In this document: piece after piece, positions 1 to 64,000 of the stretch
Position numbering within the stretch: the first letter of the stretch is position 1
How the letters are laid out: each line of letters opens with the position of its first letter
NCBI GenBank assembly: GCA_903837175.1
Contig: CAILTR010000055.1
Coordinates: 819 to 64,818 of the forward strand
Length of the DNA stretch: 64,000 bases
Source of the DNA: an uncultured bacterium
Lineage (GTDB): Bacteria > Patescibacteriota > Minisyncoccia > Moranbacterales > GWC2-37-73
Direction: 5' to 3'
Notes under the pieces: generated by a model
Seen by the model: the letters and a program-made list of their open reading frames with translations, nothing else
Database searches by the model: none
Told to the model about the DNA's origin: nothing
Position numbers and translations under genes: made by a program

Positions 1-2964
1 TCAGACTGGGATTATAGTTTAAGCACAATCGCACCGCACGCTACCATTGATACTACAACTTTTAATGCAGAAAAAACTATACTAACCGTTCATTACACTG
101 GAACACTCGTGGAGCAAATAGACAAGCATTATGTTGTTGATTCTTGGACATCGGTAGGTGGTTGGGATGTAAGGGATTTAGCTGGCAATCCTGACAATTT
201 GCAGACGATTCAGAATGGTACACCAGTTTATCCGATTGCGTTTGCCGTGACTGCTGATACCATAGCACCAACTGAATCATCGGTTATTCTTAACCAAACA
301 GCCAAAACAGTCACCACGATTTTCAGTGAGCCAGTTCAACTGAAGAATGGTTCCACCGTCACTGCCTATGGGGATGTTACAAAAAATGATCTTGGAATTT
401 ATAAACTTACTGGTACAATGACGTGGGAAAACGCTGCAGTCGGTGGTGTCGAGGTCTCAGCTGTCCACTTTTCAGATGCTACCCATCTTACGGTTACCTA
501 CACTGGAACACTTCCAGTCGGAATCTATATCGTGGATACTTTTGGAGCTGACGTGACCGACCTTGCTGGCAATAAGCTGACTGACGCTGGAGCGTTGACG
601 TTTGAAGTGACTGACGCCACGCTTCCGACTGCAACAGTAACTCATGTCGATTCAACAAAGACAATTGTCTATACTTTTAACGAACCAGTACAGCTAATCA
701 ATGAAGGTAGCCTTGTGGTTACCGCGGCTTCAGCTATAACCCCATCAATGTTAGGTATTCATGCAGTAGTTATGCCAGGAATGACGTGGGATAGTACCGT
801 AAAAGTAGATACAATTTTATCAGCCAGTTTTGACGGTACGGGCAAGATTCTAACTATTGTATATACTGGAACACTACCAACAGGAAGCTATGTCGTGGAT
901 ACGTACGGATACAGCGTAACTGATTTAGCGGGCAACGAGATAGTAGATGATCCAAGTTTGATATTTGCAGCTGATAGTACTGCACCAGCCGGTGGACTGC
1001 TAACAGTGCTGACAACAAATCATCCAACACCTGGAATTACAGTTGATACCCCAACAGCTGGCGTCTATGCTATTACTCCAGCGCTCACTGGATCGGATCA
1101 ATTAACTTCACTCACAGTTGTGGTTACAGATGCTGATTTAAACAAGACAGCTGTTCCTGCCTATATTGATGGAGGTGGAACTGCAAACGGAACAATGGTT
1201 TGGAGTAGTGGTAGTGTTTGGACTTGGACTCCAGGTTCAGCCGTAAATTTCACAGAAGGCGAACATTATCTCACAGCTACATTTGCTGATAATGCAGGCA
1301 ATACTACACTGCTGAGAGCTAACTTTACAACTGACAAGACTGCACCAGTAATTACGCGGCTAGGAACTTCACCTCTTAATGTTATATATGGCTCAACCTA
1401 TACTGATTCAGGGGCTACCGCGAACGATACTTTAGATGCAAATATTACTGAAAATATTGTAACGGTTAATCCAGTTAATACGGCTATTCCAGGTGATTAT
1501 ACAATAACTTATAATGTTGTTGATGGGGCTGGTAATCACGCCTTAGAGGTTTCGAGAATAGTACATGTGATTAAGGCGAATGCAGACTGTACCTCAATTA
1601 TTGGATATGATGACGTCTATGACGGAAGCGCTCATGGCGCATCCGGCACTTGTGAAGGCGTCGGCAGTGACGGAACTTTAGCAGGTCTTAATCTTGGCGC
1701 CTCATTTACGGATGTTCCTGGCGGTACGGCTAATTGGACCTTTACCGATACGACTGGAAACTATAATAATGCAAGTGGCAGTGTAGATATCTCGATCGGA
1801 CAAACTGAACCTGATGAGGATGGAAATGCTACGCTTAATAATAGTAATCCTCAAGTTGTTTTAACCGACGGAGAGCAATCTGTAACCATCAAAGTTACGC
1901 CCGGCACCGAAAGCCCAACCATTGACGTGAGCGCATTGCTTACAGGGACACTCCCTGAAATTACCATAAATACTGAGGTTGCTGAGGTTTTCATCCCAGC
2001 GGGGACAGTGGTAACTGGCCCGGCTGGTTGGGATGGCGTTATTAACGCACCGACAGCCGGTACGCCGAGCGGTGGCAACGCGCCAGCAGGTTTTGCAGTC
2101 GGCGAGACGGTTATTACCCTTGGCTCAGCAAGCGGGATGCTGCTCTTTAACCCAGCAGTGGTTATCACGCTTCCAGGCGTGACTGGCGCAGTGGGCTATC
2201 GTCCAGCTGGCTCGAATCAATGGATTGAAATTACGAATGTTTGCACTGGAAACTATGATGATCCAACTGGTGCACCAGCGGGTGGGGAATGCGCCATCAA
2301 TGATGGAGTTGATACGAAGATTCTAACTTATCATTTTACCTCTTTTGGCGATTTATTAGATACGAGAGCCCCAGAGACCGTCGATAATTTCAAAGGAGTT
2401 TATCGCCCGATTACTGGAGACGTTGAATTAACTTGGGATATTAACGATAGCGACACCTCGAAAGTTTTAATTTATCGCGGGACAACTTATCATTATACTT
2501 TAAACAGTCACTCACACCTAAATACCCAAGATAGGCGAGACGAGAATTATATTGATAAAGACGTTACCCCAGGCAAAACTTATTATTATAGAATAATAAC
2601 TAAAGACGAAGCTGGAAATAAAAGTGATGTCAAAGTAATTAAAATTACAATCCCAATTAATGGAAGCGTCGCCATTAGTACGCCAGAACCTACCGAGCCA
2701 GCGCCAACAGGGGCTACTATTCAAGAAGAAACGACAACCACTGGTGGATCCGGCACTTCGGTAACGGGTGGAATGAGTGGTAGTGACCAAGGCAGTTCGA
2801 CGAAAGGCTCCGTCTTAGGTGAAACAACCGACCAAGGCAATGGAAATCAGCAACCAGGCTTCTGGGCCTCGAACTGGAAATGGTTTCTAGCCCTAATCTT
2901 TGCTGGCGGGGGATTCTTCTTCTGGCTAAGGCGTCGACAGGGAGGCGGGAACGTCGTTGGCTAA
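1..2964 (+). CDS. Large surface protein, 5'-truncated by the window edge. It has repeated Ig-like domains (DUF5011/BIG-like), an Fn3 domain, a Ser/Thr/Gly-rich stalk, and a C-terminal TM anchor with a basic tail.
   Basis: The ORF 109..2964 continues in frame to position 1, where the upstream residues (...ILTVHYTGTLVEQ) match the internal repeat 'ILTIVYTGTLPTGSYVVDTYGYSVTDLAGN'. There are about four ~100-aa repeats and a DUF5011-like segment 'APVITRLG...GDYTITYNVVDGAGN'. 'YYYRIITKDEAGNKS' is Fn3-like. The C-terminus is '...VLGETTDQG...WKWFLALIFAGGGFFFWLRRRQ'. Confidence 0.6.
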   Translation, partial: SDWDYSLSTIAPHATIDTTTFNAEKTILTVHYTGTLVEQIDKHYVVDSWTSVGGWDVRDLAGNPDNLQTIQNGTPVYPIAFAVTADTIAPTESSVILNQTAKTVTTIFSEPVQLKNGSTVTAYGDVTKNDLGIYKLTGTMTWENAAVGGVEVSAVHFSDATHLTVTYTGTLPVGIYIVDTFGADVTDLAGNKLTDAGALTFEVTDATLPTATVTHVDSTKTIVYTFNEPVQLINEGSLVVTAASAITPSMLGIHAVVMPGMTWDSTVKVDTILSASFDGTGKILTIVYTGTLPTGSYVVDTYGYSVTDLAGNEIVDDPSLIFAADSTAPAGGLLTVLTTNHPTPGITVDTPTAGVYAITPALTGSDQLTSLTVVVTDADLNKTAVPAYIDGGGTANGTMVWSSGSVWTWTPGSAVNFTEGEHYLTATFADNAGNTTLLRANFTTDKTAPVITRLGTSPLNVIYGSTYTDSGATANDTLDANITENIVTVNPVNTAIPGDYTITYNVVDGAGNHALEVSRIVHVIKANADCTSIIGYDDVYDGSAHGASGTCEGVGSDGTLAGLNLGASFTDVPGGTANWTFTDTTGNYNNASGSVDISIGQTEPDEDGNATLNNSNPQVVLTDGEQSVTIKVTPGTESPTIDVSALLTGTLPEITINTEVAEVFIPAGTVVTGPAGWDGVINAPTAGTPSGGNAPAGFAVGETVITLGSASGMLLFNPAVVITLPGVTGAVGYRPAGSNQWIEITNVCTGNYDDPTGAPAGGECAINDGVDTKILTYHFTSFGDLLDTRAPETVDNFKGVYRPITGDVELTWDINDSDTSKVLIYRGTTYHYTLNSHSHLNTQDRRDENYIDKDVTPGKTYYYRIITKDEAGNKSDVKVIKITIPINGSVAISTPEPTEPAPTGATIQEETTTTGGSGTSVTGGMSGSDQGSSTKGSVLGETTDQGNGNQQPGFWASNWKWFLALIFAGGGFFFWLRRRQGGGNVVG

Positions 2965-2986
2965 AACTTTAATTTAATTTTGCTAA

Positions 2987-3040
2987 AAAACGAAAAACGT
3001 TGCATTTAATTCTTGCAACGTTTTTCGTTTTGGATTTTTG
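2987..3040 (+). terminator. Rho-independent terminator: an 18-bp perfect stem followed by a T-run.
   Basis: 'aaaacgaaaaacgttgca' (2987-3004), a loop, then 'tgcaacgtttttcgtttt' followed by 'ggatttttg'. It lies immediately after the stop at 2964. Confidence 0.65.
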
Positions 3041-3089
3041 CGAAGGTGTGGTATATTTTAAAAAAGAACCTTTCTAACTTTCAACTTAG

Positions 3090-4637
3090 TTGCTAAAAAA
3101 CATCAGGAGAATTAAAATAATTTTTCAGCGTATTTTTTTACCTGGAGTTTTTTTAACGTTTAGGCAACTGGTTTTTACTGGTTTAATCTTCAGCCTAACT
3201 TTTTATCTGGCTGGTCTAAATTTTTCCGCTACGGAATTGATGACGGTCAAGGCTGAAGAAATAGCTATTGATGCACCAACTTTTGCAATACCGGATGAAG
3301 TAGGGGACGTAGTTCTTTATGCCGAGGTTGATCGGGCCGTCCTGACTGATTTAGCTCAAGCGGTAACAATTTATGTGTATGAGGGAGCAGTTAATCCAAA
3401 CGTTGATGTCAACGCTTTTATTAATAGTGAAAGTAAAGCTGGGACTTTACCTGAAATTACCATTAATACTGACGTTGCGAGTGTTTTTATCCCAAGCGGA
3501 ACAGTGGTGACTGGCCCAGTCGATTGGGATGGGATAATAAATTTGCCGACTCTTGGTGAACCGGACGGAGGCAAAAATCCTGCAGGTCTTATAGTTGGGG
3601 AGACAGTTATTACCCTTGGCTCAATAAAAGGGGCGTTAAATTTCAGTAAACCCGTCGTGATAACTTTGCTTGGCGTGACTGGTGCAGTGGGTTATCGGCC
3701 TGCCGGTTTAGGCCAATGGGTGGAAATTTCTAATATTTGTACAGGCACCTACGAAAATCCAACTGGCGCGCCAGCGGGGGGAGCATGTGTAATTAGTAAT
3801 GACACAGACACTAAAATTTTAACTTACCATCTTACTTCTTTTGGAAATTTAATTGATGAACAATTACCAGAAGTTTTTTCCGCGGAAACGCAAGATCTAA
3901 ATGGGAATGGTAAGCTCGATGCGATTAAACTTACTTTTTCGGAAAGGATCGATGACGATAGATTAGCGAAAGGCACGCCAGATAATTGGGACGTGCTTGG
4001 CTATGAAGGTGAATCAATTAGTACTGGCAGTACCGAAAATGATAAAATTCTCTGGCTTAGTTTTAGCGAAGGTTTAGCTACCGACCTGGACGCTTTGCCA
4101 ATAGTTACGTATACGCAGGCGCCACCTCCTACTAATGGGTGTAGTACTCATGACTTAGCTGGTAATGAATTAGCAAATGGTAGTTGGGAGTCAGCGGCTA
4201 AGATTTTAATTCCTGACCCACCGACCGATAGTCGCGAAAATATCGCTGACCCGGTAAATATTAGTAATGAAGTTACTGAAGTTGTTATTGATAAGAATAA
4301 AAGTAAAGCTAAACATAAAGCAGCCCACAAAAAATCCAAGGTAAAATCAGCTCAAACTATTCAGCCAGTTCGGGCTCTTGCGAAAAAAAATATTGTGCCA
4401 GAAAAAAACGCTGATATTGTGCCGGATATTTCAAAACTGGTGGCAGATATTCAACCAGCCCTAAGTAGCGGTGCAGTCCTCGGTGAGGCAACCGAGCAAG
4501 GTGATAAAAAGCAAATAGTTCTTTGGTTTTTAAGCTGGAGATGGTTTTTAATCGCACTGCTTATTCTCCTAATCATTCTCATCGCCTTAGAGAGTCTTCT
4601 CTGGCGAAAGCAACGACAAAGAAATAAGGTTACCTAA
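3090..4637 (+). CDS. Membrane-anchored surface protein, paralogous to the upstream gene. It shares a ~140-aa domain and the same C-terminal motif, TM helix and basic tail.
   Basis: It has an N-terminal signal/TM. The segment 'TLPEITINTDVASVFIPSGTVVTGP...GAVGYRPAG...CTGTYENPTGAPAGG' is ~65% identical to residues ~600-750 of the first protein. The C-terminus is 'AVLGEATEQG...WRWFLIALLILLIILIA...RKQRQRNK'. Confidence 0.55.
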   Translation: MLKNIRRIKIIFQRIFLPGVFLTFRQLVFTGLIFSLTFYLAGLNFSATELMTVKAEEIAIDAPTFAIPDEVGDVVLYAEVDRAVLTDLAQAVTIYVYEGAVNPNVDVNAFINSESKAGTLPEITINTDVASVFIPSGTVVTGPVDWDGIINLPTLGEPDGGKNPAGLIVGETVITLGSIKGALNFSKPVVITLLGVTGAVGYRPAGLGQWVEISNICTGTYENPTGAPAGGACVISNDTDTKILTYHLTSFGNLIDEQLPEVFSAETQDLNGNGKLDAIKLTFSERIDDDRLAKGTPDNWDVLGYEGESISTGSTENDKILWLSFSEGLATDLDALPIVTYTQAPPPTNGCSTHDLAGNELANGSWESAAKILIPDPPTDSRENIADPVNISNEVTEVVIDKNKSKAKHKAAHKKSKVKSAQTIQPVRALAKKNIVPEKNADIVPDISKLVADIQPALSSGAVLGEATEQGDKKQIVLWFLSWRWFLIALLILLIILIALESLLWRKQRQRNKVT

Positions 4638-4710
4638 AAATAGTAATTTCCTGTTTTTTTAAAAAAGCCAAAAGTGTGCTATAATATTAAGTAATATTAA
4701 TTTAACTAGT

Positions 4711-4747
4711 AGTTGCAAGACGTTGGAGGCTTAGCCTCCTTGCAACT
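4711..4747 (+). repeat. Hairpin containing the palindrome GGAGGCTTAGCCTCC. Possible terminator or small structured RNA; it lies downstream of extended -10 'tgtgctataat' (4675-4685).
   Basis: Outer stem 'gttgcaag' / 'cttgcaac' and inner 'ggaggc tta gcctcc'. The same palindrome is duplicated at 57053-57091. Confidence 0.4.
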
Positions 4748-4821
4748 GGCCGTGATTTAATAGCTTCGGTATAATGAGGACATTCCCTTGAATATCAGCT
4801 CTTATTTTTTAAGAAAACTTT

Positions 4822-5025
4822 ATGGAAGAAATCCTAAAAAAACTCACTGAACAAGAAGTTAAAATTGACGCGATGTACGCTTCCGTCGAAAAGCTTCGGA
4901 AATATTTTATGTGGACGCTGATTATAACAGCCGTTACCGTAATCTTGCCACTATTGGTTATGATTATTGCGGTGCCTTATTTGATGAGTACTTTTTCTTC
5001 GCTGTACCAGTTGCCAATAAACTAG
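4822..5025 (+). CDS. Small single-TM hypothetical protein.
   Basis: 67-aa ORF with a C-terminal hydrophobic helix. It is preceded by a -10-like 'cggtataat'. No homology was recognised. Confidence 0.3.
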   Translation: MEEILKKLTEQEVKIDAMYASVEKLRKYFMWTLIITAVTVILPLLVMIIAVPYLMSTFSSLYQLPIN

Positions 5026-5112
5026 TGGAGCCTTAAGTTAGTTTTGAATAAAGTAAATTTTGTGGTATAATAAAAAAGCAGTTCAATAAGAATAATTTTT
5101 TTAAAAACCTAT

Positions 5113-5730
5113 ATGAAAGCGAAAACAAAAGCGAAAACAAAAGCGAAAACAACAACGAAAGCGAAAGTAAAAGCAAATGTAAAAGTTAGTGGCAGTAAAA
5201 GTGGTAATCCGCGACTGGCCAGTGAATTTGCAATCGGCGTAATCTTTTTTGTGGCAGTTATCATTGGTGGAATTTTCTGGTATATGGGCATCGGGGATAA
5301 ACAGGCTCCTACGCTTAGCGAAAATCAGGTAACGAATATTACCAAGCAAAAAACCGTAGCGCAATCAGGCGCTGAAAAAGCTTCTAAAAATTTAGCGGTA
5401 GCTAGTAGTGAATGTAAACCGCATTATTATGAAGGCGAAAAAGAAGTTGAGGGTTGGCTTGTTTCGCAGGGTGAGGATGGCGTCGTCATGCTTGGCGTTA
5501 AGAAAGAAGAGCTCGCAAAGCTTCCGACTGAAAATTCTAACTTAATGGCCGATGGGGAAGATTATACTTTTAAATTAATTGATCCAACCGACGAAGTAAA
5601 AACTAAAATTAAAGATTCTTCAAAAGAAAAGCCAGTTAAATTAACTGTGCGCGGTTACGCAGAAATTTGCCAACAGCCACCGCTATTGAGTCTCCAGCCA
5701 GCAAAGGTCGCTTTCAAGAAGCAATCCTAA
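5113..5730 (+). CDS. Hypothetical membrane-anchored protein with an N-terminal KAKT repeat.
   Basis: 205-aa ORF. The extended -10 'tgtggtataat' sits at 5061-5071. The N-terminal '(KAKT)n' is encoded by a 12-nt tandem repeat. One TM helix is followed by a soluble domain. Confidence 0.45.
   Translation: MKAKTKAKTKAKTTTKAKVKANVKVSGSKSGNPRLASEFAIGVIFFVAVIIGGIFWYMGIGDKQAPTLSENQVTNITKQKTVAQSGAEKASKNLAVASSECKPHYYEGEKEVEGWLVSQGEDGVVMLGVKKEELAKLPTENSNLMADGEDYTFKLIDPTDEVKTKIKDSSKEKPVKLTVRGYAEICQQPPLLSLQPAKVAFKKQS
5116..5151 (+). repeat. In-frame 12-nt tandem repeat (aaagcgaaaaca x3) encoding KAKT repeats.
   Basis: Direct reading of the sequence. Confidence 0.8.
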
Positions 5731-5790
5731 ACTAAAGCTAAAAAAAGCTTAAGGCTACTCAGAAGTTTTTAGCTGTGTTATAATCTAGCA

Positions 5791-6939
5791 ATGTTTAATA
5801 AAATTAGAAAAATTGTAAAGTCCAGCGTGGTTTTCTTTTTGATTTTCCCCGCATATATCGCTGCTCATATGGCAGTTTATTTTTCGTTGGCTTATTTTTT
5901 CCCATTTTCCTTGCCGTTCGAAAAGAATATTGTTAAATTAGTCCTGTTTTTATTGGGTGCTTTTCTCGGCTTTAGCATTATGATCTCGACGTTGCTAGCG
6001 CATCGTTGGGATAATCATTTTAACCGCAAATACTATTTTCTTTCCGGCGTCTGGGTTGGTTTGATGATAAATCTTCTCCTCTTTTTTGCTTTCGGTTGGC
6101 TGGTTATTTTATTCAGTGATTTAGTTGGAATTAATCCGCCCGAAAAAACCATCGGAGCGCTGGCTATTTTTGGGGCCGTAATTTATTCCTTGTATGGGAT
6201 TTTGAATGCCTTTACCCCGATTGTAAAAAAGATTAATGTTTCGATTAATAACTTGCCTAAAAAATGGATTGGTAAAAAAATTGTCCAAATTTCAGACGTG
6301 CATCTCGGGCATATTTATCGGGATCATTATTTAAGCGAAGTTGCTAAGCGGATTAATCGCTTAGAACCGGATGCAATTGTAATTACGGGCGATCTTTTCG
6401 ATGGCACTGACGGTAATATTGAGATTTTTATTAAACCGCTTAATCTGCTCGAGGCTCCGAAAGGTATTTTTTACGCCCTGGGAAATCATGAAACTTATTT
6501 GGGAACTGATAAAACTTTTAAAACTTTAGCCAAGACTAAAATTACTTGTCTGCGAAATGAAATTAAAACCGTAGATGGTTTGCAGTTTATCGGGATCGAA
6601 TTTCCAGGCCATGGCGAAAAAATTAATGTCGTTAAAACGATCAAAGAGATTTCGAATTTTAAGCGAGCTTGTCCGAGCGTTTTACTCTGGCATATGCCGA
6701 CTCAGGTTGCAAGAATTAGAAAACTCGGAATTTCCCTGATGCTTGCTGGCCACACGCACAAGGGTCAACTTTTTCCCTTCGGCTTTGCGACCAGTTTTAT
6801 GTTTCGTGGCTACGATTACGGTTTAAGACAAAAAGATAATTTTTCTATTTATACTTCTTGTGGGCTTGGCGCGTGGGGGACGCCGATGCGAACCGAGGGC
6901 CATTCGGAAATTGTTGAGATAACCTTAGCGAAGGGATAG
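5791..6939 (+). CDS. Membrane-bound metallophosphoesterase (calcineurin-like, YkuE/YaeI-like).
   Basis: N-terminal TM helices are followed by the motifs 'ISDVHLG', 'ITGDLFDG' and 'GNHE' and a C-terminal 'GHTH'. The extended -10 'tgtgttataat' ends 7 nt before the ATG, suggesting a possibly leaderless transcript. Confidence 0.8.
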   Translation: MFNKIRKIVKSSVVFFLIFPAYIAAHMAVYFSLAYFFPFSLPFEKNIVKLVLFLLGAFLGFSIMISTLLAHRWDNHFNRKYYFLSGVWVGLMINLLLFFAFGWLVILFSDLVGINPPEKTIGALAIFGAVIYSLYGILNAFTPIVKKINVSINNLPKKWIGKKIVQISDVHLGHIYRDHYLSEVAKRINRLEPDAIVITGDLFDGTDGNIEIFIKPLNLLEAPKGIFYALGNHETYLGTDKTFKTLAKTKITCLRNEIKTVDGLQFIGIEFPGHGEKINVVKTIKEISNFKRACPSVLLWHMPTQVARIRKLGISLMLAGHTHKGQLFPFGFATSFMFRGYDYGLRQKDNFSIYTSCGLGAWGTPMRTEGHSEIVEITLAKG

Positions 6940-7117
6940 GCGGGCATAAATGCCTAATGCCAAATTTAAAATGTCAAATTTCTAAGGCCTAATGCCTAAT
7001 TTCTAAGGACTATTGTTTGGGCTTTAAGGGAGCCTTAACTTTGATACCTTGAAAGATTGAGGGCTATCTTTTGTATATATAAAGGTTATGCTTTTTTAAT
7101 CCTTTTTAATTAAAAGT

Positions 7118-7900
7118 ATGATTGTTTTTTCAGCTATTGTCCCGCATCCCTTGGAAAGTATCCCAGGTATCGGACAGCCTAGCGATCGAAAAAAAATTAA
7201 ACAAACGCTGGCGGCTTTTAAAGAGCTTCGAATTGCGCTGGAAAAAGCGACGCCCGATACAGTGATTATCATTTCGCCCCACGCTAAATTGGAGCGTTAT
7301 TCTTTCGTGATTAATTCAGCGAAAAAATTAGGGGGCGACTTTAGTCAGTTTGGGCTTGCGGAGAAGTATAGCTATGAAAATGACAAAGCGATTTTTAATA
7401 AGCTAGCTTTTACTTGCAAGGAAGATGAGCTTTCTTTTCGTTTGCGAAATAACCCGCTTGATTATGGCGCCCTGATTCCGCTCCAGCATCTACTAAAAAA
7501 TATCCAACCCAAAGTGGTCCATTTAGCTTTTTCGCTGATGAACTATCAGCAACATTTCCGTTACGGTCAACTTATCGAAAGCGTAATTGGCGGCCATCAA
7601 TCCAAGCGAATTGCCATTATCGCTAGCGCTGAATTGTCTCATCGGCTAACTCCTAACGCTCCCGCGGGCTTTTCGCCTGAGGCGGAAAAGTTCGACCGCG
7701 AAATTATTCATCAACTCGGGGGCAATAACTTGCTCAGCATTATGAGCATGCACAAGGAAGTTATCGACCAAGCCGCTGAATGCGGTCTGCGAGCCATTAT
7801 CATTTTAATGGGCGCTTTGCATGAAGAAAAATACGCCTTTAAATTACTCAGCTACGAAGGCCCCTCCGGCATCGGCTATCTGATGGCAAGACTGATTTAA
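7118..7900 (+). CDS. LigB / Memo1-family protein (class III extradiol dioxygenase fold).
   Basis: 'IVPHPLESIPG', 'IIISPH' and 'ASAELSHRL' with C-terminal 'GPSGIGY' resemble the LigB/AmmeMemoRadiSam protein B family. This rests on motif-level evidence only. Confidence 0.45.
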   Translation: MIVFSAIVPHPLESIPGIGQPSDRKKIKQTLAAFKELRIALEKATPDTVIIISPHAKLERYSFVINSAKKLGGDFSQFGLAEKYSYENDKAIFNKLAFTCKEDELSFRLRNNPLDYGALIPLQHLLKNIQPKVVHLAFSLMNYQQHFRYGQLIESVIGGHQSKRIAIIASAELSHRLTPNAPAGFSPEAEKFDREIIHQLGGNNLLSIMSMHKEVIDQAAECGLRAIIILMGALHEEKYAFKLLSYEGPSGIGYLMARLI

Positions 7901-7922
7901 GATATGATTGAATATTTCCTAT

Positions 7923-7958
7923 AAACAGCTTTTGTTTTTACGAGAGCTGTTTTTTTTG
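7923..7958 (+). terminator. Rho-independent terminator.
   Basis: Stem 'aaacagct' / 'agctgttt' followed by a T8 run after the stop at 7900. Confidence 0.45.
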
Positions 7959-8217
7959 TTATCCAAGAGGATTTGCTTGAAGACGGGTTGAATTGGTGGT
8001 ATGATAAGGGTATTAAGGGAATTATGAAATTTTAGGCTCTATCATGAAATAAGTTGTGCAGTTCGTGCTCAGATTTGCGTCAGATTTGTTCCAAAAAAAT
8101 TGAGAAGCTATCGAGATAACTTTGAAATTTTTTTGAGCAAAGATGGTGTAAAGATGAGCGCTAGATGCATAAGTTATTTCGCGGTAGAGACTTAGTTAAT
8201 TTTGGAAATAAAAGGGT

Positions 8218-8260
8218 AATAAAAATTTTTTGAAAGTTACATAGCACGCTATACAATAAA
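8218..8260 (+). promoter_or_regulatory. Promoter-like element. It is direct-repeat copy 1, with TTGAAA, a 17-nt spacer and TACAAT.
   Basis: 'ttgaaagttacatagcacgctatacaataaa' lies immediately upstream of the ATG at 8267. A ~75% identical copy sits at 9428-9470. Confidence 0.4.
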
Positions 8261-8266
8261 AAAAAT

Positions 8267-9409
8267 ATGTCAAAAATAATCACAGCGAGCAAAGGAAATC
8301 TTTTTCAAGAAATAAAAAAACTGCTTGAAAATGCCAAAAATAAGGTTGTGCAAACAGTAAACACGACTATGGTTTTGACTTATTTTGAAATTGGTCGTTT
8401 GATTGTGGAGGATGAACAAAAAGGCAAAATTAGAGCGGAATATGGTTCAGAAACCTTGGAAATCTTGAGTAAAAAATTAATGAAAGAATTCGGTAAGGGT
8501 TGTTCAGTAACAAACCTGAAGCAAATGAAGACATTTTTCTTATTGTATAAGAAAGGTCAGACAGTGTCTGACGAATTTAAAAACTCCAAAGTGTTGTCTC
8601 GAAAAATTGAAAAAACAGGAAATCAGCAGACATTGCCTGTCAATTTTCAGGAATACCATTTTTCTCTTTCATGGTCGCACTATGTTCGCCTAATTTCCCT
8701 CAAAGATACTCAAGAGCGCAATTTTTATGAAAAAGAATGCTCAGAAAATTGTTGGTCAATAAGAGAACTTGATCGACAAATAAATTCGGCTTTGTTTGAA
8801 AGGATTGTTTTAAGTAAGGACAAGAAAGGTGTTTTGGTGGATAATTTGAAAAAATATCATACTCCAGAAAATCCCCAAGATATTCTAAAGGATCCTTATA
8901 TTTTAGAATTTTTAGATCTTGATGAAAATGTAAAATATTCCGAAAATGAGTTAGAGCAGGCAATTATTGATAATTTGCAAAAATTTTTACTTGAATTTGG
9001 CAAAGGTTTTAGTTTTATTGCTCGTCAAAAAAGATTCAGTTTTGGCTCAGATCATTTTTATATTGACTTGGTTTTTTATAATCGACTTTTGAAAGCCTTT
9101 GTATTGATTGATCTCAAAATTAACAAGCTAACTCATCAGGATTTGGGGCAAATGCAAATGTATGTGAATATGTTTAATCGCTTGGAGAAGAAAGCCTGGG
9201 AAAATCCTACTATCGGTTTAATTTTGTGCAAAGAAAAAAATGAAATTGTGATTGAATATACTTTGCCGGAAAATAGCAATATTTTTGCTCGAGAATATAA
9301 ATTGTATCTTCCGAGTAAAATTGAATTGAAAAAGCAAATCCAGAAAGCAGAGAAGTCGTTCAAGGAAAGAGAGCGAACAGCTGCTCGAATAGGCAAAGCA
9401 AAAAGTTAA
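8267..9409 (+). CDS. DUF1016 / YhcG-family PD-(D/E)xK nuclease.
   Basis: The C-terminal 'FYIDLVFYNRLLKAFVLIDLKINKLTHQDLGQMQMYVNMFN' matches the YhcG PDDEXK core. The N-terminal 'LTYFEIGRLIVE' is typical of the family. The gene is flanked by 43-nt direct repeats. Confidence 0.7.
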   Translation: MSKIITASKGNLFQEIKKLLENAKNKVVQTVNTTMVLTYFEIGRLIVEDEQKGKIRAEYGSETLEILSKKLMKEFGKGCSVTNLKQMKTFFLLYKKGQTVSDEFKNSKVLSRKIEKTGNQQTLPVNFQEYHFSLSWSHYVRLISLKDTQERNFYEKECSENCWSIRELDRQINSALFERIVLSKDKKGVLVDNLKKYHTPENPQDILKDPYILEFLDLDENVKYSENELEQAIIDNLQKFLLEFGKGFSFIARQKRFSFGSDHFYIDLVFYNRLLKAFVLIDLKINKLTHQDLGQMQMYVNMFNRLEKKAWENPTIGLILCKEKNEIVIEYTLPENSNIFAREYKLYLPSKIELKKQIQKAEKSFKERERTAARIGKAKS

Positions 9410-9427
9410 AGCAGAGATTGAGAAATA

Positions 9428-9470
9428 ATAAAGAATCTTTTGAAAGTTATGTAACACACTGCGTAATAAA
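9428..9470 (+). promoter_or_regulatory. Direct-repeat copy 2 of the promoter-like element.
   Basis: 'ttgaaagttatgtaacacactgcgtaataaa' lies just after the YhcG stop. It is probably the original promoter of the downstream unit. Confidence 0.35.
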
Positions 9471-9755
9471 GTTTGAGGAATAGTGCAAGCACCTGCAAAA
9501 TATTTTCACCGAGGGAGAATTGAAAGAAGAAAAGGTATGTTCCATTTTGGAATATACCACAAAACACGGTGCTATTCTTGGTAAATAGTGGAAAAGCCAC
9601 TCAAGAAGCTTTTTATTCAGGCAGTTATTCGAAAATTTCGAATAACTCAATTGCAAGCTGATTTTGATCGCGAAGTGAAGAAATTTTTGCAAAATAATAG
9701 TCAGGAGACTTAAAAGATGTTAAACTTAAAATATTAAGAAATAGTTTTTAAAAAA

Positions 9756-10226
9756 ATGCAAAAAGAAATTGTAATGTATACCGATGGTGGATCGCGGGGA
9801 AATCCGGGACCGGCAGGGATTGGAGTTTATATCTCCGCTAAAAGCGGATCCGCCTCGGGCGGAGAAACTACCCAATGGAAATACGGCGAGTGCATTGGGA
9901 TTAAAACTAACAACGACGCTGAATACGAAGCGCTGATTTTTGGACTGAAAAAAATAAAACAACTCCTAGGTAACGTTTCCGCCAAGCAAGCCCACGTGGA
10001 TTGCTTTTTGGACAGTGAGTTAGTCGTCAAGCAACTCAAGCATGAATATAAGCTAAAAGAACCTCGCATCCAGCAGTATTTTTTGGAAATTTGGAATTTA
10101 ATGCTAGACTTTAAACAGGTGACGTTTACCCATGTCCTGCGCGAGAAAAATAAAATTGCCGACGCGCTGGTTAATGAAGCGCTGGATGGAGAAGGGAAGC
10201 AGGGCAGTTTAATTTCTAATTTCTAA
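9756..10226 (+). CDS. rnhA: Ribonuclease HI.
   Basis: 'MYTDGGSRGNPGPAGIGV', 'NNDAEYEALIFGL' and 'ADALVNEA' form the RNase H DEDD motif context. Confidence 0.85.
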   Translation: MQKEIVMYTDGGSRGNPGPAGIGVYISAKSGSASGGETTQWKYGECIGIKTNNDAEYEALIFGLKKIKQLLGNVSAKQAHVDCFLDSELVVKQLKHEYKLKEPRIQQYFLEIWNLMLDFKQVTFTHVLREKNKIADALVNEALDGEGKQGSLISNF

Positions 10227-10266
10227 TTTCTAAACAATTTCCAGTGATTAAATTATAAAATATATT

Positions 10267-10368
10267 TTTTGTCATCCTGAATTTAGTTCAGGATCTTGCA
10301 CGCAGGAAGTTATCTTATGCAAAGGAAGTAGATGCTGAATCCGCCAGCTGGCGGACAGCATGACAAAG
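10267..10368 (+). ncRNA. Possible structured 5' leader or cis-regulatory RNA upstream of the HlyD-ABC operon.
   Basis: Nested helices are present. The outer stem is 'ttttgtcat' / 'atgacaaag'. There is an 8-bp hairpin 'atcctgaa tttag ttcaggat', a 14-nt perfect palindrome 'ccgccagctggcgg', and a 'ttgca..tgcaa' stem. Confidence 0.25.
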
Positions 10369-10381
10369 GCTTGAAATAAAA

Positions 10382-11686
10382 ATGAAGAAAACAAAAAAAA
10401 TCTTAATCTGGGTCGGGGTGGCGGTTTTAATTGTGATTGTCGTTATTTTTTATTTTAAAAGTAAAAAGCCAGTGACAACTTATACGACAGCTGACGCAGT
10501 TAAGGGCACGCTAGTGCAAACTGTCTCGGTTACGGGCGACCTGGTAGCCAAAGATGAGATTACGCTTAATTTTGAACTGGGCGGGCGAGTGAGTAAGGTT
10601 TTTGTTAAAACTAGCGATGAGGTTGCCGCTGGGGATAAGATTGCAACTTTAACTGACGCTTCGCTGCAAAAGCAACTTGACCAGGCTCAAGCTGGGCTTG
10701 ATCAGGCGATTGCTAACGCTGGCGCTAACAGTGATACGCTCAGAGAAGCGAAAGTTTCTAAAGACAATACCGAAAATACCTTGGATGATACGGAAAACTT
10801 AAATAAGCAAAGTATCGATGCCTCGCAGCAAGCCGTGGATAATGCCCAAAAATATTATGATGATGCAAAAGATTTTTATGATGGTTCTCCAAGCGCGCAA
10901 AATAAACTGACGCTCACAACAGCTGAAAATGCCTTGGATTCTGCTAAAGAAAGTTTAAAGACGGTAAGGGAGCAAGCAGATTTAAGTCAAACGAATGCCG
11001 AGAACGCAGTAGCTAGCGCCAAGGCTAGAGTTAAAACAGTCGAGTCTGACTTTGCCAAGGCCTCTAGAAATGCAACCGTGGCTGGGGCGCGCGCCGCTTA
11101 TGGTCAAGCAATGCTTAATTTAGCCAAGGCGACCCTAGTTTCTCCAGTTAACGGGATTATTACGGAAGTCAATAATAAGCCGGGCGAAATTTTAGGCACG
11201 GGCGTAATTAAGGAAGCTTTTTCAAGGGTGATGTCTATGGATATGATTATCGAGTCTAAAGTACCGGAATCAGACATTGTCAAACTAAAACTCGGGCAAC
11301 ACGCTAAAATTACTTTTGATGCCTTAACTTTAGAGGATATCTATGAGGGGGAAGTGATTGAAATTGATCCAGCCTCGACGACGATTCAGGACGTGGTTTA
11401 TTACCAAATTAAATTAAAACTAAATAGTGTTGATATCCGCATTAAACCTGGGATGAGCACCAACATTGCCATCAGCACGGCGGAAAAAACTGGCATTATT
11501 TCGGTACCTCAACGAGCGATTAAGCTTGAGGGTGAAAAGAAATATGTTGATGTTTTACAAATAGCTGATAATACGACGAAAAAAGTTTATATTGAAACTG
11601 GGCTAGAAGGAGACGAAGGCATGGTCGAAGTTAAATCCGGACTTAAAGGCGGCGAGAAGGTAGTGACGTTCGTGGTGACGAAGTAG
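10382..11686 (+). CDS. HlyD-family membrane fusion protein / periplasmic adaptor (MacA-like).
   Basis: An N-terminal TM is followed by a biotinyl-lipoyl-like 'GDKIATLTD' segment, a long coiled-coil, and a beta-barrel/MPD C-terminus. It lies in an operon with the ABC ATPase and FtsX permeases. Confidence 0.75.
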   Translation: MKKTKKILIWVGVAVLIVIVVIFYFKSKKPVTTYTTADAVKGTLVQTVSVTGDLVAKDEITLNFELGGRVSKVFVKTSDEVAAGDKIATLTDASLQKQLDQAQAGLDQAIANAGANSDTLREAKVSKDNTENTLDDTENLNKQSIDASQQAVDNAQKYYDDAKDFYDGSPSAQNKLTLTTAENALDSAKESLKTVREQADLSQTNAENAVASAKARVKTVESDFAKASRNATVAGARAAYGQAMLNLAKATLVSPVNGIITEVNNKPGEILGTGVIKEAFSRVMSMDMIIESKVPESDIVKLKLGQHAKITFDALTLEDIYEGEVIEIDPASTTIQDVVYYQIKLKLNSVDIRIKPGMSTNIAISTAEKTGIISVPQRAIKLEGEKKYVDVLQIADNTTKKVYIETGLEGDEGMVEVKSGLKGGEKVVTFVVTK

Positions 11687-11841
11687 TTTTTTAGGCTTTA
11701 GCTTATTAGCTTCGTTAGCTTTTAGGGAAATGCAAAAGATGGGTGGGTTGAAAATTTGGAAATAAAAAAATCCCCGTACCTTTTTGCTTGGAATATTAAA
11801 TATTCACAACCAGCAGGGACGAGGAAAGGAGTAATTCACGG

Positions 11842-12093
11842 CTATCTATGGTCTCCGCAGTTTGGACACGTTGGCCCACTGCCTAAAATATGCATAGGTT
11901 TTCTCCAAGAATTACAGATATGCGTGCGACACCGAGTAAGGTGCCCCGCTATTCCGTAAAAGAAAGCTAAGATGGCAAGGGTGATGCCTTCCAGCGGATG
12001 GTAGGTGGCTGTGCCGACTGCATAAAAGACAATTGCAAGACAGATCAATCCCCACATTTTAAAAAGCGAAAACTTTTTGTTAGTTAATTTCAT
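11842..12093 (-). CDS. Small membrane protein with a Cys-rich C-terminus (possible zinc ribbon).
   Basis: 83-aa ORF antisense to the operon direction in an intergenic gap. It has two predicted TM helices and a 'C..C...CPNC' C-terminus. Support is weak. Confidence 0.3.
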   Translation of the reverse strand: MKLTNKKFSLFKMWGLICLAIVFYAVGTATYHPLEGITLAILAFFYGIAGHLTRCRTHICNSWRKPMHILGSGPTCPNCGDHR

Positions 12094-12293
12094 TTTTTTG
12101 CCTTTGGCTTCATTGAGCCACTAAGTTAGTAAATACTAAAAAGAACCACGATATCTAATTATACGCTAAAATAATGGAAGTGTCAACAGTTTGAAAGCCT
12201 GTGCTACACTCGCTCGCATTCGCCTTCTTGCTAAAGAGGGGAATAAAAATAATTTGTAAATTTGTGGGGACTGTAATTTGTAGAAAATATTTT

Positions 12294-13019
12294 ATGTCAT
12301 TGATTGTTGTTCAAAATTTAAGTAAGACTTACGAAACCGAAGGCGTGAAAACGCCGGTTTTGCATGAGGTTACTTTCGAAATTAAAAAAGGCGAGTTTAT
12401 TTCCATTATGGGTCCATCAGGCTCTGGCAAATCAACCCTAATGCAAATTTTAGGGATGCTGGATCGGCCGACGGAGGGAACCTATTTATTGGAAGGAAAA
12501 AATATTACCCAATATTCTGATGATGAAATGGCAAAAATTCGCAATAAGAAAATTGGTTTTGTTTTTCAGTCCTTTAATTTATTGCCGAGAACTTCGGTGT
12601 ATGAAAATACGGAGCTGCCCCTGCTTTATGATGAAGATCATTTGGAGATGAATAACGAGAAAAAAATAACCAAAGCTTTAGCGGCCGTTGATATGAGTCA
12701 TCGCACAAACTATCTTTCTAACCAACTTTCTGGTGGAGAAAAACAACGGGTAGCGATTGCGCGCGCTTTAGTTAATAATCCAGAAGTTATTTTTGCTGAT
12801 GAGCCAACGGGGAACTTGGATTCAAAGTCTGGCTTGGCGGTAATGCGAATTCTCCAACAACTCAATGACGTTGGGCACACGGTAATTTTAGTCACACATG
12901 AAACTTATACCGCTCGTCACGCCAAACGCATCCTAAATATGCTCGATGGCCGCATTGTTTCCGACGAACTCGTCAAAGACCGCTTGATTGCTGATGGAGA
13001 AGGAGAACTCCTAAAATAA
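12294..13019 (+). CDS. ABC transporter ATP-binding protein (MacB/LolD-like).
   Basis: Walker A 'GPSGSGKST', signature '[15 protein letters not shown]' and Walker B '[11 protein letters not shown]'. The start was chosen at '[11 protein letters not shown]'. Confidence 0.9.
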
Positions 13020-13029
13020 ATTAAAAAGC

Positions 13030-13140
13030 AAAAATCAAAATGGAAAATGACATTGTAAAATGTAAAATTTTTCATGCATTTGATAATTTTTAATTTTAAT
13101 TTGTCATTTTGATTTTTGAGATTTACATTTTACATTTCAT
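13030..13140 (+). repeat. Composite inverted-repeat element of modules X (tgtcattttgattttt) and Y (tttacattttacattt). This 'empty' copy lacks an internal gene.
   Basis: The left arm 'aaaaatcaaaatggaaaatgaca ttgtaaaatgtaaaa' and right arm 'tgtcattttgatttttgagatttacattttacattt' are related to the ends flanking the four-helix-bundle pseudogene at 14415-14886 and to 52285-52320. Confidence 0.5.
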
Positions 13141-13166
13141 TCTTTGATTAATAAGTTATAAATTAG

Positions 13167-14408
13167 ATGAAATTAAGTTCCCCCATCAAAATTTCCTATA
13201 ACAACCTGCTGGCGGCTAAATTCCGTTCTTTTTTAACGATTTTGGGAATTATCATTGGGATAGCCTCGGTGATTATCGTGATGGCAATTGGCGCCAGCGC
13301 CCAGCAACTCATTTTGAGTCAAGTTTCGGGAATTGGTTCTAATCTGGTCAGTGTCCTGCCGGGAGGCTCGGATGAAAAAGGTCCGCCAGCTTCGGCGCTG
13401 GGGATTGTGGTGACAACCTTAAAAGAAACTGATCTTGAAGCTATCCTTCAGAAAAGGAATGTGCCAAATGCTGCGAGTGGCTCGGCTTACGTGAGTGGAG
13501 TTGGCCTGATGAAATATCGAAGTAATTCAGCCGAAAGTAGTTTTCAAGGCGTTTCGGCTAGCTTTCCAAATGTGGAAAGTGTTATTCTAAAGTCGGGAAG
13601 ATTTTTTACAAATGAAGAAGAATCCGGACTAGCTCGGGTAGCGGTATTGGGACCTGGTCGTGCGGTTCAGCTTTTTGGCAATGAAGATCCTATGGGAAAA
13701 GTTTTTTCGATTAAAGATACGAACTTTACCGTCATTGGCGTTTTTGAGGAAAGAGGCTCGAGCGGTTTTACAAATACCGATGACCTGGCTTATATTCCGC
13801 TGGAAACCGCGCAGAAAATCTTGCTGGGAATTAGTCATATCAATAGCATGCGCATTAAAATTGACTCGCCCGCTAATATGGAAAGGGCCACTGCTGATGT
13901 TAAATATGTCCTGAGAACTCAGCATAAAATAAAAAATGTAACGGATGAGGATTTTTCGGTGCGTAATACCGCCCAGGCAATTTCGACGATTACGAATATT
14001 ACTAATGTTTTAAAATATTTTCTTACCGGGATTGCTGGAATTTCACTTTTGGTTGGGGGGATTGGCATTATGAATATCATGCTCATTTCGGTTAATCAAC
14101 GAATTCGGGAAATTGGACTTCGCAAAGCCGTTGGCGCTAGAGCGCGGCACATCATTGCCCAATTTTTAATTGAAGCGGTTTTTCTGACTTTGATTGGCGG
14201 TCTGGCGGGTATTGTTTTTGGAATTGCGCTTTCATTTTTAGCCTCCGTGGTTATTAACGCCTTAGGTTATAAATGGGAGTTTATTATTTCGCTTACCTCC
14301 ATCGGGGTAGCAACCTCCGTAGCGATTTTGATCGGCGTTATTTTCGGACTGTATCCAGCCCGCAAGGCTTCGCGAATTTCACCAATGGAAGCACTGAGAT
14401 ATGAATGA
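13167..14408 (+). CDS. ABC transporter permease, FtsX/MacB-type.
   Basis: A MacB_PCD-like periplasmic domain sits between TM1 and TM2. The C-terminal four-TM FtsX domain has the 'REIGLRKAVGA' motif. Confidence 0.85.
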   Translation: MKLSSPIKISYNNLLAAKFRSFLTILGIIIGIASVIIVMAIGASAQQLILSQVSGIGSNLVSVLPGGSDEKGPPASALGIVVTTLKETDLEAILQKRNVPNAASGSAYVSGVGLMKYRSNSAESSFQGVSASFPNVESVILKSGRFFTNEEESGLARVAVLGPGRAVQLFGNEDPMGKVFSIKDTNFTVIGVFEERGSSGFTNTDDLAYIPLETAQKILLGISHINSMRIKIDSPANMERATADVKYVLRTQHKIKNVTDEDFSVRNTAQAISTITNITNVLKYFLTGIAGISLLVGGIGIMNIMLISVNQRIREIGLRKAVGARARHIIAQFLIEAVFLTLIGGLAGIVFGIALSFLASVVINALGYKWEFIISLTSIGVATSVAILIGVIFGLYPARKASRISPMEALRYE

Positions 14409-14414
14409 TTTTAA

Positions 14415-14458
14415 ATTAAAATTAAAAAATCAAAATGGAAAATGACAAAGCAAAATTT
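14415..14458 (+). repeat. Left inverted-repeat end (rc of module X) of the four-helix-bundle cassette.
   Basis: 'aaaaatcaaaatggaaaatgaca'. Its reverse complement occurs at 14851-14868. Confidence 0.5.
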
Positions 14459-14806
14459 AAAAATGAATTCAAAAAAAGATTATATAATTTTGTGTTACGT
14501 CTGATAAGATTTATTGATACTCTCCCAAAAAGTTCCGTAAATGACATTATGGGTAAGCAATTATTAAGAAGTGGGACAAGTATCTTAGCAAATTATGTAG
14601 AAGCTAATTCGGCAAGTTCGAAAAAAGATTTTATAAACTTTTTTACCCATTCCTTGAAATCATCAAATGAATCAAAAGTTTAGTTGACTTTACTGAGAGA
14701 CACGCATAAAGGAGAAAAGCAAGAAATAGTGTGGTTGCTAGCAGAGTTAATCGAAATTTCTAATATTATAGCCAGTAGTATCCTTACGCTAAAAGGTAAG
14801 AAATAA
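14435..14806 (+). pseudogene. Four-helix-bundle protein (23S rRNA intervening-sequence protein family) interrupted by an in-frame TAG at 14681-14683.
   Basis: '...LANYVEANSASSKKDFINFFTHSLKSSNESKV*LTLLRDTHKGEKQEIVWLLAELIEISNIIASSILTLKGKK' aligns end-to-end with the intact paralog at 29709-30059. The stop replaces the conserved Gln of 'ETQL' (CAG to TAG). Confidence 0.55.
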
Positions 14807-14846
14807 TTTCTTATCATCTAGTGAAGAGACCAAAATTTTTTATTTT

Positions 14847-14886
14847 AAATTGTCATTTTCCATTTTGAGATTTACATTTTTCATTT
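14847..14886 (+). repeat. Right inverted-repeat end (modules X-ga-Y) of the four-helix-bundle cassette. It directly abuts the start of the second permease gene.
   Basis: 'tgtcattttccattttgagatttacatttttcattt'. Confidence 0.5.
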
Positions 14887-14889
14887 ATT

Positions 14890-16146
14890 ATGTTTAAACG
14901 CCTTCTCTTATCAATAAAACTTGCCTCCCGCAGTTTGACCATTAACATTGGTCGAACGGTTTTGACATTGGTGGGAATTATTATTGGAATTTTATCCGTA
15001 ATTGTCGTCACTTCCAGTGGTCAAGGTGTTAAGGAATATATTTTAGGCCAAGTCAATAGTTTTGGGACGGATATTATTCAGGTTGAAACGAAAGTTCCAG
15101 CTACGGGCAAAACTTCTTCGGCTAACGCGACAGGTCAAGCGCAAGGGATTCAAATTACAACGCTAAAAGTTTCCGACGGGGAAATGCTGAAAAAAATTCC
15201 AAATATTGATAAAGCCGCCCCAGCTTCGATTGGCCAAGAGTTGGCTACTTATCAAGCTACGAATAAACGGGCGATGATTTTTGGGGTTGGCGCTGATTAT
15301 CCTTTTGTGGATACAGCTACCAAGGTCGCGCAGGGGGCTTTTTATTCGCAGGGCGATGATAATGGCCTAGCGCAAGTAGTTGTGATTGGGAGCGACGTTA
15401 AAGACGCCCTCTTTGGCGATCAAGAAGCCATCGGCAAGGAAATTAAAATTAAAAGTTTAAATTTCCGCGTGGTTGGCGTGGCTGAAAAAAGAGGGGCGGT
15501 AACTTTTTTAAATTATGATGAATTTATTTTTATGCCGGTGCAAACGCTCCAAAAGAAAATCTTGGGGATCGATTATGTCCGCATGATTACGCTAAAAGTT
15601 AAAGATGCGAATTTAATTGACGTGACGGCCGCTGACGTTTCCGACGCGCTTAAGCGTCAGCATAAAACGCCCAGGGAGGAACAAGAGGATTTTTCCGTTT
15701 CAACCATCCAAGAAGCCCAGAAAATAATTGGTGACGTTTTTGGAACGATTAATATTTTGCTTTTGGCGCTTACTTCAATTTCCTTGGTCGTCGGTGGGGT
15801 GGGGATTATGAACGTCATGTATGTGGCGGTCGTCGAACGAACTTTTGAAATTGGTTTGCGCAAAGCGGTCGGCGCCACCGCCTCAGATATTCGCAACCAA
15901 TTTTTATTTGAAGCGATTTTTATAACGCTAATTGGCGGCTTGATTGGGATTTTACTGGGCTACTTAATTTCTTTCGGACTTTCTTATTTAATTAAGAGTC
16001 TTGGTTTTAACTTAAATTTCCCCGTGACGCTAAGCGCAATTTTCCTTGCCACCAGCTTTTCGATGGCTACCGGCATTATCTTTGGCTACTATCCCGCCTA
16101 CAAAGCCTCTAAGCTCTCGCCCATGGAAGCGCTCAGAAAAGAATAA
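14890..16146 (+). CDS. Second ABC transporter permease, FtsX/MacB-type.
   Basis: Same architecture as 13167..14408, with 'FEIGLRKAVGA'. Confidence 0.85.
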   Translation: MFKRLLLSIKLASRSLTINIGRTVLTLVGIIIGILSVIVVTSSGQGVKEYILGQVNSFGTDIIQVETKVPATGKTSSANATGQAQGIQITTLKVSDGEMLKKIPNIDKAAPASIGQELATYQATNKRAMIFGVGADYPFVDTATKVAQGAFYSQGDDNGLAQVVVIGSDVKDALFGDQEAIGKEIKIKSLNFRVVGVAEKRGAVTFLNYDEFIFMPVQTLQKKILGIDYVRMITLKVKDANLIDVTAADVSDALKRQHKTPREEQEDFSVSTIQEAQKIIGDVFGTINILLLALTSISLVVGGVGIMNVMYVAVVERTFEIGLRKAVGATASDIRNQFLFEAIFITLIGGLIGILLGYLISFGLSYLIKSLGFNLNFPVTLSAIFLATSFSMATGIIFGYYPAYKASKLSPMEALRKE

Positions 16147-16274
16147 GACAGCTTAAAAGCTTTTTAGGCGTTAGCTTTTTAGGTAAATGAAGAAATGGAT
16201 AAAAGTGGCTGGAATGGCTTAGTTGTGGTAAGCTTGAGTAGTAAATAATTGAATAATTAAATTAATTGAGCAAT

Positions 16275-17714
16275 ATGAAATTAAAACTCCAGGAATTTTT
16301 TGCGAAAAAAGAAAATTTGTATCTTGTTTTAGCCTTGACCTTTGGTTTAATAATGGCTTTATTTAATCCACCTTTTGCCGGAGTTCCAGATGAACATGCT
16401 CATTATTGGAAAGCGTGGTCAATTGCAGAAGGATATTGGAAGTGTACAGGACAAGATGCTATTCCAGAATCGGCTCAGAAGCTCCCAGACCAAATAAAGC
16501 CAGTTGCTTATGAGGGGATAAAGGATAAGAAAATTGTTTTGGCGAAATTGAAAGAAAAGCTTGGACAGAAAGACACAAACAAAAATGCCGTGATTGGTGG
16601 AGCCGTATGCACGGCCACACCTTTTGGATATTTTGCTCAGTCAATAGGGCTACGTTTTGGAAAACTTTTTAATTTATCAGCTCTTGCTGATTTTTATCTT
16701 GCTAGGATTGCTAATTTAATATTAGTGGTCATCTTGATTTTTTTTGCAATAAAAATTATTCCTTTCGGAAAAACAATTCTCTTGATTATTGCTCTTTTCC
16801 CATTAACTATTCAGCAAGCTTCTTCTTTGAGTTATGATGCTCCTCAGATTGGATTTGCCTTTTTATTTTTTGCTTATATCTTAAGATTGACTGTTGAAAA
16901 AGAGAAGCAAATCAGAAAGAAAGATATTGTTATATTGTTTGCTCTTTCTTTGTTTGGATTAAACATAAAACTTGGCTATTTCGTTCTTTCCCTTTTAGTG
17001 TTGCTCATTCCCAAGGAAAAATTTAAAAGTGTAAAGAATTATTTTATCTTTATCTTAACTTTCCTTATATCGAATGTGGCCCTGTTTTTTCTCGATAGGC
17101 GTCTTTATTTAGAATTAAAAGCTCCAGACTGGACTAACCCCGCAGAACAGCTTAAGTTTGTTATGTCATCCCCATTTCATTTTCTGAATGTCTTGTTTGA
17201 AACTTTGTATCAAAGTAATTTAGTGACTTATGTTACTGGCGTGATATATAGACCAGGTTGGGGAGCCTCTACTTCTCACATCCTCTTAATCTGTATATTT
17301 GTTGGTATTATTTTATTTGTGAAAAATGAGGAAGAATCTGTCCCTCTGACCAAGCGGCAACGTTGGATCATCATGACTGTTTTTATTTTAAATTTTATTT
17401 TGATATACTTAGCTTTATATTTAGGATGGACAACCGTGGGGGCTAGTAAAATTTCAGGAGTGCAAGGGCGCTATTTGATTCCGCTACTCCCTTTGTTCAT
17501 AATCTTTTTTTACAAGGCCTCTTTCAACCTGCAATATAAGTTTATAAAAAAACATCTCAATTTATTGTTACTTATTTCTCTTGTTACGGTTTTTGTATTT
17601 GTTGTGTGGGATGCATATAATAGTTATTATAATAAAGCTGGAGCAAATCCGGTGCCTGCTTCAGTAGGTGTAGCCCCAGTTTCTGAGGCTATTCAATCTT
17701 CAAGCTCTGAGTAA
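16275..17714 (+). CDS. Polytopic membrane protein, probably a GT-C-like glycosyltransferase.
   Basis: At least 10 TM helices. The first extracytoplasmic loop 'VPDEHAHYW' resembles the DE(H) loop motif of the downstream GT-C paralogs ('ADEHFW'). Confidence 0.45.
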   Translation: MKLKLQEFFAKKENLYLVLALTFGLIMALFNPPFAGVPDEHAHYWKAWSIAEGYWKCTGQDAIPESAQKLPDQIKPVAYEGIKDKKIVLAKLKEKLGQKDTNKNAVIGGAVCTATPFGYFAQSIGLRFGKLFNLSALADFYLARIANLILVVILIFFAIKIIPFGKTILLIIALFPLTIQQASSLSYDAPQIGFAFLFFAYILRLTVEKEKQIRKKDIVILFALSLFGLNIKLGYFVLSLLVLLIPKEKFKSVKNYFIFILTFLISNVALFFLDRRLYLELKAPDWTNPAEQLKFVMSSPFHFLNVLFETLYQSNLVTYVTGVIYRPGWGASTSHILLICIFVGIILFVKNEEESVPLTKRQRWIIMTVFILNFILIYLALYLGWTTVGASKISGVQGRYLIPLLPLFIIFFYKASFNLQYKFIKKHLNLLLLISLVTVFVFVVWDAYNSYYNKAGANPVPASVGVAPVSEAIQSSSSE

Positions 17715-17755
17715 GAAAGAGAGAGCCAATTAAGTTATATAAAAAGTGAAATAAT

Positions 17756-20107
17756 ATGCTTCTAAATATACAACTCCTGTTGCTCGCTGTTTGTGTGATT
17801 GTTTTTATATGGATAAATTCAAAAAATAGAGACTGGCTCGAGAGCATTCGTTCATTTGGTTTCTTGCTCTCATTGTTAATAGTCTTCACCTTTAATCTTA
17901 ACTGGCTTTTAAAAACTCCGCTAACTCTTTGGAATTCGTTTTTTTTCCTTAGTTTGGTTGATGGTGTAGCTATTTATTGGCAGAGGGTTATTCTTAGCGA
18001 TAAATTCAGGAATGATCTTGGTAGGTTAAGAAAAATAGACCTTAAAGAAGCACTGGCTTATTTTCTGAAAAGTCTTATTTTTCCTGGAATTCTTGTTGTT
18101 TTTACATTCTTATACTTTCAAGGAGACATTTCTGTTCCTCGGTACGAGTCTCCAGACCCAGGAGAACATTATTTGCAAATGTCACGTACTGCCCAAACAG
18201 GATTTATGCCATTATTTTTACCCGTGAATGAGATGTATGAAGCATCAGGATTTAATGCGATTTTTCTGCATCATCACGATACTTATTTTCCAGGCGCAAC
18301 AGTGCCGTTTTTCTTTATATATAAAACAATAAATGGCGAAAGCAGTGCGGTATCTCTGCAAGTTTTCAATATATTATTCTATATAATGCTGGTCGTGTAT
18401 CTCTATTTACTTGTCGTTAGGGACTACACATTTAAATGGAGGGCATTGAACGTATTTTTATTTTTAATGCTTTCCTTGGGAACCATCTTCGATTTCTTGA
18501 TAACGTCTTTTTCTACACAGTTATTTGGACTTTTTTTGTTGGTTTGTTTTGCAGATTCGTTTTATGAATTTTATAAGGGAAAGACCTCATTTATCCAGCC
18601 AGCGATTGTATTAAGCTCTTTACTGATGGCTTATGTCTATTGGATTCCAGCTGCATTTCTTTTTATTGGTATTATTGTAATGAAAGAGATTATGGAAAAT
18701 AGGCAAAATGATCTTAATACTCTTTTAAAAAAAATCTTCACTAGAGAGATGTTTCCATTTGTTGCAGTCGCGCTCCTCCTGAGTGTTGGATATATTATTA
18801 ATATGATACGCGTCAGTCTTTTGGGATATTCAACTGCGGATGGGGCATTTAATTTTTACAATCTCTTCATTTCTGACACATTATTACTCTTACCATTCGC
18901 AGCGGTTGGTTTTTATTATCTATTCAAAAAGCAAACTGAAAAGTCATTTTTATTTTTGTTTAGCTTATCAATCCTTAGCTATAGCGGAATACTATATATT
19001 GCATACAAATTCACAACACACATTGTTTCAAATTATGCTAGACTAAAAGTTTTATACATAGCAATTCCAGTGATTTGGATTATTTCGCTCATTGCTTTTG
19101 AGAAAGTTTTTTTATTTGTGATGGAAAAAAGGGGGAAAATATTTTCAAAATTAATTTTTAAAAAGCATCAAGTTTTGATTTACGTTTTTATTTTGGGTTT
19201 TATATTGTCTTTAATTAATATTATATTGGGCGCTAAGCCAAAATTTTTCCCTGTTGTTAAAAATAATATCGAGCACATTATAAGTGCAAATAATAGTCCA
19301 AATTTAACTAAGGATCAAATAGAGCTTTTAAATATTGTTAAAGATAAGTATCGTTTTGCATTAGAAGATAATAGGAGAATGTTTATTATCGCTCCAAGCA
19401 AGACGGCATTGTGGGCTTTTGCATATTCTGGAATTTGGCCTCGCACATATTCATTGCTTGCTGATGATGAAAAAAATAATACCATTTGGTCAAGTATGAG
19501 TTTTTATTCTGCCGGAATAGCAAATTATGGAACATGGCTCAGGAACGATAAAAGTCATATTTTATTATATTTTGATAATTCTGAAAGTGCATCATGGATA
19601 AAGGAAATGGGTTTCAATATCGATGATTATAAAGTTCTTGCTTTTCAGGGTGAGAATAAATTATTGCAGTTAAAAAGTAATTTAATTACGGATTATTCTA
19701 ATGTTAATAATCATCCAGGCTTAAAAAACGCTGAAAAAATAACCTTTCCATACGCTGACGAAATTATTCCGAGCGAGGATTATTTGAAAAGCCTTTCATT
19801 CAAGTTTGCAGTCAGCAATAGAAAGCTTAAGGACACTGATAATTATGATTTTACTTTTTCTGCGGGTGATTGCTCAATGAACGGAGTTGTTATTCTTAGA
19901 AAAGAATTTCCAATAAGTTATTTCAAGGATCTTAATGAAAATGATTTTTTTGAAATCAATTTTGAACACCCCTTGTTAGATTCAAAAAATAAAAAATATT
20001 GCATTAAAATTATGTCGAAGGACGGAGAGGGGAAGGGGTTGCGAATTGTGAGAGTAATTAAAGAAAAAGAACTCGTGTTAAGTGAGATTTATGGCTATCA
20101 AAACTAG
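17756..20107 (+). CDS. Large polytopic membrane protein with a ~300-aa C-terminal soluble domain. Function unknown; a glycan-related membrane enzyme is possible.
   Basis: 783-aa ORF with a multi-TM N-terminal half. No diagnostic motif was recognised. Confidence 0.45.
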   Translation: MLLNIQLLLLAVCVIVFIWINSKNRDWLESIRSFGFLLSLLIVFTFNLNWLLKTPLTLWNSFFFLSLVDGVAIYWQRVILSDKFRNDLGRLRKIDLKEALAYFLKSLIFPGILVVFTFLYFQGDISVPRYESPDPGEHYLQMSRTAQTGFMPLFLPVNEMYEASGFNAIFLHHHDTYFPGATVPFFFIYKTINGESSAVSLQVFNILFYIMLVVYLYLLVVRDYTFKWRALNVFLFLMLSLGTIFDFLITSFSTQLFGLFLLVCFADSFYEFYKGKTSFIQPAIVLSSLLMAYVYWIPAAFLFIGIIVMKEIMENRQNDLNTLLKKIFTREMFPFVAVALLLSVGYIINMIRVSLLGYSTADGAFNFYNLFISDTLLLLPFAAVGFYYLFKKQTEKSFLFLFSLSILSYSGILYIAYKFTTHIVSNYARLKVLYIAIPVIWIISLIAFEKVFLFVMEKRGKIFSKLIFKKHQVLIYVFILGFILSLINIILGAKPKFFPVVKNNIEHIISANNSPNLTKDQIELLNIVKDKYRFALEDNRRMFIIAPSKTALWAFAYSGIWPRTYSLLADDEKNNTIWSSMSFYSAGIANYGTWLRNDKSHILLYFDNSESASWIKEMGFNIDDYKVLAFQGENKLLQLKSNLITDYSNVNNHPGLKNAEKITFPYADEIIPSEDYLKSLSFKFAVSNRKLKDTDNYDFTFSAGDCSMNGVVILRKEFPISYFKDLNENDFFEINFEHPLLDSKNKKYCIKIMSKDGEGKGLRIVRVIKEKELVLSEIYGYQN

Positions 20108-20131
20108 CAGAAAATTATATGGAGTTTGTTG

Positions 20132-20509
20132 TCAGCGCGTAACTAGGAAAATACCGAAAAGAATGATAAAAATTCCTAGTCCTTGACTAGCATTTATTTT
20201 TTCCCCAAGGAAATAGTAATTGGCTATAATAACAAAAACCAGGGCTATCGAGGTTATGAACGTTGTTATCGTAGTGGAGCTATTTGCCAGGTGGGGGATT
20301 TTGAGGAGACTATTGTTGATCATAATGAAGAATAACCTTGCCATAAAGGCGAAGCCTGCTCCAAGAATAAAATGCCAATCAAGGAGCATTTTAAAAACTC
20401 CCATGGGCGTTAAATTTGACCCATTAATAAAGGACCGCGATCCGGTCAATAGAATTGAAATTACGGTAACTAATGAGAATAGCGCCGTGTAGAGAATGAC
20501 GTATGACAT
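20132..20509 (-). CDS. Small EamA/DMT-like four-TM protein (ArnE/ArnF-like lipid-linked sugar flippase subunit).
   Basis: The C-terminal 'YYFLGEKINASQGLGIFIILFGIFLV' resembles the EamA signature. It lies downstream of the GT2 and DUF2304 genes. Confidence 0.45.
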   Translation of the reverse strand: MSYVILYTALFSLVTVISILLTGSRSFINGSNLTPMGVFKMLLDWHFILGAGFAFMARLFFIMINNSLLKIPHLANSSTTITTFITSIALVFVIIANYYFLGEKINASQGLGIFIILFGIFLVTR

Positions 20510-20519
20510 ATTTTTTCTC

Positions 20520-21320
20520 TTAATTATTATTATTATTTTTATAGCTAAGCCCATAGAGCTTGCTCATTATAATGGCGATTGTTGATGGCAAGAACCGTTG
20601 GAACATTTCTAAATCTTCTTTTTGTCTTCGATTATCGGCAATCCCTTGGCTTGTTGTGCTTTCGGCATAAATCCTGTGTGAAACGAGGGTTTTTTTGACC
20701 CAAATAAAAGCTCCCTTTTTTTCGGCCAAATCGGCCCAAGCTTTCCAGTCCATATTGATACTAAAATTTTTATCAAACTTAAAATCTCCAAGGTTGTTTT
20801 TTTGAAAGGTGACAGTGGGACATCCAATTGGATCTCCAAGGGCGAGCAAACGTTGTTTGTTTTTTGTGAGGCTATTTTTGTTTCTAAAAAATAGTTTCAG
20901 CATTGTTGCTTTAATAAAAAAATTGAGTGATTTTTTTCGGACGAATGTGCGGTTTTTATTAATAACAACCTCATCATAGTTTGAGAAAATAATTAAGGTG
21001 TCCTTTCTGGTTTCAGCTAATTGCAGCACCTCTTTACTGTAATTAGGAAAATAAATATCATCTTGGTGCGCTAGGGTTACATAGTCGGTCGTCGCACTGC
21101 TGAGCGCAAAGTTCCAATCGCTAGCAATACCTTTTCTTTCTGGGTTGATACATAATTTTAAATTGTTTTTAGTTGCAATGTTGGTTAGAAAAGTGCTTGG
21201 AGTCGAAGTGCAAATAATAATTTCACTTTTGGTAGTTTGATTTTTGAGTGAATCAATACATTCTTGTAAATGAGGAGATTCCTTGTATGCTAAAATTGCA
21301 AACGTATGAATTGCTTTCAT
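20520..21320 (-). CDS. Glycosyltransferase family 2.
   Basis: 'FAILAYKESPHLQECIDSLKNQT' marks a GT-A N-terminus, with a DxD-like 'HQDD'. Confidence 0.7.
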   Translation of the reverse strand: MKAIHTFAILAYKESPHLQECIDSLKNQTTKSEIIICTSTPSTFLTNIATKNNLKLCINPERKGIASDWNFALSSATTDYVTLAHQDDIYFPNYSKEVLQLAETRKDTLIIFSNYDEVVINKNRTFVRKKSLNFFIKATMLKLFFRNKNSLTKNKQRLLALGDPIGCPTVTFQKNNLGDFKFDKNFSINMDWKAWADLAEKKGAFIWVKKTLVSHRIYAESTTSQGIADNRRQKEDLEMFQRFLPSTIAIIMSKLYGLSYKNNNNN

Positions 21321-21325
21321 GCTGA

Positions 21326-21673
21326 TTATTTTTCAGTTAGTTTGCTTAACGCTTCTTTCCTGACAATCTCCGAAACATTTCGCTCAATCCGCTCTAAGAT
21401 GTTGATAACTTTAAAAAGAATTACAAAGACAACCACAAAGCCGATAAAAATAAAAGTATTAAGACTTTCGCCGAAGCCCAATTGTTGGGAGATTTTATGC
21501 GTTGCGTTTGGAAAGAGGGAAAAAGCCGCGATGCTAAGCCAGATTATATTGCTGGTGACGAGTTTAAAAAAAGTTTGGCTCTGCTCTCCTTTTAAAAACT
21601 TTAGCCAAGCGCTAAGCAGGAAACTAAGCGCCCCAAGCGCCATAATAATTCTAAAGATAAAGACTAGGGTCAT
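21326..21673 (-). CDS. DUF2304-like small membrane protein accompanying GT2.
   Basis: 115 aa with three TM helices and a C-terminal amphipathic 'ILERIERNVSEIVRKEALS'. Its position upstream of a GT2 is typical. Confidence 0.5.
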   Translation of the reverse strand: MTLVFIFRIIMALGALSFLLSAWLKFLKGEQSQTFFKLVTSNIIWLSIAAFSLFPNATHKISQQLGFGESLNTFIFIGFVVVFVILFKVINILERIERNVSEIVRKEALSKLTEK

Positions 21674-21677
21674 AGGG

Positions 21678-21760
21678 TTCTTGAAGTTATAACGTTTTTA
21701 ACGTTCATAACGTTATAAAGTTATAAAGTAATAAAGTTGTGAAGTAGTAAAATTCTAACG
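21678..21760 (+). repeat. Array of tandem 8-9-nt units (ACGTTATAA / AGTTATAAA / AGTAATAAA).
   Basis: Direct reading. An inverted counterpart sits at 23500-23567. Confidence 0.6.
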
Positions 21761-22399
21761 TTAAGAACTTTTTAGCACTTTCCAATAACCACCCTTGTCG
21801 GGGCCGATTCTTTTTAAGAGTCCAGCTTTCTTTAGGTTGGTTATATTTTTTTCAATAGCTCGACTGGAGATACCAATTTTATCAGCGATGTCCTCAGCGC
21901 TTAATTTACCATCTTTTTGCAATAAATGCAATATTTTCTCCGAACTTTTCTCCGAACTTTTCTCCGAACTTTTCTCCGAAACGTTTTCTCCAAAAATATT
22001 TACATCAATCCCGCCCGAGACTTCTTTTAGCTCAGGCCTTGGAAGCCCATAAGCCGTAATTTCATCAATAGCTCTTTTTACTCCGCTGCCATATTTTTCA
22101 ATTAGTCCAACCTCTTTGAAAATTTCAGCAATTTTTAAATTTCTAGGGGTAGACTTTTCCGAGCCAGCGTATAAATCCTCGATTGAGATATTAGTTGGTA
22201 ATTTTCCAATGTTCCAGATAACGAGTTTGTTTTGGTAAACCCTAAATTGCGAATGAACTCCACTTCGGTAGTCACGATGGATGATAGCATTTACGATAAA
22301 CTCTCTCACTGCAGAGAGGGGATATTGCCAGCGTTCATCGCGCTCGGGCTTACCAGTGATGATGTATTCCTTGGTTATGTGGGACATGACAAAATCCAT
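21761..22399 (-). CDS. HATPase_c_4 (RecG C-terminal-like) plus winged-HTH putative transcriptional regulator. It is a Schlafen/AlbA_2-type regulator lacking the N-terminal AlbA_2 domain.
   Basis: 'REFIVNAIIHRDY', 'RNLKIAEIFKEVGLIEKYGSGVKR' and C-terminal HTH 'LSAEDIADKIGISSRAIEKNITNLKKAGLLKRIG'. The linker (SEKS)n is encoded by a 12-nt tandem repeat. Confidence 0.6.
   Translation of the reverse strand: MDFVMSHITKEYIITGKPERDERWQYPLSAVREFIVNAIIHRDYRSGVHSQFRVYQNKLVIWNIGKLPTNISIEDLYAGSEKSTPRNLKIAEIFKEVGLIEKYGSGVKRAIDEITAYGLPRPELKEVSGGIDVNIFGENVSEKSSEKSSEKSSEKILHLLQKDGKLSAEDIADKIGISSRAIEKNITNLKKAGLLKRIGPDKGGYWKVLKSS
21935..21981 (-). repeat. In-frame 12-nt tandem repeat (ttttctccgaac x~4) encoding the (SEKS)n linker.
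   Basis: Direct reading. Confidence 0.8.
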
Positions 22400-22494
22400 T
22401 ACCAGGTCAACCTCGCTCAGTAAATATATTGTGACGGAGCTAAGCTCCGAATCGGAGCTTAGCTCCGGGATAGCAAACTACAACTAATTAAGTT

Positions 22495-22600
22495 AAGTTG
22501 GTATTATAACGTTAAGAACATTACAAGCGTTCTAACTTTACAAACATTTTAACGTTACAAGCTTTATAAACGTGCTAACGTTAGGAACTTTTAGAGCCTC
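22495..22600 (+). repeat. Array of degenerate 8-9-nt AACGTT-containing units.
   Basis: 'aacgttaag aacattaca agcgttcta ... aacgttaca ... aacgttagg'. Confidence 0.5.
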
Positions 22601-22604
22601 CAAC

Positions 22605-23288
22605 CTACCCTGAAATTATCATCTTAACTAAAGTTTTGAGGCCATTTTTAAGATTCATTTTGTGAACTTTACTCATGGAATATTTAGTATAGCGAACCTC
22701 AATCGGCGTCTCAACGAATTTGAGTTGGTTGCGATGAATTTCGCGGATAACTTCGCTGTCATATTCGTAGCGATCAGTTTTAGTCTCAATCAGGTTGATA
22801 GCTTTTTTAGAATAAGCGCGAAAGCCAGATTGGCTGTCAGTAACCCAAAGTCCATAAATAACTAAGGTACAAAAATTTCCAAAATAGTTAGCGGCAATTT
22901 TCCAAACTGGCATTCCTTTCGGATTTTGTAGTCTAGAACCAAGCACTACGTCATTTCCTTGCTCGATAAAGGCTAGCATTTTTGCAATGTCGCTGGGGTT
23001 GTGTTGGCCGTCTCCGTCAATGGTAACTACAATATCCGCGCCAAGGAGTTTAGCCGCTTCAATTCCAGTTTTAGCTGCCGCGCCCTTCCCCCGATTTAGG
23101 AAGTGCTTTAACGCAATAACTCCAGCTTCTTTCCCAGCTAGCGCATAGGTTTCATCTGCGCTCCCATCATCTATGACGATAATATCGCGATAGCCCGCCG
23201 TCTGAACTTCCTTAATAACAGAAATAATCACCGTCGCCTCATTATACGCTGGGATCAAAATATAAATTTTCTTTGAAATTGTTTCCAT
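22605..23288 (-). CDS. GT2 polyprenyl-phosphate glycosyltransferase (DPM1-like, soluble).
   Basis: 'ILIPAYNEATVI', 'IVIDDGSADET' and 'DGDGQHNP'. Confidence 0.8.
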   Translation of the reverse strand: METISKKIYILIPAYNEATVIISVIKEVQTAGYRDIIVIDDGSADETYALAGKEAGVIALKHFLNRGKGAAAKTGIEAAKLLGADIVVTIDGDGQHNPSDIAKMLAFIEQGNDVVLGSRLQNPKGMPVWKIAANYFGNFCTLVIYGLWVTDSQSGFRAYSKKAINLIETKTDRYEYDSEVIREIHRNQLKFVETPIEVRYTKYSMSKVHKMNLKNGLKTLVKMIISG

Positions 23289-23499
23289 TAGTTAACAATA
23301 GCTTAAATATTAGGAAAAGCAATACCGTGGACCATGGGGCACAGGGCCTTAAAATTTCGAATTTCCAATTCTGAATTTTGAATCAATTTTGAATTATTTA
23401 ATGTTTCAAACATTGGGTCATTAGAATTTTATTCAAAATTCGAAATTCAAAATTCAAAATTATTTCCGTATTCTAAAATCTACCCTTTACTCTTTATCA

Positions 23500-23567
23500 C
23501 TTTACAAACGTTATGAACGTTAAAAACGTTATAACTTTCAACTTTATTACTTTATTACTTTATTCAC
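23500..23567 (+). repeat. Array 'aaacgttatgaacgttaaaaacgttata' followed by (AACTTTATT)x3. It is the inverted counterpart of 21705-21734.
   Basis: Direct reading. 23533-23560 is the reverse complement of 'ataaagtaataaagtt' at 21715-21730. Confidence 0.55.
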
Positions 23568-23614
23568 CCCGTAAAACTCGATTCTCTCGTCACGGGGCAC
23601 GCTTTCAACTTTCT

Positions 23615-24598
23615 TTATTCCCTAAACCCATCTGGATTTTTTCTGTGCCAATTCCAGGCGGTTTCGACAATCTGCTCAATTTCTGGAAACTGCGGTTGCC
23701 AGCCGAGAATAGCTTGGGCTTTTTGGGAGCTAGCAAAGAGATTAGCTGGGTCGCCATCGCGACGGGGCTCTTCGATAACTTTAAAGTCAACGCCGGTAAT
23801 TTTCTTTGAGATATCAATAACTTGGCGCACCGAAGTTCCTTTTTCATTACCAAGATTAAATTTATTAGAGACATTGTTTTTTTCTAGATAAGTCAGTGCT
23901 AGGACGTGCGCCTCGGCTAAATCATTAACGTGGACGTAGTCGCGAACGCCAGTGCCGTCGGCGGTTGGGAAGTCGGTGCCAAAAACTTTAATGGCGTCAT
24001 GTTTACCTAGCGCCGTTAGCAGAATCAAAGTTATTAGATGAGTTTTATTTTTATGGTCAGCTCCAATTTCGCCTGTTGGGTCAGCGCCAGCAGCGTTAAA
24101 ATAGCGCAGGGCGACGGACTTAAGCCCGTAGGCGTGATCGTAAGCGTCAAGGACTTGCTCAAACATTAGTTTAGTCAGGCCGTAGACGTTGGTTGGATTT
24201 TTTGGCGCAGTTTCTTGGATGGGCATTTCCTCAGGTTCGCCATAGACCGCAGCCGAGGAAGAAAAAATAATTTTTTTTACACCGCGCTCGAGCATGGCTT
24301 CTAAGAGATTAAGCCCACACACAAAATTATTTTCAAAAAATCTTTTTGGGTCAGTCATTGACTCGCCAGCTTCAATACTGCCAGCGAAATGCACTACGCC
24401 GTCAAAAGAGTTTTGGGCAAAAACTTTCTTTAAATCTGCTTTACTGGCTAAATCGCCTTCGAAAAGCTCAAAATCTTTAATTGCATCGCGGTGTCCTGAA
24501 GAAAGATTGTCAAAAATAATAATCTCGTGGCCAGCTTCTTTTAATTTTCGAACCGTGTGGCTTCCGATATAACCTGCGCCACCAGTGACTAATAGTTT
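23615..24598 (-). CDS. galE: UDP-glucose 4-epimerase.
   Basis: 'MKLLVTGGAGYIGSH', 'YGLTK' and 'SSSAAVYG'. The start was chosen at MKLLVTGG. Confidence 0.9.
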   Translation of the reverse strand, partial: KLLVTGGAGYIGSHTVRKLKEAGHEIIIFDNLSSGHRDAIKDFELFEGDLASKADLKKVFAQNSFDGVVHFAGSIEAGESMTDPKRFFENNFVCGLNLLEAMLERGVKKIIFSSSAAVYGEPEEMPIQETAPKNPTNVYGLTKLMFEQVLDAYDHAYGLKSVALRYFNAAGADPTGEIGADHKNKTHLITLILLTALGKHDAIKVFGTDFPTADGTGVRDYVHVNDLAEAHVLALTYLEKNNVSNKFNLGNEKGTSVRQVIDISKKITGVDFKVIEEPRRDGDPANLFASSQKAQAILGWQPQFPEIEQIVETAWNWHRKNPDGFRE

Positions 24599-24602
24599 CA
24601 TA

Positions 24603-24640
24603 AAACATAGAACATAGAACATGGAACATATAGCATAAAC
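24603..24640 (+). repeat. Tandem heptamers (AAAACAT AGAACAT AGAACAT GGAACAT ATAGCAT) abutting the galE start codon.
   Basis: On the galE coding strand this reads ATGCTAT ATGTTCC ATGTTCT ATGTTCT ATGTTTT then ATG (the start). Confidence 0.6.
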
Positions 24641-24730
24641 TAGTAAATGCAAATTTAAACTCAAGTTTAAATTGAAATTCGCAAACCATAGTTTATGAAA
24701 TGTCCAATGCCTCGTTTTTAAAAAAGAAAA

Positions 24731-24765
24731 ACTGCTACCTTGATAGTAGCAGTTTTTCTGGGTTT
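24731..24765 (-). terminator. Hairpin terminator for the lipoprotein gene (bidirectional shape).
   Basis: 'ctgctac cttgata gtagcag' is flanked by an A-run upstream and a T-run downstream. Confidence 0.45.
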
Positions 24766-24788
24766 CTTCAACTAACCGGAGGTGCGGT

Positions 24789-25097
24789 CTAAAGTCCGAG
24801 TTCGCCGTCTGGGGTGTCTGTGCCCAGGGCTTTATCGGTGTCTTGAAGCGCTTGGTCGATACCGCTGACTTCGCTGTCGATAGCTTGCTTATTATCGGCT
24901 GGTAGGGGCGCTAATTCAGTAGGCGCAGGTGCCGTAGCCTCTGGGGTGGCTGGCTGAGTCGCTGGGGTAGCTATTGGCGTAGTAGTAATTGGACTTGTCG
25001 TTGTTGATGGTTTAGTGTTAAAGCCACAACCAGAAAAAAGTAAAACTGCTATCGGAAGCATCGAAAGTGCTAAGATACGTTTGAAAGAGGTTTGCAT
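24789..25097 (-). CDS. Thr/Pro-rich lipoprotein.
   Basis: The lipobox is 'LLFSGC' and the mature region is low-complexity TTTP-rich. Confidence 0.5.
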   Translation of the reverse strand: MQTSFKRILALSMLPIAVLLFSGCGFNTKPSTTTSPITTTPIATPATQPATPEATAPAPTELAPLPADNKQAIDSEVSGIDQALQDTDKALGTDTPDGELGL

Positions 25098-25132
25098 AGT
25101 TTTGTTTCTAATGTTTATAAAGCTGATAAATT

Positions 25133-25822
25133 TTATAAGGTTGGTTCTGTTGCAGGGGTAGTAGTTGTTTTTTGGGTAGCTAGAAATTCTCGGATTGTTT
25201 TTAAGTCAGCTTTAATCGTCTTTTCAAAAAAGCTTTTAATCTCTTGGCGGTCAGCCCTGATCAAATCTGGAACTTTGCGGGCAGTTTCTAATTTAGCTTT
25301 AAATTCTCCTTCGGCTTTTCCACAAGCGAAACTCTGGGTTTCTTCCAAACTTGAGATAAAGGTGGCTTGGTCGGTTTTAAGTTTAGCAATTTTAGCTTGC
25401 AGGGTGGCAAGGTCAGTCTCGAATTGTTTAGTATCAGCACCAGCCGTTTTAAGTTTGGTTAGTAGTCTGGTTAATCTCGTTTGCATATTGCCATAGACGT
25501 TTTCAATCATTTGGCCATTGTTTTCATAACGATTGATTCGGTTAGCAATTTTGGTTTCAAGGTTCTTGCATTTTTCTGCAGTAAGTTTTTCTTTGCTATC
25601 TTTAAATTCTAGACGTTGTTGGGCTAACTCATTTTTTCCGTTTCGAATATCTTCTTTTAAGCCAAGACGTTCATTTCTAAGTTGTTGTCGTTGAGTCTGA
25701 AGCTCACTGCGCGTTTGCGGATTGGGGCTATCAGTGCTTGTTTCGGGAGTGCTCCCGAACGCTGGGATAGTGGGTACTGTTAAGGCAAAAGCCATTGACA
25801 AGAGAACGAGTTTTTTGTTCAT
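25133..25822 (-). CDS. Secreted coiled-coil protein.
   Basis: A signal peptide is followed by Gln/Lys/Glu-rich heptad sequence. Confidence 0.45.
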   Translation of the reverse strand: MNKKLVLLSMAFALTVPTIPAFGSTPETSTDSPNPQTRSELQTQRQQLRNERLGLKEDIRNGKNELAQQRLEFKDSKEKLTAEKCKNLETKIANRINRYENNGQMIENVYGNMQTRLTRLLTKLKTAGADTKQFETDLATLQAKIAKLKTDQATFISSLEETQSFACGKAEGEFKAKLETARKVPDLIRADRQEIKSFFEKTIKADLKTIREFLATQKTTTTPATEPTL

Positions 25823-25930
25823 TTGTTTGTTTATTAAAATTAATTATTCTAAAAATATTTTTTTAAAACTTCTTTAATTATATCGCAGCTCTGCTAAATC
25901 TCCAAGAGCTTAAAAGTTGCTTGGTTCTCA

Positions 25931-26058
25931 AATGCTTGTATGATTACATGCTTACATGTTTATATGTTTATATGTTTATATGATTATATGATTGTATGTT
26001 TATATGCTTACATGCTTACATGTTTATATGATTATATGCTTACATGTTTATATGATTA
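25931..26058 (+). repeat. 16 tandem copies of the octamer ATGNTTRY (atgtttat / atgattat / atgcttac). It sits in the divergent promoter region.
   Basis: Direct reading. Every unit starts with ATG. Confidence 0.85.
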
Positions 26059-26126
26059 TGCCTTTACTGGGCCTGACTTTATGCTATACTTTAAATACGT
26101 TAACTAAAGCTAAATAATTTCAACTT

Positions 26127-27068
26127 ATGCAATCAATTCTTATTGTTGTTCCAGCTTATAACGAGGAAAAAAACATTCCCTTGCTTTATAGTGAGCTTAA
26201 AAAAGTTTTTGTGCCACTGTGCGACAATTACTCCTTTGAAATTTTATTTATTAACGATGGCAGTAAGGACAATACTCTAGGAGAAATTGAAAAATTAGCG
26301 GAAATTGATGAACACGTTAAATATCTGGATTTTTCGAGGAACTTTGGTAAAGAAGTTGCCAGCACGGCAGGTCTGAATAATTGCCAAGCCGATGCTTGTC
26401 TGATGATTGATAGCGACCTCCAACATCCCGTGGAGCTAATTCCGCAGTTTCTTGAAAAATGGCAAGCGGGAGCAGAGGTGGTGGTGGGAATTCGAAAGAA
26501 AAATAAAAGCGATTCAATCGTTAAAAGGTTAGGTTCAGCTTTTTTTTATAAAGTTATTAATTGCATTTCAGAAGTGGAGGTTGTGCCAAATGCAACCGAC
26601 TTTCGACTCTTGGATAAAAAAGTGGTGGAGGAATTTAACCGTTTTTCTGAGACAAATCGGATGACGCGGGCTTTAATAGATTGGCTAGGCTTTAGGCGAG
26701 AGTATATTTATTTTGAGGCGAATGAACGAGTTAATGGTACGGCTAGCTATAGCTTTTGGAAGCTTTTTGGTTTGGCGATGAATAGTTTTGTTTCATTAAG
26801 CTTAATGCCCCTCAAGCTGGCTGGTTATCTTGGCGCTGTGATTACCTTAATTGCTGGGGTTTCTGGCGCTTATATTTTACTGGGAAAATATTTTCTGCAT
26901 TTTACCTTGGCCTCAACTTTTTCAGACTCCGAAAATTTAGCAATCTTAATTTTGTTTTTAGTTGGAATCATGCTGACTTCAATTGGGCTAATTTCTTTTT
27001 ACGTTGCCAATATCCATACAGAAGTTATCAGGAGGCCAATGTATGTAACTAGGAAAAGAGAGTTGTAG
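26127..27068 (+). CDS. GT2 polyprenyl-phosphate sugar transferase (GtrB/ArnC-like) with C-terminal TM helices.
   Basis: 'IVVPAYNEEKNI', 'DSDLQHP' and two C-terminal TM helices. Confidence 0.8.
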   Translation: MQSILIVVPAYNEEKNIPLLYSELKKVFVPLCDNYSFEILFINDGSKDNTLGEIEKLAEIDEHVKYLDFSRNFGKEVASTAGLNNCQADACLMIDSDLQHPVELIPQFLEKWQAGAEVVVGIRKKNKSDSIVKRLGSAFFYKVINCISEVEVVPNATDFRLLDKKVVEEFNRFSETNRMTRALIDWLGFRREYIYFEANERVNGTASYSFWKLFGLAMNSFVSLSLMPLKLAGYLGAVITLIAGVSGAYILLGKYFLHFTLASTFSDSENLAILILFLVGIMLTSIGLISFYVANIHTEVIRRPMYVTRKREL

Positions 27069-27137
27069 ACGGTTGCTTTTTTCAGGAAAATTAGCTAAAA
27101 TTAGGGGTGTAATCTAATTATTTTTTCGTTTAAAAGT

Positions 27138-28076
27138 ATGAATGAAAATCCTTTTATGTCAGTAGTTGTGCCTTTGTATGATGAGGAAGGTAATGTAAAG
27201 GAACTACATCGTCGCATTTTAGAGGCTTGTCAGGAAATTGGAAAGCCTTTCGAAATTATTTTCGTTGATGATGGTTCTAAGGATAAAACCGTTGAAAACT
27301 GCAAAGGTCTTTCGCCGCTTACGCTGATTAAATTTCGCAAGAATTTTGGCCAAACCGCTTCTTTCGACGCCGGGATTAAACAAGCCAAAGGTGAAATTAT
27401 TGTGATGATGGATGGGGATTTACAAAATGATCCTGCCGATATTAAGCTATTACTGGCTAAAATCGAAGAAGGTTTTGACGTGGTGGCTGGTTGGCGTTGG
27501 AAGCGAAAAGATAGCCTAAGTAAAAAAATCTTTTCCCGTACAGCTAATCTTTTGCGCAAGATTTTAATTCAAGACAAAATTCACGATAGTGGTTGTTCGC
27601 TAAAAGCCTATAAGCGAAGTTGTTTTGAAGACATGGATCTTTTTGGCGAAATGCATCGTTTTATCCCAGCACTTTTGGAGTTACAAGGTTATAGCGTTGG
27701 GGAAGTTAAGGTTAGCCACCATCCTCGAACTTCTGGGGTGACAAAATATAATTGGAAGCGCGCGATGAAGGGTTTTGTGGATATGCTTTCAATTTGGTTT
27801 TGGCGAAAATATTCGAACCGACCACTCCACCTTTTCGGGGGAACTGGCATTATTTTCTCAATTATCGGTTTTGGAATTTTGGCTTGGATGGCAATTGAAA
27901 AGATCTTTTTTGGAGCTAAGCTTATGAATACTAACTGGCCACTGATTGGAATTTTCTTCGTTTTAGTCGGCATCCAGCTTTTTATCTTTGGCCTGCTAGC
28001 TGATATCTTGCTTAAGGTTTACTATAGAAATCAAAAGCGGATGAATTATAATATTAAAGAGGTGGTTAAGGTCTAG
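27138..28076 (+). CDS. Second GtrB/ArnC-like GT2 with C-terminal TM helices.
   Basis: 'VVVPLYDEEGNV', 'FVDDGSKDKT', 'DGDLQNDP' and two C-terminal TM helices. Confidence 0.8.
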   Translation: MNENPFMSVVVPLYDEEGNVKELHRRILEACQEIGKPFEIIFVDDGSKDKTVENCKGLSPLTLIKFRKNFGQTASFDAGIKQAKGEIIVMMDGDLQNDPADIKLLLAKIEEGFDVVAGWRWKRKDSLSKKIFSRTANLLRKILIQDKIHDSGCSLKAYKRSCFEDMDLFGEMHRFIPALLELQGYSVGEVKVSHHPRTSGVTKYNWKRAMKGFVDMLSIWFWRKYSNRPLHLFGGTGIIFSIIGFGILAWMAIEKIFFGAKLMNTNWPLIGIFFVLVGIQLFIFGLLADILLKVYYRNQKRMNYNIKEVVKV

Positions 28077-28078
28077 AA

Positions 28079-28113
28079 CATAGAACATATAACATATAAC
28101 ATGTAACAGGGGA
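28079..28113 (+). repeat. Tandem heptamers AGAACAT AGAACAT ATAACAT ATAACAT GTAACAG.
   Basis: Same family as 24603-24640. Confidence 0.6.
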
Positions 28114-28255
28114 TAATATAAAGTAAGTAAATATAAAAAATAATAAATTTATCGGAGGAGCTTGGTAAGATGCCTTGGTTGAAAATCAATCGCATTAACA
28201 ATGAATGTGGAAATTTTTTGTTCCATGTTATGTGTTCTATGCTCCATATAATAAT

Positions 28256-29581
28256 ATGAAAATTGGCGTTATTGGCACTGGCTATGTGGGGTCTGTGACG
28301 GGGGCGTGTTTTGCAGAGATGGGCAATACGGTTATTTGCGTCGATAAAGATAAACATAAAATTGCCCAATTCGAATCCGGCAAAGCGCCACTGCACGAAA
28401 AAGGTTTAGACGAATTGGTCCTGCGAAATCTAAAAAATAAAACGCTGACCTTTACGACTGATTTTGAAGATGCAGTTAAAAAAAGTGATATTCTTTTTAT
28501 CGCAGTTGGAACGCCGCCTAATGAAGATGGAAGCGCTGATCTAAGTCACGTCTTAGGCGTAGCAACTTCAATCGGAAAGTCGTTGGATCATGAAATTATT
28601 GTCGTCGATAAATCAACGGTACCAGTTGGGACGGCGGAAAAAGTTCGTCAGCATATTGCTCAGGAACTTCAAAGTCGGGGAGTTGAAATTCCTTTTCACG
28701 TCGTTAGTAATCCAGAGTTTTTAGCTCAAGGCACAGCGGTAAAAGATTTCCTAGAGCCCAGTCGGATTGTAATCGGAGCCGATGAACCAAAAGTTATTGA
28801 GACGATGCGAGAACTTTATGAACCCTTTATGCGACGCGAGGGCAGGTTTTTTGCGATGGACCCCAAAACGGCTGAAATTGTCAAATATGCTTCAAATTGT
28901 TTTTTAGCTGCTAAAATTTCAGTCAATAATGAGCTAGCCAACATTTGCTCTAAAGCTGGCGCTGATTTTGATCATGTGCGTAAGGCGATGGGCGCTGATC
29001 CGCGGATTGGAGAACCTTTTATGTATGCAGGTCCAGGGTTTGGCGGCTCTTGTTTTCCGAAGGATGTCAAAGCTCTAGTAAGGACCGCTAAGGATTTTGG
29101 CTATGATGCTCAAATGCTCCGCCAAACTTTGGAAACTAATGAGCAGCAGAAATTTGTTTTATCGCAAATGGTGGTTGATAAATTGGGGCAGGATTTGAGT
29201 GGAAAAGTTTTTGGCGTGTGGGGCCTGGCTTTTAAGGCTGGCACGGATGATATGCGCGAATCTTCTGCGATTACAATCTTGAATGAATTGATTGCTAGAG
29301 GTGCAAAAATTCAAGCGCACGATCCAGAGTCAATGAAAATGGCAGCCACGCCGGAATATTTTGGAGCTAATCCAAGTATCACCTATTTTGAAAATAAATA
29401 TGAAGCTTTAAGGGATACTGATGCAATGCTAATTATTACGGAATGGAAAGAATTCCGCACGCCTGATTTTACGGAAATTAAGAAACTCCTAAAAACTCCG
29501 CTAATCTTCGATGGTCGTCTTTTATACGAACCAAAGAAAATGCAAGAATTCGATTTTGATTATAATTCGATCGGAAGATAA
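28256..29581 (+). CDS. ugd: UDP-glucose 6-dehydrogenase.
   Basis: 'MKIGVIGTGYVGSV' and 'GFGGSCFPKDV'. Confidence 0.9.
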   Translation: MKIGVIGTGYVGSVTGACFAEMGNTVICVDKDKHKIAQFESGKAPLHEKGLDELVLRNLKNKTLTFTTDFEDAVKKSDILFIAVGTPPNEDGSADLSHVLGVATSIGKSLDHEIIVVDKSTVPVGTAEKVRQHIAQELQSRGVEIPFHVVSNPEFLAQGTAVKDFLEPSRIVIGADEPKVIETMRELYEPFMRREGRFFAMDPKTAEIVKYASNCFLAAKISVNNELANICSKAGADFDHVRKAMGADPRIGEPFMYAGPGFGGSCFPKDVKALVRTAKDFGYDAQMLRQTLETNEQQKFVLSQMVVDKLGQDLSGKVFGVWGLAFKAGTDDMRESSAITILNELIARGAKIQAHDPESMKMAATPEYFGANPSITYFENKYEALRDTDAMLIITEWKEFRTPDFTEIKKLLKTPLIFDGRLLYEPKKMQEFDFDYNSIGR

Positions 29582-29587
29582 AATAGT

Positions 29588-29660
29588 TCATAAGGTTATA
29601 AAGTTCATAAAGTTCATAAGGCTTTGAACTCATAAGGTTTTTAGATTTATAAAGCTGTGA
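29588..29660 (+). repeat. Array of 8-9-nt units (GTTCATAAG / GTTATAAAG / GTTCATAAA ...).
   Basis: Direct reading. An inverted array sits at 30084-30125. Confidence 0.6.
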
Positions 29661-29708
29661 GGCTATAGAGTCTTCAGAATTGTAAATTTTGAACAGGAAA
29701 ATAAAAAA

Positions 29709-30059
29709 ATGGCAAAATTTGAGAGCTTTGAAGATATGCTTGTTTGGCAAAAATCAAGAATTCTTGTTTTGGACAGCTATAAAGCATTTAATAATAGTAG
29801 AGACTTTTCTTTCAGGGATCAAATTTGTAGGGCTGCGGTTTCAGTCATGAACAATATAGCTGAAGGATATGAGAGAAAGGGAAATAAGGAATTTGTGAAA
29901 TTTTTGTATATAGCAAAGGGTTCTTGCGCCGAAGTTAGATCGATGCTTTATTTGGCGGTCGATTTGAAGTATATAGATAAGACTGAATTCGAAAAGACAT
30001 ATAATCAGACTCTTGAAATTTCAAAAATGTTATCGAGCTTAATAAAAAAGATTTGTTAG
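29709..30059 (+). CDS. Four-helix-bundle protein (23S rRNA IVS protein family), intact.
   Basis: 'FEDMLVWQKSRILVLDSY...AAVSVMNNIAEGYERKGNKEFVKFLYIAKGSCAEVRSMLYLAVDL' matches the canonical family pattern. Confidence 0.8.
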   Translation: MAKFESFEDMLVWQKSRILVLDSYKAFNNSRDFSFRDQICRAAVSVMNNIAEGYERKGNKEFVKFLYIAKGSCAEVRSMLYLAVDLKYIDKTEFEKTYNQTLEISKMLSSLIKKIC

Positions 30060-30083
30060 AGATACTCAGAATTTGTATTCAAT

Positions 30084-30125
30084 AAGACTTTAAAAACTTT
30101 ACAAACTTTAAGAACTTTATAACTA
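30084..30125 (+). repeat. Array (AACTTTAAA AACTTTACA AACTTTAAG AACTTTATA). It is the inverted counterpart of the array at 29588-29660.
   Basis: Direct reading. Confidence 0.6.
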
Positions 30126-30127
30126 CT

Positions 30128-31300
30128 ATGAGAATACTTTTTTTTAATTATGAGTTTCCGCCGTTGGGTGGGGGAGCTGGCAATGCCTCCTCTTATTTAC
30201 TGAGAGAATACGCTAAGATGCCTGGGGTGGAAGTTGATTTTGTGACGGCGTCCTTTGATGAAAAATTCCACTGTGAAAATTTTGGAGGAAGTGTTGTTGT
30301 GCATCGTCTGCCGATTGGCAAGAACCAGGAGAATATTCATTTCCAAACGAAAAAGGAAATGCTGAAGTATAGTTGGGAATCCTATAAATATGGTCGAAAA
30401 TTAGCAAAAGAAAGAAAATACGACTTGACCCACTCTTTTTTCTCAGTGCCTTGTGGGTTTATCTCCTTATTGCTTCGTTGGGAATTTAAGCTTCCGTACA
30501 TTATTTCTTTGCGGGGTAGCGACGTTCCAGGTTATAGTGAGCGCTTTGGTTTGCTGTATAAATTCATTACCCCAATTATTAAATTGATTTGGCGACAAGC
30601 TTATTTTGTAATTGCTAATAGTGATGGACTTAAACAGCTAGCCCTACAGTCAGCGCCTCAAAAAGAAATTGGAGTGATTCTTAACGGAATAGATATTGAA
30701 GAATTTTTTCCTGACCATAGCAAAGTTAATCCAGATCAATTTCAGATCGTCTGCATTTCTCGGGTTACGCCACGTAAAGGCATTCGTTTTTTAGTGCAAG
30801 CGTTTAAAATTCTAGCGAGTCGCTATGCTCAAGTTAGAATGCTTATTGCTGGCGAAGGAAACGAATTAAAATCGCTTCAGCAACTAGTCCAAGGACTGGG
30901 GCTAGAGGATAAAGTTGTTTTCCTGGGCGCTGTTCCGCACGCTAAAGTACGGGAGTATTACCAAAAGGCTAACGTTTTTGTATTGCCTTCTTTAAACGAA
31001 GGGATGAGTAATACAATGCTGGAAGCGCTGGCTTGTGGACTGCCAATTGTCGCAACTGATACGGGCGGGACTAAGGAAATGGTAAGGGATGGTCAAAATG
31101 GCTTAATCGTAAAAATGAAAGATTCGAATGATTTGGTCGAAAAAATTGAAAAAATTATGCTTGATCGCGAGCTGGAAAAAGGGATGGGCGTCGCTAGCCG
31201 GCTAATGGCGGAGGAACTTAGTTGGGGGAAGGTTGCCGGTCAATATTTGGATTTATATGAAAAGACGATCAATTTAAGGAAAATTCGTGAAGGAAAATAG
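30128..31300 (+). CDS. Glycosyltransferase family 4.
   Basis: GT-B with the 'EGMSNTMLEALACGLPIVATDTGG' E-x7-E motif. Confidence 0.85.
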   Translation: MRILFFNYEFPPLGGGAGNASSYLLREYAKMPGVEVDFVTASFDEKFHCENFGGSVVVHRLPIGKNQENIHFQTKKEMLKYSWESYKYGRKLAKERKYDLTHSFFSVPCGFISLLLRWEFKLPYIISLRGSDVPGYSERFGLLYKFITPIIKLIWRQAYFVIANSDGLKQLALQSAPQKEIGVILNGIDIEEFFPDHSKVNPDQFQIVCISRVTPRKGIRFLVQAFKILASRYAQVRMLIAGEGNELKSLQQLVQGLGLEDKVVFLGAVPHAKVREYYQKANVFVLPSLNEGMSNTMLEALACGLPIVATDTGGTKEMVRDGQNGLIVKMKDSNDLVEKIEKIMLDRELEKGMGVASRLMAEELSWGKVAGQYLDLYEKTINLRKIREGK

Positions 31301-31359
31301 GCTAAAAGAATTCCTAATTCCTAATGTCTAATACCAAATTGATTTAACACAAGCTATGT

Positions 31360-31426
31360 CATTCCCGTGAAAACAGCCTGCCTACCTGCCCGAAGTGCTA
31401 CATTGTTGCAGGCGGGCGCGGGAATG
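31360..31426 (+). repeat. GC-rich (~60% GC) imperfect palindromic element in the AT-rich intergenic DNA.
   Basis: 'gtcattcccg' ... 'cgggaatggc' encloses 'cctgc...gcagg'. The direct repeat 'tgcaatgtgcgg' / 'tgcaaaatgcgg' follows. Confidence 0.4.
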
Positions 31427-31476
31427 GCAAGGTGTGCAATGTGCGGAGGGGGATGCAAAATGCGGAATACAAAAAT

Positions 31477-32421
31477 ATGATGATTTTTTCTAAAAATAAA
31501 ATTTTTAAGTTTTTACTGAAATTGACGGTGAGTCTTTTTTTTATTGTTTGGTTGGTGCTGAAAATAAAGTGGGGAGAGGTTTTAAATCATGCTTTGCAAA
31601 TTTCTTGGTGGCAAATAGTTTTATATGTAGCGGTGCTACTTTTAGGGATGGTAATCTCAGCCTATAAATGGGAAATGCTTGCCCGAGCCAAGGGCTTTAA
31701 TTTTCCGCTGAAAAAATATTTTCAACTATATTTAACCGGCACATTTTTAAATAACTTTTTCCCTTCTTTTATCGGGGGCGATACTTATCGGGCTTATCAA
31801 ATTGGCAAACCAGAACGAAAATATATCGCAGCAACCTCGACAGTCGTGATGGACCGCGTAACGGGCTTATTGGGTGCGATGATTTTATCGGTTTTTTTCG
31901 CGGTCTTAAATTGGCGCGTCGTAATAGAACATCGTCCACTGCTCCTTATCGCGGGGATTGCCTTGGCAGTTTTACTAGGCGTGCTAGCCACGAGCTTGGT
32001 GGTTAATCTGCCCTTCTGGAAATTGCTAGCTAAATTTACGCCGAAAAAGATTTTAGAAGTGATTAAAGATTTTGGACAATATCAGGGAAGTGTTGCCTTA
32101 AAAAAAGCTTTATGGCTCTCGGTCGGCTATGGGCTAGTTGGGCTGGCCTTAGTTAACTATGTGCTTTTTTCAGCGCTGGGTATTCAGCTAGGTTTGCTAA
32201 ATTATTTAACGGTTATCTTTTTAGTTAGTATTGTTTCTTCTATTCCAGTTAGCGTCAATAATATCGGAATTAAGGAATGGGCGTACGTAACCTTCTTTGG
32301 CTTTTTCGGAGTCAGCGCTTCGGCCGTCGTGACTATCGCAATTATCAGCCGAGTCCTCCAGATGTTAGTCAGTTTTGTAGCTTTGCCGATGTATTTAAAA
32401 AGCAAGGCAGAAAAAAATTAG
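31477..32421 (+). CDS. Flippase-like / lysylphosphatidylglycerol-synthase-TM-region family membrane protein (UPF0104).
   Basis: Eight TM helices and 'FFPSFIGGDTYRAYQ'. This family commonly partners with GT2 in glycosylation loci. Confidence 0.55.
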   Translation: MMIFSKNKIFKFLLKLTVSLFFIVWLVLKIKWGEVLNHALQISWWQIVLYVAVLLLGMVISAYKWEMLARAKGFNFPLKKYFQLYLTGTFLNNFFPSFIGGDTYRAYQIGKPERKYIAATSTVVMDRVTGLLGAMILSVFFAVLNWRVVIEHRPLLLIAGIALAVLLGVLATSLVVNLPFWKLLAKFTPKKILEVIKDFGQYQGSVALKKALWLSVGYGLVGLALVNYVLFSALGIQLGLLNYLTVIFLVSIVSSIPVSVNNIGIKEWAYVTFFGFFGVSASAVVTIAIISRVLQMLVSFVALPMYLKSKAEKN

Positions 32422-32600
32422 ATTTGATTTATTTAAATTAGAATAAAAAATAAAGGTTGTTAGTTAATAATTTTATCTTGCATGAAAGGAAAAGAGGACA
32501 TTTATTAACGAGATGTTCTTTTTGCTTTTTGTGCTAAGTTATGAGAATAGGTGTTATTCCGTTTTGGCATATTACAAGTTGGAATATATTATGAAAATAT

Positions 32601-32822
32601 ATGAGAAATGAAATTTATTCAAATGGTCATAGGTTTTTAACGCAACAGTTAAAGAAGGCACGAGAAAATTCTGGCTTTAGTCAGAAAGATGTTGCTGAGC
32701 TTTTAACTAAAACTCAATCTTATGTTTCCAAGATTGAGGCGGGGCAACGTCGTATCGATGTAATTCAATTACAAGAATTTGCAAAAATTTATAGAAAGAA
32801 GATTAATTTTTTTATTAAGTAA
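32601..32822 (+). CDS. XRE-family HTH protein. It is a controller (C)-like regulator of the R-M cassette.
   Basis: 'GFSQKDVAELLTKTQSYVSKIEAGQRRIDVIQLQEFAKIY'. It is 73 aa and sits immediately upstream of the small nuclease candidate. Confidence 0.65.
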   Translation: MRNEIYSNGHRFLTQQLKKARENSGFSQKDVAELLTKTQSYVSKIEAGQRRIDVIQLQEFAKIYRKKINFFIK

Positions 32823-32826
32823 ATTT

Positions 32827-33273
32827 ATGTGGGCAAAAAATCTAACTAAGATTAATGATGGAATTTTTAGGACTATTAATGGTAATTCCGATGAAATGAT
32901 AGGCGTCGGAAGGTGCATGAAGGCAGGTTTTCCATGTTCTCGGGCAGATGTAACTAACGGGAGATATGATGCCATTATTGATGTGGGTAATAACAAGTTA
33001 CTAAGAGTTCAAATAAAAGGAACATCTGGTGGAAGCGTTAGTTTTACGGGTGGAGGAAGAAGTGGAAAGCAAATCAGTAGAACAGTTAAACAACGGACAT
33101 ATCGATATTCTCCGGATGATTGTGATTTAATTCTGGTCGTAGATGGAAGAAGTGGGGAATGTTATATTATTCCAATTGAAGATATTCAACAAATGAGTAA
33201 TTCAAAGTCACTCGATAAACTGAGTAAATATAAAGAAAATTGGGATATTCTGAAAACGATGGCAGGAATCTAA
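32827..33273 (+). CDS. Candidate small restriction endonuclease (PD-(D/E)xK-like). Alternatively, a toxin partner of the XRE protein.
   Basis: 148 aa, translationally coupled to the XRE gene. The possible motif is 'YDAIIDV...LLRVQIKG' (D...QxK). It converges on, and overlaps by 4 nt, the methyltransferase gene. Confidence 0.35.
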   Translation: MWAKNLTKINDGIFRTINGNSDEMIGVGRCMKAGFPCSRADVTNGRYDAIIDVGNNKLLRVQIKGTSGGSVSFTGGGRSGKQISRTVKQRTYRYSPDDCDLILVVDGRSGECYIIPIEDIQQMSNSKSLDKLSKYKENWDILKTMAGI

Positions 33274-34835
33274 TTTAGAGCTTTTTTTATTTCTCTTGCA
33301 ACTGCCTCTAGAACAGTTACGGTTACGGAGTTTCCAGCTTGCTTGTAAAGCGCGGAGTCAGCTAAATTTGGAAGCTCAAAATCTCTCGGGAAACCTTGTA
33401 GCCTGAAACATTCAATCGGCGTTAGTTTTCTGATCCCATGCCTATCTTTTATAATTGGAACATTATGTCCTCCCATCCCCATGTTGGCAGTGAGCGTTGG
33501 GCAGACACCTTTTTTATTTTCTCTAACATATTGTCTTCGCCATTGGTAAACCTTACCTTCTTGCGTAACAAAATCTTTAAGTTTTTCGAAAAGAGGCTTA
33601 CCATTATAATAATATTTTTCAGGCACTTTTTGCTCAAGTAGATCAGTAACTTTTATTGATAATTTTTGTGGTTCGGGAAACTTAAATTTGTCTGTGTAAT
33701 TTTTATTTTTAAATCCTATGATATATATCCTTTCGCGATTTTGAGGAATATTTCCATACTCCATACTATTTAAAACCTTAGTTTTTACATGATAACCCAA
33801 GTCTTCCAGGGTTTTGATAATTATTTTAAAAGTTTTTCCTCCGTCATGTCCTTTTAGGTTTTTTACATTTTCCAGTAGAAACCCTGCCGGATTGCGAGCT
33901 TCTAGAATTCTAGCAACATCGAAAAATAAATTACCGCGGTCTTTTTCATCATTAAACCCCTTGCGGTATCCAGCTATAGAGAAAGCTTGGCAGGGAAATC
34001 CTCCCAAGAGAAAGTCGAATTCCGGAAGATCTTCAATGCCAATTTTGCGGATATCCTCTACGACAAGTTTTGATTTTTTGAAATTTAAATCGTAAGTAGT
34101 CTTACAATTTTTTTCAAAGTCATTCGCAAAGACAGTTTCAAAGCCAGCTTTTTCAAAACCAAGTCTAATACCCCCGACGCCAGCAAATAAGTCCAGGGTT
34201 CGGAAAAGTTTTTGATCTGTTTTGCTGCTGTTTTCAAGATTTCTTTTTATCTCAACAACTACGCCTCTAATTTCAACCTCCTTTCTATAAATGGGAAGCA
34301 TTGTTTGGTTAGCTGGTTGCAATCTAAATCGATTTTTTTCTCGATAAATCTTTTTTAGAGTAGCTTCATTATCATCAATTATCGCAACGACAGTTTGTCC
34401 ATTTTCGGCGACGGATTGTTTTTTAATAACGACAATGTCACCATCAAAGATTCCTTCATCAATCATGCTATTTCCCTGAACTTGTAGTGCATAATAATTG
34501 CCAGCTTTATTTACGGCGCTTGTCGCAATCATCACAGTTTCTCCTCTAGTTTCGATAGCTTCAATGGGTTGCCCAGCGGCGATGGTTCCGATTAACGGTA
34601 TCTTAATGAGATTGTAGGGGTTCCTTTTTTTAAGTTCGATACCTCTAGCAGAACTGCCATTTTTTTCTATAAATCCTTTTTTTTCTAAAGTTTCAATATG
34701 TTGATGCACGGTTGAAATAGCAGAAAGTTTGAAATGTTTTCTGATTTCTTCAATAGTTGGAGAAAAAGTTTTTTTATTAATAAACAAGGTTATAAAATCT
34801 AGGATTTGTTTTTGTTTTTTTGTTAGGGTTGGCAT
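33270..34835 (-). CDS. LexA repressor (wHTH plus S24 peptidase) fused in-frame to a C5 cytosine-specific DNA methyltransferase.
   Basis: The N-terminal ~205 aa align along LexA: 'LTKKQKQILDFI', 'SSARGIEL', the 'IAAGQP' Ala-Gly cleavage site, the nucleophile Ser in 'VQGNSM', the general-base Lys in 'VVIKKQ', and 'VVAIIDD'. The C-terminal ~315 aa carry Dcm motifs I 'DLFAGVGG', IV 'GGFPCQAFSIAG' and 'ENVKNL'. There is no stop or start between the two parts. Confidence 0.8.
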   Translation of the reverse strand: MPTLTKKQKQILDFITLFINKKTFSPTIEEIRKHFKLSAISTVHQHIETLEKKGFIEKNGSSARGIELKKRNPYNLIKIPLIGTIAAGQPIEAIETRGETVMIATSAVNKAGNYYALQVQGNSMIDEGIFDGDIVVIKKQSVAENGQTVVAIIDDNEATLKKIYREKNRFRLQPANQTMLPIYRKEVEIRGVVVEIKRNLENSSKTDQKLFRTLDLFAGVGGIRLGFEKAGFETVFANDFEKNCKTTYDLNFKKSKLVVEDIRKIGIEDLPEFDFLLGGFPCQAFSIAGYRKGFNDEKDRGNLFFDVARILEARNPAGFLLENVKNLKGHDGGKTFKIIIKTLEDLGYHVKTKVLNSMEYGNIPQNRERIYIIGFKNKNYTDKFKFPEPQKLSIKVTDLLEQKVPEKYYYNGKPLFEKLKDFVTQEGKVYQWRRQYVRENKKGVCPTLTANMGMGGHNVPIIKDRHGIRKLTPIECFRLQGFPRDFELPNLADSALYKQAGNSVTVTVLEAVAREIKKALN

Positions 34836-34989
34836 AAGCTTTATTTGATATAAGTTTGTTAATATTTATATTATATACCGAAAATTTACCGAAGTGCAAA
34901 CAACTATTTTTAAAACTTAAAATAGCCTATAAGAAAGCCAAAAAATGCTTTAATTGAAAAATTACTTTTTCTGAAATTTTAATTAGCGA

Positions 34990-35009
34990 GCAGAATAATT
35001 GAGTTCTGC
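34990..35009 (+). promoter_or_regulatory. Palindrome GCAGAA-N8-TTCTGC in the divergent promoter region. It is a candidate operator.
   Basis: 'gcagaataattgagttctgc' lies 155 nt upstream of the lexA-methylase start and 77 nt upstream of the GT-C gene. Confidence 0.3.
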
Positions 35010-35085
35010 GTTGCCTTGCCTTTTCTACTTGAATAACCTATAATTAACCTTATAAGAAAGGGAAAAATATAAGAATTTTAGGACT

Positions 35086-37194
35086 ATGCTACAAGAAAAA
35101 TTAGCTTCTTTTTTCGTTAAAATAAGCCAAAATGAAAAAGTATTGGTCAGATTTTTGCTGGGCATTTCAATTGTGGTTTATTTTGTTTTTGGTTTTTATC
35201 ATCTAGCAAATTTTATTTCAGCAGATGAGCATTTTTGGTTGCCTAATTCTGGTAGTGAGCGCATCCAAGATTATTGGAAGGCAATTTCTAAGCAGGACTG
35301 GAAAGATACGAAGATTAATGATAAGCCTGGAATAACTTTGGCATATACCTCGGGTATTGCCATGCTTTTTGAAAAAAATCCCGGGGGTCAATTGATTTCA
35401 AATGGTGGCACTGTCAAATTATTTAATCCTGAAATAACCAAACGGATTAATTTTCTTTATCGGCTTCCAATCCTTTTGATCAGTGGCTTTTTCTCCTTGT
35501 TCTTTTTCTGGATTATCAGAAAAATTACAAACAATCCATGGATGGCGTTGTTTTCGGCCATGGGAATTTTACTTTCTCCAGTTTTGTTGGGGATGTCCCA
35601 AATTGTAAATCCAGATTCTCTTTTTTGGCTTTTCGCTTCAGCTTCGATGTTTTCTTTCTTTGCTTTTTTACAACATGGTCAGAAAAAGCTAGCGATTTGG
35701 AGTTCAATTTTCCTGGGGTTGGGGTTGGCGAGTAAATACGTGAGTGTGATTTTGTTTCCATTTTTCTTTTTTATGATGGTTGTTTATTATTTCTTTGAGT
35801 TTTTTAGGTGGGATAATCGACAAAAAGATTTTGCAAAAATGGTAATTAGAAATAGTTTTTCTTATTTGGGGGTTTTATTTGGTGGAATGCTTATTTTTGC
35901 AATTCTGATGCCAGCTTCTTTTGTGGAGCCAAAAGTTTTCTACGAAGGTACAATTGGCTTTCCTGGGATGCAACCTATCTTTTGGACAGTGATGATTATT
36001 AATGCGATTTTAATTTTGGATGCTCGCTTCTTTGTTAGTGGCGGTTTTGTCTGGCTAATAAAAAGACTAAAGCCACTCGAGGAAATCCTGCCAAAAATAG
36101 TCTATGCTATTTTATTTGGAACGGTTTTCTTTGTGCTCACAAATTGGCTTTCGAGAAATAGTATTATTGATTTATCTGGCATCCCTTTTAACTTAAAGAG
36201 AAGTGATCTTTTCAGCGAGCTTCCTTATTTTAAAAGATTTATTATGGAGTTTGTTCCGTTGACGTTTGCGTTGACGCCAGTAGCCTTGTTTATGCTCATG
36301 TTTGCTTGGTTTAGGGGCTTTTTAAATCAAACAAAGATAAAAACATTCTCTTTCTTGTTGTCGATATTCTTCTTGATATTTATAGTGGCAGTTATCGAGC
36401 AGGGGCTGCTGATTACTGTTCGATATAGTATTATTTTGTTTCCACTCTCAATGATTATTGGCTCTATTTCCTTGGTGGAGTTCTTTTCTGACATTCGAGA
36501 AAAAAAACTTGATGCTAGGGGGCTCAAGGTTTTTGCATTTGGCTTTTCGCTAGTGCTTATCTTGTTTACTAGCTTGATAATTCAACAGTATTTTCTTAAT
36601 AGCATTTATAAGAATGCTTTCGTCGATAGAGTATATCGCAGTTGGTATGGTATATTGTTTATTTTAGTTGCTACAATAGCGCTTGTTTTTACTTTGCGTA
36701 AAGTTGCTATTAGGAAAAAAATTGCTGACGTCTCAATGGTTTGGATTTTTTCTTTGGTGGCTTTGCTTAATATTGTTAGTATTTCCTTGATAGCACCTTT
36801 TTATTTCAGTTATACTAATAATCTTTTGCCAAAAAATTATATTATTAGTGGTGCTTGGGGCTATGGGGGATATGAGGCTGCGCAATATATGAACAGCTTG
36901 CCAGAGGCAAAAAATCTAACTTTATGGGTGGATGCTTATGGGGTTTGTGAATTTTTTGTTGGTAAATGCATCCATAAAGCTAAAGTGGATACTCAAAAAT
37001 ATCCAATTGACTATTATTTCCAATCCTTGCAATCGACAATTGCTATTAATTTTCCCCATGCGATGGAAAAGAATTCCGTTTGGAGATTAGAGATTGATGG
37101 ACGAGAAAAAAGTTTCTTGAAAATCAGGCAATCAAAACCTCTCATTACTGGGCAATCGGTTCAGGGCGATGCTTCTTCGGTAGATGATAACTAA
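35086..37194 (+). CDS. GT-C fold integral-membrane glycosyltransferase (PMT/ArnT-like, GT39/GT83-type).
   Basis: 'FISADEHFW' DE-loop after TM1 and at least 12 TM helices. The conserved C-terminal 'ISGAWGYGGYEAAQYMNSLP...GVCEFFVGKC' is shared with the next gene. Confidence 0.6.
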   Translation: MLQEKLASFFVKISQNEKVLVRFLLGISIVVYFVFGFYHLANFISADEHFWLPNSGSERIQDYWKAISKQDWKDTKINDKPGITLAYTSGIAMLFEKNPGGQLISNGGTVKLFNPEITKRINFLYRLPILLISGFFSLFFFWIIRKITNNPWMALFSAMGILLSPVLLGMSQIVNPDSLFWLFASASMFSFFAFLQHGQKKLAIWSSIFLGLGLASKYVSVILFPFFFFMMVVYYFFEFFRWDNRQKDFAKMVIRNSFSYLGVLFGGMLIFAILMPASFVEPKVFYEGTIGFPGMQPIFWTVMIINAILILDARFFVSGGFVWLIKRLKPLEEILPKIVYAILFGTVFFVLTNWLSRNSIIDLSGIPFNLKRSDLFSELPYFKRFIMEFVPLTFALTPVALFMLMFAWFRGFLNQTKIKTFSFLLSIFFLIFIVAVIEQGLLITVRYSIILFPLSMIIGSISLVEFFSDIREKKLDARGLKVFAFGFSLVLILFTSLIIQQYFLNSIYKNAFVDRVYRSWYGILFILVATIALVFTLRKVAIRKKIADVSMVWIFSLVALLNIVSISLIAPFYFSYTNNLLPKNYIISGAWGYGGYEAAQYMNSLPEAKNLTLWVDAYGVCEFFVGKCIHKAKVDTQKYPIDYYFQSLQSTIAINFPHAMEKNSVWRLEIDGREKSFLKIRQSKPLITGQSVQGDASSVDDN

Positions 37195-37229
37195 GCTCTT
37201 AAAGTATGAGCTAAACAAGAACTAAAAAT

Positions 37230-39044
37230 ATGAATACTATTGCCTCATATCTGAAAAGACCAGCATTCTTACTAAGCATCCCCCTGCTTTTGTATTTCGT
37301 TTTTTCCGTTCATCATTTGACGAAATTTGAAACGGCGGATGAGCATTTTTGGTTTAATGATCCTGCTCATGACAGAATCCATCAATATTGGACTGCCGTT
37401 TCTCAGCATAATTGGATTGCAACTAGAATTAATGATAAACCAGGAATTTCTTTGGTTTTTATTTCAGGTGCGGGTCTTCTTTTTGAGAGAGCTATTTTAA
37501 ACGGAGGCCAAGTCAATGTTCAAAACGTTGAGCGGCTTAATTTTGTTTTTCGCTTTCCTCAGGTTTTTTTTACTGCGTTGGCCGCAATCTATTTTTTTTG
37601 GGCCCTACGGAGAATAACAAAAAAGGATTTCCTTGCGCTTTTAGCTGTTAGTTTTATCTTGCTCAGTCCTATTTTAATTGGGATTTCCCAGATTGTTAAT
37701 CCTGATTCAATGCTTTGGATTTTTTCATTTGCAACTGTGTTGGCGTTCTTTCTTTATCTGCAAGAAGAGAAAAAAATTCATTTGTTTTCAGCTGCAATCT
37801 TTTTTGGAATGGCACTTCTGAGCAAATATGCCGCACTTATGCTAGTGCCATTTTTTCTAGCAATGATCGGTTTCTTTTTGATTTTTGAAGGAACTAACTG
37901 GGATAGGGTTACACTTAAAAAGAAAATTTTTAAATTCTCAATAGCCTATTTTAGTCTTATTTTTGGAGGTTTCTTGTTGTTCTCAATCCTGATGCCTGCC
38001 GTATTAGTAGATCCCATGCTTGCCTATAAGAGCACGATAGGGTTTAAGGGAATGCAATATATTTTTTGGCCATTAATTTTTCTGAATTCTCTACTGCTGC
38101 TTGATTCTGCCTTGAGTGAGAGTCGGTTTGCAGTTTTTTTAATAAAAAAGAGTAATAAGCTCAAAAGAGTATTGCCAAAAATTCTGTATGTATTTTTAAG
38201 TGGCATGTTTTTGCTTGTTTTGCTGAATTGGTCAGTCGGCAAAAATTTTATGAATGTTTTGAGTGTAGCCTTTGATTCAGCGGAAGGATCGAAATATCAG
38301 CATGCTTCCTTGTTCGATCAATTAATGCTCCAATTTAAGCCGATTGTTTTTTCGCTCACCCCACTTGTCCTTGCTAGTTTGCTTTTCCTTTGGCTGAAAG
38401 CGATTTTTAGAAAAATTGAAAATGAGCTGTTAGTGTTCTTATTCTCATTGTTTGTTTTTATTTTTTATGTGGCGGTGATGAGACAGGGGCTGCTTGTTAC
38501 TATTCGCTATGCTATAATTTTATACCCAGTTTTATTTGCGCTGGCAGCATTTGGAATAGCAGAGTTATTTTTATCTGTGAAGAAGTTTACTTTCCCAAAG
38601 ACTATAATTCTTATGGTTATTGTTGGAGTTTCAATAGTTAGCCTTTGGCAAAGCAAGCCGTTTTATTTTAATTATACAAATAGCTTGATGCCAAAAAATA
38701 GCGTCATCACTGGTGCCTGGGGTTATGGTGGTTATGAAGCTGCTCAATATCTCAATAGTCTGCCTGGCGCTGAAAACCTAGTTGTTTGGTCTGATTATTA
38801 TGGCGTTTGTCCATTTTTTGTTGGTAAATGTATGAAAGCTTATGCGCTAAGCGATTATGCCAAGAAAAATTCTTTGGAATCAATTAATTATGCGGTGGCA
38901 ACGCGCAGAGGCAAAAAGCAAAATATAAATATGTGGAAAAAATTTGATCATTATGATATTAAAAAAGCTTGGGCCTTATTTATTGACGGACGGCAGGCAA
39001 ACTTTGTAGAAATTTACAAGAATGGGGGACCCGTTGAAGATTAG
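37230..39044 (+). CDS. GT-C fold glycosyltransferase, tandem paralog of 35086..37194.
   Basis: 'FETADEHFWF' and 'ITGAWGYGGYEAAQYLNSLPGAENL...GVCPFFVGKC'. Confidence 0.6.
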   Translation: MNTIASYLKRPAFLLSIPLLLYFVFSVHHLTKFETADEHFWFNDPAHDRIHQYWTAVSQHNWIATRINDKPGISLVFISGAGLLFERAILNGGQVNVQNVERLNFVFRFPQVFFTALAAIYFFWALRRITKKDFLALLAVSFILLSPILIGISQIVNPDSMLWIFSFATVLAFFLYLQEEKKIHLFSAAIFFGMALLSKYAALMLVPFFLAMIGFFLIFEGTNWDRVTLKKKIFKFSIAYFSLIFGGFLLFSILMPAVLVDPMLAYKSTIGFKGMQYIFWPLIFLNSLLLLDSALSESRFAVFLIKKSNKLKRVLPKILYVFLSGMFLLVLLNWSVGKNFMNVLSVAFDSAEGSKYQHASLFDQLMLQFKPIVFSLTPLVLASLLFLWLKAIFRKIENELLVFLFSLFVFIFYVAVMRQGLLVTIRYAIILYPVLFALAAFGIAELFLSVKKFTFPKTIILMVIVGVSIVSLWQSKPFYFNYTNSLMPKNSVITGAWGYGGYEAAQYLNSLPGAENLVVWSDYYGVCPFFVGKCMKAYALSDYAKKNSLESINYAVATRRGKKQNINMWKKFDHYDIKKAWALFIDGRQANFVEIYKNGGPVED

Positions 39045-39096
39045 GGGGCGTAATGAATTTATAGAATGAATAATTATTTTTTGTGACTAAAAATAT

Positions 39097-40659
39097 ATGC
39101 AAAAAAACCTACAATCATTTAGGAAATACTTTCTGCGAAATAAATTGCGCTTCAATATGATTATTTTGCTTGCGATTATTATCTTGGGTGGAGTGCTACG
39201 GATGTATGATCTTGGAAAAAATTCTTTTATTGCTGATGAGTATTTGGATATGAATTCAGCTTATGCATACCGAATGACACATGTTTGGCAAGCCTGGGAT
39301 TTTAATTTTGGCAAGCCAAATACAGCAGATGTTAATCAGGCAAGGGATGTGAGAGCTTGGATGTATAAATGGCAAGTTGCGCAGGTTTTCAAGCTGCTCC
39401 CCCCAACGGAAGAAATGGCGCGGTTAGTGAGCGTGTTTTGGGGCTTGGTTAGTATTGCTTTAATATATGGAGTTGCATTCTCTTTTACGAAAAAACGTCA
39501 AATTGGGTTGCTAGCCGCTTTTTTGTTTGCGATAAGTGCGATGGGCATTATGTTTGATAGAAAATTGAGGATGTATGCGATGTTTTATCCAATGTATTTG
39601 GCATTGTCCTGGACTTTGTTTATGGCCTATGAGAAAGCGTATGAAGGCAAGAATAAGCTTGCAAGGAAAATCTGGGAATATTGTAGTGTGAATATCCTTT
39701 ATATAATCCCAACCTTAATCCTCGGGTATGTTAGTTTAGAATTGCAGCTTCTGACTGTAAACATCGCGGCAGCCTTTTTTGGCTTTGTGCTTGTTCAGGC
39801 TGTTCTGCAATGGAAAAAGGAACGGAAAATAACGGCTAATAAATATAGTATTTCAACTCTGCTGATAATTTTTGTTTCGGCTTTTGCAATTAAATTTCTC
39901 CCAGGTATTACTGGAATTTTCGTGACATCGATAAAGTTCTTCATTAATAATGGTGGATATTTTGAAAAAATTCTTTCAGATTATAATAATTGGATGCTGG
40001 GAGTTTTATTTTTTATTGTCGGGGGATATTTTTTGTATCAAAAGGAAGGGAAAAAGAAAGAAACTATTTGGCTCTTGACTTCTATTCTTGTTCCTCTTCT
40101 TATGGCGGCTTTCATGTGGAAGAGAACCCAAGGTATCCAGTATGTTTTTTTCTTGCAATCATTTTTGATTATCTTGGTCGCAACGGGAATATATGCAGTC
40201 GCAGTGTTTTTTGAGAAACATCTTTTAAGCATTTCGAAAAAAGCATATTTGGTAACAATCGTACTGGCTTTATTGCTCCTTCCAAATTACGCTTATTTTT
40301 CAGGTGAGAATAATACTTATCACAGAACAGATGTAGGTGATTATCGCAAAGTTTTTTTGTATGTCAAAAAGAATTTCAAGCCTGGCGACGTGATCGTTAC
40401 CAGAAATTTTAGAAATTATTATCTTTCTGGAATGCACGCCAAAGTCTTTGATTTCGGAGGAGAATCGGCCGTGAATGATTTTTCAGTTGATCAGCTCAGG
40501 CAAGTTGTGGAGCAAAATAATAGCGGCTGGGTAGTACTTTTTGATAATGACACTTTGTTTTTAACTAAAGACGCCAAACTATATCTTGAAAGTAATCTTT
40601 CCAAGACCGACAATGCTGCGGTCAGAGGTCAGGCTACGGTTTATTTTTGGCGAAGGTGA
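39097..40659 (+). CDS. GT-C fold glycosyltransferase (ArnT/PMT-like).
   Basis: 'SFIADEYLD' loop motif and multi-TM topology. Confidence 0.55.
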   Translation: MQKNLQSFRKYFLRNKLRFNMIILLAIIILGGVLRMYDLGKNSFIADEYLDMNSAYAYRMTHVWQAWDFNFGKPNTADVNQARDVRAWMYKWQVAQVFKLLPPTEEMARLVSVFWGLVSIALIYGVAFSFTKKRQIGLLAAFLFAISAMGIMFDRKLRMYAMFYPMYLALSWTLFMAYEKAYEGKNKLARKIWEYCSVNILYIIPTLILGYVSLELQLLTVNIAAAFFGFVLVQAVLQWKKERKITANKYSISTLLIIFVSAFAIKFLPGITGIFVTSIKFFINNGGYFEKILSDYNNWMLGVLFFIVGGYFLYQKEGKKKETIWLLTSILVPLLMAAFMWKRTQGIQYVFFLQSFLIILVATGIYAVAVFFEKHLLSISKKAYLVTIVLALLLLPNYAYFSGENNTYHRTDVGDYRKVFLYVKKNFKPGDVIVTRNFRNYYLSGMHAKVFDFGGESAVNDFSVDQLRQVVEQNNSGWVVLFDNDTLFLTKDAKLYLESNLSKTDNAAVRGQATVYFWRR

Positions 40660-40688
40660 GGTTTTTAGAGATTTACTAAAAATGAACA

Positions 40689-42317
40689 ATGAAAAAAATT
40701 TATAATTTTGTATTGAAAAATAGAATTGTTTTAGTCCTAAATGTCATTTTGGCAATGGGAATTTTTGTGCGGGTTTACAACTTTCATGATTGGCTTAGGT
40801 TCCACAAGGACGAGGCGCGTGATGCTTCTATCATAAGGGACGTTATTTCGAATGGTCATGCGTTGCCTCTACTCGGTCCAGTTGTTGGCACGACTGATTT
40901 TAAACTTGGTCCAATCTTCTATTATTTTCAATATGTTTCTGCGAAAATATTTGGCCTTGCTCCGGATGTGTTGGCCTATCCGGATTTGTTTTTTTCAATT
41001 TTAAGTATTCCACTTCTGTATTTTCTGCTAAAAAGATTTTTTTCAAAAAATATTTCATTATTACTAATGGCTTTGTATGCTGTTGATTTTTTTGCTATCA
41101 GATATGCTAGGTTTGCTTGGAATCCTAATTCGCAGCCATTCTTTTTAATGCTTTTTCTATATGCTTTTCTGGAAATTGTTTCAGCAAAGACTGATAAATC
41201 CAAATGGTTTTGGGCGACAGTCGTTGGCATTTCTCTAGGTGTGGGCGTTCAATTGCATATTTTGTTTTTGTTGTCGATACCGGTTATGACACTTATCTTT
41301 TTCTTCTATTTAAGAAGGGAAGGTAAGTTGAATTGGAAGATGTTATTTTGGATAGTATCAATTGCCTTTTTTCTCAATTTGCCAGTGGTTTTTTCGGAAA
41401 TAGGAAGTGGTGGCAAGAATACTCTGGAATTTATCAAGGTTGTTTTTTATGAGCCGCCACAGCTTGGAACCCCAATAACTACCATGCAATGCTTGTCTCA
41501 TGTTAATACCTATATTCTGACTTCAATTGGGGAGGATAATTACTGCAAGACTATTACGAAGAATGACGGTAAAATTCTGGTTGATTTTTTCACGAACGGT
41601 TTTAAAAATATCCTTACAGCTTCCATTGTGTTTTTTAGCTTACTCCTTACTTTAGGCGGGTATGTTTTATTAGGGTATTTCATCAAGCGAGAAGCTAATT
41701 TTGAAAAGAAAATTTTTTTGCATTTTATTTCAATTTTTTTTATAGTCAGTTTTATTGTTTGCTTGTTAGTTCTTAATCCGATGACTATGCGGTACTTTGT
41801 CATCGTTGAAATAGTTCCGTTTATATTCTTAGGATTGTGGCTCAAATACATTTTAGGATTCAAGAGGTTTTGGAAATATTTGATTGCCTTTGTTCTTTTT
41901 TTGTTTTTGTTCGGAATGAATTTCCAATCCATTGCTGCAGAAGTTGAATATCTCAATGGCAGAGCCCCGGAAATGCCTTATGGGGTTATAAATCTTACCT
42001 TAGGAGAGGCTGAACTTTTTTCTAATTTTATTTTCGAGCATGCTAATCATTCCAAACCAGTTTATCTTAATGGGCGAAATGTCAGCCTGGAGAATGTGCT
42101 GGCTGCTTTGGATTATCTCCCAGCTTCTTCACAGCTAAAGATTTCTTCAATTAAGAAGCAACAGACAACGGATGCTACTTTCTTTGCTTTTGGTCCAATC
42201 TCGAACCCTGATTTGGAAAAAAATCTCACTGAAGATGAAAAAAACATTTATCAGCTCAAAAACTATGCTTCCAATGGAAGATATTTTATCATGCAACTTG
42301 AGCGTAAGCAAAAATAA
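40689..42317 (+). CDS. GT-C fold glycosyltransferase (ArnT-like).
   Basis: 'FHKDEARDASI' after TM1 and a multi-TM N-terminal half. Confidence 0.55.
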   Translation: MKKIYNFVLKNRIVLVLNVILAMGIFVRVYNFHDWLRFHKDEARDASIIRDVISNGHALPLLGPVVGTTDFKLGPIFYYFQYVSAKIFGLAPDVLAYPDLFFSILSIPLLYFLLKRFFSKNISLLLMALYAVDFFAIRYARFAWNPNSQPFFLMLFLYAFLEIVSAKTDKSKWFWATVVGISLGVGVQLHILFLLSIPVMTLIFFFYLRREGKLNWKMLFWIVSIAFFLNLPVVFSEIGSGGKNTLEFIKVVFYEPPQLGTPITTMQCLSHVNTYILTSIGEDNYCKTITKNDGKILVDFFTNGFKNILTASIVFFSLLLTLGGYVLLGYFIKREANFEKKIFLHFISIFFIVSFIVCLLVLNPMTMRYFVIVEIVPFIFLGLWLKYILGFKRFWKYLIAFVLFLFLFGMNFQSIAAEVEYLNGRAPEMPYGVINLTLGEAELFSNFIFEHANHSKPVYLNGRNVSLENVLAALDYLPASSQLKISSIKKQQTTDATFFAFGPISNPDLEKNLTEDEKNIYQLKNYASNGRYFIMQLERKQK

Positions 42318-42415
42318 TAATTTTAATAATAATTAATTTCAAAAAATTGAATAAAATAAATCTCAATAATTTTTCAAAAAAGCTACTAAAATTTAAATAC
42401 CTCAAAAGGTCGATA

Positions 42416-43753
42416 ATGTTTCTCCTGTTACTTGTAGTTATTTTTTTCGCGTTGAGCTTTAGGAGTTATCCATTTAAGCTTATTTATGAAAATAAACAAA
42501 GGTATCTTTTAATAATGTCTCAAATAAAAAAACCTCAAATCCCAGAAAGGCAGTGTAATATTTTGGATTATGGCGCGATTGGAGATGGTAAAACAAAAAA
42601 TACCGAAGCTATTAAACAGGCAATAGGTGATTGCTCGCAAAAAGGTGGTGGGAAGGTTATTTTTCCTGCGGGAAAGTGGCTCACTGGTCAGATTCATTTT
42701 TTAGATAACATTGAACTTTCACTAGTAAAAGACGCCGAAATTAATTTTAGCGATGACCGAAATGATTATTTGCCGTTGGTTTTTTCACGCTATCAAGGCA
42801 TGGAATACTTTAATTATTCTCCGCTCATTTATGCTAATAATTGTCGCAACATTGCAATAACGGGGGAAGGAAAACTTATCGGAAACGGAGTAATGTGGAG
42901 AGTTTGGAGCGATAAGCCACAAGATCCCAATGCGGGAGCAGAGCTTTTGGCTATGGTCAAAGCAGGCGTGCCAGCAGAGCAAAGAATTTTCGGTGAGCAG
43001 TATGGTCTTAGGCCATCCTTCATCCAGTTTATTAATTGCAAAAATATTTTAGTGCAGGGAATTTCAATTGAGGACGGTCCAATGTGGACTATTCATCCTA
43101 TATATTCTGAAAATATTATCATTGATAATGTTAAAATAGATACCTACGGAATAAACACTGATGGTGTGGACGTTGATTCTTCGAAAAATGTGCTTATTAA
43201 AAATTCTGATATTTCTGCGGGTGATGATGCAATTTCAATAAAAGCAGGTCTGGGGGAAGATGGTCTGAGAATAAATAAACCAGCTGAAAATGTCATAATT
43301 AAAAATTGTAAAATGAGAGATGGGCATAGTGGAATTTCAATCGGAAGTGAACTCACTGGTGGGGTAAAGAATATCATTATGCAAAATAACACTTTTGATT
43401 CAACAGAGGATGGTTTCAAGATAAAGTCTTCGCCTGGTCGAGGTGGAATTGTTGAAAATATTTGGCTAGATGGTTCTAATATGTTAGTTAATAGCCATGC
43501 TATTTCTTTGGATATGTTTTATGGATCTAATATTTTGACAAACGGAGAGCAGGAATCAATCTTTAGAAATATTCTTATTTCTAAAACTAATATAACGAAA
43601 GCACAGAATGCTTTTAGCGTAAATTCTTTAGACAAGGATCATATTTATAATATAACCGTGACAAATTTCAAAGCAGTCTCTGGGAGAGGCATCCAGATTG
43701 AAAAAGCGGGGAGAATTGACTTTAATATGCTTAATATAAAGTCAAAACGCTAG
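42416..43753 (+). CDS. Glycoside hydrolase family 28 (polygalacturonase-like right-handed beta-helix), secreted.
   Basis: 'ILDYGAIGDGKTKNTEAIKQAI', 'SAGDDAISIKAG', 'DGHSGISIGSE' and 'GFKIKS' are GH28 catalytic motifs. A signal-anchor precedes them. Confidence 0.75.
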   Translation: MFLLLLVVIFFALSFRSYPFKLIYENKQRYLLIMSQIKKPQIPERQCNILDYGAIGDGKTKNTEAIKQAIGDCSQKGGGKVIFPAGKWLTGQIHFLDNIELSLVKDAEINFSDDRNDYLPLVFSRYQGMEYFNYSPLIYANNCRNIAITGEGKLIGNGVMWRVWSDKPQDPNAGAELLAMVKAGVPAEQRIFGEQYGLRPSFIQFINCKNILVQGISIEDGPMWTIHPIYSENIIIDNVKIDTYGINTDGVDVDSSKNVLIKNSDISAGDDAISIKAGLGEDGLRINKPAENVIIKNCKMRDGHSGISIGSELTGGVKNIIMQNNTFDSTEDGFKIKSSPGRGGIVENIWLDGSNMLVNSHAISLDMFYGSNILTNGEQESIFRNILISKTNITKAQNAFSVNSLDKDHIYNITVTNFKAVSGRGIQIEKAGRIDFNMLNIKSKR

Positions 43754-43765
43754 GAGTGCCGTTGA

Positions 43766-45583
43766 TTATGGGAGTTCCTCTTCTGAAACACTTGATTTAA
43801 TTGTTTCATCTGGAGTTGATTGTGGCGAAAATGGCTTGCTGAGCTTATCCCAGGTCATTAGTTGAGATATTTGTTCTTTTTGAATAGTTATTTGCTTTGT
43901 ATCCTCAGCTTGTCTGGTAGCTGTTATCCTTTCCCTTCTTGGGTTTAAATAAAAAACAGTCAGTGAACCCAGCTCTTTTTTTTCAACAATCAAAAAATCA
44001 TCGGAAATTTTTTTGAGCTGATTTTTATTGATTTGGTTTGTGCGATATATGGAAAAATAGTTAGCTTGCTCATAGACTGAATTTTTTTCAACAGGAATTA
44101 AGAATGGGGTATAATATTTAATTCCTTTTTGATTTAAAAAATACCAAAAAGAGGGTTCGTATTCATGATCACAAGCTAAATATACAGGATATGTGTTATC
44201 GATGTATTTTGAGGCTATGTAATTTGTGACTAGCTGTTCTTGCTGAAGGGTCACTCTTGAATTAGTCGGAAAAACATCTTTCATTTTAGCTGAACTTTCC
44301 GTGGTAGTAGCATTCCTTAAGCCATTAAGGTAATTAAAATCTTTAATTATGTTTGATACAGAAAAGGATGCAATTATTATAATAAAAAAAGATAACCTTT
44401 GTTTATTTTTTTCTGGCTTGATGTTTTCAAGGATTAGCCCAAGTAAAATGAAGGCAAGTGGACTGACTACTAGAAAAAATCTTGGAAAAAGAATATTTGA
44501 AGAAAATATAGCATAGAAATAGAGGAATGAAAAAACAAGCCAAAGTGATGAAAGAATAAGAAAATCTTTACGCTGACCAGCTGGTTCTTTTTTCGTTTTT
44601 CGTATCAAAAGAAAAACTCCAACTAAAAAATAAAGCAGGGCAGTAATTCGAACTGGGAGACGAGAAAAACAGGTTGTTTTGCAAGTCATACCTAGCGTAT
44701 ATCCATCTGGAGTTGATACCCCATTGATTTGATCGTTCCCACTTAGAATGAGAAAATATTCATAGGTGTGGTATTGAGTAATAAGAAAGGCTTTTTCTGC
44801 AAAGTTCTTTCGGTGGGATTCACCTTTGCCTATTTTTTCAACAAAAAATTTAGAATTTTCACCGCTAGTTTTGATTTCATTGGCAATCATTGGGGAATAT
44901 AGCAGAATTACTATGGCAATTGCCAGGCCCCAAGTTTTGAAGTTAAACCTCGGTCGCTTGATAAACAGGAACGAGATTACAATTGCTGGAATAGTGAAAA
45001 AAGCATTGAAATGAATTTGGGTGCTAATGCTAGCCATTAAAACCATTATTAAAAACCAGATTCGCGGGTGCTTTTCATTTTTTGAAACACACCTGAGTAG
45101 GGCATAGAAAGTAAGCAGAATTAAAAATGGTAGCACATTGGGGCTCCAGGAAAAACGAGCATAGAGAATAAGATAAAGCGAAACAGCAAAGACCGATAGT
45201 AATCCAGAAGAAATTAGTACGGAAAAATATCTTCTAATGAATACATAAAAAAGAGGAAGAGTTAAAATGGAAAAAATGAGTACAGTCATGGAATGACCTG
45301 CGGGCGTGTTACCAAAGAGCAGGGCGCTGACGTATTCCATGTAGTAAAAAGCAGGCCCAAGGCGGAGTGCGCGACCTCCTCCAGCCGTTGGCCCAAGCAG
45401 GGGAAGGTTGCTAATTCCGCCAGTCACCGCATTAGAAACAATGTGATAGTCCCAGGTTTGATCAACTTCAAAATGAAGCCATTTGTCATGATTATAGGCA
45501 CGAAATGCTATTCCGATGGCACAAATCGTAATAAGAAAAAGCAATTCCCATTTATGTGGAGCTATTTTTTTAAAAAAAGTCAT
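43766..45583 (-). CDS. GT-C fold glycosyltransferase (ArnT-like), paralog of 40689..42317.
   Basis: 'LPLLGPTAGGGRALRLGPAFYYMEYVSALLFG' resembles 'LPLLGPVVGTTDFKLGPIFYYFQYVSAKIFG' in the 40689 protein. Confidence 0.55.
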   Translation of the reverse strand: MTFFKKIAPHKWELLFLITICAIGIAFRAYNHDKWLHFEVDQTWDYHIVSNAVTGGISNLPLLGPTAGGGRALRLGPAFYYMEYVSALLFGNTPAGHSMTVLIFSILTLPLFYVFIRRYFSVLISSGLLSVFAVSLYLILYARFSWSPNVLPFLILLTFYALLRCVSKNEKHPRIWFLIMVLMASISTQIHFNAFFTIPAIVISFLFIKRPRFNFKTWGLAIAIVILLYSPMIANEIKTSGENSKFFVEKIGKGESHRKNFAEKAFLITQYHTYEYFLILSGNDQINGVSTPDGYTLGMTCKTTCFSRLPVRITALLYFLVGVFLLIRKTKKEPAGQRKDFLILSSLWLVFSFLYFYAIFSSNILFPRFFLVVSPLAFILLGLILENIKPEKNKQRLSFFIIIIASFSVSNIIKDFNYLNGLRNATTTESSAKMKDVFPTNSRVTLQQEQLVTNYIASKYIDNTYPVYLACDHEYEPSFWYFLNQKGIKYYTPFLIPVEKNSVYEQANYFSIYRTNQINKNQLKKISDDFLIVEKKELGSLTVFYLNPRRERITATRQAEDTKQITIQKEQISQLMTWDKLSKPFSPQSTPDETIKSSVSEEELP

Positions 45584-45639
45584 TTACTTATAAATAAAAA
45601 ATTAATTAATTTGATTACTTATTATCTAGCGTAGTGAGA

Positions 45640-45663
45640 GAAATGAAAGTACTCTTTCATTTC
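45640..45663. other. Perfect 10-bp-stem hairpin (gaaatgaaag tact ctttcatttc) in the intergenic region.
   Basis: Direct reading. A second palindrome 'gggtattaataccc' at 45716-45729 abuts the stop of the Wzx gene. Confidence 0.4.
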
Positions 45664-45729
45664 GCAGCGAGCGACGATAACAAAAGGTTTATTTGCCTAC
45701 GAGGCTTGCCCTGGGGTATTAATACCCTT

Positions 45730-47199
45730 TTATTTTTTCTTAAAACCTGGAATCATATTTTTAAATATCGCAAAATCTTCCTGAGTCAGTTCTTTTAGTA
45801 AATAAAGAATACTGAAATATACCAGGAACAAAAATGCACCGGAAAAAATGAATAGAATTTTCGTGCTAGGTAGGAGAAAGGAAAGAAAATAAATCATGAC
45901 TGCTGAAAATATTATTTTCAAAGCACTTGAAATTTTTAACTGGACGGAAAAGGTTTTTTTGAGAAAATAGAAAAGTGCCATGGTGACAAAGCTTGCTGTG
46001 ATGCTAGTTGCAATGCCTGCACCTATGAGACCGTAAGCCTTAACTAGGATGACGTTAAGTGTTGTATTCAATAGCATTCCAAAAAAGGCGATTTTTAGGG
46101 GTAATTTAACAAGACCGGCGCCTTGAAAAGCAAAACTCATGACGTAAAAAAGCGTCAGTAGACCCACACCAAAAGCCATGAATTGGAGAGCGTTAGCGCC
46201 ACCGGCATATTGCGCACCAAAAAAGAAAATCATAAGTGGTTGAGCATAGCTAATAATTAGGGCAATGGTTGGAATAAGCAAGATAGTCATCATGCGAAGG
46301 GCTATGCTGATTGCAGCAGTTGTTTTTTCTTTGTGTTCGTTGGCAGTTGAATGTGAAATAACAGGTAAAAGTACAATAGTGAGAGCATAGAAAAGATAAT
46401 TTGGAATTTGGGAAATAGTAAAAGCTCCGTTAAAAAGGCCAGTGGCATAATCATCACGCAGAATTGATTTTACCACAAAAAGATCAAGTGAAATCATGGT
46501 TTGGTATAAAACCAAAAAACCCGTTATCGGCAGAGCATAGGAAAGCAATTTCTTAATAGGGAAAGCTTCATTTCTGGTAGCTTTAACTGTCGGAAAGCGT
46601 TTGACATATATAAGCCGATCAATAACAAGTGCGATAAGAAATATAGCCAGCGATACATAGATGTAACCCGTGATGAAACCTTCTAGCGACAAAAAGTATC
46701 CTAGGCCCACAATTATAGCGACTCGCAGTACCGACCTTAATGATTTCAAAATAGACTGCATGTTAAATTGATGGATTCCGGTATAGTAGTAGAAATAAAA
46801 AGAATCGGCAGCGTAGCAGGGAATTATGAAAGCAGAAATTCTGAGTAACTTTTCTAGGGATGGATCATGTAGCATAATTGCGATGATGGGTGCTCCGAAA
46901 AAAAATACTGCAGTTACCGCGCCCATTAAAATTAATTGGGCAAGCGCTGCCTTTTTTTTAATGACAGAAATAAGTCCTGGTTTTTTAGTCAGGTCTGCAC
47001 TCAGGAATTTACTCATCGCAATTGGAATGCCATTGCCGATTAGGGAAGCAATTAAGATCGTCAGAGTGATAATAATGCCATAGACGCCGTAATCAGCCGG
47101 CCCAAGGATGCGTCCAGCGGCGCTGTGGACAATGAAGCCAGAAATATAAAAAAGAATTTCGGCTAGTCCTAACCAAAAAATGTATGCGGTTACGGCCAT
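45730..47199 (-). CDS. wzx: Wzx-like oligosaccharide flippase (MOP superfamily).
   Basis: ~14 TM helices and an N-terminal 'GRILGPADYGVYGIIITL' polysaccharide-biosynthesis-protein signature. Confidence 0.75.
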   Translation of the reverse strand: MAVTAYIFWLGLAEILFYISGFIVHSAAGRILGPADYGVYGIIITLTILIASLIGNGIPIAMSKFLSADLTKKPGLISVIKKKAALAQLILMGAVTAVFFFGAPIIAIMLHDPSLEKLLRISAFIIPCYAADSFYFYYYTGIHQFNMQSILKSLRSVLRVAIIVGLGYFLSLEGFITGYIYVSLAIFLIALVIDRLIYVKRFPTVKATRNEAFPIKKLLSYALPITGFLVLYQTMISLDLFVVKSILRDDYATGLFNGAFTISQIPNYLFYALTIVLLPVISHSTANEHKEKTTAAISIALRMMTILLIPTIALIISYAQPLMIFFFGAQYAGGANALQFMAFGVGLLTLFYVMSFAFQGAGLVKLPLKIAFFGMLLNTTLNVILVKAYGLIGAGIATSITASFVTMALFYFLKKTFSVQLKISSALKIIFSAVMIYFLSFLLPSTKILFIFSGAFLFLVYFSILYLLKELTQEDFAIFKNMIPGFKKK

Positions 47200-47287
47200 A
47201 GGGTTAAGTTAAGATGGGTCTTGCGCGGATTATATTTAGAGGTAACCTCTAGCTAGAACTATTTATTGTGCATGACCCAAATATTTT

Positions 47288-47662
47288 TTATAAATTTTTA
47301 TAAATTTCTTTAGAACTTTTCGGGGTTGAAATTTTTAGATTAATCTTTTTTCCAGCGATATCCTGGAGAGCCTTAACTGTGATTTTCTTTTTCTCTCCTA
47401 AGCCAGCCGTGGTATCTCCTTGGGAAAGGGGATTTTTATCGACTGAAATTTCCCAATGAAAATTCTTTTCGCTACTATGATTTTCAATGATAAAGGAAAG
47501 GTCATTTGTTCGCGGGTCAGCAAAATAAATACTCCACCAGGACTTACCGTAGTTATAATCTTGCTGTTGCTGCTGCGTATAAGCTAAATAGAAAAGACAG
47601 CCTAAAAAGAAAAGGGCAAGCGCGAGGATAACTTTTTTAGCGTAGGTCATGGATGTTTGCAT
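47288..47662 (-). CDS. Hypothetical signal-anchored protein.
   Basis: 124 aa with an N-terminal TM. It is translationally adjacent to the upstream membrane-protein gene. Confidence 0.4.
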   Translation of the reverse strand: MQTSMTYAKKVILALALFFLGCLFYLAYTQQQQQDYNYGKSWWSIYFADPRTNDLSFIIENHSSEKNFHWEISVDKNPLSQGDTTAGLGEKKKITVKALQDIAGKKINLKISTPKSSKEIYKNL

Positions 47663-49633
47663 TTATTTGCGGAGATAAATATTTATTTCATCGTTAGCGT
47701 AAATTTGCCAAAAGGCGGAATTTTTTTGAAATTGAACGGCGTCATTTTTACTGTTAACCATTACAAAATTAACGTTAAGGTCGGTAAAACATTTCTGACT
47801 ATCGGGAGCGCTAGGGTTAGAAAGCATATTGAGCGTGCATTTTTCGTTGCGGTCGATCCCGTTCTCATAACGCTCAAGGTTGGCTCGGTAAAGTGGAAAA
47901 TTATAATCCTGCATTAGAAAAACCTTAGTCCAGGCATCAGCTTTAATGTAAATATGGTCACTTTCAACTTGGTCGCCAGGGGCAAGCTTACTGGCTAGAA
48001 ACTGTGAAGCGTTAAAAGTTTGATTAATAACTTTAGGGGCAGTGGTTTGGGTAAGATTTGCAACATTATCAAAAAAACCAGCGGTAAGTAAATACGCTAC
48101 GGTTAGACTAAGCGTATAAAAGAAAAGGGGAGCCTTAATGAATAGCTGGTGTTTTTCGTGTTTATTTGTTTGAAAAAATAAAGCAACTAAGCAGAAAGAA
48201 GCTGTGATTGAAAAAGGATAAGTCCCATAATTGGCTACGCGCGCCGAAGGGATCCCAATCTTAATCAATTGCGGAAAGAGTGAAATGATTGTGATAATAC
48301 CAATCCAACCGGCTAGGATAAAAAGCTGGAAGGGTAATTGCTCGTAAGTAAAGTTATTTTTTCGACTTCGAGTTTTTTTAATTAATAAGTAGCCGAGGAT
48401 TAAAATTCCAACGACAGCTAGGGCTAACCTAGGTTCGCCAAGAGCGTCTTTGAACTGAGTTAAGGTTAGGCCAGTGTGTTCTATTTTCTTCGGAGCTCCC
48501 ACGACGGTTTTAATTGCTTGGTTTGTAATATAGGTAGGAGTGTAGACGGTAAACGCAAAGATCAACATGAGTAGCAGGGAACCCATGACGGGCAAAGAGA
48601 AAAGCATTTTTGACCAAATTTTAAGGAGCACTAGTGCATTTTTAAAATTAAAAATTAAAACCAATAAAATGCTAAGTAAAAGTGAAAGGGTAAATAAAAA
48701 AGCGGTTAAGTGATGCGTATAAAAAAGATTCATTGTCGAAACTAACGCTAGTACCAGTAGGACCTTATTTTTTTCGCGCACCGCTCGTAAGAAAAAATAA
48801 AGCGCTAGCGGTAAAAGTAAATTTCCAATAATGTTGCCGACCACCCCACCACTGATGAATTTAGCTTGCGGTGGCGTAATCGCAAAAAGTGGCCCAAGTA
48901 AAAAGAGGGTAAAAATAGCGATCGTTACTCTCTCTTTATTTTTTTCAAAAAGACGCAGGGTCAAAATAAAAATTGCTAGCAGGGAAAAAATGTTAATGAT
49001 GAAAAGCACCAGCGCTGGAAAATAGGAAATGACGCTCAGCCCTGAAATTAGCGCAACAGCTGCAAAAATTAAATGTTCGCCAATAATAAAGTCGCTAATG
49101 TTTTGAGGTTCGCTGATGGTATAAGTTGCGCCGCTGGTGAGGATATTTTTTTGTTGATAATTAGGAATTTCGCCTTTTTGGACAATTAGATTTGTCCAAT
49201 ACATATGATGCCCTAAGTCTGTGGCGGAAGGTAAGATGGAGTCTTTCAGGTAAAGCGTCCGAAAGAAGATAGCGAGGCCCAAGATAAGGCAAGTCAGGAG
49301 AATTTGTTTTTTTGAAAAAATTAGACTATCCGTGCCTGGGTAGTTAGGTTTTTTTTGAAAGAAGATTTTTTCCAATAAAAAACAAAGTAAAGAAAAAAAG
49401 CCTATTGTCAGTAAAAGGCTCCAACGCGTGAGGCTAATTTGCAAAGCTCCTAGAATTAGCATTAAGGAATTTGAAACAAAGATACTGAAACCAACCGAAA
49501 GCACCGTTTCTTCTAATTTTGTAAAAAAGCCAAATTTAGCGTTAAGCATTCTAGTTAAAAAATAACCTGGCCAAAAAAGCACTACGAGGAGTGAAAAGTA
49601 AAAAGCAAATTGGGAAAAAATAAAACTAAACAT
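47663..49633 (-). CDS. Large polytopic membrane protein, a possible additional GT-C-like enzyme.
   Basis: 656 aa with a multi-TM N-terminus. The loop 'DLGHHMYW' is reminiscent of 'DEHAHYW' / 'ADEHFW' in neighbours. Confidence 0.45.
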   Translation of the reverse strand: MFSFIFSQFAFYFSLLVVLFWPGYFLTRMLNAKFGFFTKLEETVLSVGFSIFVSNSLMLILGALQISLTRWSLLLTIGFFSLLCFLLEKIFFQKKPNYPGTDSLIFSKKQILLTCLILGLAIFFRTLYLKDSILPSATDLGHHMYWTNLIVQKGEIPNYQQKNILTSGATYTISEPQNISDFIIGEHLIFAAVALISGLSVISYFPALVLFIINIFSLLAIFILTLRLFEKNKERVTIAIFTLFLLGPLFAITPPQAKFISGGVVGNIIGNLLLPLALYFFLRAVREKNKVLLVLALVSTMNLFYTHHLTAFLFTLSLLLSILLVLIFNFKNALVLLKIWSKMLFSLPVMGSLLLMLIFAFTVYTPTYITNQAIKTVVGAPKKIEHTGLTLTQFKDALGEPRLALAVVGILILGYLLIKKTRSRKNNFTYEQLPFQLFILAGWIGIITIISLFPQLIKIGIPSARVANYGTYPFSITASFCLVALFFQTNKHEKHQLFIKAPLFFYTLSLTVAYLLTAGFFDNVANLTQTTAPKVINQTFNASQFLASKLAPGDQVESDHIYIKADAWTKVFLMQDYNFPLYRANLERYENGIDRNEKCTLNMLSNPSAPDSQKCFTDLNVNFVMVNSKNDAVQFQKNSAFWQIYANDEINIYLRK

Positions 49634-49645
49634 GCTGGTAGTGAG

Positions 49646-50764
49646 TTACTGATTACTGATTACTTTCTCTATTTCAGTTAGATATTGTTTGGCGATATTC
49701 TGCCACTGATAATTTTCAAGTATGTAATCTCTGACCGCTTGGCCATAAATTTCTCGTGGACTTTCATTGGTAAAAAGCTCAGTGATTTTTAGTAGATATG
49801 CCCCAGCATTTTCTGGCTCAACCAAAAAGCCATTTTTTCCATCTTTGATGGCATCTTTGAGACCTTCAAGATTTGAAGCCAAAACTGGCAAGCGACAAGC
49901 CCCAGCCTCAATCACGGAAATCCCAAAACCCTCCATGTCGCCAGCAATTTTAATGTTAGGTTGAATAAAAAGATCGCAAGTTGCCCAAAGCTGGTTGCGG
50001 ACGTCGTCGCTTACATATCCGAGCGCTAAAACTCTGGTGCTTAAGTTTTTTTCTGCAATTGCGCTGGTTACATTTTCTTTATCTTTACCATCGCCTGCAA
50101 TGACGTAGATATATTCCGCAGGTAGCAATGGCATCACGTTGTGAATAAACCAAGCTGCACCCTTGTGCTTGGCAAGTCGGCCAGAAGTTAATAAGATTTT
50201 TTTGCCTTCGACTGAAATTCCTAGAGTTTTTTCTAAATCAAGTTTGGAGGCTTTAAGTAAATTTTTCTCAGTGTCGACACCATTGGGAATGAAAACAATT
50301 TTTTCGATCGGAATGCCTTTTTCGATCGCAACTTTTATGGTTTCATTGCCAACGGCGATAAACTTGTCAAATTTTGGTAGAAAAACTTTAGTCCAAAGTG
50401 TTTGATAAATGAGAATTAAGCCTTTTTCATACCAAACCCCCAATGAGGCTGAATTCCAATTAATATCCAACCCATGGATAACGCAAAGGACTGGTTTCTT
50501 GCTAAATAGTTTTACCACCCATCCATTGATAGCTATTACGCCACTCCCTAAAAGCACCACATCATTTTTAGGCAGCAGCCAGAGTGTTTTTATGAGAGCG
50601 TAGGGCGCGAAAAATGGTAGAAACCAACGTCCACGCGTATTGGCAATAGTGGTAACTTCGGCTAATTGGCCGAGCCATTTTGAAAGTTCAAAATTATGGC
50701 TCTCGACTCCGCCAACAGTTGGGGGATAAGCATGCGAAATGAAGATGATTTTAAGCTTTTGCAT
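49646..50764 (-). CDS. Glycosyltransferase family 4.
   Basis: 'GFGISVIEAGACRLPVLASNLEGLKDAI'. Confidence 0.8.
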   Translation of the reverse strand: MQKLKIIFISHAYPPTVGGVESHNFELSKWLGQLAEVTTIANTRGRWFLPFFAPYALIKTLWLLPKNDVVLLGSGVIAINGWVVKLFSKKPVLCVIHGLDINWNSASLGVWYEKGLILIYQTLWTKVFLPKFDKFIAVGNETIKVAIEKGIPIEKIVFIPNGVDTEKNLLKASKLDLEKTLGISVEGKKILLTSGRLAKHKGAAWFIHNVMPLLPAEYIYVIAGDGKDKENVTSAIAEKNLSTRVLALGYVSDDVRNQLWATCDLFIQPNIKIAGDMEGFGISVIEAGACRLPVLASNLEGLKDAIKDGKNGFLVEPENAGAYLLKITELFTNESPREIYGQAVRDYILENYQWQNIAKQYLTEIEKVISNQ

Positions 50765-50805
50765 ATAAATAAATTATAGCTTAAAGGGGGATTAATTTCA
50801 AGCAA

Positions 50806-50840
50806 AAAAGATGCTTTATGACTAGCATCTTTTTAAGCTT
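50806..50840. terminator. Bidirectional hairpin terminator.
   Basis: 'aaaaaagatgct ttatgact agcatcttttt'. Confidence 0.45.
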
Positions 50841-50913
50841 ATATTGTGGTAATCTTTTTAGGGTTGTATGTGATATACGGGTCTAGCTAAAAGTCACCTT
50901 TGAATTTTTACGA

Positions 50914-51005
50914 GCTTGTTTACTTTTTAGGCCATGCGAACGAGAGAGAGCTAAGCGTTTGACCATTGTTTTTGGTCAAACGCGGGCTCTAAAAAGTAAA
51001 CAAGC
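50914..51005. repeat. Nested inverted-repeat element. A 17-bp perfect inverted repeat encloses a 9-bp hairpin.
   Basis: 'gcttgtttactttttag' (50914-50930) pairs with 'ctaaaaagtaaacaagc' (50989-51005). The inner hairpin is 'tttgaccattgtttttggtcaaa'. Confidence 0.6.
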
Positions 51006-51064
51006 GAAGTAAAAATTTCTGACTTAGTTTCTGAAAACCATAATTTACTTATAGCCCACTCTTT

Positions 51065-52045
51065 TTATTTTTTGTATTTTTCCGTTTTCAATAGGTACAT
51101 TTGTTCTTCGGTTAAATTGCGGTTTGATTTAATCATATCAGCAATTAAGGCGAAAACTAAAAATTGAATTCCAACAAGCAGTAGGGTGATGCCGACCAAG
51201 AGATAATTTCGATGAGCCGTAATTTTAAAATCTTGGAAATATAAAGAAGCAAAATAAGCAAAAAAACCAAGCGAAACAAGAATTAAAAATAAGGCTGGAC
51301 CGCCAAAGAACTTCATTGGTCGTACGTCACGAACGGCTTTGATGATAATTTTAAAACCATTATTAACAAATTTGAAAATAGATTTAGTAATTTTCGCTTT
51401 GCGGTCAGCAAAATAGGTGACTTGAATTGGGACCCACTTAAGTTTTAAATTTTTTCCAATCGCGTCAATAATAGTTTCTTGGGTATAAGTAAAATTAACG
51501 TTAGTTAAATTAAAGCGCAGTAACGTCTCTCGATTATGAGCGCGAAAACCGCAAGTCAGGTCTTCAGTCTTATAATTTAAAAAGAAGCCAACCACGGAGG
51601 CTGCAAAACGGTTTAAAAAGCTTTTAATCCAAGGAATATTCTTAGCTTCTAAATGACTAAAGCGATTAGCGATAACCATGTCATAATTGCCTTCTAAAAT
51701 TGGGGTTAGTAGTTTTGGAATATCGTTAGGATTAAATTGGCCATCAGCATCAATGTTTACCATGATATCAGCTCCGTTTTCTAAGGAACTTTCGACCGCA
51801 CGCTTGAAAGAATAGGCGAGTTTGCGGTTTGGTTTGTAGGAGACGATGATATCAGCGCCAGCTTCTTTGGCTATTTCAGCAGTTTTATCAGTTGAGCCAT
51901 CGTCAACAACTTGAATAAGCTTTTCCTTTATTACGCTGCCTGCTTTTAAATAAAAGTCTAACTGAAAACTTTCCTTAATTTTTTTAATTGTGGCTCCGAT
52001 GTCCTTTTCTTCGTTATAGGCTGGAATATTGACGATTAGTTTCAT
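51065..52045 (-). CDS. GT2 polyprenyl-phosphate sugar transferase (GtrB/ArnC-like) with C-terminal TM helices.
   Basis: 'IVNIPAYNEEKDI', 'VDDGSTDKT', 'DADGQFNP' and C-terminal TM helices. Confidence 0.8.
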   Translation of the reverse strand: MKLIVNIPAYNEEKDIGATIKKIKESFQLDFYLKAGSVIKEKLIQVVDDGSTDKTAEIAKEAGADIIVSYKPNRKLAYSFKRAVESSLENGADIMVNIDADGQFNPNDIPKLLTPILEGNYDMVIANRFSHLEAKNIPWIKSFLNRFAASVVGFFLNYKTEDLTCGFRAHNRETLLRFNLTNVNFTYTQETIIDAIGKNLKLKWVPIQVTYFADRKAKITKSIFKFVNNGFKIIIKAVRDVRPMKFFGGPALFLILVSLGFFAYFASLYFQDFKITAHRNYLLVGITLLLVGIQFLVFALIADMIKSNRNLTEEQMYLLKTEKYKK

Positions 52046-52047
52046 AG

Positions 52048-52278
52048 CTATTTCTTTTTAAGAATTAACTCAGGGTTGACACACTGTAAATCACACTTTG
52101 CGTTCTTAGCGCCGTTTTCAAGCATCTTTTTTGAGCAATCGCTAAGGGTTTGTTGACAACGGCTGGTGCTTTTATCAAAATAATTTAAATTTACCTCATA
52201 GCCAAAAAGGGGAAGAGCTAGATAAATAATTACCGTGATACCGGCAACCCAGACGATAAATTTTAAGAAATGAAACAT
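52048..52278 (-). CDS. Small single-TM protein with a four-Cys C-terminus.
   Basis: It is translationally adjacent to the GT2 gene. The start was set at the second Met, with the repeat element immediately upstream. Confidence 0.35.
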   Translation of the reverse strand: MFHFLKFIVWVAGITVIIYLALPLFGYEVNLNYFDKSTSRCQQTLSDCSKKMLENGAKNAKCDLQCVNPELILKKK

Positions 52279-52284
52279 AAAAAA

Positions 52285-52320
52285 TGAAAAATGCAAATCT
52301 CAAAATGGAAAATTTCGGAA
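52285..52320 (-). repeat. Third copy of the X-gaga-Y element, in reverse-complement orientation.
   Basis: Its reverse complement 'gaaattttccattttgagatttgcatttttcattttt' matches 14851-14886. Confidence 0.5.
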
Positions 52321-52415
52321 TCGCTATATAATATTTTAAAAATATGAGCGAAGCGAATATTAAAATTTTGATTTTTGATTTTTAAATTTTGATTTATTAT
52401 TATCTCCCTATTCCC

Positions 52416-53681
52416 TTATAAATTATGCCATTTTTTTTCAAGCTCTATTTTGTCTAAACAGTTTTTACCGTCAATGATAATTTGGATGTTATGTTCTTTG
52501 AAGAGGCTTGGCGCAAGCGCTTTAAATTCGTTGTGATCAGTTGCAATAATAAGGGCGGTGGATTTTTCCAAAATAGCTTCCAAAGATTCTTCCGTTGAAT
52601 AGCTCGGGGTATGCGGATCAAAAGTGAGAACCTCGGCCCCGTGTTTTTCGAGATGCTTAATAATCTGCATTGAAGGCGATTCGCGCAAATCAGCCACATT
52701 GGCTTTGTAGGAAATTCCCAGAAGCCCTACAGCAGTTCCATTTAAAGGTAACTTTATAGTATTTAGGGCGTCTTGCAACAATTCAACGGTATATTCTGGC
52801 ATCGAATTATTAATTTTGCGAGCAATCTTTAAAAATTCATGATCAAAACCGGAAGCCTTTGCGCGTTCGATTAAGTAATAAGGGTCAACTGGAATGCAAT
52901 GTCCACCAACTCCGCAACTTGGCCAATGAGGCATAAAAGCGTAAGGCTTGGTTGATGCTCCCTTGATTACGTTAACAATATTAATACCTAGTCGGTCGAA
53001 AGATTTAGCCAGCTCATTAACAAAGGCAATGTTAACATCTCGAAAAGAGTTTTCCATAATTTTAACCGCCTCAGCTTCCCGAATCGTTTCCATTGGCATG
53101 ATGCTAGCCTCAATGATATCTTCATAAAATTCCAACGCTAGCGCTAGGCCCGCCTTCGTAAAAGAGCCAACGACGCGGGGGATATTAGTGACGTTCCATT
53201 TTGGATCGCCGGGATTGATGCGTTCTGGCGAATGGGCAAGCTCATAATCCTTGCCAACAACGAATCCAGCTTTAGCAAAAATCGGCTCAACAATTTCTTC
53301 GCAAACTCCAGGATTAATAGTAGATTCAACGACGACTAATTGGCCAGGTTTTAGATTGGCGACAATGGTGGCGATCGCTGTTTTTACGGGTTCAAGATCT
53401 GGAAAGAAATTTTCATCAACCGGCGTTGGAACGCAGACAAGGACGATATCCGCCTTTGAAATGATGGCGGGGTCGTTGGTGGCGACTATTTTTACTTTAG
53501 GTAAATTTGTTTCTAAGAATTCTTCTTTAATGGGACTCTTGCCAGCGTTGATAAGTTCATTTTTCTTAGTATCATTTTCAAGGCCATAAACAGTGTAACC
53601 TTTTAGGGCGCTTTGTACTGCTAAGGGTAAGCCCACATAACCTAATCCAATAATGCAAATAGATTTTTTTGATTTTTCCAT
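52416..53681 (-). CDS. UDP-N-acetyl-D-mannosamine / UDP-GlcNAc 6-dehydrogenase family (WecC/WbpA-like).
   Basis: 'ICIIGLGYVGLPLA' and 'CGVGGHCIPVDPYYL'. Confidence 0.85.
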   Translation of the reverse strand: MEKSKKSICIIGLGYVGLPLAVQSALKGYTVYGLENDTKKNELINAGKSPIKEEFLETNLPKVKIVATNDPAIISKADIVLVCVPTPVDENFFPDLEPVKTAIATIVANLKPGQLVVVESTINPGVCEEIVEPIFAKAGFVVGKDYELAHSPERINPGDPKWNVTNIPRVVGSFTKAGLALALEFYEDIIEASIMPMETIREAEAVKIMENSFRDVNIAFVNELAKSFDRLGINIVNVIKGASTKPYAFMPHWPSCGVGGHCIPVDPYYLIERAKASGFDHEFLKIARKINNSMPEYTVELLQDALNTIKLPLNGTAVGLLGISYKANVADLRESPSMQIIKHLEKHGAEVLTFDPHTPSYSTEESLEAILEKSTALIIATDHNEFKALAPSLFKEHNIQIIIDGKNCLDKIELEKKWHNL

Positions 53682-53854
53682 GATAGTTTAGTTAAGATTA
53701 ACTCCTATTTATCTTAGAACAATTGCTCAAATTGTACAAGCACGCCAGGCTCAATTTTTTAGCTAGGCTTTTTAATTTGGACAATTTCTTGTATACTATC
53801 TATAGAGAGGGAGGCAATAAAATATTTAATTTAATTCAAAATTACTTCTAAATT

Positions 53855-55069
53855 ATGCGTATTGGCATTAACGCTTCGTTTCTGCGGAAACAGGGCACTG
53901 GGCTAGGGCAAGTCACGGCTAATTTTTTAAAGGAATTAGTGGAACTTGAAAGCATGCAGGTTGATTTAGCCGTAGCTAAAATAAAAAATCAGGAAATTAA
54001 GGAAATCGAAGTCATCCTATATCTCGAAGAAGATGTAAAATTAAAATTGCCAAAGAAGACTGCTTTGTCGGCAGTTAAATTCAGTAAGCAAGTTTTCCTG
54101 CCAGCTTATAAGCGGGATGATTTAATTCGTAAAATTTGGTGGGAAAAATTTTTATTGCCGCAGAAGGTTAAGCAAGATAAATGCGACATTTTTTTAAGTC
54201 TTTATCAATCAACCACAATTTTAACTGGAGAGACAAAACATTTAATGGTGGTACATGATCTGATTCCGAAGTTTTTTCCAAATTATCTTAATAATTGGCG
54301 TAAGAAAATTTATCAAAACTTAGTTGAAAAAGCAATTAAAAAAGTTGATAAGCTGATTGCTATTTCGCATCGAACCGAAAAGGACCTTATTACTCAGCTC
54401 CAAATCGATCCTAAAAAAATTACCGTTTCATATATTGATGTGGATCCGATTTATAAGCAGCAGTTTAGCTCGGCGCAACTCCAAAAAGTGCTAAAAAAAT
54501 ATAAGCTTGAGCCAGGCTATCTTTATAGTGGGGGAGGCTTGGAAGTACGAAAAAATGTGGAGAGTGTTTTGCGCGCGTATAAGTTATTATTAGCCAATGT
54601 AGCCGGCGCTGAAAAAATTCCAAAGTTAGTTATTTTCGGTAAACTACTTCCGCAGCTTGCACCCCTAGTGACAGATGTGGAAAAACTTATTGGCGAACTT
54701 GGCTTAGCAAGGCAGGTTGTTTTGCTTAATCAGGTTCCGCAGGCTGACTTGCCAGCGCTTTACGCTAGCGCGCTGGTTTTCATCTACCCTTCTTTTTATG
54801 AGGGTTTTGGCCTTCCGATTTTGGAGGCAATGAATCAAGGTACGCCGGTAATTACTTCAAAAACTTCTTCGCTCCCAGAGGTTGGCAGAGACAGCGTGCT
54901 TTATTGTGATCCGAAGGACGTGGAGGATTTAGCAATGGTGTTGAAAAATGTTTTAGCTAATAATCATCTTAAAATCGCACTTTCGCTAAAGGGCCGAGAA
55001 CGAGCAGCTTATTTTTCGTGGGAGAAGTTTGTCAGAAAGTTTTTAAATATTGTCGGAGAAATGAAATAA
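53855..55069 (+). CDS. Glycosyltransferase family 4.
   Basis: 'EGFGLPILEAMNQGTPVITSKTSSLPEV'. Confidence 0.8.
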   Translation: MRIGINASFLRKQGTGLGQVTANFLKELVELESMQVDLAVAKIKNQEIKEIEVILYLEEDVKLKLPKKTALSAVKFSKQVFLPAYKRDDLIRKIWWEKFLLPQKVKQDKCDIFLSLYQSTTILTGETKHLMVVHDLIPKFFPNYLNNWRKKIYQNLVEKAIKKVDKLIAISHRTEKDLITQLQIDPKKITVSYIDVDPIYKQQFSSAQLQKVLKKYKLEPGYLYSGGGLEVRKNVESVLRAYKLLLANVAGAEKIPKLVIFGKLLPQLAPLVTDVEKLIGELGLARQVVLLNQVPQADLPALYASALVFIYPSFYEGFGLPILEAMNQGTPVITSKTSSLPEVGRDSVLYCDPKDVEDLAMVLKNVLANNHLKIALSLKGRERAAYFSWEKFVRKFLNIVGEMK

Positions 55070-55093
55070 GAAAATTGTTATTGCGATCCGCCC

Positions 55094-55131
55094 AGGGCGG
55101 AGTGGAAAATAGTGAGCAGGGCAACGCCCTG
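55094..55131 (+). repeat. GC-rich hairpin (ccagggcg ... cgccctgg).
   Basis: 8-bp perfect stem. Local GC is well above the genome background. Confidence 0.45.
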
Positions 55132-55175
55132 GATTGCTTCGGGTGATTACACCCTCGCAAAGACAGATTAAAAAA

Positions 55176-56858
55176 ATGCAAAACTATTTTCAACAACTCG
55201 CTAAGCAGTTTTCTAAAAATCCAACTAAGGCTTATTTGCTTTTAGCTAATTTTATTTTGACGATTTTTGCAATTTGGTTTGCTAATCTTGGATTGTTGCC
55301 TTTCCAGAAGCTAGGAGATTTTATTTTCTTTATTGTTTTAGTTTTAGTTTTTGCGCTCTATCGTCCAGGCTGGGCCTTTGTGCTCTTTATTGGGGCTCTT
55401 GCCTTAGAAAATGTTAATTTAGCGCCAACTTCAATTGGTCTTACCTTGAAGCCCTATCAATTGCTGGGCGCTTTAACTTTGCTTAGTCTTTTTGTGCGTC
55501 AATTAATCGGTCGACAGGTTATAACTCTCCCGAAATTTAGTTGGGCAGACGTGCTCCCACTTCTTTTCGGGTTAGGCGGTTTTTTGAGCGCTTTGGGCGG
55601 AATGGAAAGAGGCTTAAATTTAAAACAGGCCATAATTGCAACTTCTTTCGTCGCGCTTTATTTTTTAGTGCGGATTTATGTGCAATCACTTGCTGAGCTT
55701 AAAAGAATAATACCTTTTTTCCTAAGTAGTGGTTTAATTGTCGCTTGCTACGCGATTTGGCAAAATTTGCATCCGACACTCGAAGTGATGCCAGGTAGGC
55801 CAAATAGCACTTTTACTGAGCCTGATTGGTTGGGAGTTTACCTCACTTTTCTTTTAGCTTCACTGCTTATTTGGCTTTTTTATATTTCTAAGAATTATAA
55901 AGAAAAAGAAAATCACTTAATTTTCAATTTTCAATTTTCAATTCTCAATCAATTTTTCAATGTCCACATTTTCAAAAAATTAGTTGTTTACATTTTTTTA
56001 TTGATTGTAGCTATTACATTAATATTGACTGTTTCTCGCAGTGCCTGGTTGGGCGCGCTGGTAGTTGTTTTGGCTTTTCTGAAACTTACTTTAATCTATG
56101 GTGAGGCTTCTTTGATTAATAATGAAACAAGTGGTTTTTGGTCAAACATTAGCTTAGCTATTAAAAAACCATGGCATTGGAAAAAGTTTTTTGCTGCGCT
56201 GGGTAGCTTAGTTTTAACTATTATTTTAAGTCTTGGAATTATTTATGTTTTTCAGCTAACTACTTTTCAGCTTGGTAGTCGCGCCCAGTCAACAGGCGGA
56301 CTTCAGAAAATAACTATTGCTTGCCAAGGCGGACTGGATGTTGCCGTGCCTGAAAAAATTAGTAATATTGAAGAGTTGGAACGTTATCATTGTCGACATA
56401 TTAATTTAGAAGAGATTGAGACCGAGAAAACAATTGGCAAGCTTATTTTTGAAGTTTATCGTCCAGATCCTAATGTTAATATTCGCGCCAAAATTTATGC
56501 TACAGTTTTTGAGCAAATTAAAAACCATCCAATTTTTGGCATTGGCTGGGGGAGTATTGGAAAAGTTTTGGGTCAGGATGCGCGCGGAACAGGATTTAAT
56601 GCTAGTAATATCTTCCTAGAAGTTTGGTTAGGTGCTGGGCTACTAGGCTTTTTAGCTTTTGTAGTTTTGCTGGTTTACTTGCTGGGGCTTAGCTATCTTA
56701 AGCTAGTTAAATCAGCTGCCAATGACGTTGCGAGCTTATTTGTTTTTCTTGGCCTGGTTGCTATCATCATCCCAAATCTATTTAACTCTGGAATTTTCCT
56801 TGGTTTCCTCTGGGTTTATCTCGCAATCGCCGTCAGCTTGTTGACGCTAAAGAAGTAA
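55176..56858 (+). CDS. O-antigen ligase / polymerase-family membrane protein (Wzy_C domain).
   Basis: 'TVSRSAWLGALVVVLAFL' is the Wzy_C core, with ~12 TM helices. It contains the heptamer repeat at 55921-55948. Confidence 0.6.
   Translation: MQNYFQQLAKQFSKNPTKAYLLLANFILTIFAIWFANLGLLPFQKLGDFIFFIVLVLVFALYRPGWAFVLFIGALALENVNLAPTSIGLTLKPYQLLGALTLLSLFVRQLIGRQVITLPKFSWADVLPLLFGLGGFLSALGGMERGLNLKQAIIATSFVALYFLVRIYVQSLAELKRIIPFFLSSGLIVACYAIWQNLHPTLEVMPGRPNSTFTEPDWLGVYLTFLLASLLIWLFYISKNYKEKENHLIFNFQFSILNQFFNVHIFKKLVVYIFLLIVAITLILTVSRSAWLGALVVVLAFLKLTLIYGEASLINNETSGFWSNISLAIKKPWHWKKFFAALGSLVLTIILSLGIIYVFQLTTFQLGSRAQSTGGLQKITIACQGGLDVAVPEKISNIEELERYHCRHINLEEIETEKTIGKLIFEVYRPDPNVNIRAKIYATVFEQIKNHPIFGIGWGSIGKVLGQDARGTGFNASNIFLEVWLGAGLLGFLAFVVLLVYLLGLSYLKLVKSAANDVASLFVFLGLVAIIIPNLFNSGIFLGFLWVYLAIAVSLLTLKK
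55921..55948 (+). repeat. Heptanucleotide tandem repeat (TTTTCAA x3 plus TTCTCAA) inside the coding sequence.
   Basis: Direct reading. The unit is not a multiple of 3. Confidence 0.8.
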
Positions 56859-56859
56859 A

Positions 56860-57042
56860 ATGAAAAAAGTTATCGAGTCTGGAATTTATTTGTTGATTTT
56901 TTTACTGCCCTGGCAAACGAGGTGGATTATTGAGGCTGGGAAAATAAAGGGGGGAGCGAGCGAATATTTAACATATAGTCTTTACGGGGTTGATCTTTTA
57001 TTAATAGGGTTATTTTTTTTTAGCCTTGTTGTATTTTCATAA
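56860..57042 (+). CDS. Small two-TM ORF. It is probably the detached N-terminal segment of the downstream O-antigen-ligase-like gene.
   Basis: 'IYLLIFLLPWQTRWII' resembles the N-terminus of ligase-family proteins. It is separated from 57113 by a duplicated palindrome. Confidence 0.3.
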   Translation: MKKVIESGIYLLIFLLPWQTRWIIEAGKIKGGASEYLTYSLYGVDLLLIGLFFFSLVVFS

Positions 57043-57052
57043 AAGTTTTTTC

Positions 57053-57091
57053 TTGGAGGCTAAGCCTCCAACTGGAGGCTTAGCCTCCAAG
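57053..57091 (+). repeat. Tandem pair of palindromes (ttggaggct a agcctccaa / ctggaggct t agcctccaag).
   Basis: Direct reading. The same GGAGGCTTAGCCTCC core occurs at 4724-4739. Confidence 0.7.
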
Positions 57092-57112
57092 AAAACTTCC
57101 ATATATCCATTT

Positions 57113-58204
57113 ATGGAAGTGAAACTCCTTGGAGTTTTTTTGTTGGTAACGTTGGTTTCAGTCTGCTTGGCGGAAAATAAAAATTTAGCGCTGCTTGCCG
57201 AGACTAGAATTTTTTTAGCTTTGATTTTAGCTTGGCTGATTTTAAATTTTACGCAACTTAAAAAACTTGCTATTTGGTTCCTCGCAAGTCTCTGGTTACC
57301 AACCCTCTTGGCTTTGGGCCAATTTTTTTCGCAGGCAACTTTTGCTAATAAATGGTTGGGACTTGCCCGACACGAGGCTGGTTTAGGCGGGTCAGCTGTG
57401 ATTGAAACTTTTTTAAATGGCGCTGTTTCTGGTAGGTGGCTACGAGCTTATGGTAGTTTTGATCACCCCAACATTTTGGGCGCGACCTTGGCGATTGGAC
57501 TTTTGGTTGTGCTAGCTCTTTCGCTAAGCTTAAAAAAAGTAGCAAGGCCTGATTATTTGAAATTATTTTTGCTCGCTAGCCTAGTACTTTTTTCGGCGGG
57601 ACTTTTTGTTAGCTTTAGTCGCAGCGCTTGGCTGGGACTGGCGCTTGGCCTTATTTTCATGAGCGCAACTTTATTTTTTCAAAAGAAGTTTGCTGATTTA
57701 AAAAAGTTGTCTTTGGGCGCTGTCATTATCGGCGTGGTATTTTTAATGCTAACCGTTAGCTACGGTAAACTTATTAGCGTTAGAGTTGAGGGCGGTACTC
57801 GATTAGAAAATCTTTCAACGGATCAGCGCGCAATTTATTGGAAGCAAGCTGAAACATTGATTTCGCAAAAGCCTATCATTGGAGTAGGTATTGGAAATTA
57901 TATTCCAACTCTTATAAAAATAGAACCAAATGAACCAGCTTGGGAATACCAGCCAGTACATAATGTTTTATTGCTGATTTGGGCTGAACTGGGAATTTTT
58001 GGGTTGCTGACTTTTCTTAGCTTGCTGTTAGTTTGGTTTTGGAAATATGGCCGAAAGTATGAATTGGTCGGTGCGCTTCTAATCGCGCTTTTGCCGATGT
58101 TGCTACTGGATCACTGGCTCTGGAGTTTCCACTACGGGGTTTTGTTTTTTGCCCTCGTGATCGTTTTGGCGACTGGCTTTTCTGGGGAAAAGAAGGTAAA
58201 GTAG
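57113..58204 (+). CDS. O-antigen ligase-like membrane protein (Wzy_C).
   Basis: 'FVSFSRSAWLGLALGLIF' and multi-TM topology. The start was chosen at MEVKLLG. Confidence 0.6.
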   Translation: MEVKLLGVFLLVTLVSVCLAENKNLALLAETRIFLALILAWLILNFTQLKKLAIWFLASLWLPTLLALGQFFSQATFANKWLGLARHEAGLGGSAVIETFLNGAVSGRWLRAYGSFDHPNILGATLAIGLLVVLALSLSLKKVARPDYLKLFLLASLVLFSAGLFVSFSRSAWLGLALGLIFMSATLFFQKKFADLKKLSLGAVIIGVVFLMLTVSYGKLISVRVEGGTRLENLSTDQRAIYWKQAETLISQKPIIGVGIGNYIPTLIKIEPNEPAWEYQPVHNVLLLIWAELGIFGLLTFLSLLLVWFWKYGRKYELVGALLIALLPMLLLDHWLWSFHYGVLFFALVIVLATGFSGEKKVK

Positions 58205-58341
58205 AGATAGAGATAGGTTTGTGTTGTTTCCAGAGATTATTGCAAGAGGCCCACAAATCTACAAATTAGCTGCCTGCCTCGTCGGCAGACGGGCAAATTT
58301 ACAAAGAGAAAGAAAGTTGGTGTAATTTTTTCTGTGTATAT

Positions 58342-58378
58342 ATTCGTAGATTCGTATTTAATTCGTAGTTTCGTATCG
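58342..58378 (+). repeat. Tandem ATTCGTAG / ATTCGTAT array immediately upstream of the GT4 gene.
   Basis: 'attcgtagattcgtatttaattcgtagtttcgtatcg'. Confidence 0.6.
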
Positions 58379-58383
58379 TTTAT

Positions 58384-59523
58384 ATGAAAATTGGTATCGA
58401 CATCAGATTAATAGGTAAAAAGCGAACCGGTGATGAAGTGGTGTTTTTCAATTTGGTGAAAAATTTGGCCCGGATTAACCCTGAGCATAATTTTGAATTG
58501 TTTACGGATATTGTTGATAAAGAAATATTGCAAGAAATCAGCCAGGATCTGGGAATTGAAGGAAAAAATAATTTTAAAATTATTTCTTTGCCAACCAAAA
58601 ATAAATTCAGCTGGAATTTTTGGACTTTGCCAAAGTATCTTAAAACTAATCCTGTCGATACTTATTTAACGCAGTATATTACGCCGTTCTTTGTCCCGCG
58701 TTCGGTTAAAATTGTTACAATTATCCATGATATCTCATTTAACTTTTTTCCGCAGTTTATTAAGTTTTCTGATTTAATCTTCTTAAAAACCCTGATTCCG
58801 CTGAGCTTAAGGCGCGCGGATAAAGTTATTGGCGTCTCTAAATTTACTAGAGCTGAAATAATTAAATTTTATAAGGTTGGCCCCGAAAAAGTCGATTACA
58901 TCTATGATGCCATCAGCGATGACTTCTTGAAAGGTGAAGTTTCTCTTGAGGAAAAGGAGAGGGTGAAAAAAAAGTATAAACTTCCAGAAAAATTCATCTT
59001 ATATCTTGGAACCTTGCAACCTCGCAAAAATATCCCGCACCTAATTGAAGCGTTCGCTCGTATTAAGGACAGACTTGAGAATGTGAAGCTGGTCGTTTGT
59101 GGAGATTTGAAAGCGCACAATTGCGACTCAGCGATTGAAAGAAACGTGGTTGTTGATAATTTGGAAAATGATGTTTTGTTTCCTGGCTTTATTGATGAAA
59201 AAGACAAAGTGGTTGTTTTCGCTCAAGCCAGGGTCTTCGTTTTTCCTTCACTATATGAAGGTTTTGGCATTCCTCCCCTGGAGGCGATGAGCCAGGGCGT
59301 GCCAGTCTTAGCTGCTGATATTCCAAGCTTGAGAGAAATAGTGGGCGACGGGGCGCTGTACGTAGATCCTAATAAGGTTGAAGATTTTGCTGAAATGCTT
59401 TATAATCTTGATAAAGACGAAGAGTTGAGACGTAGGCTAATTCAATCAGGAAAGGCGAGAATTAGCTTTTTTTCTTGGGAAAAGTCAGCTAGGCAGCTAC
59501 TTGCCATTTTCGAAAAAATGTAG
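58384..59523 (+). CDS. Glycosyltransferase family 4.
   Basis: 'EGFGIPPLEAMSQGVPVLAADIPSLREIV'. Confidence 0.8.
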   Translation: MKIGIDIRLIGKKRTGDEVVFFNLVKNLARINPEHNFELFTDIVDKEILQEISQDLGIEGKNNFKIISLPTKNKFSWNFWTLPKYLKTNPVDTYLTQYITPFFVPRSVKIVTIIHDISFNFFPQFIKFSDLIFLKTLIPLSLRRADKVIGVSKFTRAEIIKFYKVGPEKVDYIYDAISDDFLKGEVSLEEKERVKKKYKLPEKFILYLGTLQPRKNIPHLIEAFARIKDRLENVKLVVCGDLKAHNCDSAIERNVVVDNLENDVLFPGFIDEKDKVVVFAQARVFVFPSLYEGFGIPPLEAMSQGVPVLAADIPSLREIVGDGALYVDPNKVEDFAEMLYNLDKDEELRRRLIQSGKARISFFSWEKSARQLLAIFEKM

Positions 59524-59567
59524 TACAATAGACGAATTAGTTTTAATTTATATAAAAATGTTATTTT

Positions 59568-60794
59568 ATGGAAAAAGAGCGAAATTTAAGAGGCAATGCT
59601 AAAGGTGGCTTTAAGCAGCTCATCCAAAAAAGATGGGTTAAAATAGCTTTGATTGTCTTGGCGGTTTTTTTAGTTATTGGCGGGCTGCTCAGCTGGCGAG
59701 CCGGAAGCTTACTAAATAAAATATCTTCGAATGGTAATATCTTGGGATCTTTAGGTCACATGGTTCCAGGTCTGTCAGAACAACTAAAGGGCGAGAAAGA
59801 GGGCCGCGTGAACGTGCTACTTTTGGGTATGCGTGGGGCGGATGATCCAGCGGGTGGAAATTTGGCTGATAGTATTATGGTGGTAAGCGTTTTCCCAAAG
59901 GAAAATAAAGTGTCGATGATTTCAGTCCCGCGTGATCTGTATGTCCAAGATATCCAGCAAGATAGTAAAAGTAAGATAAACGCAATTTACGCTCAAGGTG
60001 AATCAACGGGTAAGGGTCAAGGCCTTAAAGATATGGAGAAAAAGATTAGCGAAATTTCTGGGGTAGAAATAAATTATGGAATTGTCATTAATCATCAAGG
60101 TTTTAAGGATTTAGTTAATGCGCTTGGTGGAGTTGAAATTACTTTGGAACAACCATTTTCTGAATCGGTCCAGTTTAATCAAGAAGGGGTTTGTGATGGT
60201 GTTGTTTTTACGGTACCAACTGGAAGATGGGAAAATAAAATCTTTAAGCATCATGCAACTAATGCAGCTGGAGTAAGTGTGGAAGTTAAAGTAAAGAAGC
60301 CGGTTTATCCCTTATGTTTAAATAAAAATCCAGAGTGTGGCGGAAATTTTAAATTACCAGCTGGAACACAAACAATTAATGGCGACCAGGCACTTTGTTT
60401 TGCTCGCTCACGTGACCAGAGTAGTGACTTTGAACGAGCTAAACGTCAACAAATCATTATCCAACAAATTAAAGCCAAGGCACTTTCAATTGGAACTTTG
60501 ACCGATTTTAATAAAATCAACGGCATGATTAATGCTTTAGGTAATAATGTCTCGACTGATTTGCAAGGCTGGGAAATTCAGCGCCTCTATGATATGGAAC
60601 GAAGTTTAAAGGAACCTCAGGTCTTTCAGCGAGTTTTAGAAAACTCTGAAGAGGGTTTATTGTATGCACCAGAGCCTACCAAGGAGTCAGGCTATATTCT
60701 ACTCCCAATCGGTGAAAACTACGATAAAATTCAAAATTTGTTTAAAAATATTTTTACCCTTCCAGCGCAGTCTGATATTAAGCCAAAAAATTAG
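59568..60794 (+). CDS. LytR-CpsA-Psr (LCP) family glycopolymer phosphotransferase.
   Basis: An N-terminal TM is followed by 'RVNVLLLGMRGADDP...ADSIMVVSV...MISVPRDLYV' and 'INHQGFKDLVNALGGVEI'. Confidence 0.85.
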   Translation: MEKERNLRGNAKGGFKQLIQKRWVKIALIVLAVFLVIGGLLSWRAGSLLNKISSNGNILGSLGHMVPGLSEQLKGEKEGRVNVLLLGMRGADDPAGGNLADSIMVVSVFPKENKVSMISVPRDLYVQDIQQDSKSKINAIYAQGESTGKGQGLKDMEKKISEISGVEINYGIVINHQGFKDLVNALGGVEITLEQPFSESVQFNQEGVCDGVVFTVPTGRWENKIFKHHATNAAGVSVEVKVKKPVYPLCLNKNPECGGNFKLPAGTQTINGDQALCFARSRDQSSDFERAKRQQIIIQQIKAKALSIGTLTDFNKINGMINALGNNVSTDLQGWEIQRLYDMERSLKEPQVFQRVLENSEEGLLYAPEPTKESGYILLPIGENYDKIQNLFKNIFTLPAQSDIKPKN

Positions 60795-60814
60795 TTTTTT
60801 CAAAAAAATTCTGC

Positions 60815-61621
60815 ATGGAATTATCAATCATTGTCACAAATTATCGTAATCCAAGTTTATTAAAAATTTGCTTGGATTCTGTTTTAAAGTATGCTAATGA
60901 AATAGCGTATGAGTTAATTGTGGTTGATGGCGAAACTCAAGAAGATACAGAGATGATGATGCGTGAGGATTACCCGGCGGTGAAGTTTTTTCCATTTCAG
61001 GAAAATGTTGGTTTCCAAGCTTTGATTAAAAAAGGAATTGAGGAAAGCATGGGTAAATACCTCTTGATTTTAAACGGGGATATTATTGTAACTCCAGATT
61101 CAATCGGGAAAATGTTAGCGCGAATTAAAGAGGATGAGAAAGTTGGGATGCTGGGACCAAAATTACTGAGTTTTGATGGAACTCTCCAGTATTCCTGTTT
61201 TCGTTTTTATCACTTAATCACGATAATTTATCGCCGAACTTTTTTGGGTCGTTTTGCTTTTGCTAAAAAGCATCTGGATTGGTTTTTAATGAAAGATTAC
61301 GACCATAACACTGAAAAAAATGTAGATTGGCTGATGGGTAGCGCACTGATTTTAACGCGTCAGGCCGTTGAAAAAGTTGGCCTGATGGATCCTGGCTATT
61401 TTATGTATATGGAAGACGTGGATTGGTGTCGTCGTTTCTGGGAAAATGGTTATCGCGTCGTCTATTACCCGCTAGCGGTTATGCATCATTATCATGGGAA
61501 GGCGAGTGCTAAAGGTGGTGTCATTAGGTCCCTTTTACTTAATAAGTTAACTTGGGTGCATATTTTTAGCGCAGTCAGATATTTCAAAAAGTATTGGAAT
61601 AAGCCAGTTCCCAAATATTAA
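60815..61621 (+). CDS. Glycosyltransferase family 2.
   Basis: 'LSIIVTNYRNPSLLKICLDS' and 'LNGDII' (DxD-like). Confidence 0.75.
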   Translation: MELSIIVTNYRNPSLLKICLDSVLKYANEIAYELIVVDGETQEDTEMMMREDYPAVKFFPFQENVGFQALIKKGIEESMGKYLLILNGDIIVTPDSIGKMLARIKEDEKVGMLGPKLLSFDGTLQYSCFRFYHLITIIYRRTFLGRFAFAKKHLDWFLMKDYDHNTEKNVDWLMGSALILTRQAVEKVGLMDPGYFMYMEDVDWCRRFWENGYRVVYYPLAVMHHYHGKASAKGGVIRSLLLNKLTWVHIFSAVRYFKKYWNKPVPKY

Positions 61622-61643
61622 TAAGCTGAAAAATAATAACGCT

Positions 61644-62942
61644 ATGGAAGAAAACCAAATTGAGGAGAAAAAAGTAGAAAGAAAAAATAGAATAAGCAAA
61701 CTCTTAAGTAAAATAACTAAGCGCCAGGTAAATGTTGTCGTGATTATTTTAATGCTTCTTTGCTTTTTTTGGCTAGGTTATCAGCGAGGCAAGCAGGTTA
61801 ATCAGGTAGCTAATGTGCCTATTAAAATGGGCGATGTGGTATTTAAAAATGAAATTAGTAACGCAGATAATACAGTAGACTTCGCTCTTTTTTGGAACGT
61901 TTGGGGGCTTTTGAAGGATAAATATGTAGATTCAGCTAAATTGGATGCTCGGAAACTTCTATATGGTGCTATTCGCGGGATGATGCAAGCTACTGGCGAT
62001 CCTTACACAACTTTTTTTGACCCAGAAGAAAACAAGAAATTTAATGAAGAAATTTCTGGGAACTTCGAGGGGATTGGGGCAGAGTTGGGGGTAAAGAATG
62101 GAATCTTGACAGTTATCGCGCCACTACAAGGAACGCCAGCTGATCAAGCTGGGCTGCGAGCGGGGGATAAAATTATTAAAATTGATGGAAAAACTTCTGG
62201 CGATATGAGTATTGAGGATGCGGTTAGCCATATTCGAGGGCCTAAAGATACGGCAGTAGTCTTGACTATATTTAGAGATGGTAGCAAAGATACGCAGGAA
62301 ATATCTATCACGAGAAATATAATTAATGTGAAAAGCGTGAAGCTTACCTTTAAGGAAAATAACATTGCCGATATTGAAATTACAAAGTTTGGAGACGATA
62401 CAGATAGTGGTTTTTCTCAGGCAATTGCTAAAGTTGGGGCTAGCCAAACGAAAGGATTGATTATCGATTTGCGTAATAATCCCGGTGGTTATTTAGACGC
62501 AGCTGTAACTATTGCAAGTAAGTTGTTGCCAAAGGGCAAGATTGTGGTTATTGAAGAAGATGCCAATAAGAAACAGGATAAAATGTACACACGTGGGGGA
62601 GATGTTGCTAGTGAACTTGAGACAGTGGTGCTGATAAATGAAGGAAGCGCCAGCGCTTCAGAAATTCTGGCTGGCGCGCTGAAAGAAAATCGAACCAATG
62701 TAACCCTAATTGGAAAGAAATCTTTTGGGAAAGGTTCAGTGCAAGAATTTATTAAAACTGCCCAAGGAACGGCTGCAAAAATAACTGTAGCGCACTGGCT
62801 GACGCCAAATGGTAACCAAATAAATGAACTTGGAATTAAGCCTGATCTTGAAATTGAGCTAACTAACGACGACTATCTTAAAAATCGCGATCCTCAAATG
62901 GACGCTGCGATTAAAAAGATTCAAGAGAAAATTGGTAAGTAA
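61644..62942 (+). CDS. ctpA: Carboxyl-terminal processing (tail-specific) protease, S41 family, with a PDZ domain.
   Basis: PDZ 'GLRAGDKIIKIDGK', S41 'LRNNPGGYLDAAV' and 'GKKSFGKGSVQ'. Confidence 0.85.
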   Translation: MEENQIEEKKVERKNRISKLLSKITKRQVNVVVIILMLLCFFWLGYQRGKQVNQVANVPIKMGDVVFKNEISNADNTVDFALFWNVWGLLKDKYVDSAKLDARKLLYGAIRGMMQATGDPYTTFFDPEENKKFNEEISGNFEGIGAELGVKNGILTVIAPLQGTPADQAGLRAGDKIIKIDGKTSGDMSIEDAVSHIRGPKDTAVVLTIFRDGSKDTQEISITRNIINVKSVKLTFKENNIADIEITKFGDDTDSGFSQAIAKVGASQTKGLIIDLRNNPGGYLDAAVTIASKLLPKGKIVVIEEDANKKQDKMYTRGGDVASELETVVLINEGSASASEILAGALKENRTNVTLIGKKSFGKGSVQEFIKTAQGTAAKITVAHWLTPNGNQINELGIKPDLEIELTNDDYLKNRDPQMDAAIKKIQEKIGK

Positions 62943-62951
62943 GGTAACTCT

Positions 62952-62985
62952 TAAAAAACACCGTCAATGTCGACGGTGTTTTTCT
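62952..62985. terminator. Bidirectional rho-independent terminator between convergent genes.
   Basis: 'aaaaaacaccgtc aatgtc gacggtgttttt'. The 8-bp GC-rich stem is flanked by an A-run and a T-run. Confidence 0.7.
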
Positions 62986-63039
62986 TAATGCAGTTTAAAT
63001 TGGAATTTTATGCTATGCTGGATTAAATTAATTATTGTG

Positions 63040-63867
63040 TTATTTAACTAATTCAAATCCTTTTTTCTGCCAAGTATCAATTCCACCTTTGAGGACAAAA
63101 GGTTGAATAAGAATCATATCATAAAGTTGCACGGAGGCTTGAAATTCTTGAAGTTCATTAATCCCAACAACGACAACTTTCGGGAAAGGTTGAATTTCAC
63201 TGCGTCTTTTTTCTAAATCATCAAACGGTACATTCAACGCCCCCTTAAGGTGGCCGCTAGCATATTCGGCTGGCGTGCGAACATCTAAAATAAAAGTAGC
63301 AACCTCTTGCTTTAAGGCTTCATTTAATTTATCCGCTTCAACGTAGGAAACCTTGGCTTGATCGGTAAAAGATTTTGGATCACCAAAATTAATAGTAGCT
63401 CCGATATTTTTTTTCCAAGCTTCCATTCCGCCAGCCAGGACGCGAACGCTTGTGAGATGCTCATCGCTGAGGGACTTTATGGCTGTTTCAACGCTGGCCT
63501 TATCTTCTTCCGCTAGGTCCGTGGTAATAATCACCACTGGGTTCAGGGCGTTTATTTTTGAGCCAACAGGAAAGTCAGCAAGGGGAACATTAACTGAATC
63601 AAGGATATGCTCAACCGCGTAATTTTCAAACGGCCGGATATCTAAAAGGGTCAGCTTGTTTCCAGTACTGAGTTCTTTTTGAAGTTGAATAGAGCTTATG
63701 GTTTGGTATTTTTCTCCAGGGATAAGACTAATTTGATTTTCACTGGAGTTAATTTTGTTTTCTTTTTTAGCTGAAAAAAGACTACCCCGCAAAATTGTAA
63801 TTAATATTACTAGGATAATAAGTCCAAAACCAACGAAGAGTACTTTAAGGTCTTTTTGTTTTTTCAT
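63040..63867 (-). CDS. Tandem rhodanese-like domain protein, signal-anchored. It lacks the catalytic Cys.
   Basis: 'LTLLDIRPFENYAVEHILDSVNVP' and 'FILDVRTPAEYASGHLKGALNVP' are two rhodanese folds. There is no cysteine in the protein. Confidence 0.55.
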   Translation of the reverse strand: MKKQKDLKVLFVGFGLIILVILITILRGSLFSAKKENKINSSENQISLIPGEKYQTISSIQLQKELSTGNKLTLLDIRPFENYAVEHILDSVNVPLADFPVGSKINALNPVVIITTDLAEEDKASVETAIKSLSDEHLTSVRVLAGGMEAWKKNIGATINFGDPKSFTDQAKVSYVEADKLNEALKQEVATFILDVRTPAEYASGHLKGALNVPFDDLEKRRSEIQPFPKVVVVGINELQEFQASVQLYDMILIQPFVLKGGIDTWQKKGFELVK

Positions 63868-64000
63868 TTTTTTAAAATTAATTAACAAATCAAAGCTATT
63901 TTTAAAATAAGATGCTACCAATAAATTTAGGATGACCATTAATAAAGGAGCGGATGTCCGTAGCTTTCTTGCCTTCTTTTTGTAATTCTTTAAGTAAAAT

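What the first reader, a model, noticed from the sequence alone, without database searches (positions are those of the whole stretch)
2790..2964. Shared C-terminal motif, TM helix and basic tail on two paralogous surface proteins: a possible sorting signal
Both surface proteins end with a conserved acidic-Gly motif, 'SVLGETTDQG' and 'AVLGEATEQG'. About 10 residues later comes a Trp-flanked hydrophobic helix, 'WKWFLALIFAGGGFFFW' and 'WRWFLIALLILLIILIA'. An Arg/Lys-rich tail follows, 'LRRRQ' and 'RKQRQRNK'.

This tripartite layout mirrors LPXTG/sortase, PEP-CTERM/exosortase and PGF-CTERM/archaeosortase signals. The motif itself matches none of those classes. The second copy is at 4470-4637.
Basis: seen in the sequence. 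Interest (0 to 1): 0.6.

Follow-up and report, generated by a model that had tools for sequence, protein, structure and literature searches.

The report
Conserved C-terminal membrane-anchor tail, CPR adhesins
Two neighbouring giant surface-protein genes of a Parcubacteria (CPR) bacterium end in the same conserved tail (a G-x-VLG-x-x-T motif, a tryptophan-marked membrane helix and a basic end); it looks like a sorting signal, but in every sequence I could reach it sits on only one or two related proteins per genome, with no processing enzyme in view.

Summary
Both ORFs (1..2964, cut by the window start, and 3090..4637) end with G-x-VLGE-x-T-x-QG, a polar spacer, a W-x3-W-x-W-marked TM helix and an Arg/Lys tail.

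The motif is a conserved island in an otherwise unalignable linker. Synonymous differences between the two copies show selection on the protein.

No curated sorting-signal model reaches its cut-off (LPXTG, PEP-CTERM, PGF-CTERM, GlyGly-CTERM and others).

- An exhaustive profile search of 1.84 billion protein representatives gave 12 hits. Nearly all are orthologues of these two genes.
- A metagenome scan gave 2 loci.
- In 408 kb of fetched sequence, related loci included, no third tail-bearing family appears.
- The second gene exists only in some genomes, and its N-terminal leader is also homologous to that of the first gene's orthologues, so it is a tandem duplicate.
- No sortase, exosortase or rhomboid gene lies in the roughly 75 kb of this contig that I could read.

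One point favours a real module: a borderline hit places the tail on a Saccharimonadales protein that lacks the shared domain.

Best reading: a lineage-restricted stop-transfer membrane anchor with a functional juxtamembrane motif. A cleaved sorting signal is possible (about 0.3) but unproven.

The parts
1..2964 (+). p1: large surface protein, N-terminus missing (frame open from base 1; the source contig ends about 0.8 kb upstream). Orthologues are 1375-2322 aa with variable Ig-like/MBG/YDG domains.
1810..2376 (+). p1 copy of the shared ~190-aa domain (residues 568-756); no Pfam or PDB relative
2671..2805 (+). p1 low-complexity S/T/G-rich linker, not conserved among orthologues
2806..2829 (+). 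p1 motif island G-S-V-L-G-E-T-T (G900-T907)
2830..2856 (+). p1 polar spacer DQGNGNQQP; the spacer is 3-10 residues long in p1-type relatives
2857..2925 (+). p1 GFW-x3-W-x-W boundary and Gly-rich TM helix (G917-W939)
2926..2964 (+). p1 basic tail LRRRQGGGNVVG plus stop codon
2987..3031 (+). Perfect 18-bp hairpin followed by a U-rich run: likely intrinsic terminator separating p1 from p2
   Evidence: dG -26.2 kcal/mol, z = -5.8
3090..4637 (+). p2: 515-aa paralogue (TTG start), present only in some related genomes
3090..3257 (+). p2 long N-terminal leader / signal-anchor (IKIIFQRIFLP...LNF...MTVKAEE), homologous to the leader of p1 orthologues
3291..3872 (+). p2 copy of the shared ~190-aa domain (residues 68-261), 62% identical to p1
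4470..4493 (+). p2 motif island G-A-V-L-G-E-A-T (G461-T468)
4494..4523 (+). p2 spacer EQGDKKQIVL
4524..4604 (+). p2 W-x3-W-x-W boundary and TM helix (W479-W505); the only part of the AF2 model with pLDDT above 70
4605..4637 (+). p2 basic tail RKQRQRNKVT plus stop codon

Best explanation
p1 and p2 are tandem paralogues encoding Sec-exported, adhesin-like surface proteins of a Parcubacteria/Paceibacterota bacterium.

Each ends in a roughly 50-aa module inherited by descent:
- a G-x-VLG-x-x-T island;
- a short polar spacer;
- a Trp-marked TM helix ((G)FW-x3-W-x-W);
- a 7-13 residue Arg/Lys tail.

The module most likely works as a stop-transfer (type I) membrane anchor. The helix stays in the cytoplasmic membrane and the basic tail stays in the cytoplasm. 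The low-complexity linker carries the ectodomain through the envelope.

The VLGxxT island lies just outside the membrane and is under purifying selection. It probably serves as a docking or processing site whose partner is unknown.

Shown: sequence anatomy, conservation pattern, paralogy, rarity, and lack of membership in known signal families. Inferred: topology, and retention rather than cleavage of the helix.
For: - The tails are homologous, while the regions just before them are not.
- Among nine p1-type proteins, the 45-55 aa linker is unalignable, but G-x-VLG and GFW-x-x-x-W-x-W are invariant.
- The Trp triad and the small-residue pattern inside the helix are conserved across subfamilies. 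This is unusual for a discarded helix.
- The N-terminal leader of p2 is homologous to that of the p1 orthologue P0014.
- p2 is found only in the window, L001 and L025. It is absent from the syntenic loci L004, L005, L027, L028 and the P0016 contig.
- The exhaustive profile search gave 12 hits in 1.84e9 representatives. Eight are p1/p2-type.
- The narrow-tail scan of JGI metagenomes gave 2 loci.
- No third tail family occurs in 408 kb.
- No known sorting-domain model reaches its cut-off.
- No sortase-like gene appears in the window, the next 10 kb, or any fetched locus.
- L006, a Paceibacterota homologue with 63% identity in the shared domain, ends in a plain TM plus KKNKKQKK tail without the motif. 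A simple anchor therefore suffices for this protein family.
Against: - The architecture (wall-spanning low-complexity linker, short conserved motif, spacer, TM, basic tail at the extreme C-terminus) is exactly that of a Gram-positive cell-wall sorting signal.
- A plain anchor gives no reason to hold a six-residue extracellular island invariant.
- The tail also occurs, at borderline significance (35.6 bits, E=7e-4), on P0022. This is a Saccharimonadales Ig-like protein that lacks the shared domain, so the module is not strictly tied to one passenger.
- Distant Bacillota homologues of the shared domain carry SLH domains or LPxT-like ends at the same position. This 'choice-of-anchor' behaviour is typical of sorted proteins.
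- Only about 75 kb of the source genome was visible.
Confidence: 0.55

Rival explanations
1. The tail is a true cleaved sorting signal (an orphan 'VLGxxT-CTERM'). An extracytoplasmic enzyme encoded elsewhere in the genome would cut at or near VLGxxT and attach the protein to the wall or to a lipid, discarding the helix. The enzyme could be a sortase, or another cysteine or serine peptidase. The variable spacer fits an enzyme with a soluble catalytic domain, as for LPXTG/sortase.
For: - The layout is tripartite and follows a low-complexity linker.
- The motif island is invariant while its flanks are free to vary.
- Protein-level selection is shown by synonymous differences.
- The tail occurs on a Saccharimonadales protein without the shared domain.
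- Homologues in Bacillota use SLH or LPxT-like ends at this position.
- LPXTG signals have a spacer between motif and helix, whereas signals cut by membrane-embedded enzymes do not (bioRxiv 10.1101/2023.06.07.544157).
- More than half of CPR genomes encode a sortase, though patchily outside Microgenomates (PMC6744442).
Against: - Only one or two substrates per genome are visible, at one conserved locus.
- No enzyme gene is consistently adjacent. Peptidase_C39_2 lies upstream in 2 of about 5 contexts only.
- No sortase was found in any fetched sequence.
- Residues inside the helix are conserved.
- No curated model hits.
Confidence: 0.3
2. The motif is a regulated shedding or maturation site. 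The protein is first held by the TM anchor and then released from the cell by a generic envelope protease. A candidate is the membrane-anchored Peptidase_C39_2 encoded upstream in some genomes. No transfer to a new anchor would follow.
For: - An N-terminally anchored C39_2 peptidase lies divergently 1-2 kb upstream of the p1 orthologue in L001 and in the P0016 contig.
- Several tails have Gly or Gly-Gly just before FW (AGGFW, GGGFW).
Against: - C39_2 is absent from the upstream regions of L027 and L028.
- The motif does not resemble a double-glycine leader.
- The S41 Ctp peptidase in the window (61644-62942) would face the wrong side of the membrane for a cytoplasmic C-terminus.
Confidence: 0.1
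3. The resemblance is a chance or compositional similarity of two hydrophobic C-termini.
For: Short TM-plus-basic segments give weak sub-threshold hits to many unrelated sorting-signal models.
Against: - Invariant G-x-VLG and W-x3-W-x-W occur across nine or more diverged sequences.
- Profile E-values reach 1e-24.
- The motif pattern occurs nowhere else in the window.
Confidence: 0.02

Closest known systems
LPXTG cell-wall sorting signal / sortase (TIGR01167, Gram-positive)
   Same: Order of elements: passenger domains, low-complexity wall-spanning linker, short conserved motif, spacer, TM helix, Arg/Lys tail at the extreme C-terminus. Large adhesin-like passengers with a specialised long N-terminal leader.
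   Different: The motif is G-x-VLG-x-x-T, with no Pro and no T-G pair. The HMM does not reach its cut-off. Residues in the helix (W-x3-W-x-W) are conserved. No sortase was seen. Only 1-2 carriers per genome.
PGF-CTERM / archaeosortase A (TIGR04126)
   Same: p1 literally has P-G-F at the start of the helix, preceded by a Ser/Thr-rich stretch, with a basic end. The window also carries many glycosylation genes.
   Different: Orthologues have SGF, NGF, AGF or GGF, so Pro is not conserved. The model gives no hit for p1 or p2. PGF-CTERM is archaeal. No archaeosortase or exosortase gene was seen.
PEP-CTERM / exosortase (TIGR02595)
   Same: The TM plus RRR part aligns weakly (13.5 bits, cut-off 16).
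   Different: There is no PEP motif abutting the helix. That system belongs to Gram-negative bacteria with EPS loci.
'Choice-of-anchor' surface-protein families (homologous passengers with different C-terminal anchors in different lineages)
   Same: The shared ~190-aa domain ends in the VLGxxT tail in this Parcubacteria clade and in a plain TM anchor in another Paceibacterota MAG. It ends in LPxT-like signals in Syntrophomonadaceae and in SLH domains in Desulforamulus and Pelotomaculum.
   Different: This is an analogy of behaviour only. No curated choice-of-anchor model was matched.
Ordinary type I (stop-transfer) membrane anchor
   Same: N-terminal signal, single C-terminal helix, positive-inside tail.
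   Different: It has an extra invariant extracellular island and an invariant Trp triad.

Membership tests
LPXTG / sortase | LPXTG-like pentapeptide recognised by TIGR01167 or related NCBIfam models at or above cut-off | tested here: not met
   the best related hits for the p1 tail are sorting_LPXTATN at 11.8 bits (cut-off 32) and strep_LAETG at 7.2 bits (cut-off 30), both on the TM part only. The p2 tail has none; relatives score 12-13 bits against a cut-off of 15.9.
LPXTG / sortase | Sortase gene (TLxTC cysteine transpeptidase) in the same genome | not testable with these tools
   None was found in the window or the 10 kb beyond it, nor in 408 kb of loci. The rest of the genome could not be read.
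LPXTG / sortase | Tripartite C-terminal layout with a spacer between motif and helix | tested here: met
PEP-CTERM / exosortase | PEP motif abutting the helix; TIGR02595 at 16 bits or more | tested here: not met
   13.5 bits, covering profile positions 7-24 only (helix plus RRR).
PEP-CTERM / exosortase | Exosortase gene in the genome | not testable with these tools
   No such Pfam hit among the window ORFs scanned or the genes called in L018. The whole genome was unavailable.
PGF-CTERM / archaeosortase | Conserved PGF at the helix start; TIGR04126 at 24.5 bits or more | tested here: not met
   No hit for p1 or p2. Pro is not conserved in orthologues.
GlyGly-CTERM / rhombosortase | GG motif abutting the helix; TIGR03501 at 15.5 bits or more | tested here: not met
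   No hit for p1 or p2. P0022 scores 8.2 bits.
Generic sorting signal (Haft criteria) | The same short domain on several non-homologous proteins per genome | tested here: inconclusive
   Only p1/p2-type carriers occur in the visible sequence. One borderline carrier without the shared domain comes from another CPR class (P0022). Whole proteomes were not scanned.
Generic sorting signal (Haft criteria) | Strict co-occurrence with, or adjacency to, a processing enzyme | tested here: inconclusive
   No consistently adjacent enzyme. C39_2 lies upstream in L001 and the P0016 contig but not in L027 or L028.
Type I stop-transfer membrane anchor | N-terminal signal sequence, single C-terminal helix, positively charged cytoplasmic end | tested here: met
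   The AF2 model has a helix at 472-513, the only segment with pLDDT above 70.

The most novel reading that the evidence does not exclude
G-x-VLG-x-x-T plus a GFW-x3-W-x-W helix plus an Arg cluster is a previously undescribed C-terminal protein-sorting signal of CPR/Patescibacteria. It would be shared by Paceibacteria and Saccharimonadia and cut by a dedicated enzyme not yet identified, and it would anchor the giant adhesins these episymbionts use to contact hosts.
Probability: 0.2. Interest if true: 0.65.

Novelty: new variant of a known kind. Interest (0 to 1): 0.35.

Why it matters
CPR bacteria live attached to other cells, and how they build and decorate their envelope is largely unknown. 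A conserved, uncatalogued C-terminal module on their largest surface proteins is a concrete handle on how such adhesins are held at the surface. If it proved to be a processed signal, it would add a CPR-specific entry to the short list of prokaryotic sorting systems and point to its enzyme. On present evidence it is confined to a small clade and to one or two proteins per genome, so its reach is modest.

Tried and rejected
- The tail-only alignment search in the word-indexed protein database found nothing, not even the identical protein.
- A search with the C-terminal 212 aa of p1 also found nothing, for the same reason.
I used the shared-domain alignment A4 for genomes and the narrow tail alignment A5 for metagenomes instead.
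- I considered a degenerate DNA pattern scan for GFW-x3-W-x-W and dropped it. My estimate was hundreds to thousands of chance matches, and variable-gap patterns must start with four plain bases.
- The AF2 model of p2 was poor (mean pLDDT 34.7), so I made no fold search.
- The look-up of the last window ORF failed, probably because the start codon was called differently. The neighbouring ORF worked.
- The DLW-39 NCBIfam hit of the P0009 tail (28.7 bits) covers only the helix and basic part. I judged it compositional.
- P0021 is a repetitive sequence unrelated to the tail.
- The L013 tail (AGVLAETTEVK...NFNWWLL...RRRP) and its neighbour (PQVLSSSAER plus TM) resemble the motif by eye only. The tail profile does not score them, so I do not count them.
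- Literature searches for a described CPR sorting signal found none.
Full report
**What is there**

The window opens inside a long ORF. The frame is open from base 1, and the ORF as listed runs 109..2964 (here p1). A 515-aa ORF follows at 3090..4637 (p2). A perfect 18-bp hairpin with a U-rich tail lies between them at 2987-3031 (dG -26.2 kcal/mol, z = -5.8), so the two genes are probably separate transcription units.

- p1 ends ...KGSVLGETTDQGNGNQQPGFWASNWKWFLALIFAGGGFFFWLRRRQGGGNVVG.
- p2 ends ...SGAVLGEATEQGDKKQIVLWFLSWRWFLIALLILLIILIALESLLWRKQRQRNKVT.

**Is it more than chance?**

- A loose version of the motif occurs only twice among all six-frame ORFs of 80 aa or more in the window, both at these C-termini.
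- BLASTP of p1 against p2 gives a 194-aa block at 62% identity. After 130-200 aa with no alignment, it gives a second hit over the tails (42% over 33 aa, E=1e-5).
- The two tails differ at synonymous positions within the motif. The conservation therefore acts on the protein and does not come from recent gene conversion.

**Relatives**

A whole-protein search with p2 returned 13 proteins. I aligned their tails with those of p1 and p2 (A2) and used the profile for an exhaustive HMMER search of 1.84 billion cluster representatives. It found only 12 proteins at E<=1e-3.

- Eight are p1- or p2-type: P0002, P0007, P0011 and P0014-P0018. These run from 499 to 2322 aa, and P0014-P0018 (1375-2322 aa) have very different N-terminal domain sets.
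- The seven p1-type proteins among them all share the same C-terminal cassette: shared domain, FN3-like domain, linker, tail.
- Invariant residues across the tail alignments are G-x-V-L-G and W-x3-W-x-W. A Thr usually sits five positions after the Val, giving a consensus G-x-VLG-x-x-T.
- In an alignment of the last 150 residues of nine p1-type proteins, the FN3-like domain is conserved and the next 45-55 residues (S/T/G/N/D-rich) are unalignable. The motif island and the GFW...W.W boundary then stand out as invariant.

This is good evidence that the island is functional.

**Organism and context**

Loci found with the shared-domain alignment carry titles such as Candidatus Paceibacterota and Candidatus Colwellbacteria. 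P0019 is annotated as Parcubacteria group bacterium and P0022 as Candidatus Saccharimonadales. The window is therefore from a CPR bacterium, with 38% GC.

The source contig is 84.7 kb (ENA ERZ27313295, k141_216488) and ends inside p1's N-terminal part.

The rest of the window is dominated by envelope glycosylation genes:
- GT2 and GT4 glycosyltransferases;
- five PMT_2 GT-C paralogues;
- two Wzy_C proteins;
- DUF2142;
- a MurJ/Wzx-like flippase;
- an LCP protein.

The window also holds a MacB/FtsX ABC system and an S41 C-terminal processing peptidase.

No sortase, exosortase, archaeosortase or rhomboid family appears among these hits. A TLxTC pattern scan found no sortase-like ORF in the window or in any fetched locus.

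**Paralogy**

The N-terminal leader of p2 is homologous to the leader of p1 orthologues (33% identity, E=2e-10). p2 therefore shares leader, domain and tail with p1-type proteins and differs only in its middle.

- The p1-p2 tandem recurs in L001 and L025.
- p2 is missing from the otherwise syntenic loci L004, L005, L027, L028 and the P0016 contig. In each of those, the p1-type gene is followed directly by the same small membrane protein, a roughly 180-aa protein, Metallophos and LigB genes.

p2 is thus a lineage-specific tandem duplicate. That alone explains why two adjacent genes share the tail.

**Tests of the sorting-signal idea**

1. Membership. NCBIfam (June 2026) contains models for LPXTG, PEP-CTERM, PGF-CTERM, GlyGly-CTERM, MYXO-, JDVT-, Loki- and Heimdall-CTERM signals and others.
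   - None reaches its cut-off on p1, p2 or seven related tails.
   - The weak hits cover only the helix and basic part.
2. Multiplicity.
   - The exhaustive profile search gave 12 clusters.
   - A scan of JGI metagenomes with the narrow tail gave 2 loci.
   - The tail HMM plus a loose regular expression, run over 4238 ORFs from 408 kb of fetched sequence, found only p1/p2-type genes, P0019 and P0022.
3. Enzyme. No gene is consistently adjacent.
   - A membrane-anchored Peptidase_C39_2 lies upstream in L001 and the P0016 contig, but not in L027 or L028.
   - The conserved 189-aa upstream membrane protein appears to correspond to the protein annotated Ferric_reduct in L027 (an inference from position, not aligned), which is not a protease family.

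**Evidence that keeps the sorting idea alive**

- P0022 scores 35.6 bits (E=7e-4) and ends ...QVLGASTNT...GNFWGLGWWWLLILALILGLLYLLFRRRKDTENA.
   - It comes from a different CPR class and lacks the shared domain (E=1.1 with the domain profile).
- P0019 has only a diverged copy of the domain and no FN3 module.
- Distant homologues of the shared domain (31-43% identity) end differently in other lineages:
   - SLH domains in Desulforamulus, Pelotomaculum and another Bacillota MAG;
   - LPRTWG or LPGAWG plus TM plus RRK in Syntrophomonadaceae;
   - a plain TM plus KKNKKQKK tail in another Paceibacterota MAG.
- This 'choice-of-anchor' pattern shows that the C-terminal position is where envelope attachment is encoded.
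- The layout with a variable spacer between motif and helix resembles LPXTG more than the signals cut by membrane-embedded enzymes, which have no spacer.
- Sortases are present in more than half of CPR genomes, though patchily outside Microgenomates (PMC6744442). An enzyme encoded elsewhere cannot be excluded.

**Weighing**

Three things argue for a retained stop-transfer anchor with a functional juxtamembrane element (0.55):
- residues inside the helix are conserved (the Trp triad, and the Gly-x-Gly pattern in p1-type tails);
- only one or two carriers occur per genome, at a single conserved locus;
- a close homologue uses a plain anchor.

A processed sorting signal (0.3) or a shedding site (0.1) remain open. 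Chance is excluded.

The AF2 model of p2 was too poor to help. Only the helix at 472-513 was confident, and the motif lies in an unstructured stretch just before it.

**Novelty**

I found no description of this tail in curated model libraries or in the searched literature. It is best filed as a new, clade-restricted variant of the known class of tripartite C-terminal anchor or sorting modules. Processing is unproven.

Noticed in passing
window 33273-34835 (-), with 32779-33273 (+): One 521-aa ORF combines a LexA DNA-binding domain, a Peptidase_S24 self-cleavage domain and a complete C-5 cytosine DNA methylase. A PD-(D/E)XK endonuclease ORF lies next to it. This is an unusual LexA-methyltransferase fusion, possibly a damage-responsive restriction-modification control.
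   Followed up: no
window 1810-2376 and 3291-3872 (+): The ~190-aa domain shared by p1 and p2 has no Pfam hit and no PDB relative. It has distant homologues in Bacillota S-layer-homology proteins and in Nitrosopumilus/Nitrosotenuis MAGs. It looks like an uncharacterised surface-protein domain with conserved GWDG, GYRPxG and two Cys.
   Followed up: partly
window 3090-3257 (+); L001 4407-4560: p2 and the p1 orthologues share a long, conserved N-terminal leader (IKRIFQ..LLP, a hydrophobic stretch, LNF....MTAKAEE). It is reminiscent of the specialised signal peptides, such as YSIRK type, that accompany sorted Gram-positive surface proteins.
   Followed up: partly
window 35086-45583: Five paralogous PMT_2 (GT-C, protein-O-mannosyltransferase-like) genes in a row. 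Further on lie two Wzy_C genes (55134-58204), an LCP gene (59568-60794) and an S41 Ctp peptidase (61644-62942). The Ser/Thr-rich linker of p1 is a plausible glycosylation substrate.
   Followed up: no
L001 2523-3356 (-) and 3492-4061 (+); P0016 contig: A membrane-anchored Peptidase_C39_2 and a 189-aa membrane protein lie just upstream of the p1 orthologue in some genomes. By position the latter appears to correspond to the protein annotated Ferric_reduct in L027. The window's contig ends before this region.
   Followed up: partly
L002 1-160 (source contig end, about 0.8 kb upstream of the window): The source contig breaks inside p1's N-terminal region. The frame carries stop codons just upstream of the called start, yet the downstream sequence matches an internal part of orthologue P0014. 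This is probably an assembly break in a repetitive gene, so p1's true N-terminus is not available.
   Followed up: yes
P0009-P0018 C-termini; P0019; P0022; L013 4013-11089: Several relatives carry a second, degenerate copy of the motif 20-50 residues upstream: VGVLQGTE, GSILGDN, HVKGASTT, GGVLTTV. Whether this is an internal duplication or the end of the preceding domain is unresolved.
   Followed up: no
window 2987-3031 (+): A perfect 18-bp hairpin followed by a U-rich run lies between p1 and p2. The simple terminator scan missed it because its 9-nt loop exceeds the scan's 3-8 nt limit.
   Followed up: yes

What the first reader, a model, noticed from the sequence alone, without database searches (positions are those of the whole stretch)
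14415..14886. Four-helix-bundle gene with an in-frame TAG, sitting as an inverted-repeat-flanked cassette between the two permease genes; an empty copy and a third end copy elsewhere
The 23S rRNA intervening-sequence protein homolog at 14435-14806 is full length apart from a single in-frame TAG. It lies exactly where the family has a conserved Gln (CAG to TAG).

It is bracketed by inverted ends. On the left is 'aaaaatcaaaatggaaaatgaca' at 14425-14447. Its reverse complement on the right, 'tgtcattttccattttga' at 14851-14868, continues into module Y 'gatttacatttttcattt'.

The same two-module element without any gene occurs in the previous intergenic gap (13030-13140). A third right-end copy sits upstream of the small gene at 52278 (52285-52320). 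In all three cases the X-gaga-Y end directly abuts a downstream start codon.

This pattern fits an IVS-like or MITE-like mobile cassette that carries, or captures, a four-helix-bundle gene and supplies an outward-facing promoter.
Basis: seen in the sequence. Interest (0 to 1): 0.6.

Follow-up and report, generated by a model that had tools for sequence, protein, structure and literature searches.

The report
Hairpin-flanked four-helix-bundle gene cassette, inactivated copy
Between two transporter genes of an uncultured Patescibacteria (CPR) bacterium sits a broken copy of a roughly 450-base cassette (a small four-helix-bundle gene enclosed by about 50-base inverted repeats) that recurs, with gene-less hairpin derivatives, between operon genes across many CPR lineages and resembles the intervening sequences of 23S rRNA.

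Summary
The structural observation is real. A PF05635/TIGR02436 four-helix-bundle (4HB) gene lies at 14435-14806 with one in-frame TAG, enclosed by inverted arms. A gene-less hairpin of the same arms lies at 13016-13146, and a weak third copy at 52277-52406.

One detail is wrong. The TAG replaces an invariant Trp (TGG to TAG), not Gln. Sister populations at about 95% identity keep the intact gene at the same site.

The cassette is one member of a large family. In 79 loci from many CPR lineages, the 123-codon gene has conserved arms about 50 nt long. These run from -23 to +34 around the ATG, and from the stop codon to +52. The cassettes sit in sense orientation, flush between co-directional genes.

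- **Selection:** synonymous sites are saturated between lineages, yet the non-coding arms and the synonymous sites of codons 2-12 stay conserved.
- **Subfamilies:** distant 4HB subfamilies, including a second intact copy at 29709-30059, have different but still complementary arms.
- **Site turnover:** orthologous operons show full, solo, remnant, empty or unrelated-hairpin states at the same junctions.

Best reading: an IVS-type selfish cassette with MITE-like derivatives. Its mobility mechanism, RNase III processing and promoter activity are inferred, not shown. I found no description of it in the searched literature.

The parts
14410..14470 (+). Left arm of the cassette. It runs from just after the permease-1 stop, across the 4HB ATG (14435), to about codon 12.
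   Evidence: The nhmmer left-arm profile, built from 79 elements, matches at E=1.4e-11. The repeat finder gives the inverted arm 14418-14462. Synonymous sites of codons 2-12 are 0.83 identical across the family, against 0.47 elsewhere in the gene.
14435..14806 (+). Four-helix-bundle (23S rRNA IVS protein / TIGR02436) gene of 123 codons, inactivated by a nonsense codon.
   Evidence: PF05635 E=3.5e-18. TIGR02436 E=2.4e-23. PDB 2RLD E=6.4e-14. The intact orthologue P0001 (98% identity) lies at the same locus in L003 and L004.
14681..14683 (+). In-frame TAG replacing the invariant Trp83 codon (TGG to TAG).
   Evidence: TGG in L003, L015 and L005. Trp is the same in all 11 homologues aligned. TAG ends 14 of 44 long ORFs in the window, so it is an ordinary stop here. 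The TAG is present in an independent assembly, L002.
14823..14894 (+). Right arm (modules X and Y), ending 3 nt before the permease-2 ATG at 14890.
   Evidence: The nhmmer right-arm profile matches at E=2.6e-11. The inverted arm is 14836-14880/14886. In the RNA fold the arms pair, with a 19-bp perfect helix that contains the 4HB AUG (-98 kcal/mol, z=-3.5).
14850..14878 (+). Sigma-70-like match TTGTCA-17-TACATT inside the right arm. This is a candidate only.
   Evidence: Consensus scan, 9 of 12 positions matched. The same match occurs at 13101-13129. The region has 12 matches against 6.0 +/- 2.6 in shuffles.
13016..13146 (+). Gene-less ('solo') hairpin of the same family, between the ABC ATPase gene and permease 1. 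It keeps the ATGGAAAATGACA start of the lost gene.
   Evidence: Arms 13022-13069 and 13085-13132, 48 nt, 75% complementary. nhmmer E=6e-07 and 7e-10. Fold z=-2.1. It is identical in L003 and L015 and conserved in L178, but absent from L174 and L179.
52277..52406 (-). Weak third copy: a degenerate solo whose right end lies 3 nt before the ATG at 52278.
   Evidence: X with 3 mismatches and Y with 1 mismatch. nhmmer E=0.003 and 0.007. The fold is not better than shuffles (z=-0.57).
13167..14408 (+). Flanking host gene: MacB/FtsX-type permease 1.
   Evidence: PF12704 and PF02687.
14890..16146 (+). Flanking host gene: MacB/FtsX-type permease 2.
   Evidence: PF12704 and PF02687. Orthologues at 73-85% identity have 24- to 269-nt spacers upstream, with no 4HB gene called.
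29584..30125 (+). Second, intact 4HB cassette of another subfamily (gene 29709-30059). It has its own inverted arms, flush to the upstream stop (29581) and the downstream ATG (30128).
   Evidence: PF05635 E=3.5e-37. Arms 29584-29628 and 30087-30125, 34-36 nt, 72-82% complementary.

Best explanation
The feature is a decayed copy of an IVS-type selfish cassette that is widespread in Patescibacteria (CPR).

**What the unit is**
- The unit is about 450 bp: a 123-codon four-helix-bundle gene (S23p / TIGR02436 family) embedded in imperfect terminal inverted repeats about 50 nt long.
- The repeats cover about -23 to +34 around the ATG, and the stop codon to about +52.
- It sits in sense orientation and fills the spacer between two co-directional, probably co-transcribed, host genes. 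Here these are the two MacB-type permease genes.
- In this population a TGG to TAG mutation at invariant Trp83 has killed the gene. Sister populations keep it intact.
- The hairpins at 13.0 kb and 52.3 kb are internally deleted, MITE-like derivatives.

**Shown**
- The architecture.
- Family-wide purifying selection on the protein and, separately, on the arms as nucleic acid.
- Multiple copies per genome.
- Differing occupancy (full, solo, remnant or empty) at orthologous junctions.
- Occasional pseudogenes.

**Inferred**
- The element has spread by insertion into, and recombination between, operon spacers.
- In the operon transcript the arms pair into a long stem that sequesters the 4HB AUG. 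This stem would be an RNase III substrate, as in 23S rRNA intervening sequences, releasing the 4HB message and separating the flanking cistrons.
- The sequence-conserved arms are cis sites for a protein, most plausibly the encoded 4HB pentamer.
- The right arm supplies an A/T-rich leader, and possibly a promoter, that keeps the downstream gene expressed.
For: **Family and architecture**
- 3902 homologues were found, and the listed 120 are all 80-98% identical and come from many CPR lineages.
- 79 genome loci share the arm consensus.
- Pairwise identity within the roughly 50 arm columns (mostly 0.5-1.0 per column, about 0.75 by my estimate) compares with 0.37 expected from composition, and falls to about 0.3-0.4 just past both ends.
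- 69 of 80 copies have a same-strand ORF ending no more than 100 nt upstream (median gap 22 nt). 67 of 80 have one starting no more than 130 nt downstream (median 55 nt).

**Selection**
- Identity at four-fold degenerate sites is 0.32 against 0.28 random, at 75% amino-acid identity.
- Synonymous identity is 0.83 in codons 2-12 and 0.47 in codons 13-118.
- The arms can pair: -26.5 kcal/mol against -12.7 for shuffled arms. The window cassette folds with a terminal stem (z=-3.5).
- Distant subfamilies (32-49% identity) and the window's second copy have different arms that are still complementary.

**Dispersal and turnover**
- Census: 81 full copies, 23 solos and 33 single arms in 834 kb. Controls: 1 solo in 430 kb.
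- Near-identical copies occur in different contexts of one genome, with identity ending at the arms.
- Orthologous MacB operons differ at the same junctions.
  - Permease 1 | permease 2: cassette (window, L003, L015); Y remnant only (L174); 24-nt empty spacer (L179); unrelated hairpins (L176, L178).
  - ATPase | permease 1: solo (window, L003, L178); empty (L174, L179); a GxxExxY cassette with its own inverted repeats (L176).
- 4 of 84 unique copies are pseudogenes that retain their arms.
- Window against L003: solo 147/147 and cassette 477/481 identical, while the permease genes are 95-97% identical (p=1.7e-4).

**Known parallel**
- 23S IVSs carry an S23p ORF inside a stem cut by RNase III (PMC4990558).
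- PF05635 ORFs occur in CPR 16S and 23S rRNA insertions (PMC11270868).
Against: - No target-site duplication or precise empty/filled pair was found. Spacers at 'empty' sites have diverged too far to define insertion points.
- Synonymous saturation between lineages shows that most copies are old residents, not recent arrivals.
- The 99.7% identical pair L037/L039 differs in the outermost parts of the arms. That fits gene conversion better than fresh insertion.
- Nothing favours an RNA stem over DNA repeats.
  - A left arm pairs as well with another element's right arm as with its own (-27.1 against -26.5 kcal/mol, p=0.63).
  - The + and - strands fold equally well.
  - Wobble-compatible mismatches show no strand bias (143 against 136), and most arm mismatches are transversions (805 against 279 transitions).
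- A 4HB protein has no known recombinase or nuclease activity.
- 8 of 65 downstream genes are PrgI family, and solos precede such genes too. This could mean a host function rather than insertion preference.
- The divergence mosaic around the locus (92-100% identity) shows frequent recombination in general, not specifically of the element.
Confidence: 0.6

Rival explanations
1. This is a host-domesticated regulatory or processing module, not a mobile element. The 4HB protein is a trans-acting nucleic-acid-binding factor. The hairpins, with or without the gene, are its operators or processing sites in front of selected genes. Copies arose by duplication and are kept alike by gene conversion.
For: - Strong purifying selection on the protein and arms with saturated synonymous sites, meaning long residence.
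- The hairpin ends lie next to start codons.
- The same gene families recur downstream: PrgI in 8 of 65, plus type IV secretion and pilus ATPases.
- Solos sit in front of PrgI-like genes.
- The L037/L039 identity stops inside the arms, as gene conversion would produce.
- Arms do not covary within elements, as expected for sequence-specific protein sites.
Against: - The same junction in orthologous operons of 73-98% related genomes carries a cassette, a remnant, nothing, or an unrelated hairpin family.
- Downstream genes span 90 Pfam families, with no coherent regulon.
- 4 of 84 copies are pseudogenes.
- Different 4HB subfamilies with different arms coexist in one genome. The window itself has two.
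- A GxxExxY gene with the same flush inverted-repeat layout occupies one of these junctions.
Confidence: 0.22
2. The repeats are ordinary intergenic signals of this genome (a promoter box and/or bidirectional terminator-like palindromes). The 4HB gene merely happens to lie between two of them.
For: - A TTGTCA-17-TACATT match lies in both right arms.
- The genome has other long intergenic hairpins, at 23353-23461 and 28076-28244.
- Shine-Dalgarno sequences are rare (4 of 43 genes), so A/T-rich leaders are the norm.
Against: - The arm profiles hit only three places in 64 kb.
- In the 79 elements aligned, the arm consensus overlaps the ORF start and stop, with synonymous-site constraint in codons 2-12.
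- Distant subfamilies conserve complementarity, not the promoter-like hexamers.
- No terminator-like site was found in either spacer.
Confidence: 0.05
3. The gene is still functional. The TAG is an assembly or sequencing error, or is read through or recoded.
For: The rest of the ORF is intact and differs from the intact orthologue at only 3 other nucleotides. TGA is a rare stop here (2 of 44 long ORFs), so codon usage is somewhat unusual.
Against: - TAG ends 14 of 44 long ORFs.
- The same TAG is in an independent Logan assembly, and the contig is seen in 3 samples.
- The position is an invariant Trp, not a residue encoded by TAG in any known recoding.
- No tRNA gene lies in the window, though 64 kb is only a small part of the genome.
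- Three other family members carry independent disruptions.
Confidence: 0.06
4. It is the accessory protein (Avd) of a diversity-generating retroelement.
For: Avd proteins are described alongside PF05635 in the DGR review PMC10053308, and 62% of DGR reverse transcriptases co-occur with an Avd_like domain (PMC8934634). That DGRs are common in CPR rests on my own knowledge.
Against: - No reverse transcriptase was called within 10 kb on either side. The only RVT_3 hit is an RNase H gene.
- No template or variable repeat pair was reported around the gene.
- The other contexts inspected are ordinary operons.
Confidence: 0.03

Closest known systems
23S rRNA intervening sequences carrying an S23p ORF (Leptospira, Coxiella burnetii; PMC4990558)
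   Same: - Same protein family (PF05635 / TIGR02436).
- Similar size (about 430-750 nt).
- An ORF enclosed by terminal inverted repeats that form a long stem.
- Transcribed as part of a host transcript.
- Sporadic distribution.
- The ORF decays in some hosts.
   Different: - It lies between protein-coding genes of an operon, not in helix 25 or 45 of 23S rRNA.
- The arms overlap the ORF start and stop.
- There are many copies per genome, plus gene-less hairpin derivatives.
- RNase III excision has not been tested here.
Co-transcribed intergenic MITE-like repeats (Neisseria Correia elements, enterobacterial ERIC/IRU). This comparison rests on my own knowledge.
   Same: - Imperfect palindromes about 110-150 bp long in transcribed spacers next to genes.
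- Dispersed, with variable occupancy between strains.
- No transposase known.
- Correia elements are RNase III substrates and can carry promoters.
   Different: - The CPR solos have a full-length relative that encodes a conserved protein.
- The sequences are unrelated.
- No target duplication was seen (Correia elements duplicate TA).
Avd accessory proteins of diversity-generating retroelements
   Same: A related four-helix-bundle fold and family. bAvd is a basic pentamer that works on nucleic acid together with a reverse transcriptase.
   Different: There is no reverse transcriptase and no template/variable repeat pair nearby. The gene is bounded by its own inverted repeats.
Free-standing homing-endonuclease genes and integron cassettes (small promoterless genes wedged in sense between conserved genes)
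   Same: - A compact, sense-oriented insertion between operon genes.
- An imperfect palindrome is associated with each unit.
- A GxxExxY (PD-(D/E)XK) gene with its own inverted repeats occupies a neighbouring junction in L176.
   Different: - The 4HB protein has no nuclease or recombinase motif.
- There is no integrase, no cassette array, and no GTTRRRY core at the hairpin end (sequence).
- The palindrome arms flank the ORF rather than both following it.

Membership tests
PF05635 / TIGR02436 four-helix-bundle protein (23S rRNA IVS protein, S23p) | Significant full-length match to the family profile above the curated cut-off | tested here: met
   PF05635 scores 66.2 bits (cut-off 33.8), profile positions 4-105 of 106. 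TIGR02436 scores 82.4 bits (cut-off 24). PDB 2RLD matches at E=6.4e-14.
PF05635 / TIGR02436 four-helix-bundle protein (23S rRNA IVS protein, S23p) | Conserved RxxxSxxxNxxE motif (PMC3936711) and an intact reading frame | tested here: not met
   The motif is present (R45-S49-N53-E56 in LLRSGTSILANYVE). The frame is broken by TAG at Trp83, so the window copy is a pseudogene of the family.
23S rRNA intervening sequence (IVS) | Inserted in a 23S (or 16S) rRNA gene helix | tested here: not met
   It is flanked by two FtsX/MacB permease genes. Rfam finds no rRNA in 12800-15200. A search for conserved rRNA motifs found only a 16S 3'-end motif in L068, about 2 kb from a cassette that is followed by a protein-coding gene, and one short 23S motif match in L016.
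23S rRNA intervening sequence (IVS) | Terminal inverted repeats form a stem that encloses the ORF | tested here: met
   45-nt arms, 80% complementary. The minimum-free-energy fold pairs the arms, with a 19-bp perfect helix (z=-3.5).
23S rRNA intervening sequence (IVS) | Excised from the transcript by RNase III | not testable with these tools
MITE / non-autonomous inverted-repeat element (the solos) | Short, gene-less, with terminal inverted repeats, many dispersed copies, and a related longer element | tested here: met
   23 solos of about 110-250 bp sharing the arms of 81 full cassettes in 834 kb.
MITE / non-autonomous inverted-repeat element (the solos) | Target-site duplication and a transposase encoded by the autonomous partner | tested here: inconclusive
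   No direct repeat was seen at the ends of recent copies or at filled against empty junctions. The encoded protein matches no transposase family.
Diversity-generating retroelement (Avd component) | Adjacent reverse transcriptase and template/variable repeat pair | tested here: not met
   No RVT_1 gene within 10 kb. No such direct repeat pair.
Integron gene cassette / attC | attC palindrome 3' of the ORF with R''/R' cores (GTTRRRY), in an array, with IntI | tested here: not met
   The arms flank the ORF. No GTTRRRY core is present at the hairpin ends (sequence). The neighbours are core operon genes, with no integrase in the locus listing. No attC covariance model was available.
Known anti-phage defence component | Match to a PADLOC model | tested here: not met
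   0 families at E<=0.01.

The most novel reading that the evidence does not exclude
S23p-type four-helix-bundle proteins are the trans-acting factor of a previously unrecognised class of mobile element. The pentameric protein would recognise the short-repeat-built inverted arms, as DNA or as the processed RNA stem, and drive copying into transcribed spacers. It might do this with a host reverse transcriptase, in the way Avd assists DGR retrohoming. On this reading, the classical 23S rRNA intervening sequences are only the rRNA-resident subset of the class, and the GxxExxY cassettes are a parallel nuclease-based version.
Probability: 0.2. Interest if true: 0.85.

Novelty: new variant of a known kind. 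Interest (0 to 1): 0.6.

Why it matters
**An old open question**
- The function of the S23p ORF and the origin of 23S rRNA intervening sequences have been open since the early 1990s (PMC4990558). The idea that the ORF serves mobility was never testable with one or two rRNA copies per genome.
- Here the same gene-in-a-stem unit occurs in 79 recovered chromosomal loci, with thousands of protein homologues, in ordinary operon spacers of CPR bacteria. It comes with gene-less derivatives, subfamily-specific arms and site-to-site turnover.
- That gives a comparative handle. The cis sites are delimited to about 50 nt by conservation, and the protein is under strong purifying selection.
- It also gives clear experiments: arm binding by the protein, RNase III cleavage, and mobilisation assays.

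**Practical consequences**
- These cassettes and solos are easily mistaken for functional operon members. PF05635 genes inside cas operons were read that way in PMC3936711.
- Many homologues sit on very short contigs, which is consistent with the repeats breaking CPR metagenome assemblies.

Tried and rejected
1. **TAG as recoded Gln.** Rejected. The codon is TGG in relatives, and TAG is a normal stop here.
2. **Within-element covariation of the arms.** None was found.
3. **Strand bias of G-U-compatible mismatches, to tell RNA from DNA.** None was found.
4. **Orientation of solos from arm asymmetry.** Uninformative. Solos are nearly symmetrical (14 against 9).
5. **Metagenome scan with permease 1 to find empty sites.** The nearest relative was only 51% identical, so it was no use for that purpose. 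It served as a 430-kb negative control.
6. **Recent horizontal spread between lineages.** Rejected as the general rule, because four-fold sites are saturated.
7. **Location inside rRNA.** Not found in the fetched loci.
8. **Known RNA family.** No relevant Rfam match. The only hit is a sub-threshold snoRNA match inside permease 1.
9. **Defence-system membership.** No PADLOC match.
10. **Phage carriage.** No protein match and no right-arm match in IMG/VR.
11. **Integron attC.** Rejected, because there is no core site, no array and no integrase.
12. **Literature.** Six full-text searches found no paper describing 4HB cassettes or solos in CPR operon spacers. The library is incomplete, so this is not proof of novelty.
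Full report
**1. The observation**

The window is part of an 84.7-kb metagenomic contig (ena:ERZ27313295:k141_216488). Close relatives of its proteins are named Moranbacteria or Moraniibacteriota by their sources, which are CPR/Patescibacteria lineages. G+C content is 38%.

- The ORF at 14435-14683 and its in-frame continuation to 14806 give a 123-residue protein.
  - It matches PF05635 (23S_rRNA_IVP) over almost the whole profile, E=3.5e-18.
  - It matches TIGR02436 'four helix bundle protein', E=2.4e-23.
  - It matches the pentameric Bacteroides protein 2RLD, E=6.4e-14.
- The single interruption is the TAG at 14681-14683.
  - The cassette arms are 14418-14462 and 14836-14880: 45 nt, 80% complementary.
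  - A gene-less pair lies in the previous spacer at 13022-13069 and 13085-13132.
- The 18-nt X module occurs five times in the window against 0.23 expected. The Y module occurs three times with at most one mismatch.
- The third copy, on the minus strand at 52277-52406, is weak.

**2. The TAG**

- In the orthologous locus of sister populations the gene is intact and the codon is TGG.
  - These are L003 and L004, and L015, the GTDB representative 'Ja1_bin-0683'.
  - They are about 95-96% identical to the window across the operon.
- The codon is also TGG in an 82%-identical Moranbacteria copy.
- Trp83 is the same in all 11 homologues aligned, and is present in 2RLD.
- TAG is an ordinary stop in this genome, ending 14 of 44 long ORFs.
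- The TAG allele is in an independent Logan assembly that is 100% identical over 10 kb, and the contig was seen in three samples.

The window copy is therefore a recent nonsense pseudogene. Three other family members carry independent disruptions while keeping their arms: L045 (K14*), L077 (E56*) and L078 (frameshift).

**3. A large family with a fixed architecture**

- The protein has 3902 database relatives. The listed 120 are all 80-98% identical and come from many CPR lineages, and many sit on very short contigs.
- A scan of one genome per species returned 79 loci (L015-L093), several of them from the same genome.
- Nearly every copy has the same two arms.
  - Left consensus: AAttnAAAattnAAAaATCAAAATGnAAAATGACAatGnAAAaTTTAAAAaTGAaTTt. 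It spans the ATG.
  - Right consensus: tAAntTTnnnAtTTTaaatTGTcATTTTnaatTTTGAtaTTTacAtTTTaaatT. It starts at the stop codon.
  - The two are reverse complements of each other.
- Column identity is mostly 0.5-1.0 across about 50 arm columns (about 0.75 by my estimate). It drops to about 0.3-0.4 immediately outside, near the compositional expectation of 0.37. The unit is thus about 23 + 372 + 52, roughly 450 bp.
- The cassettes sit between co-directional genes.
  - 69 of 80 have a same-strand ORF ending upstream, with a median gap of 22 nt.
  - 67 of 80 have one starting downstream, with a median gap of 55 nt.
  - Only 2 and 5 respectively have an opposite-strand neighbour alone.
- The arms fill the spacers, so the gene is integral to the element rather than captured.

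**4. Selection**

- Between lineages, four-fold degenerate sites are saturated (0.32 identity against 0.28 random). Amino-acid identity averages 75%. The protein is old and under strong purifying selection.
- The non-coding parts of the arms are conserved despite this saturation.
- Synonymous third positions of codons 2-12, which lie in the left arm, are 0.83 identical. In codons 13-118 the figure is 0.47. The arms are therefore functional as nucleic acid.
- The arms can pair: mean duplex energy is -26.5 kcal/mol against -12.7 for shuffled arms.
- The window cassette folds with its ends paired, including a 19-bp perfect helix that contains the 4HB AUG (z=-3.5).

The data do not say whether the relevant form is RNA or DNA.

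- A left arm pairs as well with the right arm of another element as with its own (p=0.63).
- The two strands fold equally well.
- Wobble-compatible mismatches show no strand bias (143 against 136). Most arm mismatches are transversions.

At a deeper level there is covariation of a kind.

- 4HB paralogues of 32-49% identity in the same loci have quite different arms that are still complementary. Most have duplex energies about 15-25 kcal/mol better than shuffles.
- The window holds a second, intact 4HB gene at 29709-30059 (PF05635 E=3.5e-37).
  - Its arms are built of GTTCATAAA-like units at 29584-29628 and 30087-30125.
  - They are again flush to the neighbouring stop codon and ATG.

What is conserved across the family is the gene-inside-inverted-repeat layout, not a particular promoter-like sequence.

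**5. Solos and turnover**

- Arm profiles found 81 full cassettes, 23 gene-less left-right hairpins and 33 single arms in 834 kb of CPR loci.
- They found one solo in 430 kb of mostly non-CPR MacB loci.
- Solos are the two arms joined by a short loop of up to a few tens of nt in most cases. Several keep the ATGGAAAATGACA start, as an internal deletion of the ORF would leave.
- Within genomes some copies are nearly identical in unrelated contexts.
  - L044 and L050 are 96.5% identical over the whole unit including the arms.
  - L037 and L039 are 99.7% identical, but only from about -15 to +50, with different outer arm ends. That fits gene conversion between resident copies.

Orthologous MacB operons (RNase H, membrane-fusion protein, ATPase, permease 1, permease 2) in genomes whose permease 2 is 73-98% identical differ at both junctions.

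| Junction | State | Loci |
|---|---|---|
| Permease 1 / permease 2 | 4HB cassette | window, L003, L015 |
| Permease 1 / permease 2 | 46-nt spacer keeping only a Y-like remnant (agatttacattttttattt) | L174 |
| Permease 1 / permease 2 | 24-nt spacer, empty | L179 |
| Permease 1 / permease 2 | Hairpins of unrelated arm families | L176, L178 |
| ATPase / permease 1 | Solo | window, L003, L178 |
| ATPase / permease 1 | Empty spacer (12 nt in L174, about 20 nt in L179) | L174, L179 |
| ATPase / permease 1 | GxxExxY / PDDEXK_3 gene (TIGR04256, E=1.6e-13) with its own flush inverted repeats | L176 |

This is the presence/absence variation expected of insertion elements. However, the spacers are too diverged to define exact insertion points, and no target duplication was seen.

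Between the window and L003, the solo is 147/147 identical and the cassette 477/481. The permease genes are 95-97% identical and the ATPase region 92% (Fisher p=1.7e-4). The whole region is a recombination mosaic, so this is only suggestive.

L003 and L015 also carry 112 extra nt in front of the cassette. This includes a second, synonymously diverged copy of the last 51 nt of permease 1. That points to import of the cassette together with flanking DNA from another lineage.

**6. How it most likely works**

*Shown:* a conserved protein gene is locked between conserved cis-acting inverted repeats, placed in sense in operon spacers, multi-copy, with gene-less derivatives, pseudogenes and junction turnover.

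*Inferred:*
- It behaves as a selfish element that relies on host operon transcription.
- In the transcript the arms form a long imperfect duplex. This would be processed like the stem of 23S rRNA intervening sequences, which enclose the same kind of ORF and are cut by RNase III (PMC4990558).
- The arm sequences are recognised by a protein, plausibly the encoded pentamer. The arms are built of short repeated units and do not covary.
- The right arm provides the leader of the downstream gene and possibly a promoter (TTGTCA-17-TACATT at 14850-14878 and 13101-13129).

Shine-Dalgarno sequences are rare in this genome (4 of 43 genes), so the absence of one after the arm is not special.

The mobility mechanism itself is unknown. 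A four-helix bundle has no known recombinase activity.

**7. Rivals**

- **Domesticated regulator-plus-operator system.** This fits the age, the selection and the recurrence upstream of PrgI-family and secretion genes (8 of 65). It does not fit the junction turnover, the 90 different downstream families, the pseudogenes, or the coexisting subfamilies.
- **Plain promoter or terminator box.** Excluded by the overlap with the ORF and by the rarity of the motif elsewhere in the window.
- **DGR Avd.** Excluded by the absence of a reverse transcriptase within 10 kb.
- **Read-through or sequencing error at the TAG.** Unlikely (section 2).

**8. Comparison with what is known**

- By sequence, the protein is a member of PF05635 / TIGR02436.
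- The element works like a 23S rRNA IVS but fails the defining location test. No copy in the fetched loci lies in an rRNA gene.
- The solos resemble Correia and ERIC-type co-transcribed MITE-like repeats (my own knowledge), but they have a protein-coding full-length relative.
- Earlier work noted PF05635 genes wedged between cas genes and read this as functional association (PMC3936711). Other work found PF05635 ORFs in CPR 16S and 23S rRNA insertions (PMC11270868).
- None of the six searches of the held library found a description of inverted-repeat-bounded 4HB cassettes and solos in CPR operon spacers.
- There is no Rfam family, no PADLOC model and no IMG/VR occurrence.

**9. Verdict**

- It is a new variant of a known kind.
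- It is moderately to highly interesting, because it turns the old question of the IVS ORF into one that can be tested.

Noticed in passing
window 29584-30125 (gene 29709-30059, +): A second, intact four-helix-bundle gene (PF05635 E=3.5e-37) of another subfamily lies between two co-directional genes. It has its own inverted arms made of GTTCATAAA-like units, flush to the upstream stop and the downstream ATG.
   Followed up: partly
window 23353-23461 and 28076-28244: Two further long intergenic hairpins of unrelated sequence. One has 54-nt arms with a 1-nt loop. The other has 26-nt arms with a 117-nt loop, starting at the stop codon of the upstream gene. Spacer palindromes built of short repeats seem common in this genome.
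   Followed up: no
L003 3863-3974 and L015 (same segment): The sister populations have 112 extra nt between the permease-1 stop and the cassette. This includes a second copy of the last 51 nt of permease 1 that differs at synonymous sites and resembles the L178 allele. It suggests the cassette was imported with flanking DNA by imprecise recombination.
   Followed up: partly
L176 1367-1989: At the ATPase / permease-1 junction, where the window has a solo hairpin, a relative has a GxxExxY / PDDEXK_3 gene (TIGR04256 E=1.6e-13). It is bounded by its own inverted repeats (aagcgactcgaat ... attcgagtcgctt), flush to the stop and the ATG. The gene itself is interrupted by a GC-rich palindrome.
   Followed up: partly
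L176 3232-3500 and L178 3363-3500: The permease-1 / permease-2 junction of two relatives holds hairpins of two other arm families (for example ataagaaacaagatacaag ... cttggttattgtatcttgcttat), again ending at the downstream ATG.
   Followed up: no
loci L034, L066, L074, L075, L079, L080, L092; solos in L037 and L085: Cassettes and solos recur immediately upstream of PrgI-family genes (8 of 65 downstream genes) and near type IV secretion and pilus ATPases. This could be an ancient shared insertion, a target preference or a functional link.
   Followed up: partly
L029 about 6390-6425, L041 about 5975-5995, L053 downstream of the cassette: Small GC-rich palindromes (for example cctgcctgccggcaggcagg) are inserted inside or beside the A/T-rich arms. 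This is a separate mini-repeat family.
   Followed up: no
window, whole: TGA is a rare stop (2 of 44 long ORFs; TAA 28, TAG 14). Shine-Dalgarno motifs precede only 4 of 43 long ORFs.
   Followed up: partly
window 10635-16245 against L003: Divergence is mosaic: membrane-fusion gene 3' end 98.6%, ATPase region 92.0%, solo 100%, permease 1 96.9%, cassette 99.2%, permease 2 95.2%. This indicates frequent recombination between these populations.
   Followed up: partly
window 8267-9409, 32779-33273, and a C-5 cytosine DNA methylase ORF (position not determined): Several nuclease or modification genes are present: YhcG/DUF1016 PDDEXK nuclease, a PDDEXK_5 endonuclease (E=6.8e-07) and a C-5 cytosine methylase (E=3.8e-94). 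Their relation to the repeats was not examined.
   Followed up: no

What the first reader, a model, noticed from the sequence alone, without database searches (positions are those of the whole stretch)
20500..32500. Pervasive use of degenerate 7-9-nt tandem arrays as intergenic DNA across the glycosylation island
Almost every intergenic gap between 21 and 31 kb, and again at 58.3 kb, is built from tandem short units rather than unique sequence. The arrays are:
- ACGTTATAA-type at 21678-21760,
- AACGTTNNN at 22495-22600,
- AAATTCA and inverted arrays at 23340-23470,
- AACTTTATT at 23533-23560,
- AGAACAT at 24603-24640,
- ATGNTTAY at 25931-26058,
- AGAACAT again at 28079-28113,
- GTTCATAAR at 29588-29660,
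- AACTTTANN at 30084-30125, and
- ATTCGTAG at 58342-58378.

Different gaps use different but related units. Several occur as inverted pairs around gene units. This is not simple AT-rich low complexity. The unit phase is maintained for up to 16 copies.
Basis: seen in the sequence. Interest (0 to 1): 0.5.

Follow-up and report, generated by a model that had tools for sequence, protein, structure and literature searches.

The report
Repeat-ended selfish cassettes fill intergenic gaps
The short tandem repeats between these sugar-pathway genes are real; they are the paired, mirror-image ends and gene-less remains of small inserted cassettes carrying the same gene family, and built the same way, as the 'intervening sequences' known from ribosomal RNA genes.

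Summary
TRF arrays of period 6-10 cover 636 intergenic bases in 12 of 37 gaps, against a mean of 9.9 in shuffles, and 0.24% of coding DNA. They occur across the window, though 71% lie at 20.5-32.5 kb.

They are not generic spacer DNA. Most form inverted pairs.
- One pair (29585-29660 / 30084-30125) flanks an intact PF05635 gene ('23S rRNA intervening-sequence protein', IVP).
- A second flanks an IVP pseudogene.
- A third (28074-28250) still holds the 3' end of a deleted IVP gene.

The architecture recurs elsewhere.
- In 68 of 80 IVP loci from several phyla the gene has period 7-9 arrays beside it; the two arms are complementary and co-vary.
- It is also seen in cultured cyanobacteria (heptamers resembling the published STRR repeats) and in a true Azospirillum 23S rRNA IVS.

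Two results point to mobility.
- Related genomes show the same operon junctions empty, holding a gene-less pair, or holding a full cassette.
- A strain 9% diverged in the flanking genes carries the 546-nt cassette with one mismatch.

Likely mechanism, inferred: the arms pair in the operon transcript and RNase III cuts the stem, as shown for rRNA IVSs.

Verdict: a new variant of a known kind. Interest 0.6.

The parts
29582..30127 (+). Intact cassette filling the whole UGDH|GT4 gap. Left array 29585-29660 (AAGTTCATA-type 9-mers), IVP gene 29709-30059, right array 30084-30125 (reverse-complement units) ending 2 nt before the GT4 ATG.
   Evidence: Pfam PF05635 E 3.5e-37 and TIGR02436. Arms 82% complementary. 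The minimum-energy RNA fold pairs the arrays with 34 bp. One mismatch in 546 nt against strain L003, whose flanking genes differ by 9%.
28074..28255 (+). Internally deleted IVP cassette at the GT2d|UGDH junction. Left array 28074-28113 (AGAACAT/ACATATA), remnant of the 3' end of an IVP-B gene at about 28140-28215, right array 28219-28250.
   Evidence: 28140-28262 aligns to L084 5971-6096, which is the IVP C-terminus, right array and UGDH start: score 67 against a shuffle maximum of 25. L084 and L102 carry full PF05635 cassettes at this junction. Arms 83% complementary. Fold z -2.7 to -3.0.
21674..22604 (-). Cassette with a different cargo. Arrays 21677-21772 and 22504-22599 (AACGTT/AAGTT 9-mers) flank a truncated HATPase_c_4 + HTH gene (21761-22399).
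   Evidence: Arms 42 nt, 81% complementary (I4). Pfam. The DUF2304|GT2b junction is tight in L101 and L106, so this is an insertion. The arrays pair with 35 bp in the fold, z -3.5. Polarity matches IVP cassettes: AAGT upstream, ACTT downstream (read from sequence; rule).
23353..23461 (.). Gene-less palindromic pair of AATTTTG / CAAAATT heptamer arrays in the GT2b|Epimerase gap.
   Evidence: TRF 4.4 copies each. Arms 54 nt, 76% complementary, 1 nt apart. Fold z -3.9. The same element sits at the same junction in L083; the junction is about 10 nt and empty in L089.
23502..23564 (.). Array AACGTTATG/ACTTTATT (periods 9 and 8). It is the inverted partner of 21684-21772.
   Evidence: 31 nt 100% complementary to 21684-21714, extending to 58 nt at 76% (I5 and I1).
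24599..24640 (.). CATAGAA/AACATAG heptamer array abutting the epimerase start codon. It belongs to the same unit family as the IVP-B arrays.
   Evidence: TRF 4.6 copies. Best direct match is 28074-28113 and best inverted match is 28219-28250.
25932..26059 (.). Longest array: ATGNTTAY, 15-16 copies with a higher-order 24-nt period, in the divergent gap upstream of the GT2c promoter. The unit is the reverse complement of the AACATA family.
   Evidence: TRF score 137-165. Inverted match to 28074-28113. Absent from L083 and L089. Extended -10 promoter-like site at 26063-26090, downstream of the array.
31309..31340 (.). AATTCCT heptamer array with no clear partner, followed by a GC-rich hairpin element (31345-31431).
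   Evidence: TRF 4.6 copies. No significant inverted partner. Assignment to the cassette family is uncertain.
14409..14889 (+). Second IVP cassette (subfamily C), between two MacB/FtsX genes. Arrays 14413-14450 and 14835-14889 (AAAATGN heptamers). IVP gene 14435-14806 has an in-frame TAG at 14681.
   Evidence: TIGR02436 E 2.4e-23 with TAG read as W. Stop position. 32 bp between the arrays in the fold, z -3.3.
13016..13141 (+). Gene-less miniature of the 14409-14889 cassette. Both ends are conserved and the gene is missing.
   Evidence: The left 51 nt and right 57 nt align to the ends of the 14409-14889 cassette (scores 67 and 77).
52268..52400 (-). Gene-less pair of the same AAAATGN family, in the opposite orientation.
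   Evidence: Inverted match to 14840-14889 scores 54 against a null maximum of 28. Fold z -2.2, 26 bp between the arrays.
58250..58378 (.). Weak inverted pair (CTACAAAT-type / ATTCGTAG) upstream of a GT4 gene, interrupted by a GC-rich hairpin.
   Evidence: Visible in sequence. Not significant by alignment (score 18 against a null maximum of 20-22) or by fold (z 0.2). An ATTCGTA array sits before the GT4 start in L089. Uncertain.
11689..11725 (.). TTAGCTT-type array. Its direct-orientation partner at 16150-16185 brackets the ABC-transporter operon.
   Evidence: TRF. Direct match scores 32. Relation to the IVP cassettes was not shown.

Best explanation
The arrays are the inverted tandem-repeat ends of small inserted gene cassettes, and the decayed remains of such cassettes. 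They are of the same kind as 23S rRNA intervening sequences (IVSs).

**Anatomy (shown)**
- A complete cassette reads: left array of about 4-16 units of 7-9 nt; a roughly 120-aa four-helix-bundle IVP gene (PF05635/TIGR02436); then a right array made of the reverse-complement units.
- It sits exactly between the stop codon of one operon gene and the start codon of the next, and is usually co-oriented with them.
- Occasionally another small cargo replaces the IVP gene, such as a GxxExxY gene or an HATPase_c_4-HTH gene.
- The two arms are complementary and co-vary from element to element.
- The unit type follows the IVP subfamily: A has AAGTT 9-mers, B has CATGRRR, C has A/T-rich heptamers.
- Cassettes lose their gene by internal deletion. 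What remains is a gene-less inverted pair or a solo array, and this makes up most of the 'intergenic DNA' here.
- Junctions are polymorphic among relatives: empty, gene-less pair, or full cassette.
- One cassette is nearly identical between strains whose flanking genes differ by 9%. The elements therefore move or are exchanged as units.

**Mechanism (inferred)**
- The cassette is transcribed as part of the host operon.
- The arms pair into a stem of about 25-40 bp.
- RNase III cuts that stem, as shown experimentally for IVP-carrying rRNA IVSs. An insertion in an rRNA helix or at an operon junction is then tolerated.
- Gene-less pairs persist as processing or stability hairpins.
- The tandem structure is kept up by slippage together with selection or conversion for arm complementarity.
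- The conserved unit core and polarity suggest that a protein, possibly the pentameric IVP itself, also reads the units.
- How the cassettes insert is unknown.
For: - Statistics of the arrays.
- Intact PF05635 gene between inverted arrays.
- Pseudogene cassette and its gene-less miniature.
- An IVP 3' remnant inside the gene-less pair at 28074-28255, homologous to the full cassette at the same junction in L084.
- In 80 IVP loci from Patescibacteria, Bacteroidota, Ignavibacteria, Leptospiraceae, Gammaproteobacteria and others, 68 have flanking arrays of period 6-10, 52 on both sides, and 39 of those 52 share the same period.
- Upstream-downstream duplex energy is -63 kcal/mol, against -42 for shuffled and -44 for direct-orientation controls (p 5e-14).
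- An element's own arms share 0.47 of their 7-mers, against 0.21 across loci; 0 of 2000 permutations reach this.
- Polarity is conserved. AAGT occurs 3.5 times per 120 nt upstream and ACTT 4.3 times downstream, against a background of 0.5. Forty-four loci have this polarity and 1 the reverse.
- IVP is co-oriented with both neighbours in 44 of 68 loci and opposite to both in 6.
- Thirteen of 16 loci on finished plasmids show arrays. These include Nostoc, Anabaena and Calothrix heptamers, and Riemerella.
- A true 23S rRNA IVS in Azospirillum has the same inverted heptamer arrays.
- The Coxiella 23S IVS has an S23p ORF, a 28-bp stem formed by terminal inverted repeats, tandem GACAGAT heptamers upstream of the ORF, and RNase III cleavage in the stem: PMC4990558.
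- Orthologous junctions are empty, hold a gene-less pair, or hold a cassette.
- The cassette at 29582-30127 has 1 mismatch in 546 nt against L003, while UGDH and GT4 differ by 9.1% and 9.0%. The identical tract ends within 10 and 27 nt of the cassette ends.
- Window elements fold with 18-38 bp between the arrays; z is -2 to -3.9 for 6 of 8.
Against: - None of the window elements, and none of 40 IVP loci tested, lies in an rRNA gene. RNase III processing is extrapolated from rRNA IVSs and was not tested.
- Sense and antisense duplex energies, and G-U counts, differ only marginally (p 0.046; 770 against 697). Selection at the RNA level rather than the DNA level is therefore not shown.
- The window holds no transposase, integrase, reverse transcriptase or RNase III gene. 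No target-site duplication is visible.
- Some arrays have no demonstrable partner or IVP link: 31309-31340, 58342-58378, 11689/16150, and in part 25932-26059.
- A few loci have arrays in direct rather than inverted orientation: L027, L081 and Pseudanabaena L176.
- Two of eight window elements do not fold better than shuffles.
- The near-identical cassette rests on one pair of metagenome assemblies.
Confidence: 0.72

Rival explanations
1. The arrays are primarily host operon punctuation: hairpins selected for mRNA processing, stability or translational coupling between glycosylation genes. On this view IVP genes land in them, or are retained next to them, only secondarily.
For: - Most pairs in the window are gene-less.
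- Right arrays run up to the start codons of downstream genes.
- The literature on cyanobacterial STRR repeats proposes hairpins that stabilise transcripts or couple translation (PMC2670836).
- The element at GT2b|Epimerase is shared by the window and L083.
Against: - The same junctions are tight and array-free in relatives that carry the same operon (L094, L109, L101, L106, L089).
- The gene-less pair at 28074-28255 contains a remnant of an IVP gene, and 13016-13141 is a miniature of an IVP cassette. The direction of change is therefore cassette to relic.
- The architecture follows the IVP gene across phyla and neighbour functions.
- The unit type tracks the IVP subfamily, not the host junction.
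Confidence: 0.12
2. The arrays work at the DNA level. They would be subterminal repeated binding sites in inverted orientation, as at transposon ends, or cruciform-forming sites for a mobility or recombination machinery. That machinery might include the pentameric IVP. RNA pairing would then be incidental.
For: - There is no clear strand asymmetry in pairing or G-U content.
- The unit core and polarity are conserved across phyla at 52-76% protein identity.
- The unit type tracks the IVP subfamily.
- Copy number is about 4-5 for both 7-nt and 9-nt units. The PDB relatives 2GSC and 2RLD have five chains, and the homopentamer is cited in PMC4990558.
- A cassette-sized tract is nearly identical between diverged strains.
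Against: - No recombinase or transposase lies nearby, and no target-site duplication is seen.
- The strong co-orientation with host operons (44 against 6) is what co-transcription predicts; a DNA transposon has no need of it.
- Experimental RNase III cleavage in the homologous stem of the rRNA IVS shows that the RNA stem is at least functional there.
- TRF's score threshold biases the copy-number distribution.
Confidence: 0.2
3. The arrays are simple-sequence contingency loci. Slippage would switch glycosylation genes on and off (phase variation).
For: - The location is a surface-glycosylation island.
- Periods of 7-9 nt lie next to start codons.
- Coxiella strains differ by one heptamer copy in the IVS.
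- Array lengths differ between distant relatives.
Against: - The units are degenerate (70-90% matches), which suppresses slippage.
- There are no indels at all in 3,348 nt, including both arrays, against a strain 7-9% diverged. An independent assembly is identical.
- The arrays lie between a stop and a start codon, not in promoter spacers or reading frames.
- The same arrays flank IVP genes in unrelated contexts.
Confidence: 0.03
4. The arrays are chance AT-rich low complexity, an assembly artefact, or ordinary promoters and terminators.
For: - The genome is AT-rich (36-44% GC).
- A few arrays are weak: 25103-25142 and 58342-58378.
Against: - Array coverage is 64-fold above dinucleotide shuffles and 38-fold denser than in coding DNA.
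- The sequence is identical in independent assemblies.
- Promoter-like and terminator-like sites are not enriched (36 against 28 +/- 6; 12 against 11.5 +/- 4). The genome has canonical examples elsewhere: a terminator at 24725-24759 and an extended -10 promoter at 26063-26090.
Confidence: 0.01

Closest known systems
23S rRNA intervening sequences carrying an S23p/IVP ORF (Leptospira, Coxiella, Brucella, Xanthomonas; Coxiella IVS in PMC4990558)
   Same: - Same gene family (PF05635).
- Terminal inverted repeats form a stem around the ORF.
- Tandem heptamers lie directly upstream of the ORF.
- The ORF is prone to decay and deletion.
- These elements are regarded as selfish and horizontally acquired.
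- An Azospirillum 23S IVS examined here has the same inverted heptamer arrays.
   Different: - The window elements lie between protein-coding genes in operons, not in rRNA helices.
- The arms are longer, overtly tandem arrays (up to 16 units, 7-9 nt).
- Gene-less derivatives are numerous.
- Other cargo genes occur.
- RNase III cleavage is untested here.
Cyanobacterial STRR (short tandemly repeated repetitive) heptamer sequences (Mazel et al. 1990 and Vioque 1997, from memory and reference lists; PMC2670836)
   Same: - Tandem 7-bp units sit in intergenic regions of operons, for example hupS-hupL, and inside a structured RNA gene (RNase P RNA).
- They can form hairpins, and their function is unknown.
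- In Nostoc, Anabaena, Calothrix and Aulosira plasmids, such heptamer arrays flank IVP genes as inverted pairs.
   Different: - STRRs were described as a peculiarity of heterocystous cyanobacteria. I found no paper in the searched library linking them to IVP genes.
- The host here is a Patescibacteria (CPR) lineage, and the units are 7-9 nt and AT-rich.
Correia/nemis elements of Neisseria and other hairpin-forming intergenic MITEs such as ERIC, RUP and BOX (from memory)
   Same: - Small elements inserted between genes and co-transcribed with them.
- Their inverted ends pair in the mRNA. For nemis, that stem is cut by RNase III.
- Gene-less copies are abundant.
   Different: - Those elements have unique-sequence inverted ends and target-site duplications, and are tied to transposases.
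- Here the ends are tandem arrays, no duplication is seen, and the autonomous form carries a four-helix-bundle gene rather than a transposase.
Avd of diversity-generating retroelements
   Same: Homologous four-helix-bundle fold and family. IVP-B proteins hit bAvd weakly (E 4e-7 to 2e-9, below the Pfam cutoff). The window IVP hits the Avd model at E 3.5e-4.
   Different: - No reverse transcriptase or template/variable repeat pair is present.
- Scores are far below the Avd cutoffs (20.9 against 80 bits).
Integron gene cassettes with attC sites
   Same: Promoterless small ORFs inserted in the orientation of host transcription, bounded by imperfect inverted-repeat structures.
   Different: - No integrase is present.
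- Each cassette has two arrays rather than one attC.
- Cassettes are scattered singly at operon junctions rather than stacked at an attI site.

Membership tests
23S rRNA IVS element (IVP/S23p type) | Encodes, or derives from an element encoding, a PF05635 protein | tested here: met
   29709-30059 matches PF05635 at E 3.5e-37. 14435-14806 matches TIGR02436 at E 2.4e-23. An IVP 3' remnant lies in 28140-28215.
23S rRNA IVS element (IVP/S23p type) | Terminal inverted repeats that form a stem enclosing the ORF | tested here: met
   for the window. for 77 and 52 related loci.
23S rRNA IVS element (IVP/S23p type) | Inserted in a helix of the 23S (or 16S) rRNA gene | tested here: not met
   No Rfam hit in the window. 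The elements lie between protein-coding genes. None of 40 related loci is in rRNA.
23S rRNA IVS element (IVP/S23p type) | Excised from the transcript by RNase III | not testable with these tools
   Shown for Coxiella (PMC4990558). Only stem predictions are available here.
Cyanobacterial STRR | Tandem heptanucleotide units in non-coding DNA with hairpin potential | tested here: met
   Period-7 arrays at 23353-23461, 24599-24630, 28074-28108 and 13018-13137. Other arrays here have periods 8-9.
Cyanobacterial STRR | Occurs in heterocyst-forming cyanobacteria | tested here: not met
   The closest genomes are Patescibacteria/CPR MAGs.
MITE / DNA transposon | Target-site duplication and a cognate transposase | tested here: not met
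   No duplication at filled against empty junctions, though those genomes are diverged. No transposase in the window.
Phase-variable simple-sequence repeat | Near-perfect units with copy-number polymorphism between close strains | tested here: not met
   Units match at 70-90%. No indels against L003, and L002 is identical.
CRISPR array | Repeats of 24-48 nt separated by unique spacers, with cas genes nearby | tested here: not met
   Units are 7-9 nt and head to tail. No cas genes in the window.
DGR (Avd + RT + TR/VR) | Reverse transcriptase and a template/variable repeat pair next to the Avd gene | tested here: not met
   No reverse transcriptase was found; the only RVT_3 hit is an RNase H-like gene at 9756-10226. 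The Avd model scores 20.9 bits against a cutoff of 80.
Intrinsic terminator / sigma-70 promoter | GC-rich hairpin plus T-run, or -35/-10 hexamers, enriched at the arrays | tested here: not met
   Counts equal shuffle expectation.

The most novel reading that the evidence does not exclude
One pan-bacterial class of mobile 'operon-junction cassettes' would underlie three things so far treated separately: 23S/16S rRNA intervening sequences, the cyanobacterial STRR heptamers (unexplained since 1990), and the repeat-built intergenic DNA of CPR genomes.

Its ends would be co-evolving inverted tandem arrays whose unit is specific to each subfamily of the four-helix-bundle IVP protein. The pentameric IVP would read about five units, in RNA or DNA, to promote the element's maintenance or spread.

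The reported 'association' of 23S_rRNA_IVP with CRISPR-Cas loci would then be passenger insertions between cas genes.
Probability: 0.35. Interest if true: 0.8.

Novelty: new variant of a known kind. Interest (0 to 1): 0.6.

Why it matters
- **It explains the intergenic DNA of a streamlined genome.** Much of the non-coding sequence in this CPR glycosylation region, and the different repeat units in different gaps, become successive insertions and decay of one element class. No special host spacer design is needed.
- **It extends the IVS concept.** IVS-type elements move from a curiosity of rRNA genes to a general operon-junction parasite found in many phyla.
- **It offers a testable origin for cyanobacterial STRR repeats.**
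- **It gives the very large 'four helix bundle protein' family a genomic behaviour.** The behaviour is cassette-like, co-transcribed, and repeat-ended with subfamily-specific units. That makes its function experimentally approachable.
- **It has practical consequences.**
  - Such arrays can mislead repeat and CRISPR finders, operon predictors and guilt-by-association screens. IVP genes sit between cas genes in three cyanobacterial plasmids examined here.
  - Cassette presence or absence gives fine-scale strain markers in metagenomes.

Tried and rejected
- **Rfam and tRNA scans of the window**: nothing found, so the arrays are not a described RNA family.
- **rRNA context for 40 IVP loci**: none lies in rRNA. 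The other 40 were not scanned.
- **Strand asymmetry of pairing, to separate RNA from DNA function**: marginal (p 0.046), treated as inconclusive.
- **Copy number against unit length, as a test of 'five units per pentamer'**: about 4.3-4.5 copies for upstream 7-mers and 9-mers alike. TRF's threshold biases this, so it is only a hint.
- **Automated search for inverted array pairs and their cargo in 879 kb of related loci**: too strict. It found 13 pairs and was not used for frequencies.
- **Phage origin**: no IVP relatives in INPHARED or IMG/VR at the sensitivity used.
- **Promoter or terminator explanation**: rejected.
- **Phase variation**: rejected.
- **Compositional island**: GC content is unremarkable.
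- **Literature**:
  - No paper in the searched library describes tandem arrays around non-rRNA IVP genes or links STRR repeats to IVP.
  - Vioque 1997 (PMC146911) is not held.
  - Several broad queries were unproductive.
- **Not run:** the large protein searches, structure prediction and covariance models. PDB relatives and Pfam/NCBIfam assignments already settled family membership. Homologues of the HATPase_c_4-HTH cargo were not surveyed, so its status as a regular cargo is inferred from this one locus.

Full report

The longest is 25939-26059, period 8, 15.1 copies, 84% matches. Only 58342-58378 falls below TRF's score threshold.

I defined 37 intergenic gaps from a hand-curated ORF map.
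- Arrays of period 6-10 with at least 3 copies cover 636 intergenic bases in 12 gaps.
- In 200 dinucleotide-preserving shuffles the mean is 9.9 bases and the maximum 57. The best shuffled score is 44 against 137 observed.
- Coding DNA has 135 such bases in 56,892.

The sequence is 100% identical in an independent assembly from a different sample (L002).

Two corrections are needed.
- The arrays also occur at 11.7, 13.0, 14.4-14.9, 16.15, 31.3 and 52.3 kb, although 454 of the 636 bases lie at 20.5-32.5 kb.
- Most arrays are halves of inverted pairs.

**2. What lies between the arrays?**

The region is a cell-envelope glycosylation cluster: GT2, GT4, UDP-glucose dehydrogenase, an epimerase, PMT-like proteins, Wzy-like proteins and a flippase.
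- The gap between UGDH and GT4 holds a 116-aa gene, 29709-30059. It is a clear PF05635 '23S rRNA intervening sequence protein', also TIGR02436 'four helix bundle protein' (E 3.5e-37). Below it is called IVP.
  - Upstream of it are AAGTTCATA-type 9-mers and downstream their reverse complement (82% over 34 nt).
  - In the predicted RNA fold the two arrays pair, enclosing the gene.
- A second IVP gene, 14435-14806, has one in-frame TAG at 14681. It sits between inverted AAAATGN heptamer arrays.
  - 13016-13141 keeps both ends of that cassette but lacks the gene.
  - 52268-52400 is another gene-less copy, in reverse orientation.
- The pair at 28074-28250 encloses about 110 nt. This stretch aligns to the last 90 nt or so of an IVP gene, plus the right array and the UGDH start, of locus L084. 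The score is 67 against a shuffle maximum of 25. It is therefore an internally deleted cassette.
- Arrays at 21677-21772 and 22504-22599 flank a truncated HATPase_c_4-HTH gene with the same polarity.

**3. Is the link between IVP and arrays general?**

A scan of one genome per species returned 80 loci encoding relatives of the window's IVP at 52-100% identity. The best match is a MAG (L003). The nearest relatives are Patescibacteria. Others are labelled Bacteroidota, Ignavibacteria, Leptospiraceae, Gammaproteobacteria, Flexilinea and Erysipelotrichaceae.
- 68 loci have an array of period 6-10 within 200 nt of the gene. 52 have one on both sides, and 39 of those 52 share the same period. Median copy number is about 4-5.
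- The upstream and downstream flanks are complementary. Duplex energy is -63 kcal/mol, against -42 for shuffled partners and -44 for the direct-orientation control (p 5e-14).
- Units differ among loci but the two arms of one element co-vary. Examples are AAGTACGC/TACTTGCG, AATAGCA/TTGCTAT and CGTACAT/GTACGAT. An element's own arms share 0.47 of their 7-mers against 0.21 across loci, and 0 of 2000 permutations reach that value.
- In this IVP clade a unit core and its polarity are conserved across phyla. AAGT occurs 3.5 times per 120 nt upstream and ACTT 4.3 times downstream, against a background of 0.5. Forty-four loci have this polarity and one the reverse.
- IVP is co-oriented with both neighbouring genes in 44 of 68 loci and opposed to both in 6. 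The median gap to each neighbour is about 60 nt, so the arrays make up essentially all of the spacer.

**4. Cultured organisms and rRNA**

On finished plasmids, 13 of 16 IVP loci inspected show arrays.
- Nostoc punctiforme and Aulosira: AGGAGTC heptamers upstream, with a short complementary stretch downstream.
- Nostoc ATCC 53789 and Geminocystis: GGGAAAA / TTTTCCC.
- Calothrix brevissima: GGGTGTA / TACACCC.
- Anabaena sp. 90: about 40 GGTGACA-type units between cas6 and IVP, with TGTCACC units downstream.
- Riemerella: GGTTTAAG / AACCTTGA.

In heterocystous cyanobacteria such heptamers match the published description of STRR sequences. These are 7-bp repeats that form hairpins, for example between hupS and hupL, with no known function (PMC2670836).

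The Azospirillum lipoferum hit lies inside a bacterial LSU rRNA gene (L179 1286-4484). It is a genuine 23S IVS, and it too has inverted GAGGACG-type heptamer arrays.

The published Coxiella burnetii IVS has several of the same features (PMC4990558):
- an S23p (IVP) ORF;
- a 28-bp stem formed by terminal inverted repeats;
- two or three tandem GACAGAT heptamers upstream of the ORF, with copy number varying among strains;
- RNase III cleavage in the stem at the first repeat;
- an ORF undergoing decay.

The window's arrays therefore have the same architecture as the stem of a class of rRNA IVS, but here the elements sit between protein-coding genes.

**5. Insertion, decay and movement**

A metagenome scan with GT4 recovered loci that share the GT2d-UGDH-GT4-LPG-synthase core. 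The state of each junction varies among them.

| Junction | Empty or tight | Gene-less inverted pair | Full cassette |
|---|---|---|---|
| UGDH\|GT4 | 4 nt in L109; about 20-35 nt in L094, L101, L106 | L090 (AAAGTTATA/TATAACTTT), L083, L091, L096 | the window (IVP) |
| GT2d\|UGDH | L094, L109 | the window, L083, L096 | IVP-B in L084 and L102 (CATGRRG units); IVP-C in L090; a TIGR04256 GxxExxY gene between inverted CTAATCCA arrays in L089 |
| DUF2304\|GT2b | L101, L106 | | the window (HATPase-HTH cassette) |
| GT2b\|Epimerase | L089 | the window, L083 | |

The unit type follows the IVP subfamily. Subfamily A has AAGTT 9-mers, B has CATGRRR, and C has A/T-rich heptamers. This explains the 'different but related units' in different gaps.

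L003 is a strain 92.7% identical over 3,348 nt, with no indels.
- It differs from the window at 9.1% of UGDH sites and 9.0% of GT4 sites, mostly at third codon positions.
- It differs at only 1 of the 546 cassette positions.
- The nearest flanking mismatches are 10 nt and 27 nt outside the cassette ends.

Purifying selection cannot explain identity at synonymous and non-coding sites. The cassette must have been acquired or exchanged recently, as a unit. The absence of indels also argues against hypermutable repeats.

**6. How it most likely works**

The anatomy, its generality, arm co-variation, decay into gene-less relics, junction polymorphism and the cassette-sized identical tract are shown.

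The following steps are inferred.
- The cassette is read through as part of the operon. The co-orientation supports this, and the arrays abut the neighbouring stop and start codons.
- The arms pair. There are 18-38 bp between the arrays in the predicted folds, and z is -2 to -3.9 for 6 of 8 window elements.
- RNase III cuts the stem, as it does in rRNA IVSs.

The G-U and strand-asymmetry test was inconclusive, so a DNA-level role is not excluded. Such a role could be inverted subterminal binding sites, or cruciforms. The conserved unit core, its fixed polarity and the subfamily-specific units suggest that a protein also reads the units. The pentameric IVP is the obvious candidate. Its PDB relatives 2GSC and 2RLD have five chains each, and the homopentamer is cited.

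The insertion mechanism is unknown. No transposase, integrase, reverse transcriptase or RNase III gene is in the window, and no target-site duplication is visible.

**7. Rivals**
- Host-designed punctuation hairpins conflict with the empty orthologous junctions and with the IVP remnants inside gene-less pairs.
- Phase variation conflicts with degenerate units and zero length change.
- Promoters and terminators are not enriched, and canonical ones exist elsewhere.
- Chance and assembly artefact are excluded.

**8. Novelty**

IVP-carrying IVSs, their stems and heptamers, and cyanobacterial STRRs are each known. In the searchable literature I did not find:
- recognition that non-rRNA IVP genes in many phyla are bounded by co-varying inverted tandem arrays;
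- recognition that these cassettes and their relics make up much of the intergenic DNA at operon junctions in a CPR genome;
- a link between STRR-type heptamers and IVP genes.

The library is incomplete, so I rate this a new variant of a known kind, with moderate to high interest.

Several arrays remain unassigned: 31309-31340, 58342-58378, 11689/16150 and, in part, 25932-26059. All mechanism steps beyond anatomy are untested.

Noticed in passing
window 33270-34835 (-), with 32601-32822 and 32779-33273 (+): A single 521-aa ORF fuses a LexA DNA-binding domain, a Peptidase_S24 domain and a C-5 cytosine DNA methylase. Next to it are a small HTH_3 gene and a PD-(D/E)XK_5 endonuclease gene. This could be an SOS-style self-cleaving regulator fused to the methylase of a restriction-modification-like module.
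   Followed up: no
L166 (Anabaena sp. 90 cas6|IVP|cas4), L169 (Picosynechococcus cmr2|IVP|cmr3), L176 (Pseudanabaena cas6|IVP|cas4): IVP cassettes with their arrays sit between cas genes on three cyanobacterial plasmids. Published 'associations' of 23S_rRNA_IVP with CRISPR-Cas loci (PMC3936711, PMC10910872) may be passenger insertions at operon junctions rather than functional links.
   Followed up: partly
L176 (Pseudanabaena), L027, L081: In these loci the arrays on the two sides of the IVP gene are in direct, not inverted, orientation. Examples are CTAAAAG x15 upstream with CCAAAAG x9 downstream, and direct-control duplex energies of -130 and -110 kcal/mol. These exceptions do not fit the stem model.
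   Followed up: no
window 10270-10381, 31345-31431, 58265-58300, 55070-55133: GC-rich hairpin elements that stand out from the AT-rich background, for example GTCATCCTGAA...CAGCATGACAA and GTCATTCCCG...CGGGAATGGC. Two of them directly follow an AATTYCT-type heptamer array (10210-10233, 31309-31340). This looks like a second class of small repeated element. One interrupts the left array of the 58250-58378 pair.
   Followed up: no
window 21934-21991: A 12-nt coding repeat (TTTTCTCCGAAC x4.7, 95% matches) lies inside the HATPase_c_4-HTH gene, between its two domains. The gene lacks the N-terminal part typical of this family.
   Followed up: no
window 14681-14683: The second IVP gene has a single in-frame TAG where a TGG (Trp) codon is expected (...ESKV*LTLL...). 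It could be a recent pseudogene, a sequencing error or a recoding event.
   Followed up: partly
window 11689-11725 and 16150-16185: Similar TTAGCTT-type arrays in direct orientation bracket the whole HlyD-downstream ABC/MacB transporter block (12201-16146). That block itself contains two cassettes of the AAAATGN family.
   Followed up: no
window 5116-5186: This tandem repeat (AAAGCGAAAACA) is coding. It encodes a Lys/Ala/Thr-rich N-terminus (MKAKTKAKTKTK...) of ORF 5113-5730, which has no Pfam hit. It is not part of the intergenic array phenomenon.
   Followed up: no
window 8201-8266 and 9410-9480: The sequence upstream of the YhcG/DUF1016 PD-(D/E)XK gene (8267-9409) is partly repeated just downstream of it (TTTTGAAAGTTAYRTARCAC...). 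This suggests a duplicated or degraded second copy in the 346-nt gap.
   Followed up: no
window 28171-28260: A 29-codon ORF (MPWLKINRINNECGNFLFHVMCSMLHIII) is preceded by GGAGG, inside the deleted cassette. The stretch is part of the IVP gene remnant in L084, so the ORF is probably fortuitous.
   Followed up: no
window-wide start codons and gaps (e.g. 4690, 4770, 5080, 5775, 26085): Many gaps carry extended -10 motifs (TGnTATAAT-like). Many start codons lack an obvious Shine-Dalgarno sequence. Right-hand arrays often supply the last 0-12 nt before the downstream start codon.
   Followed up: no
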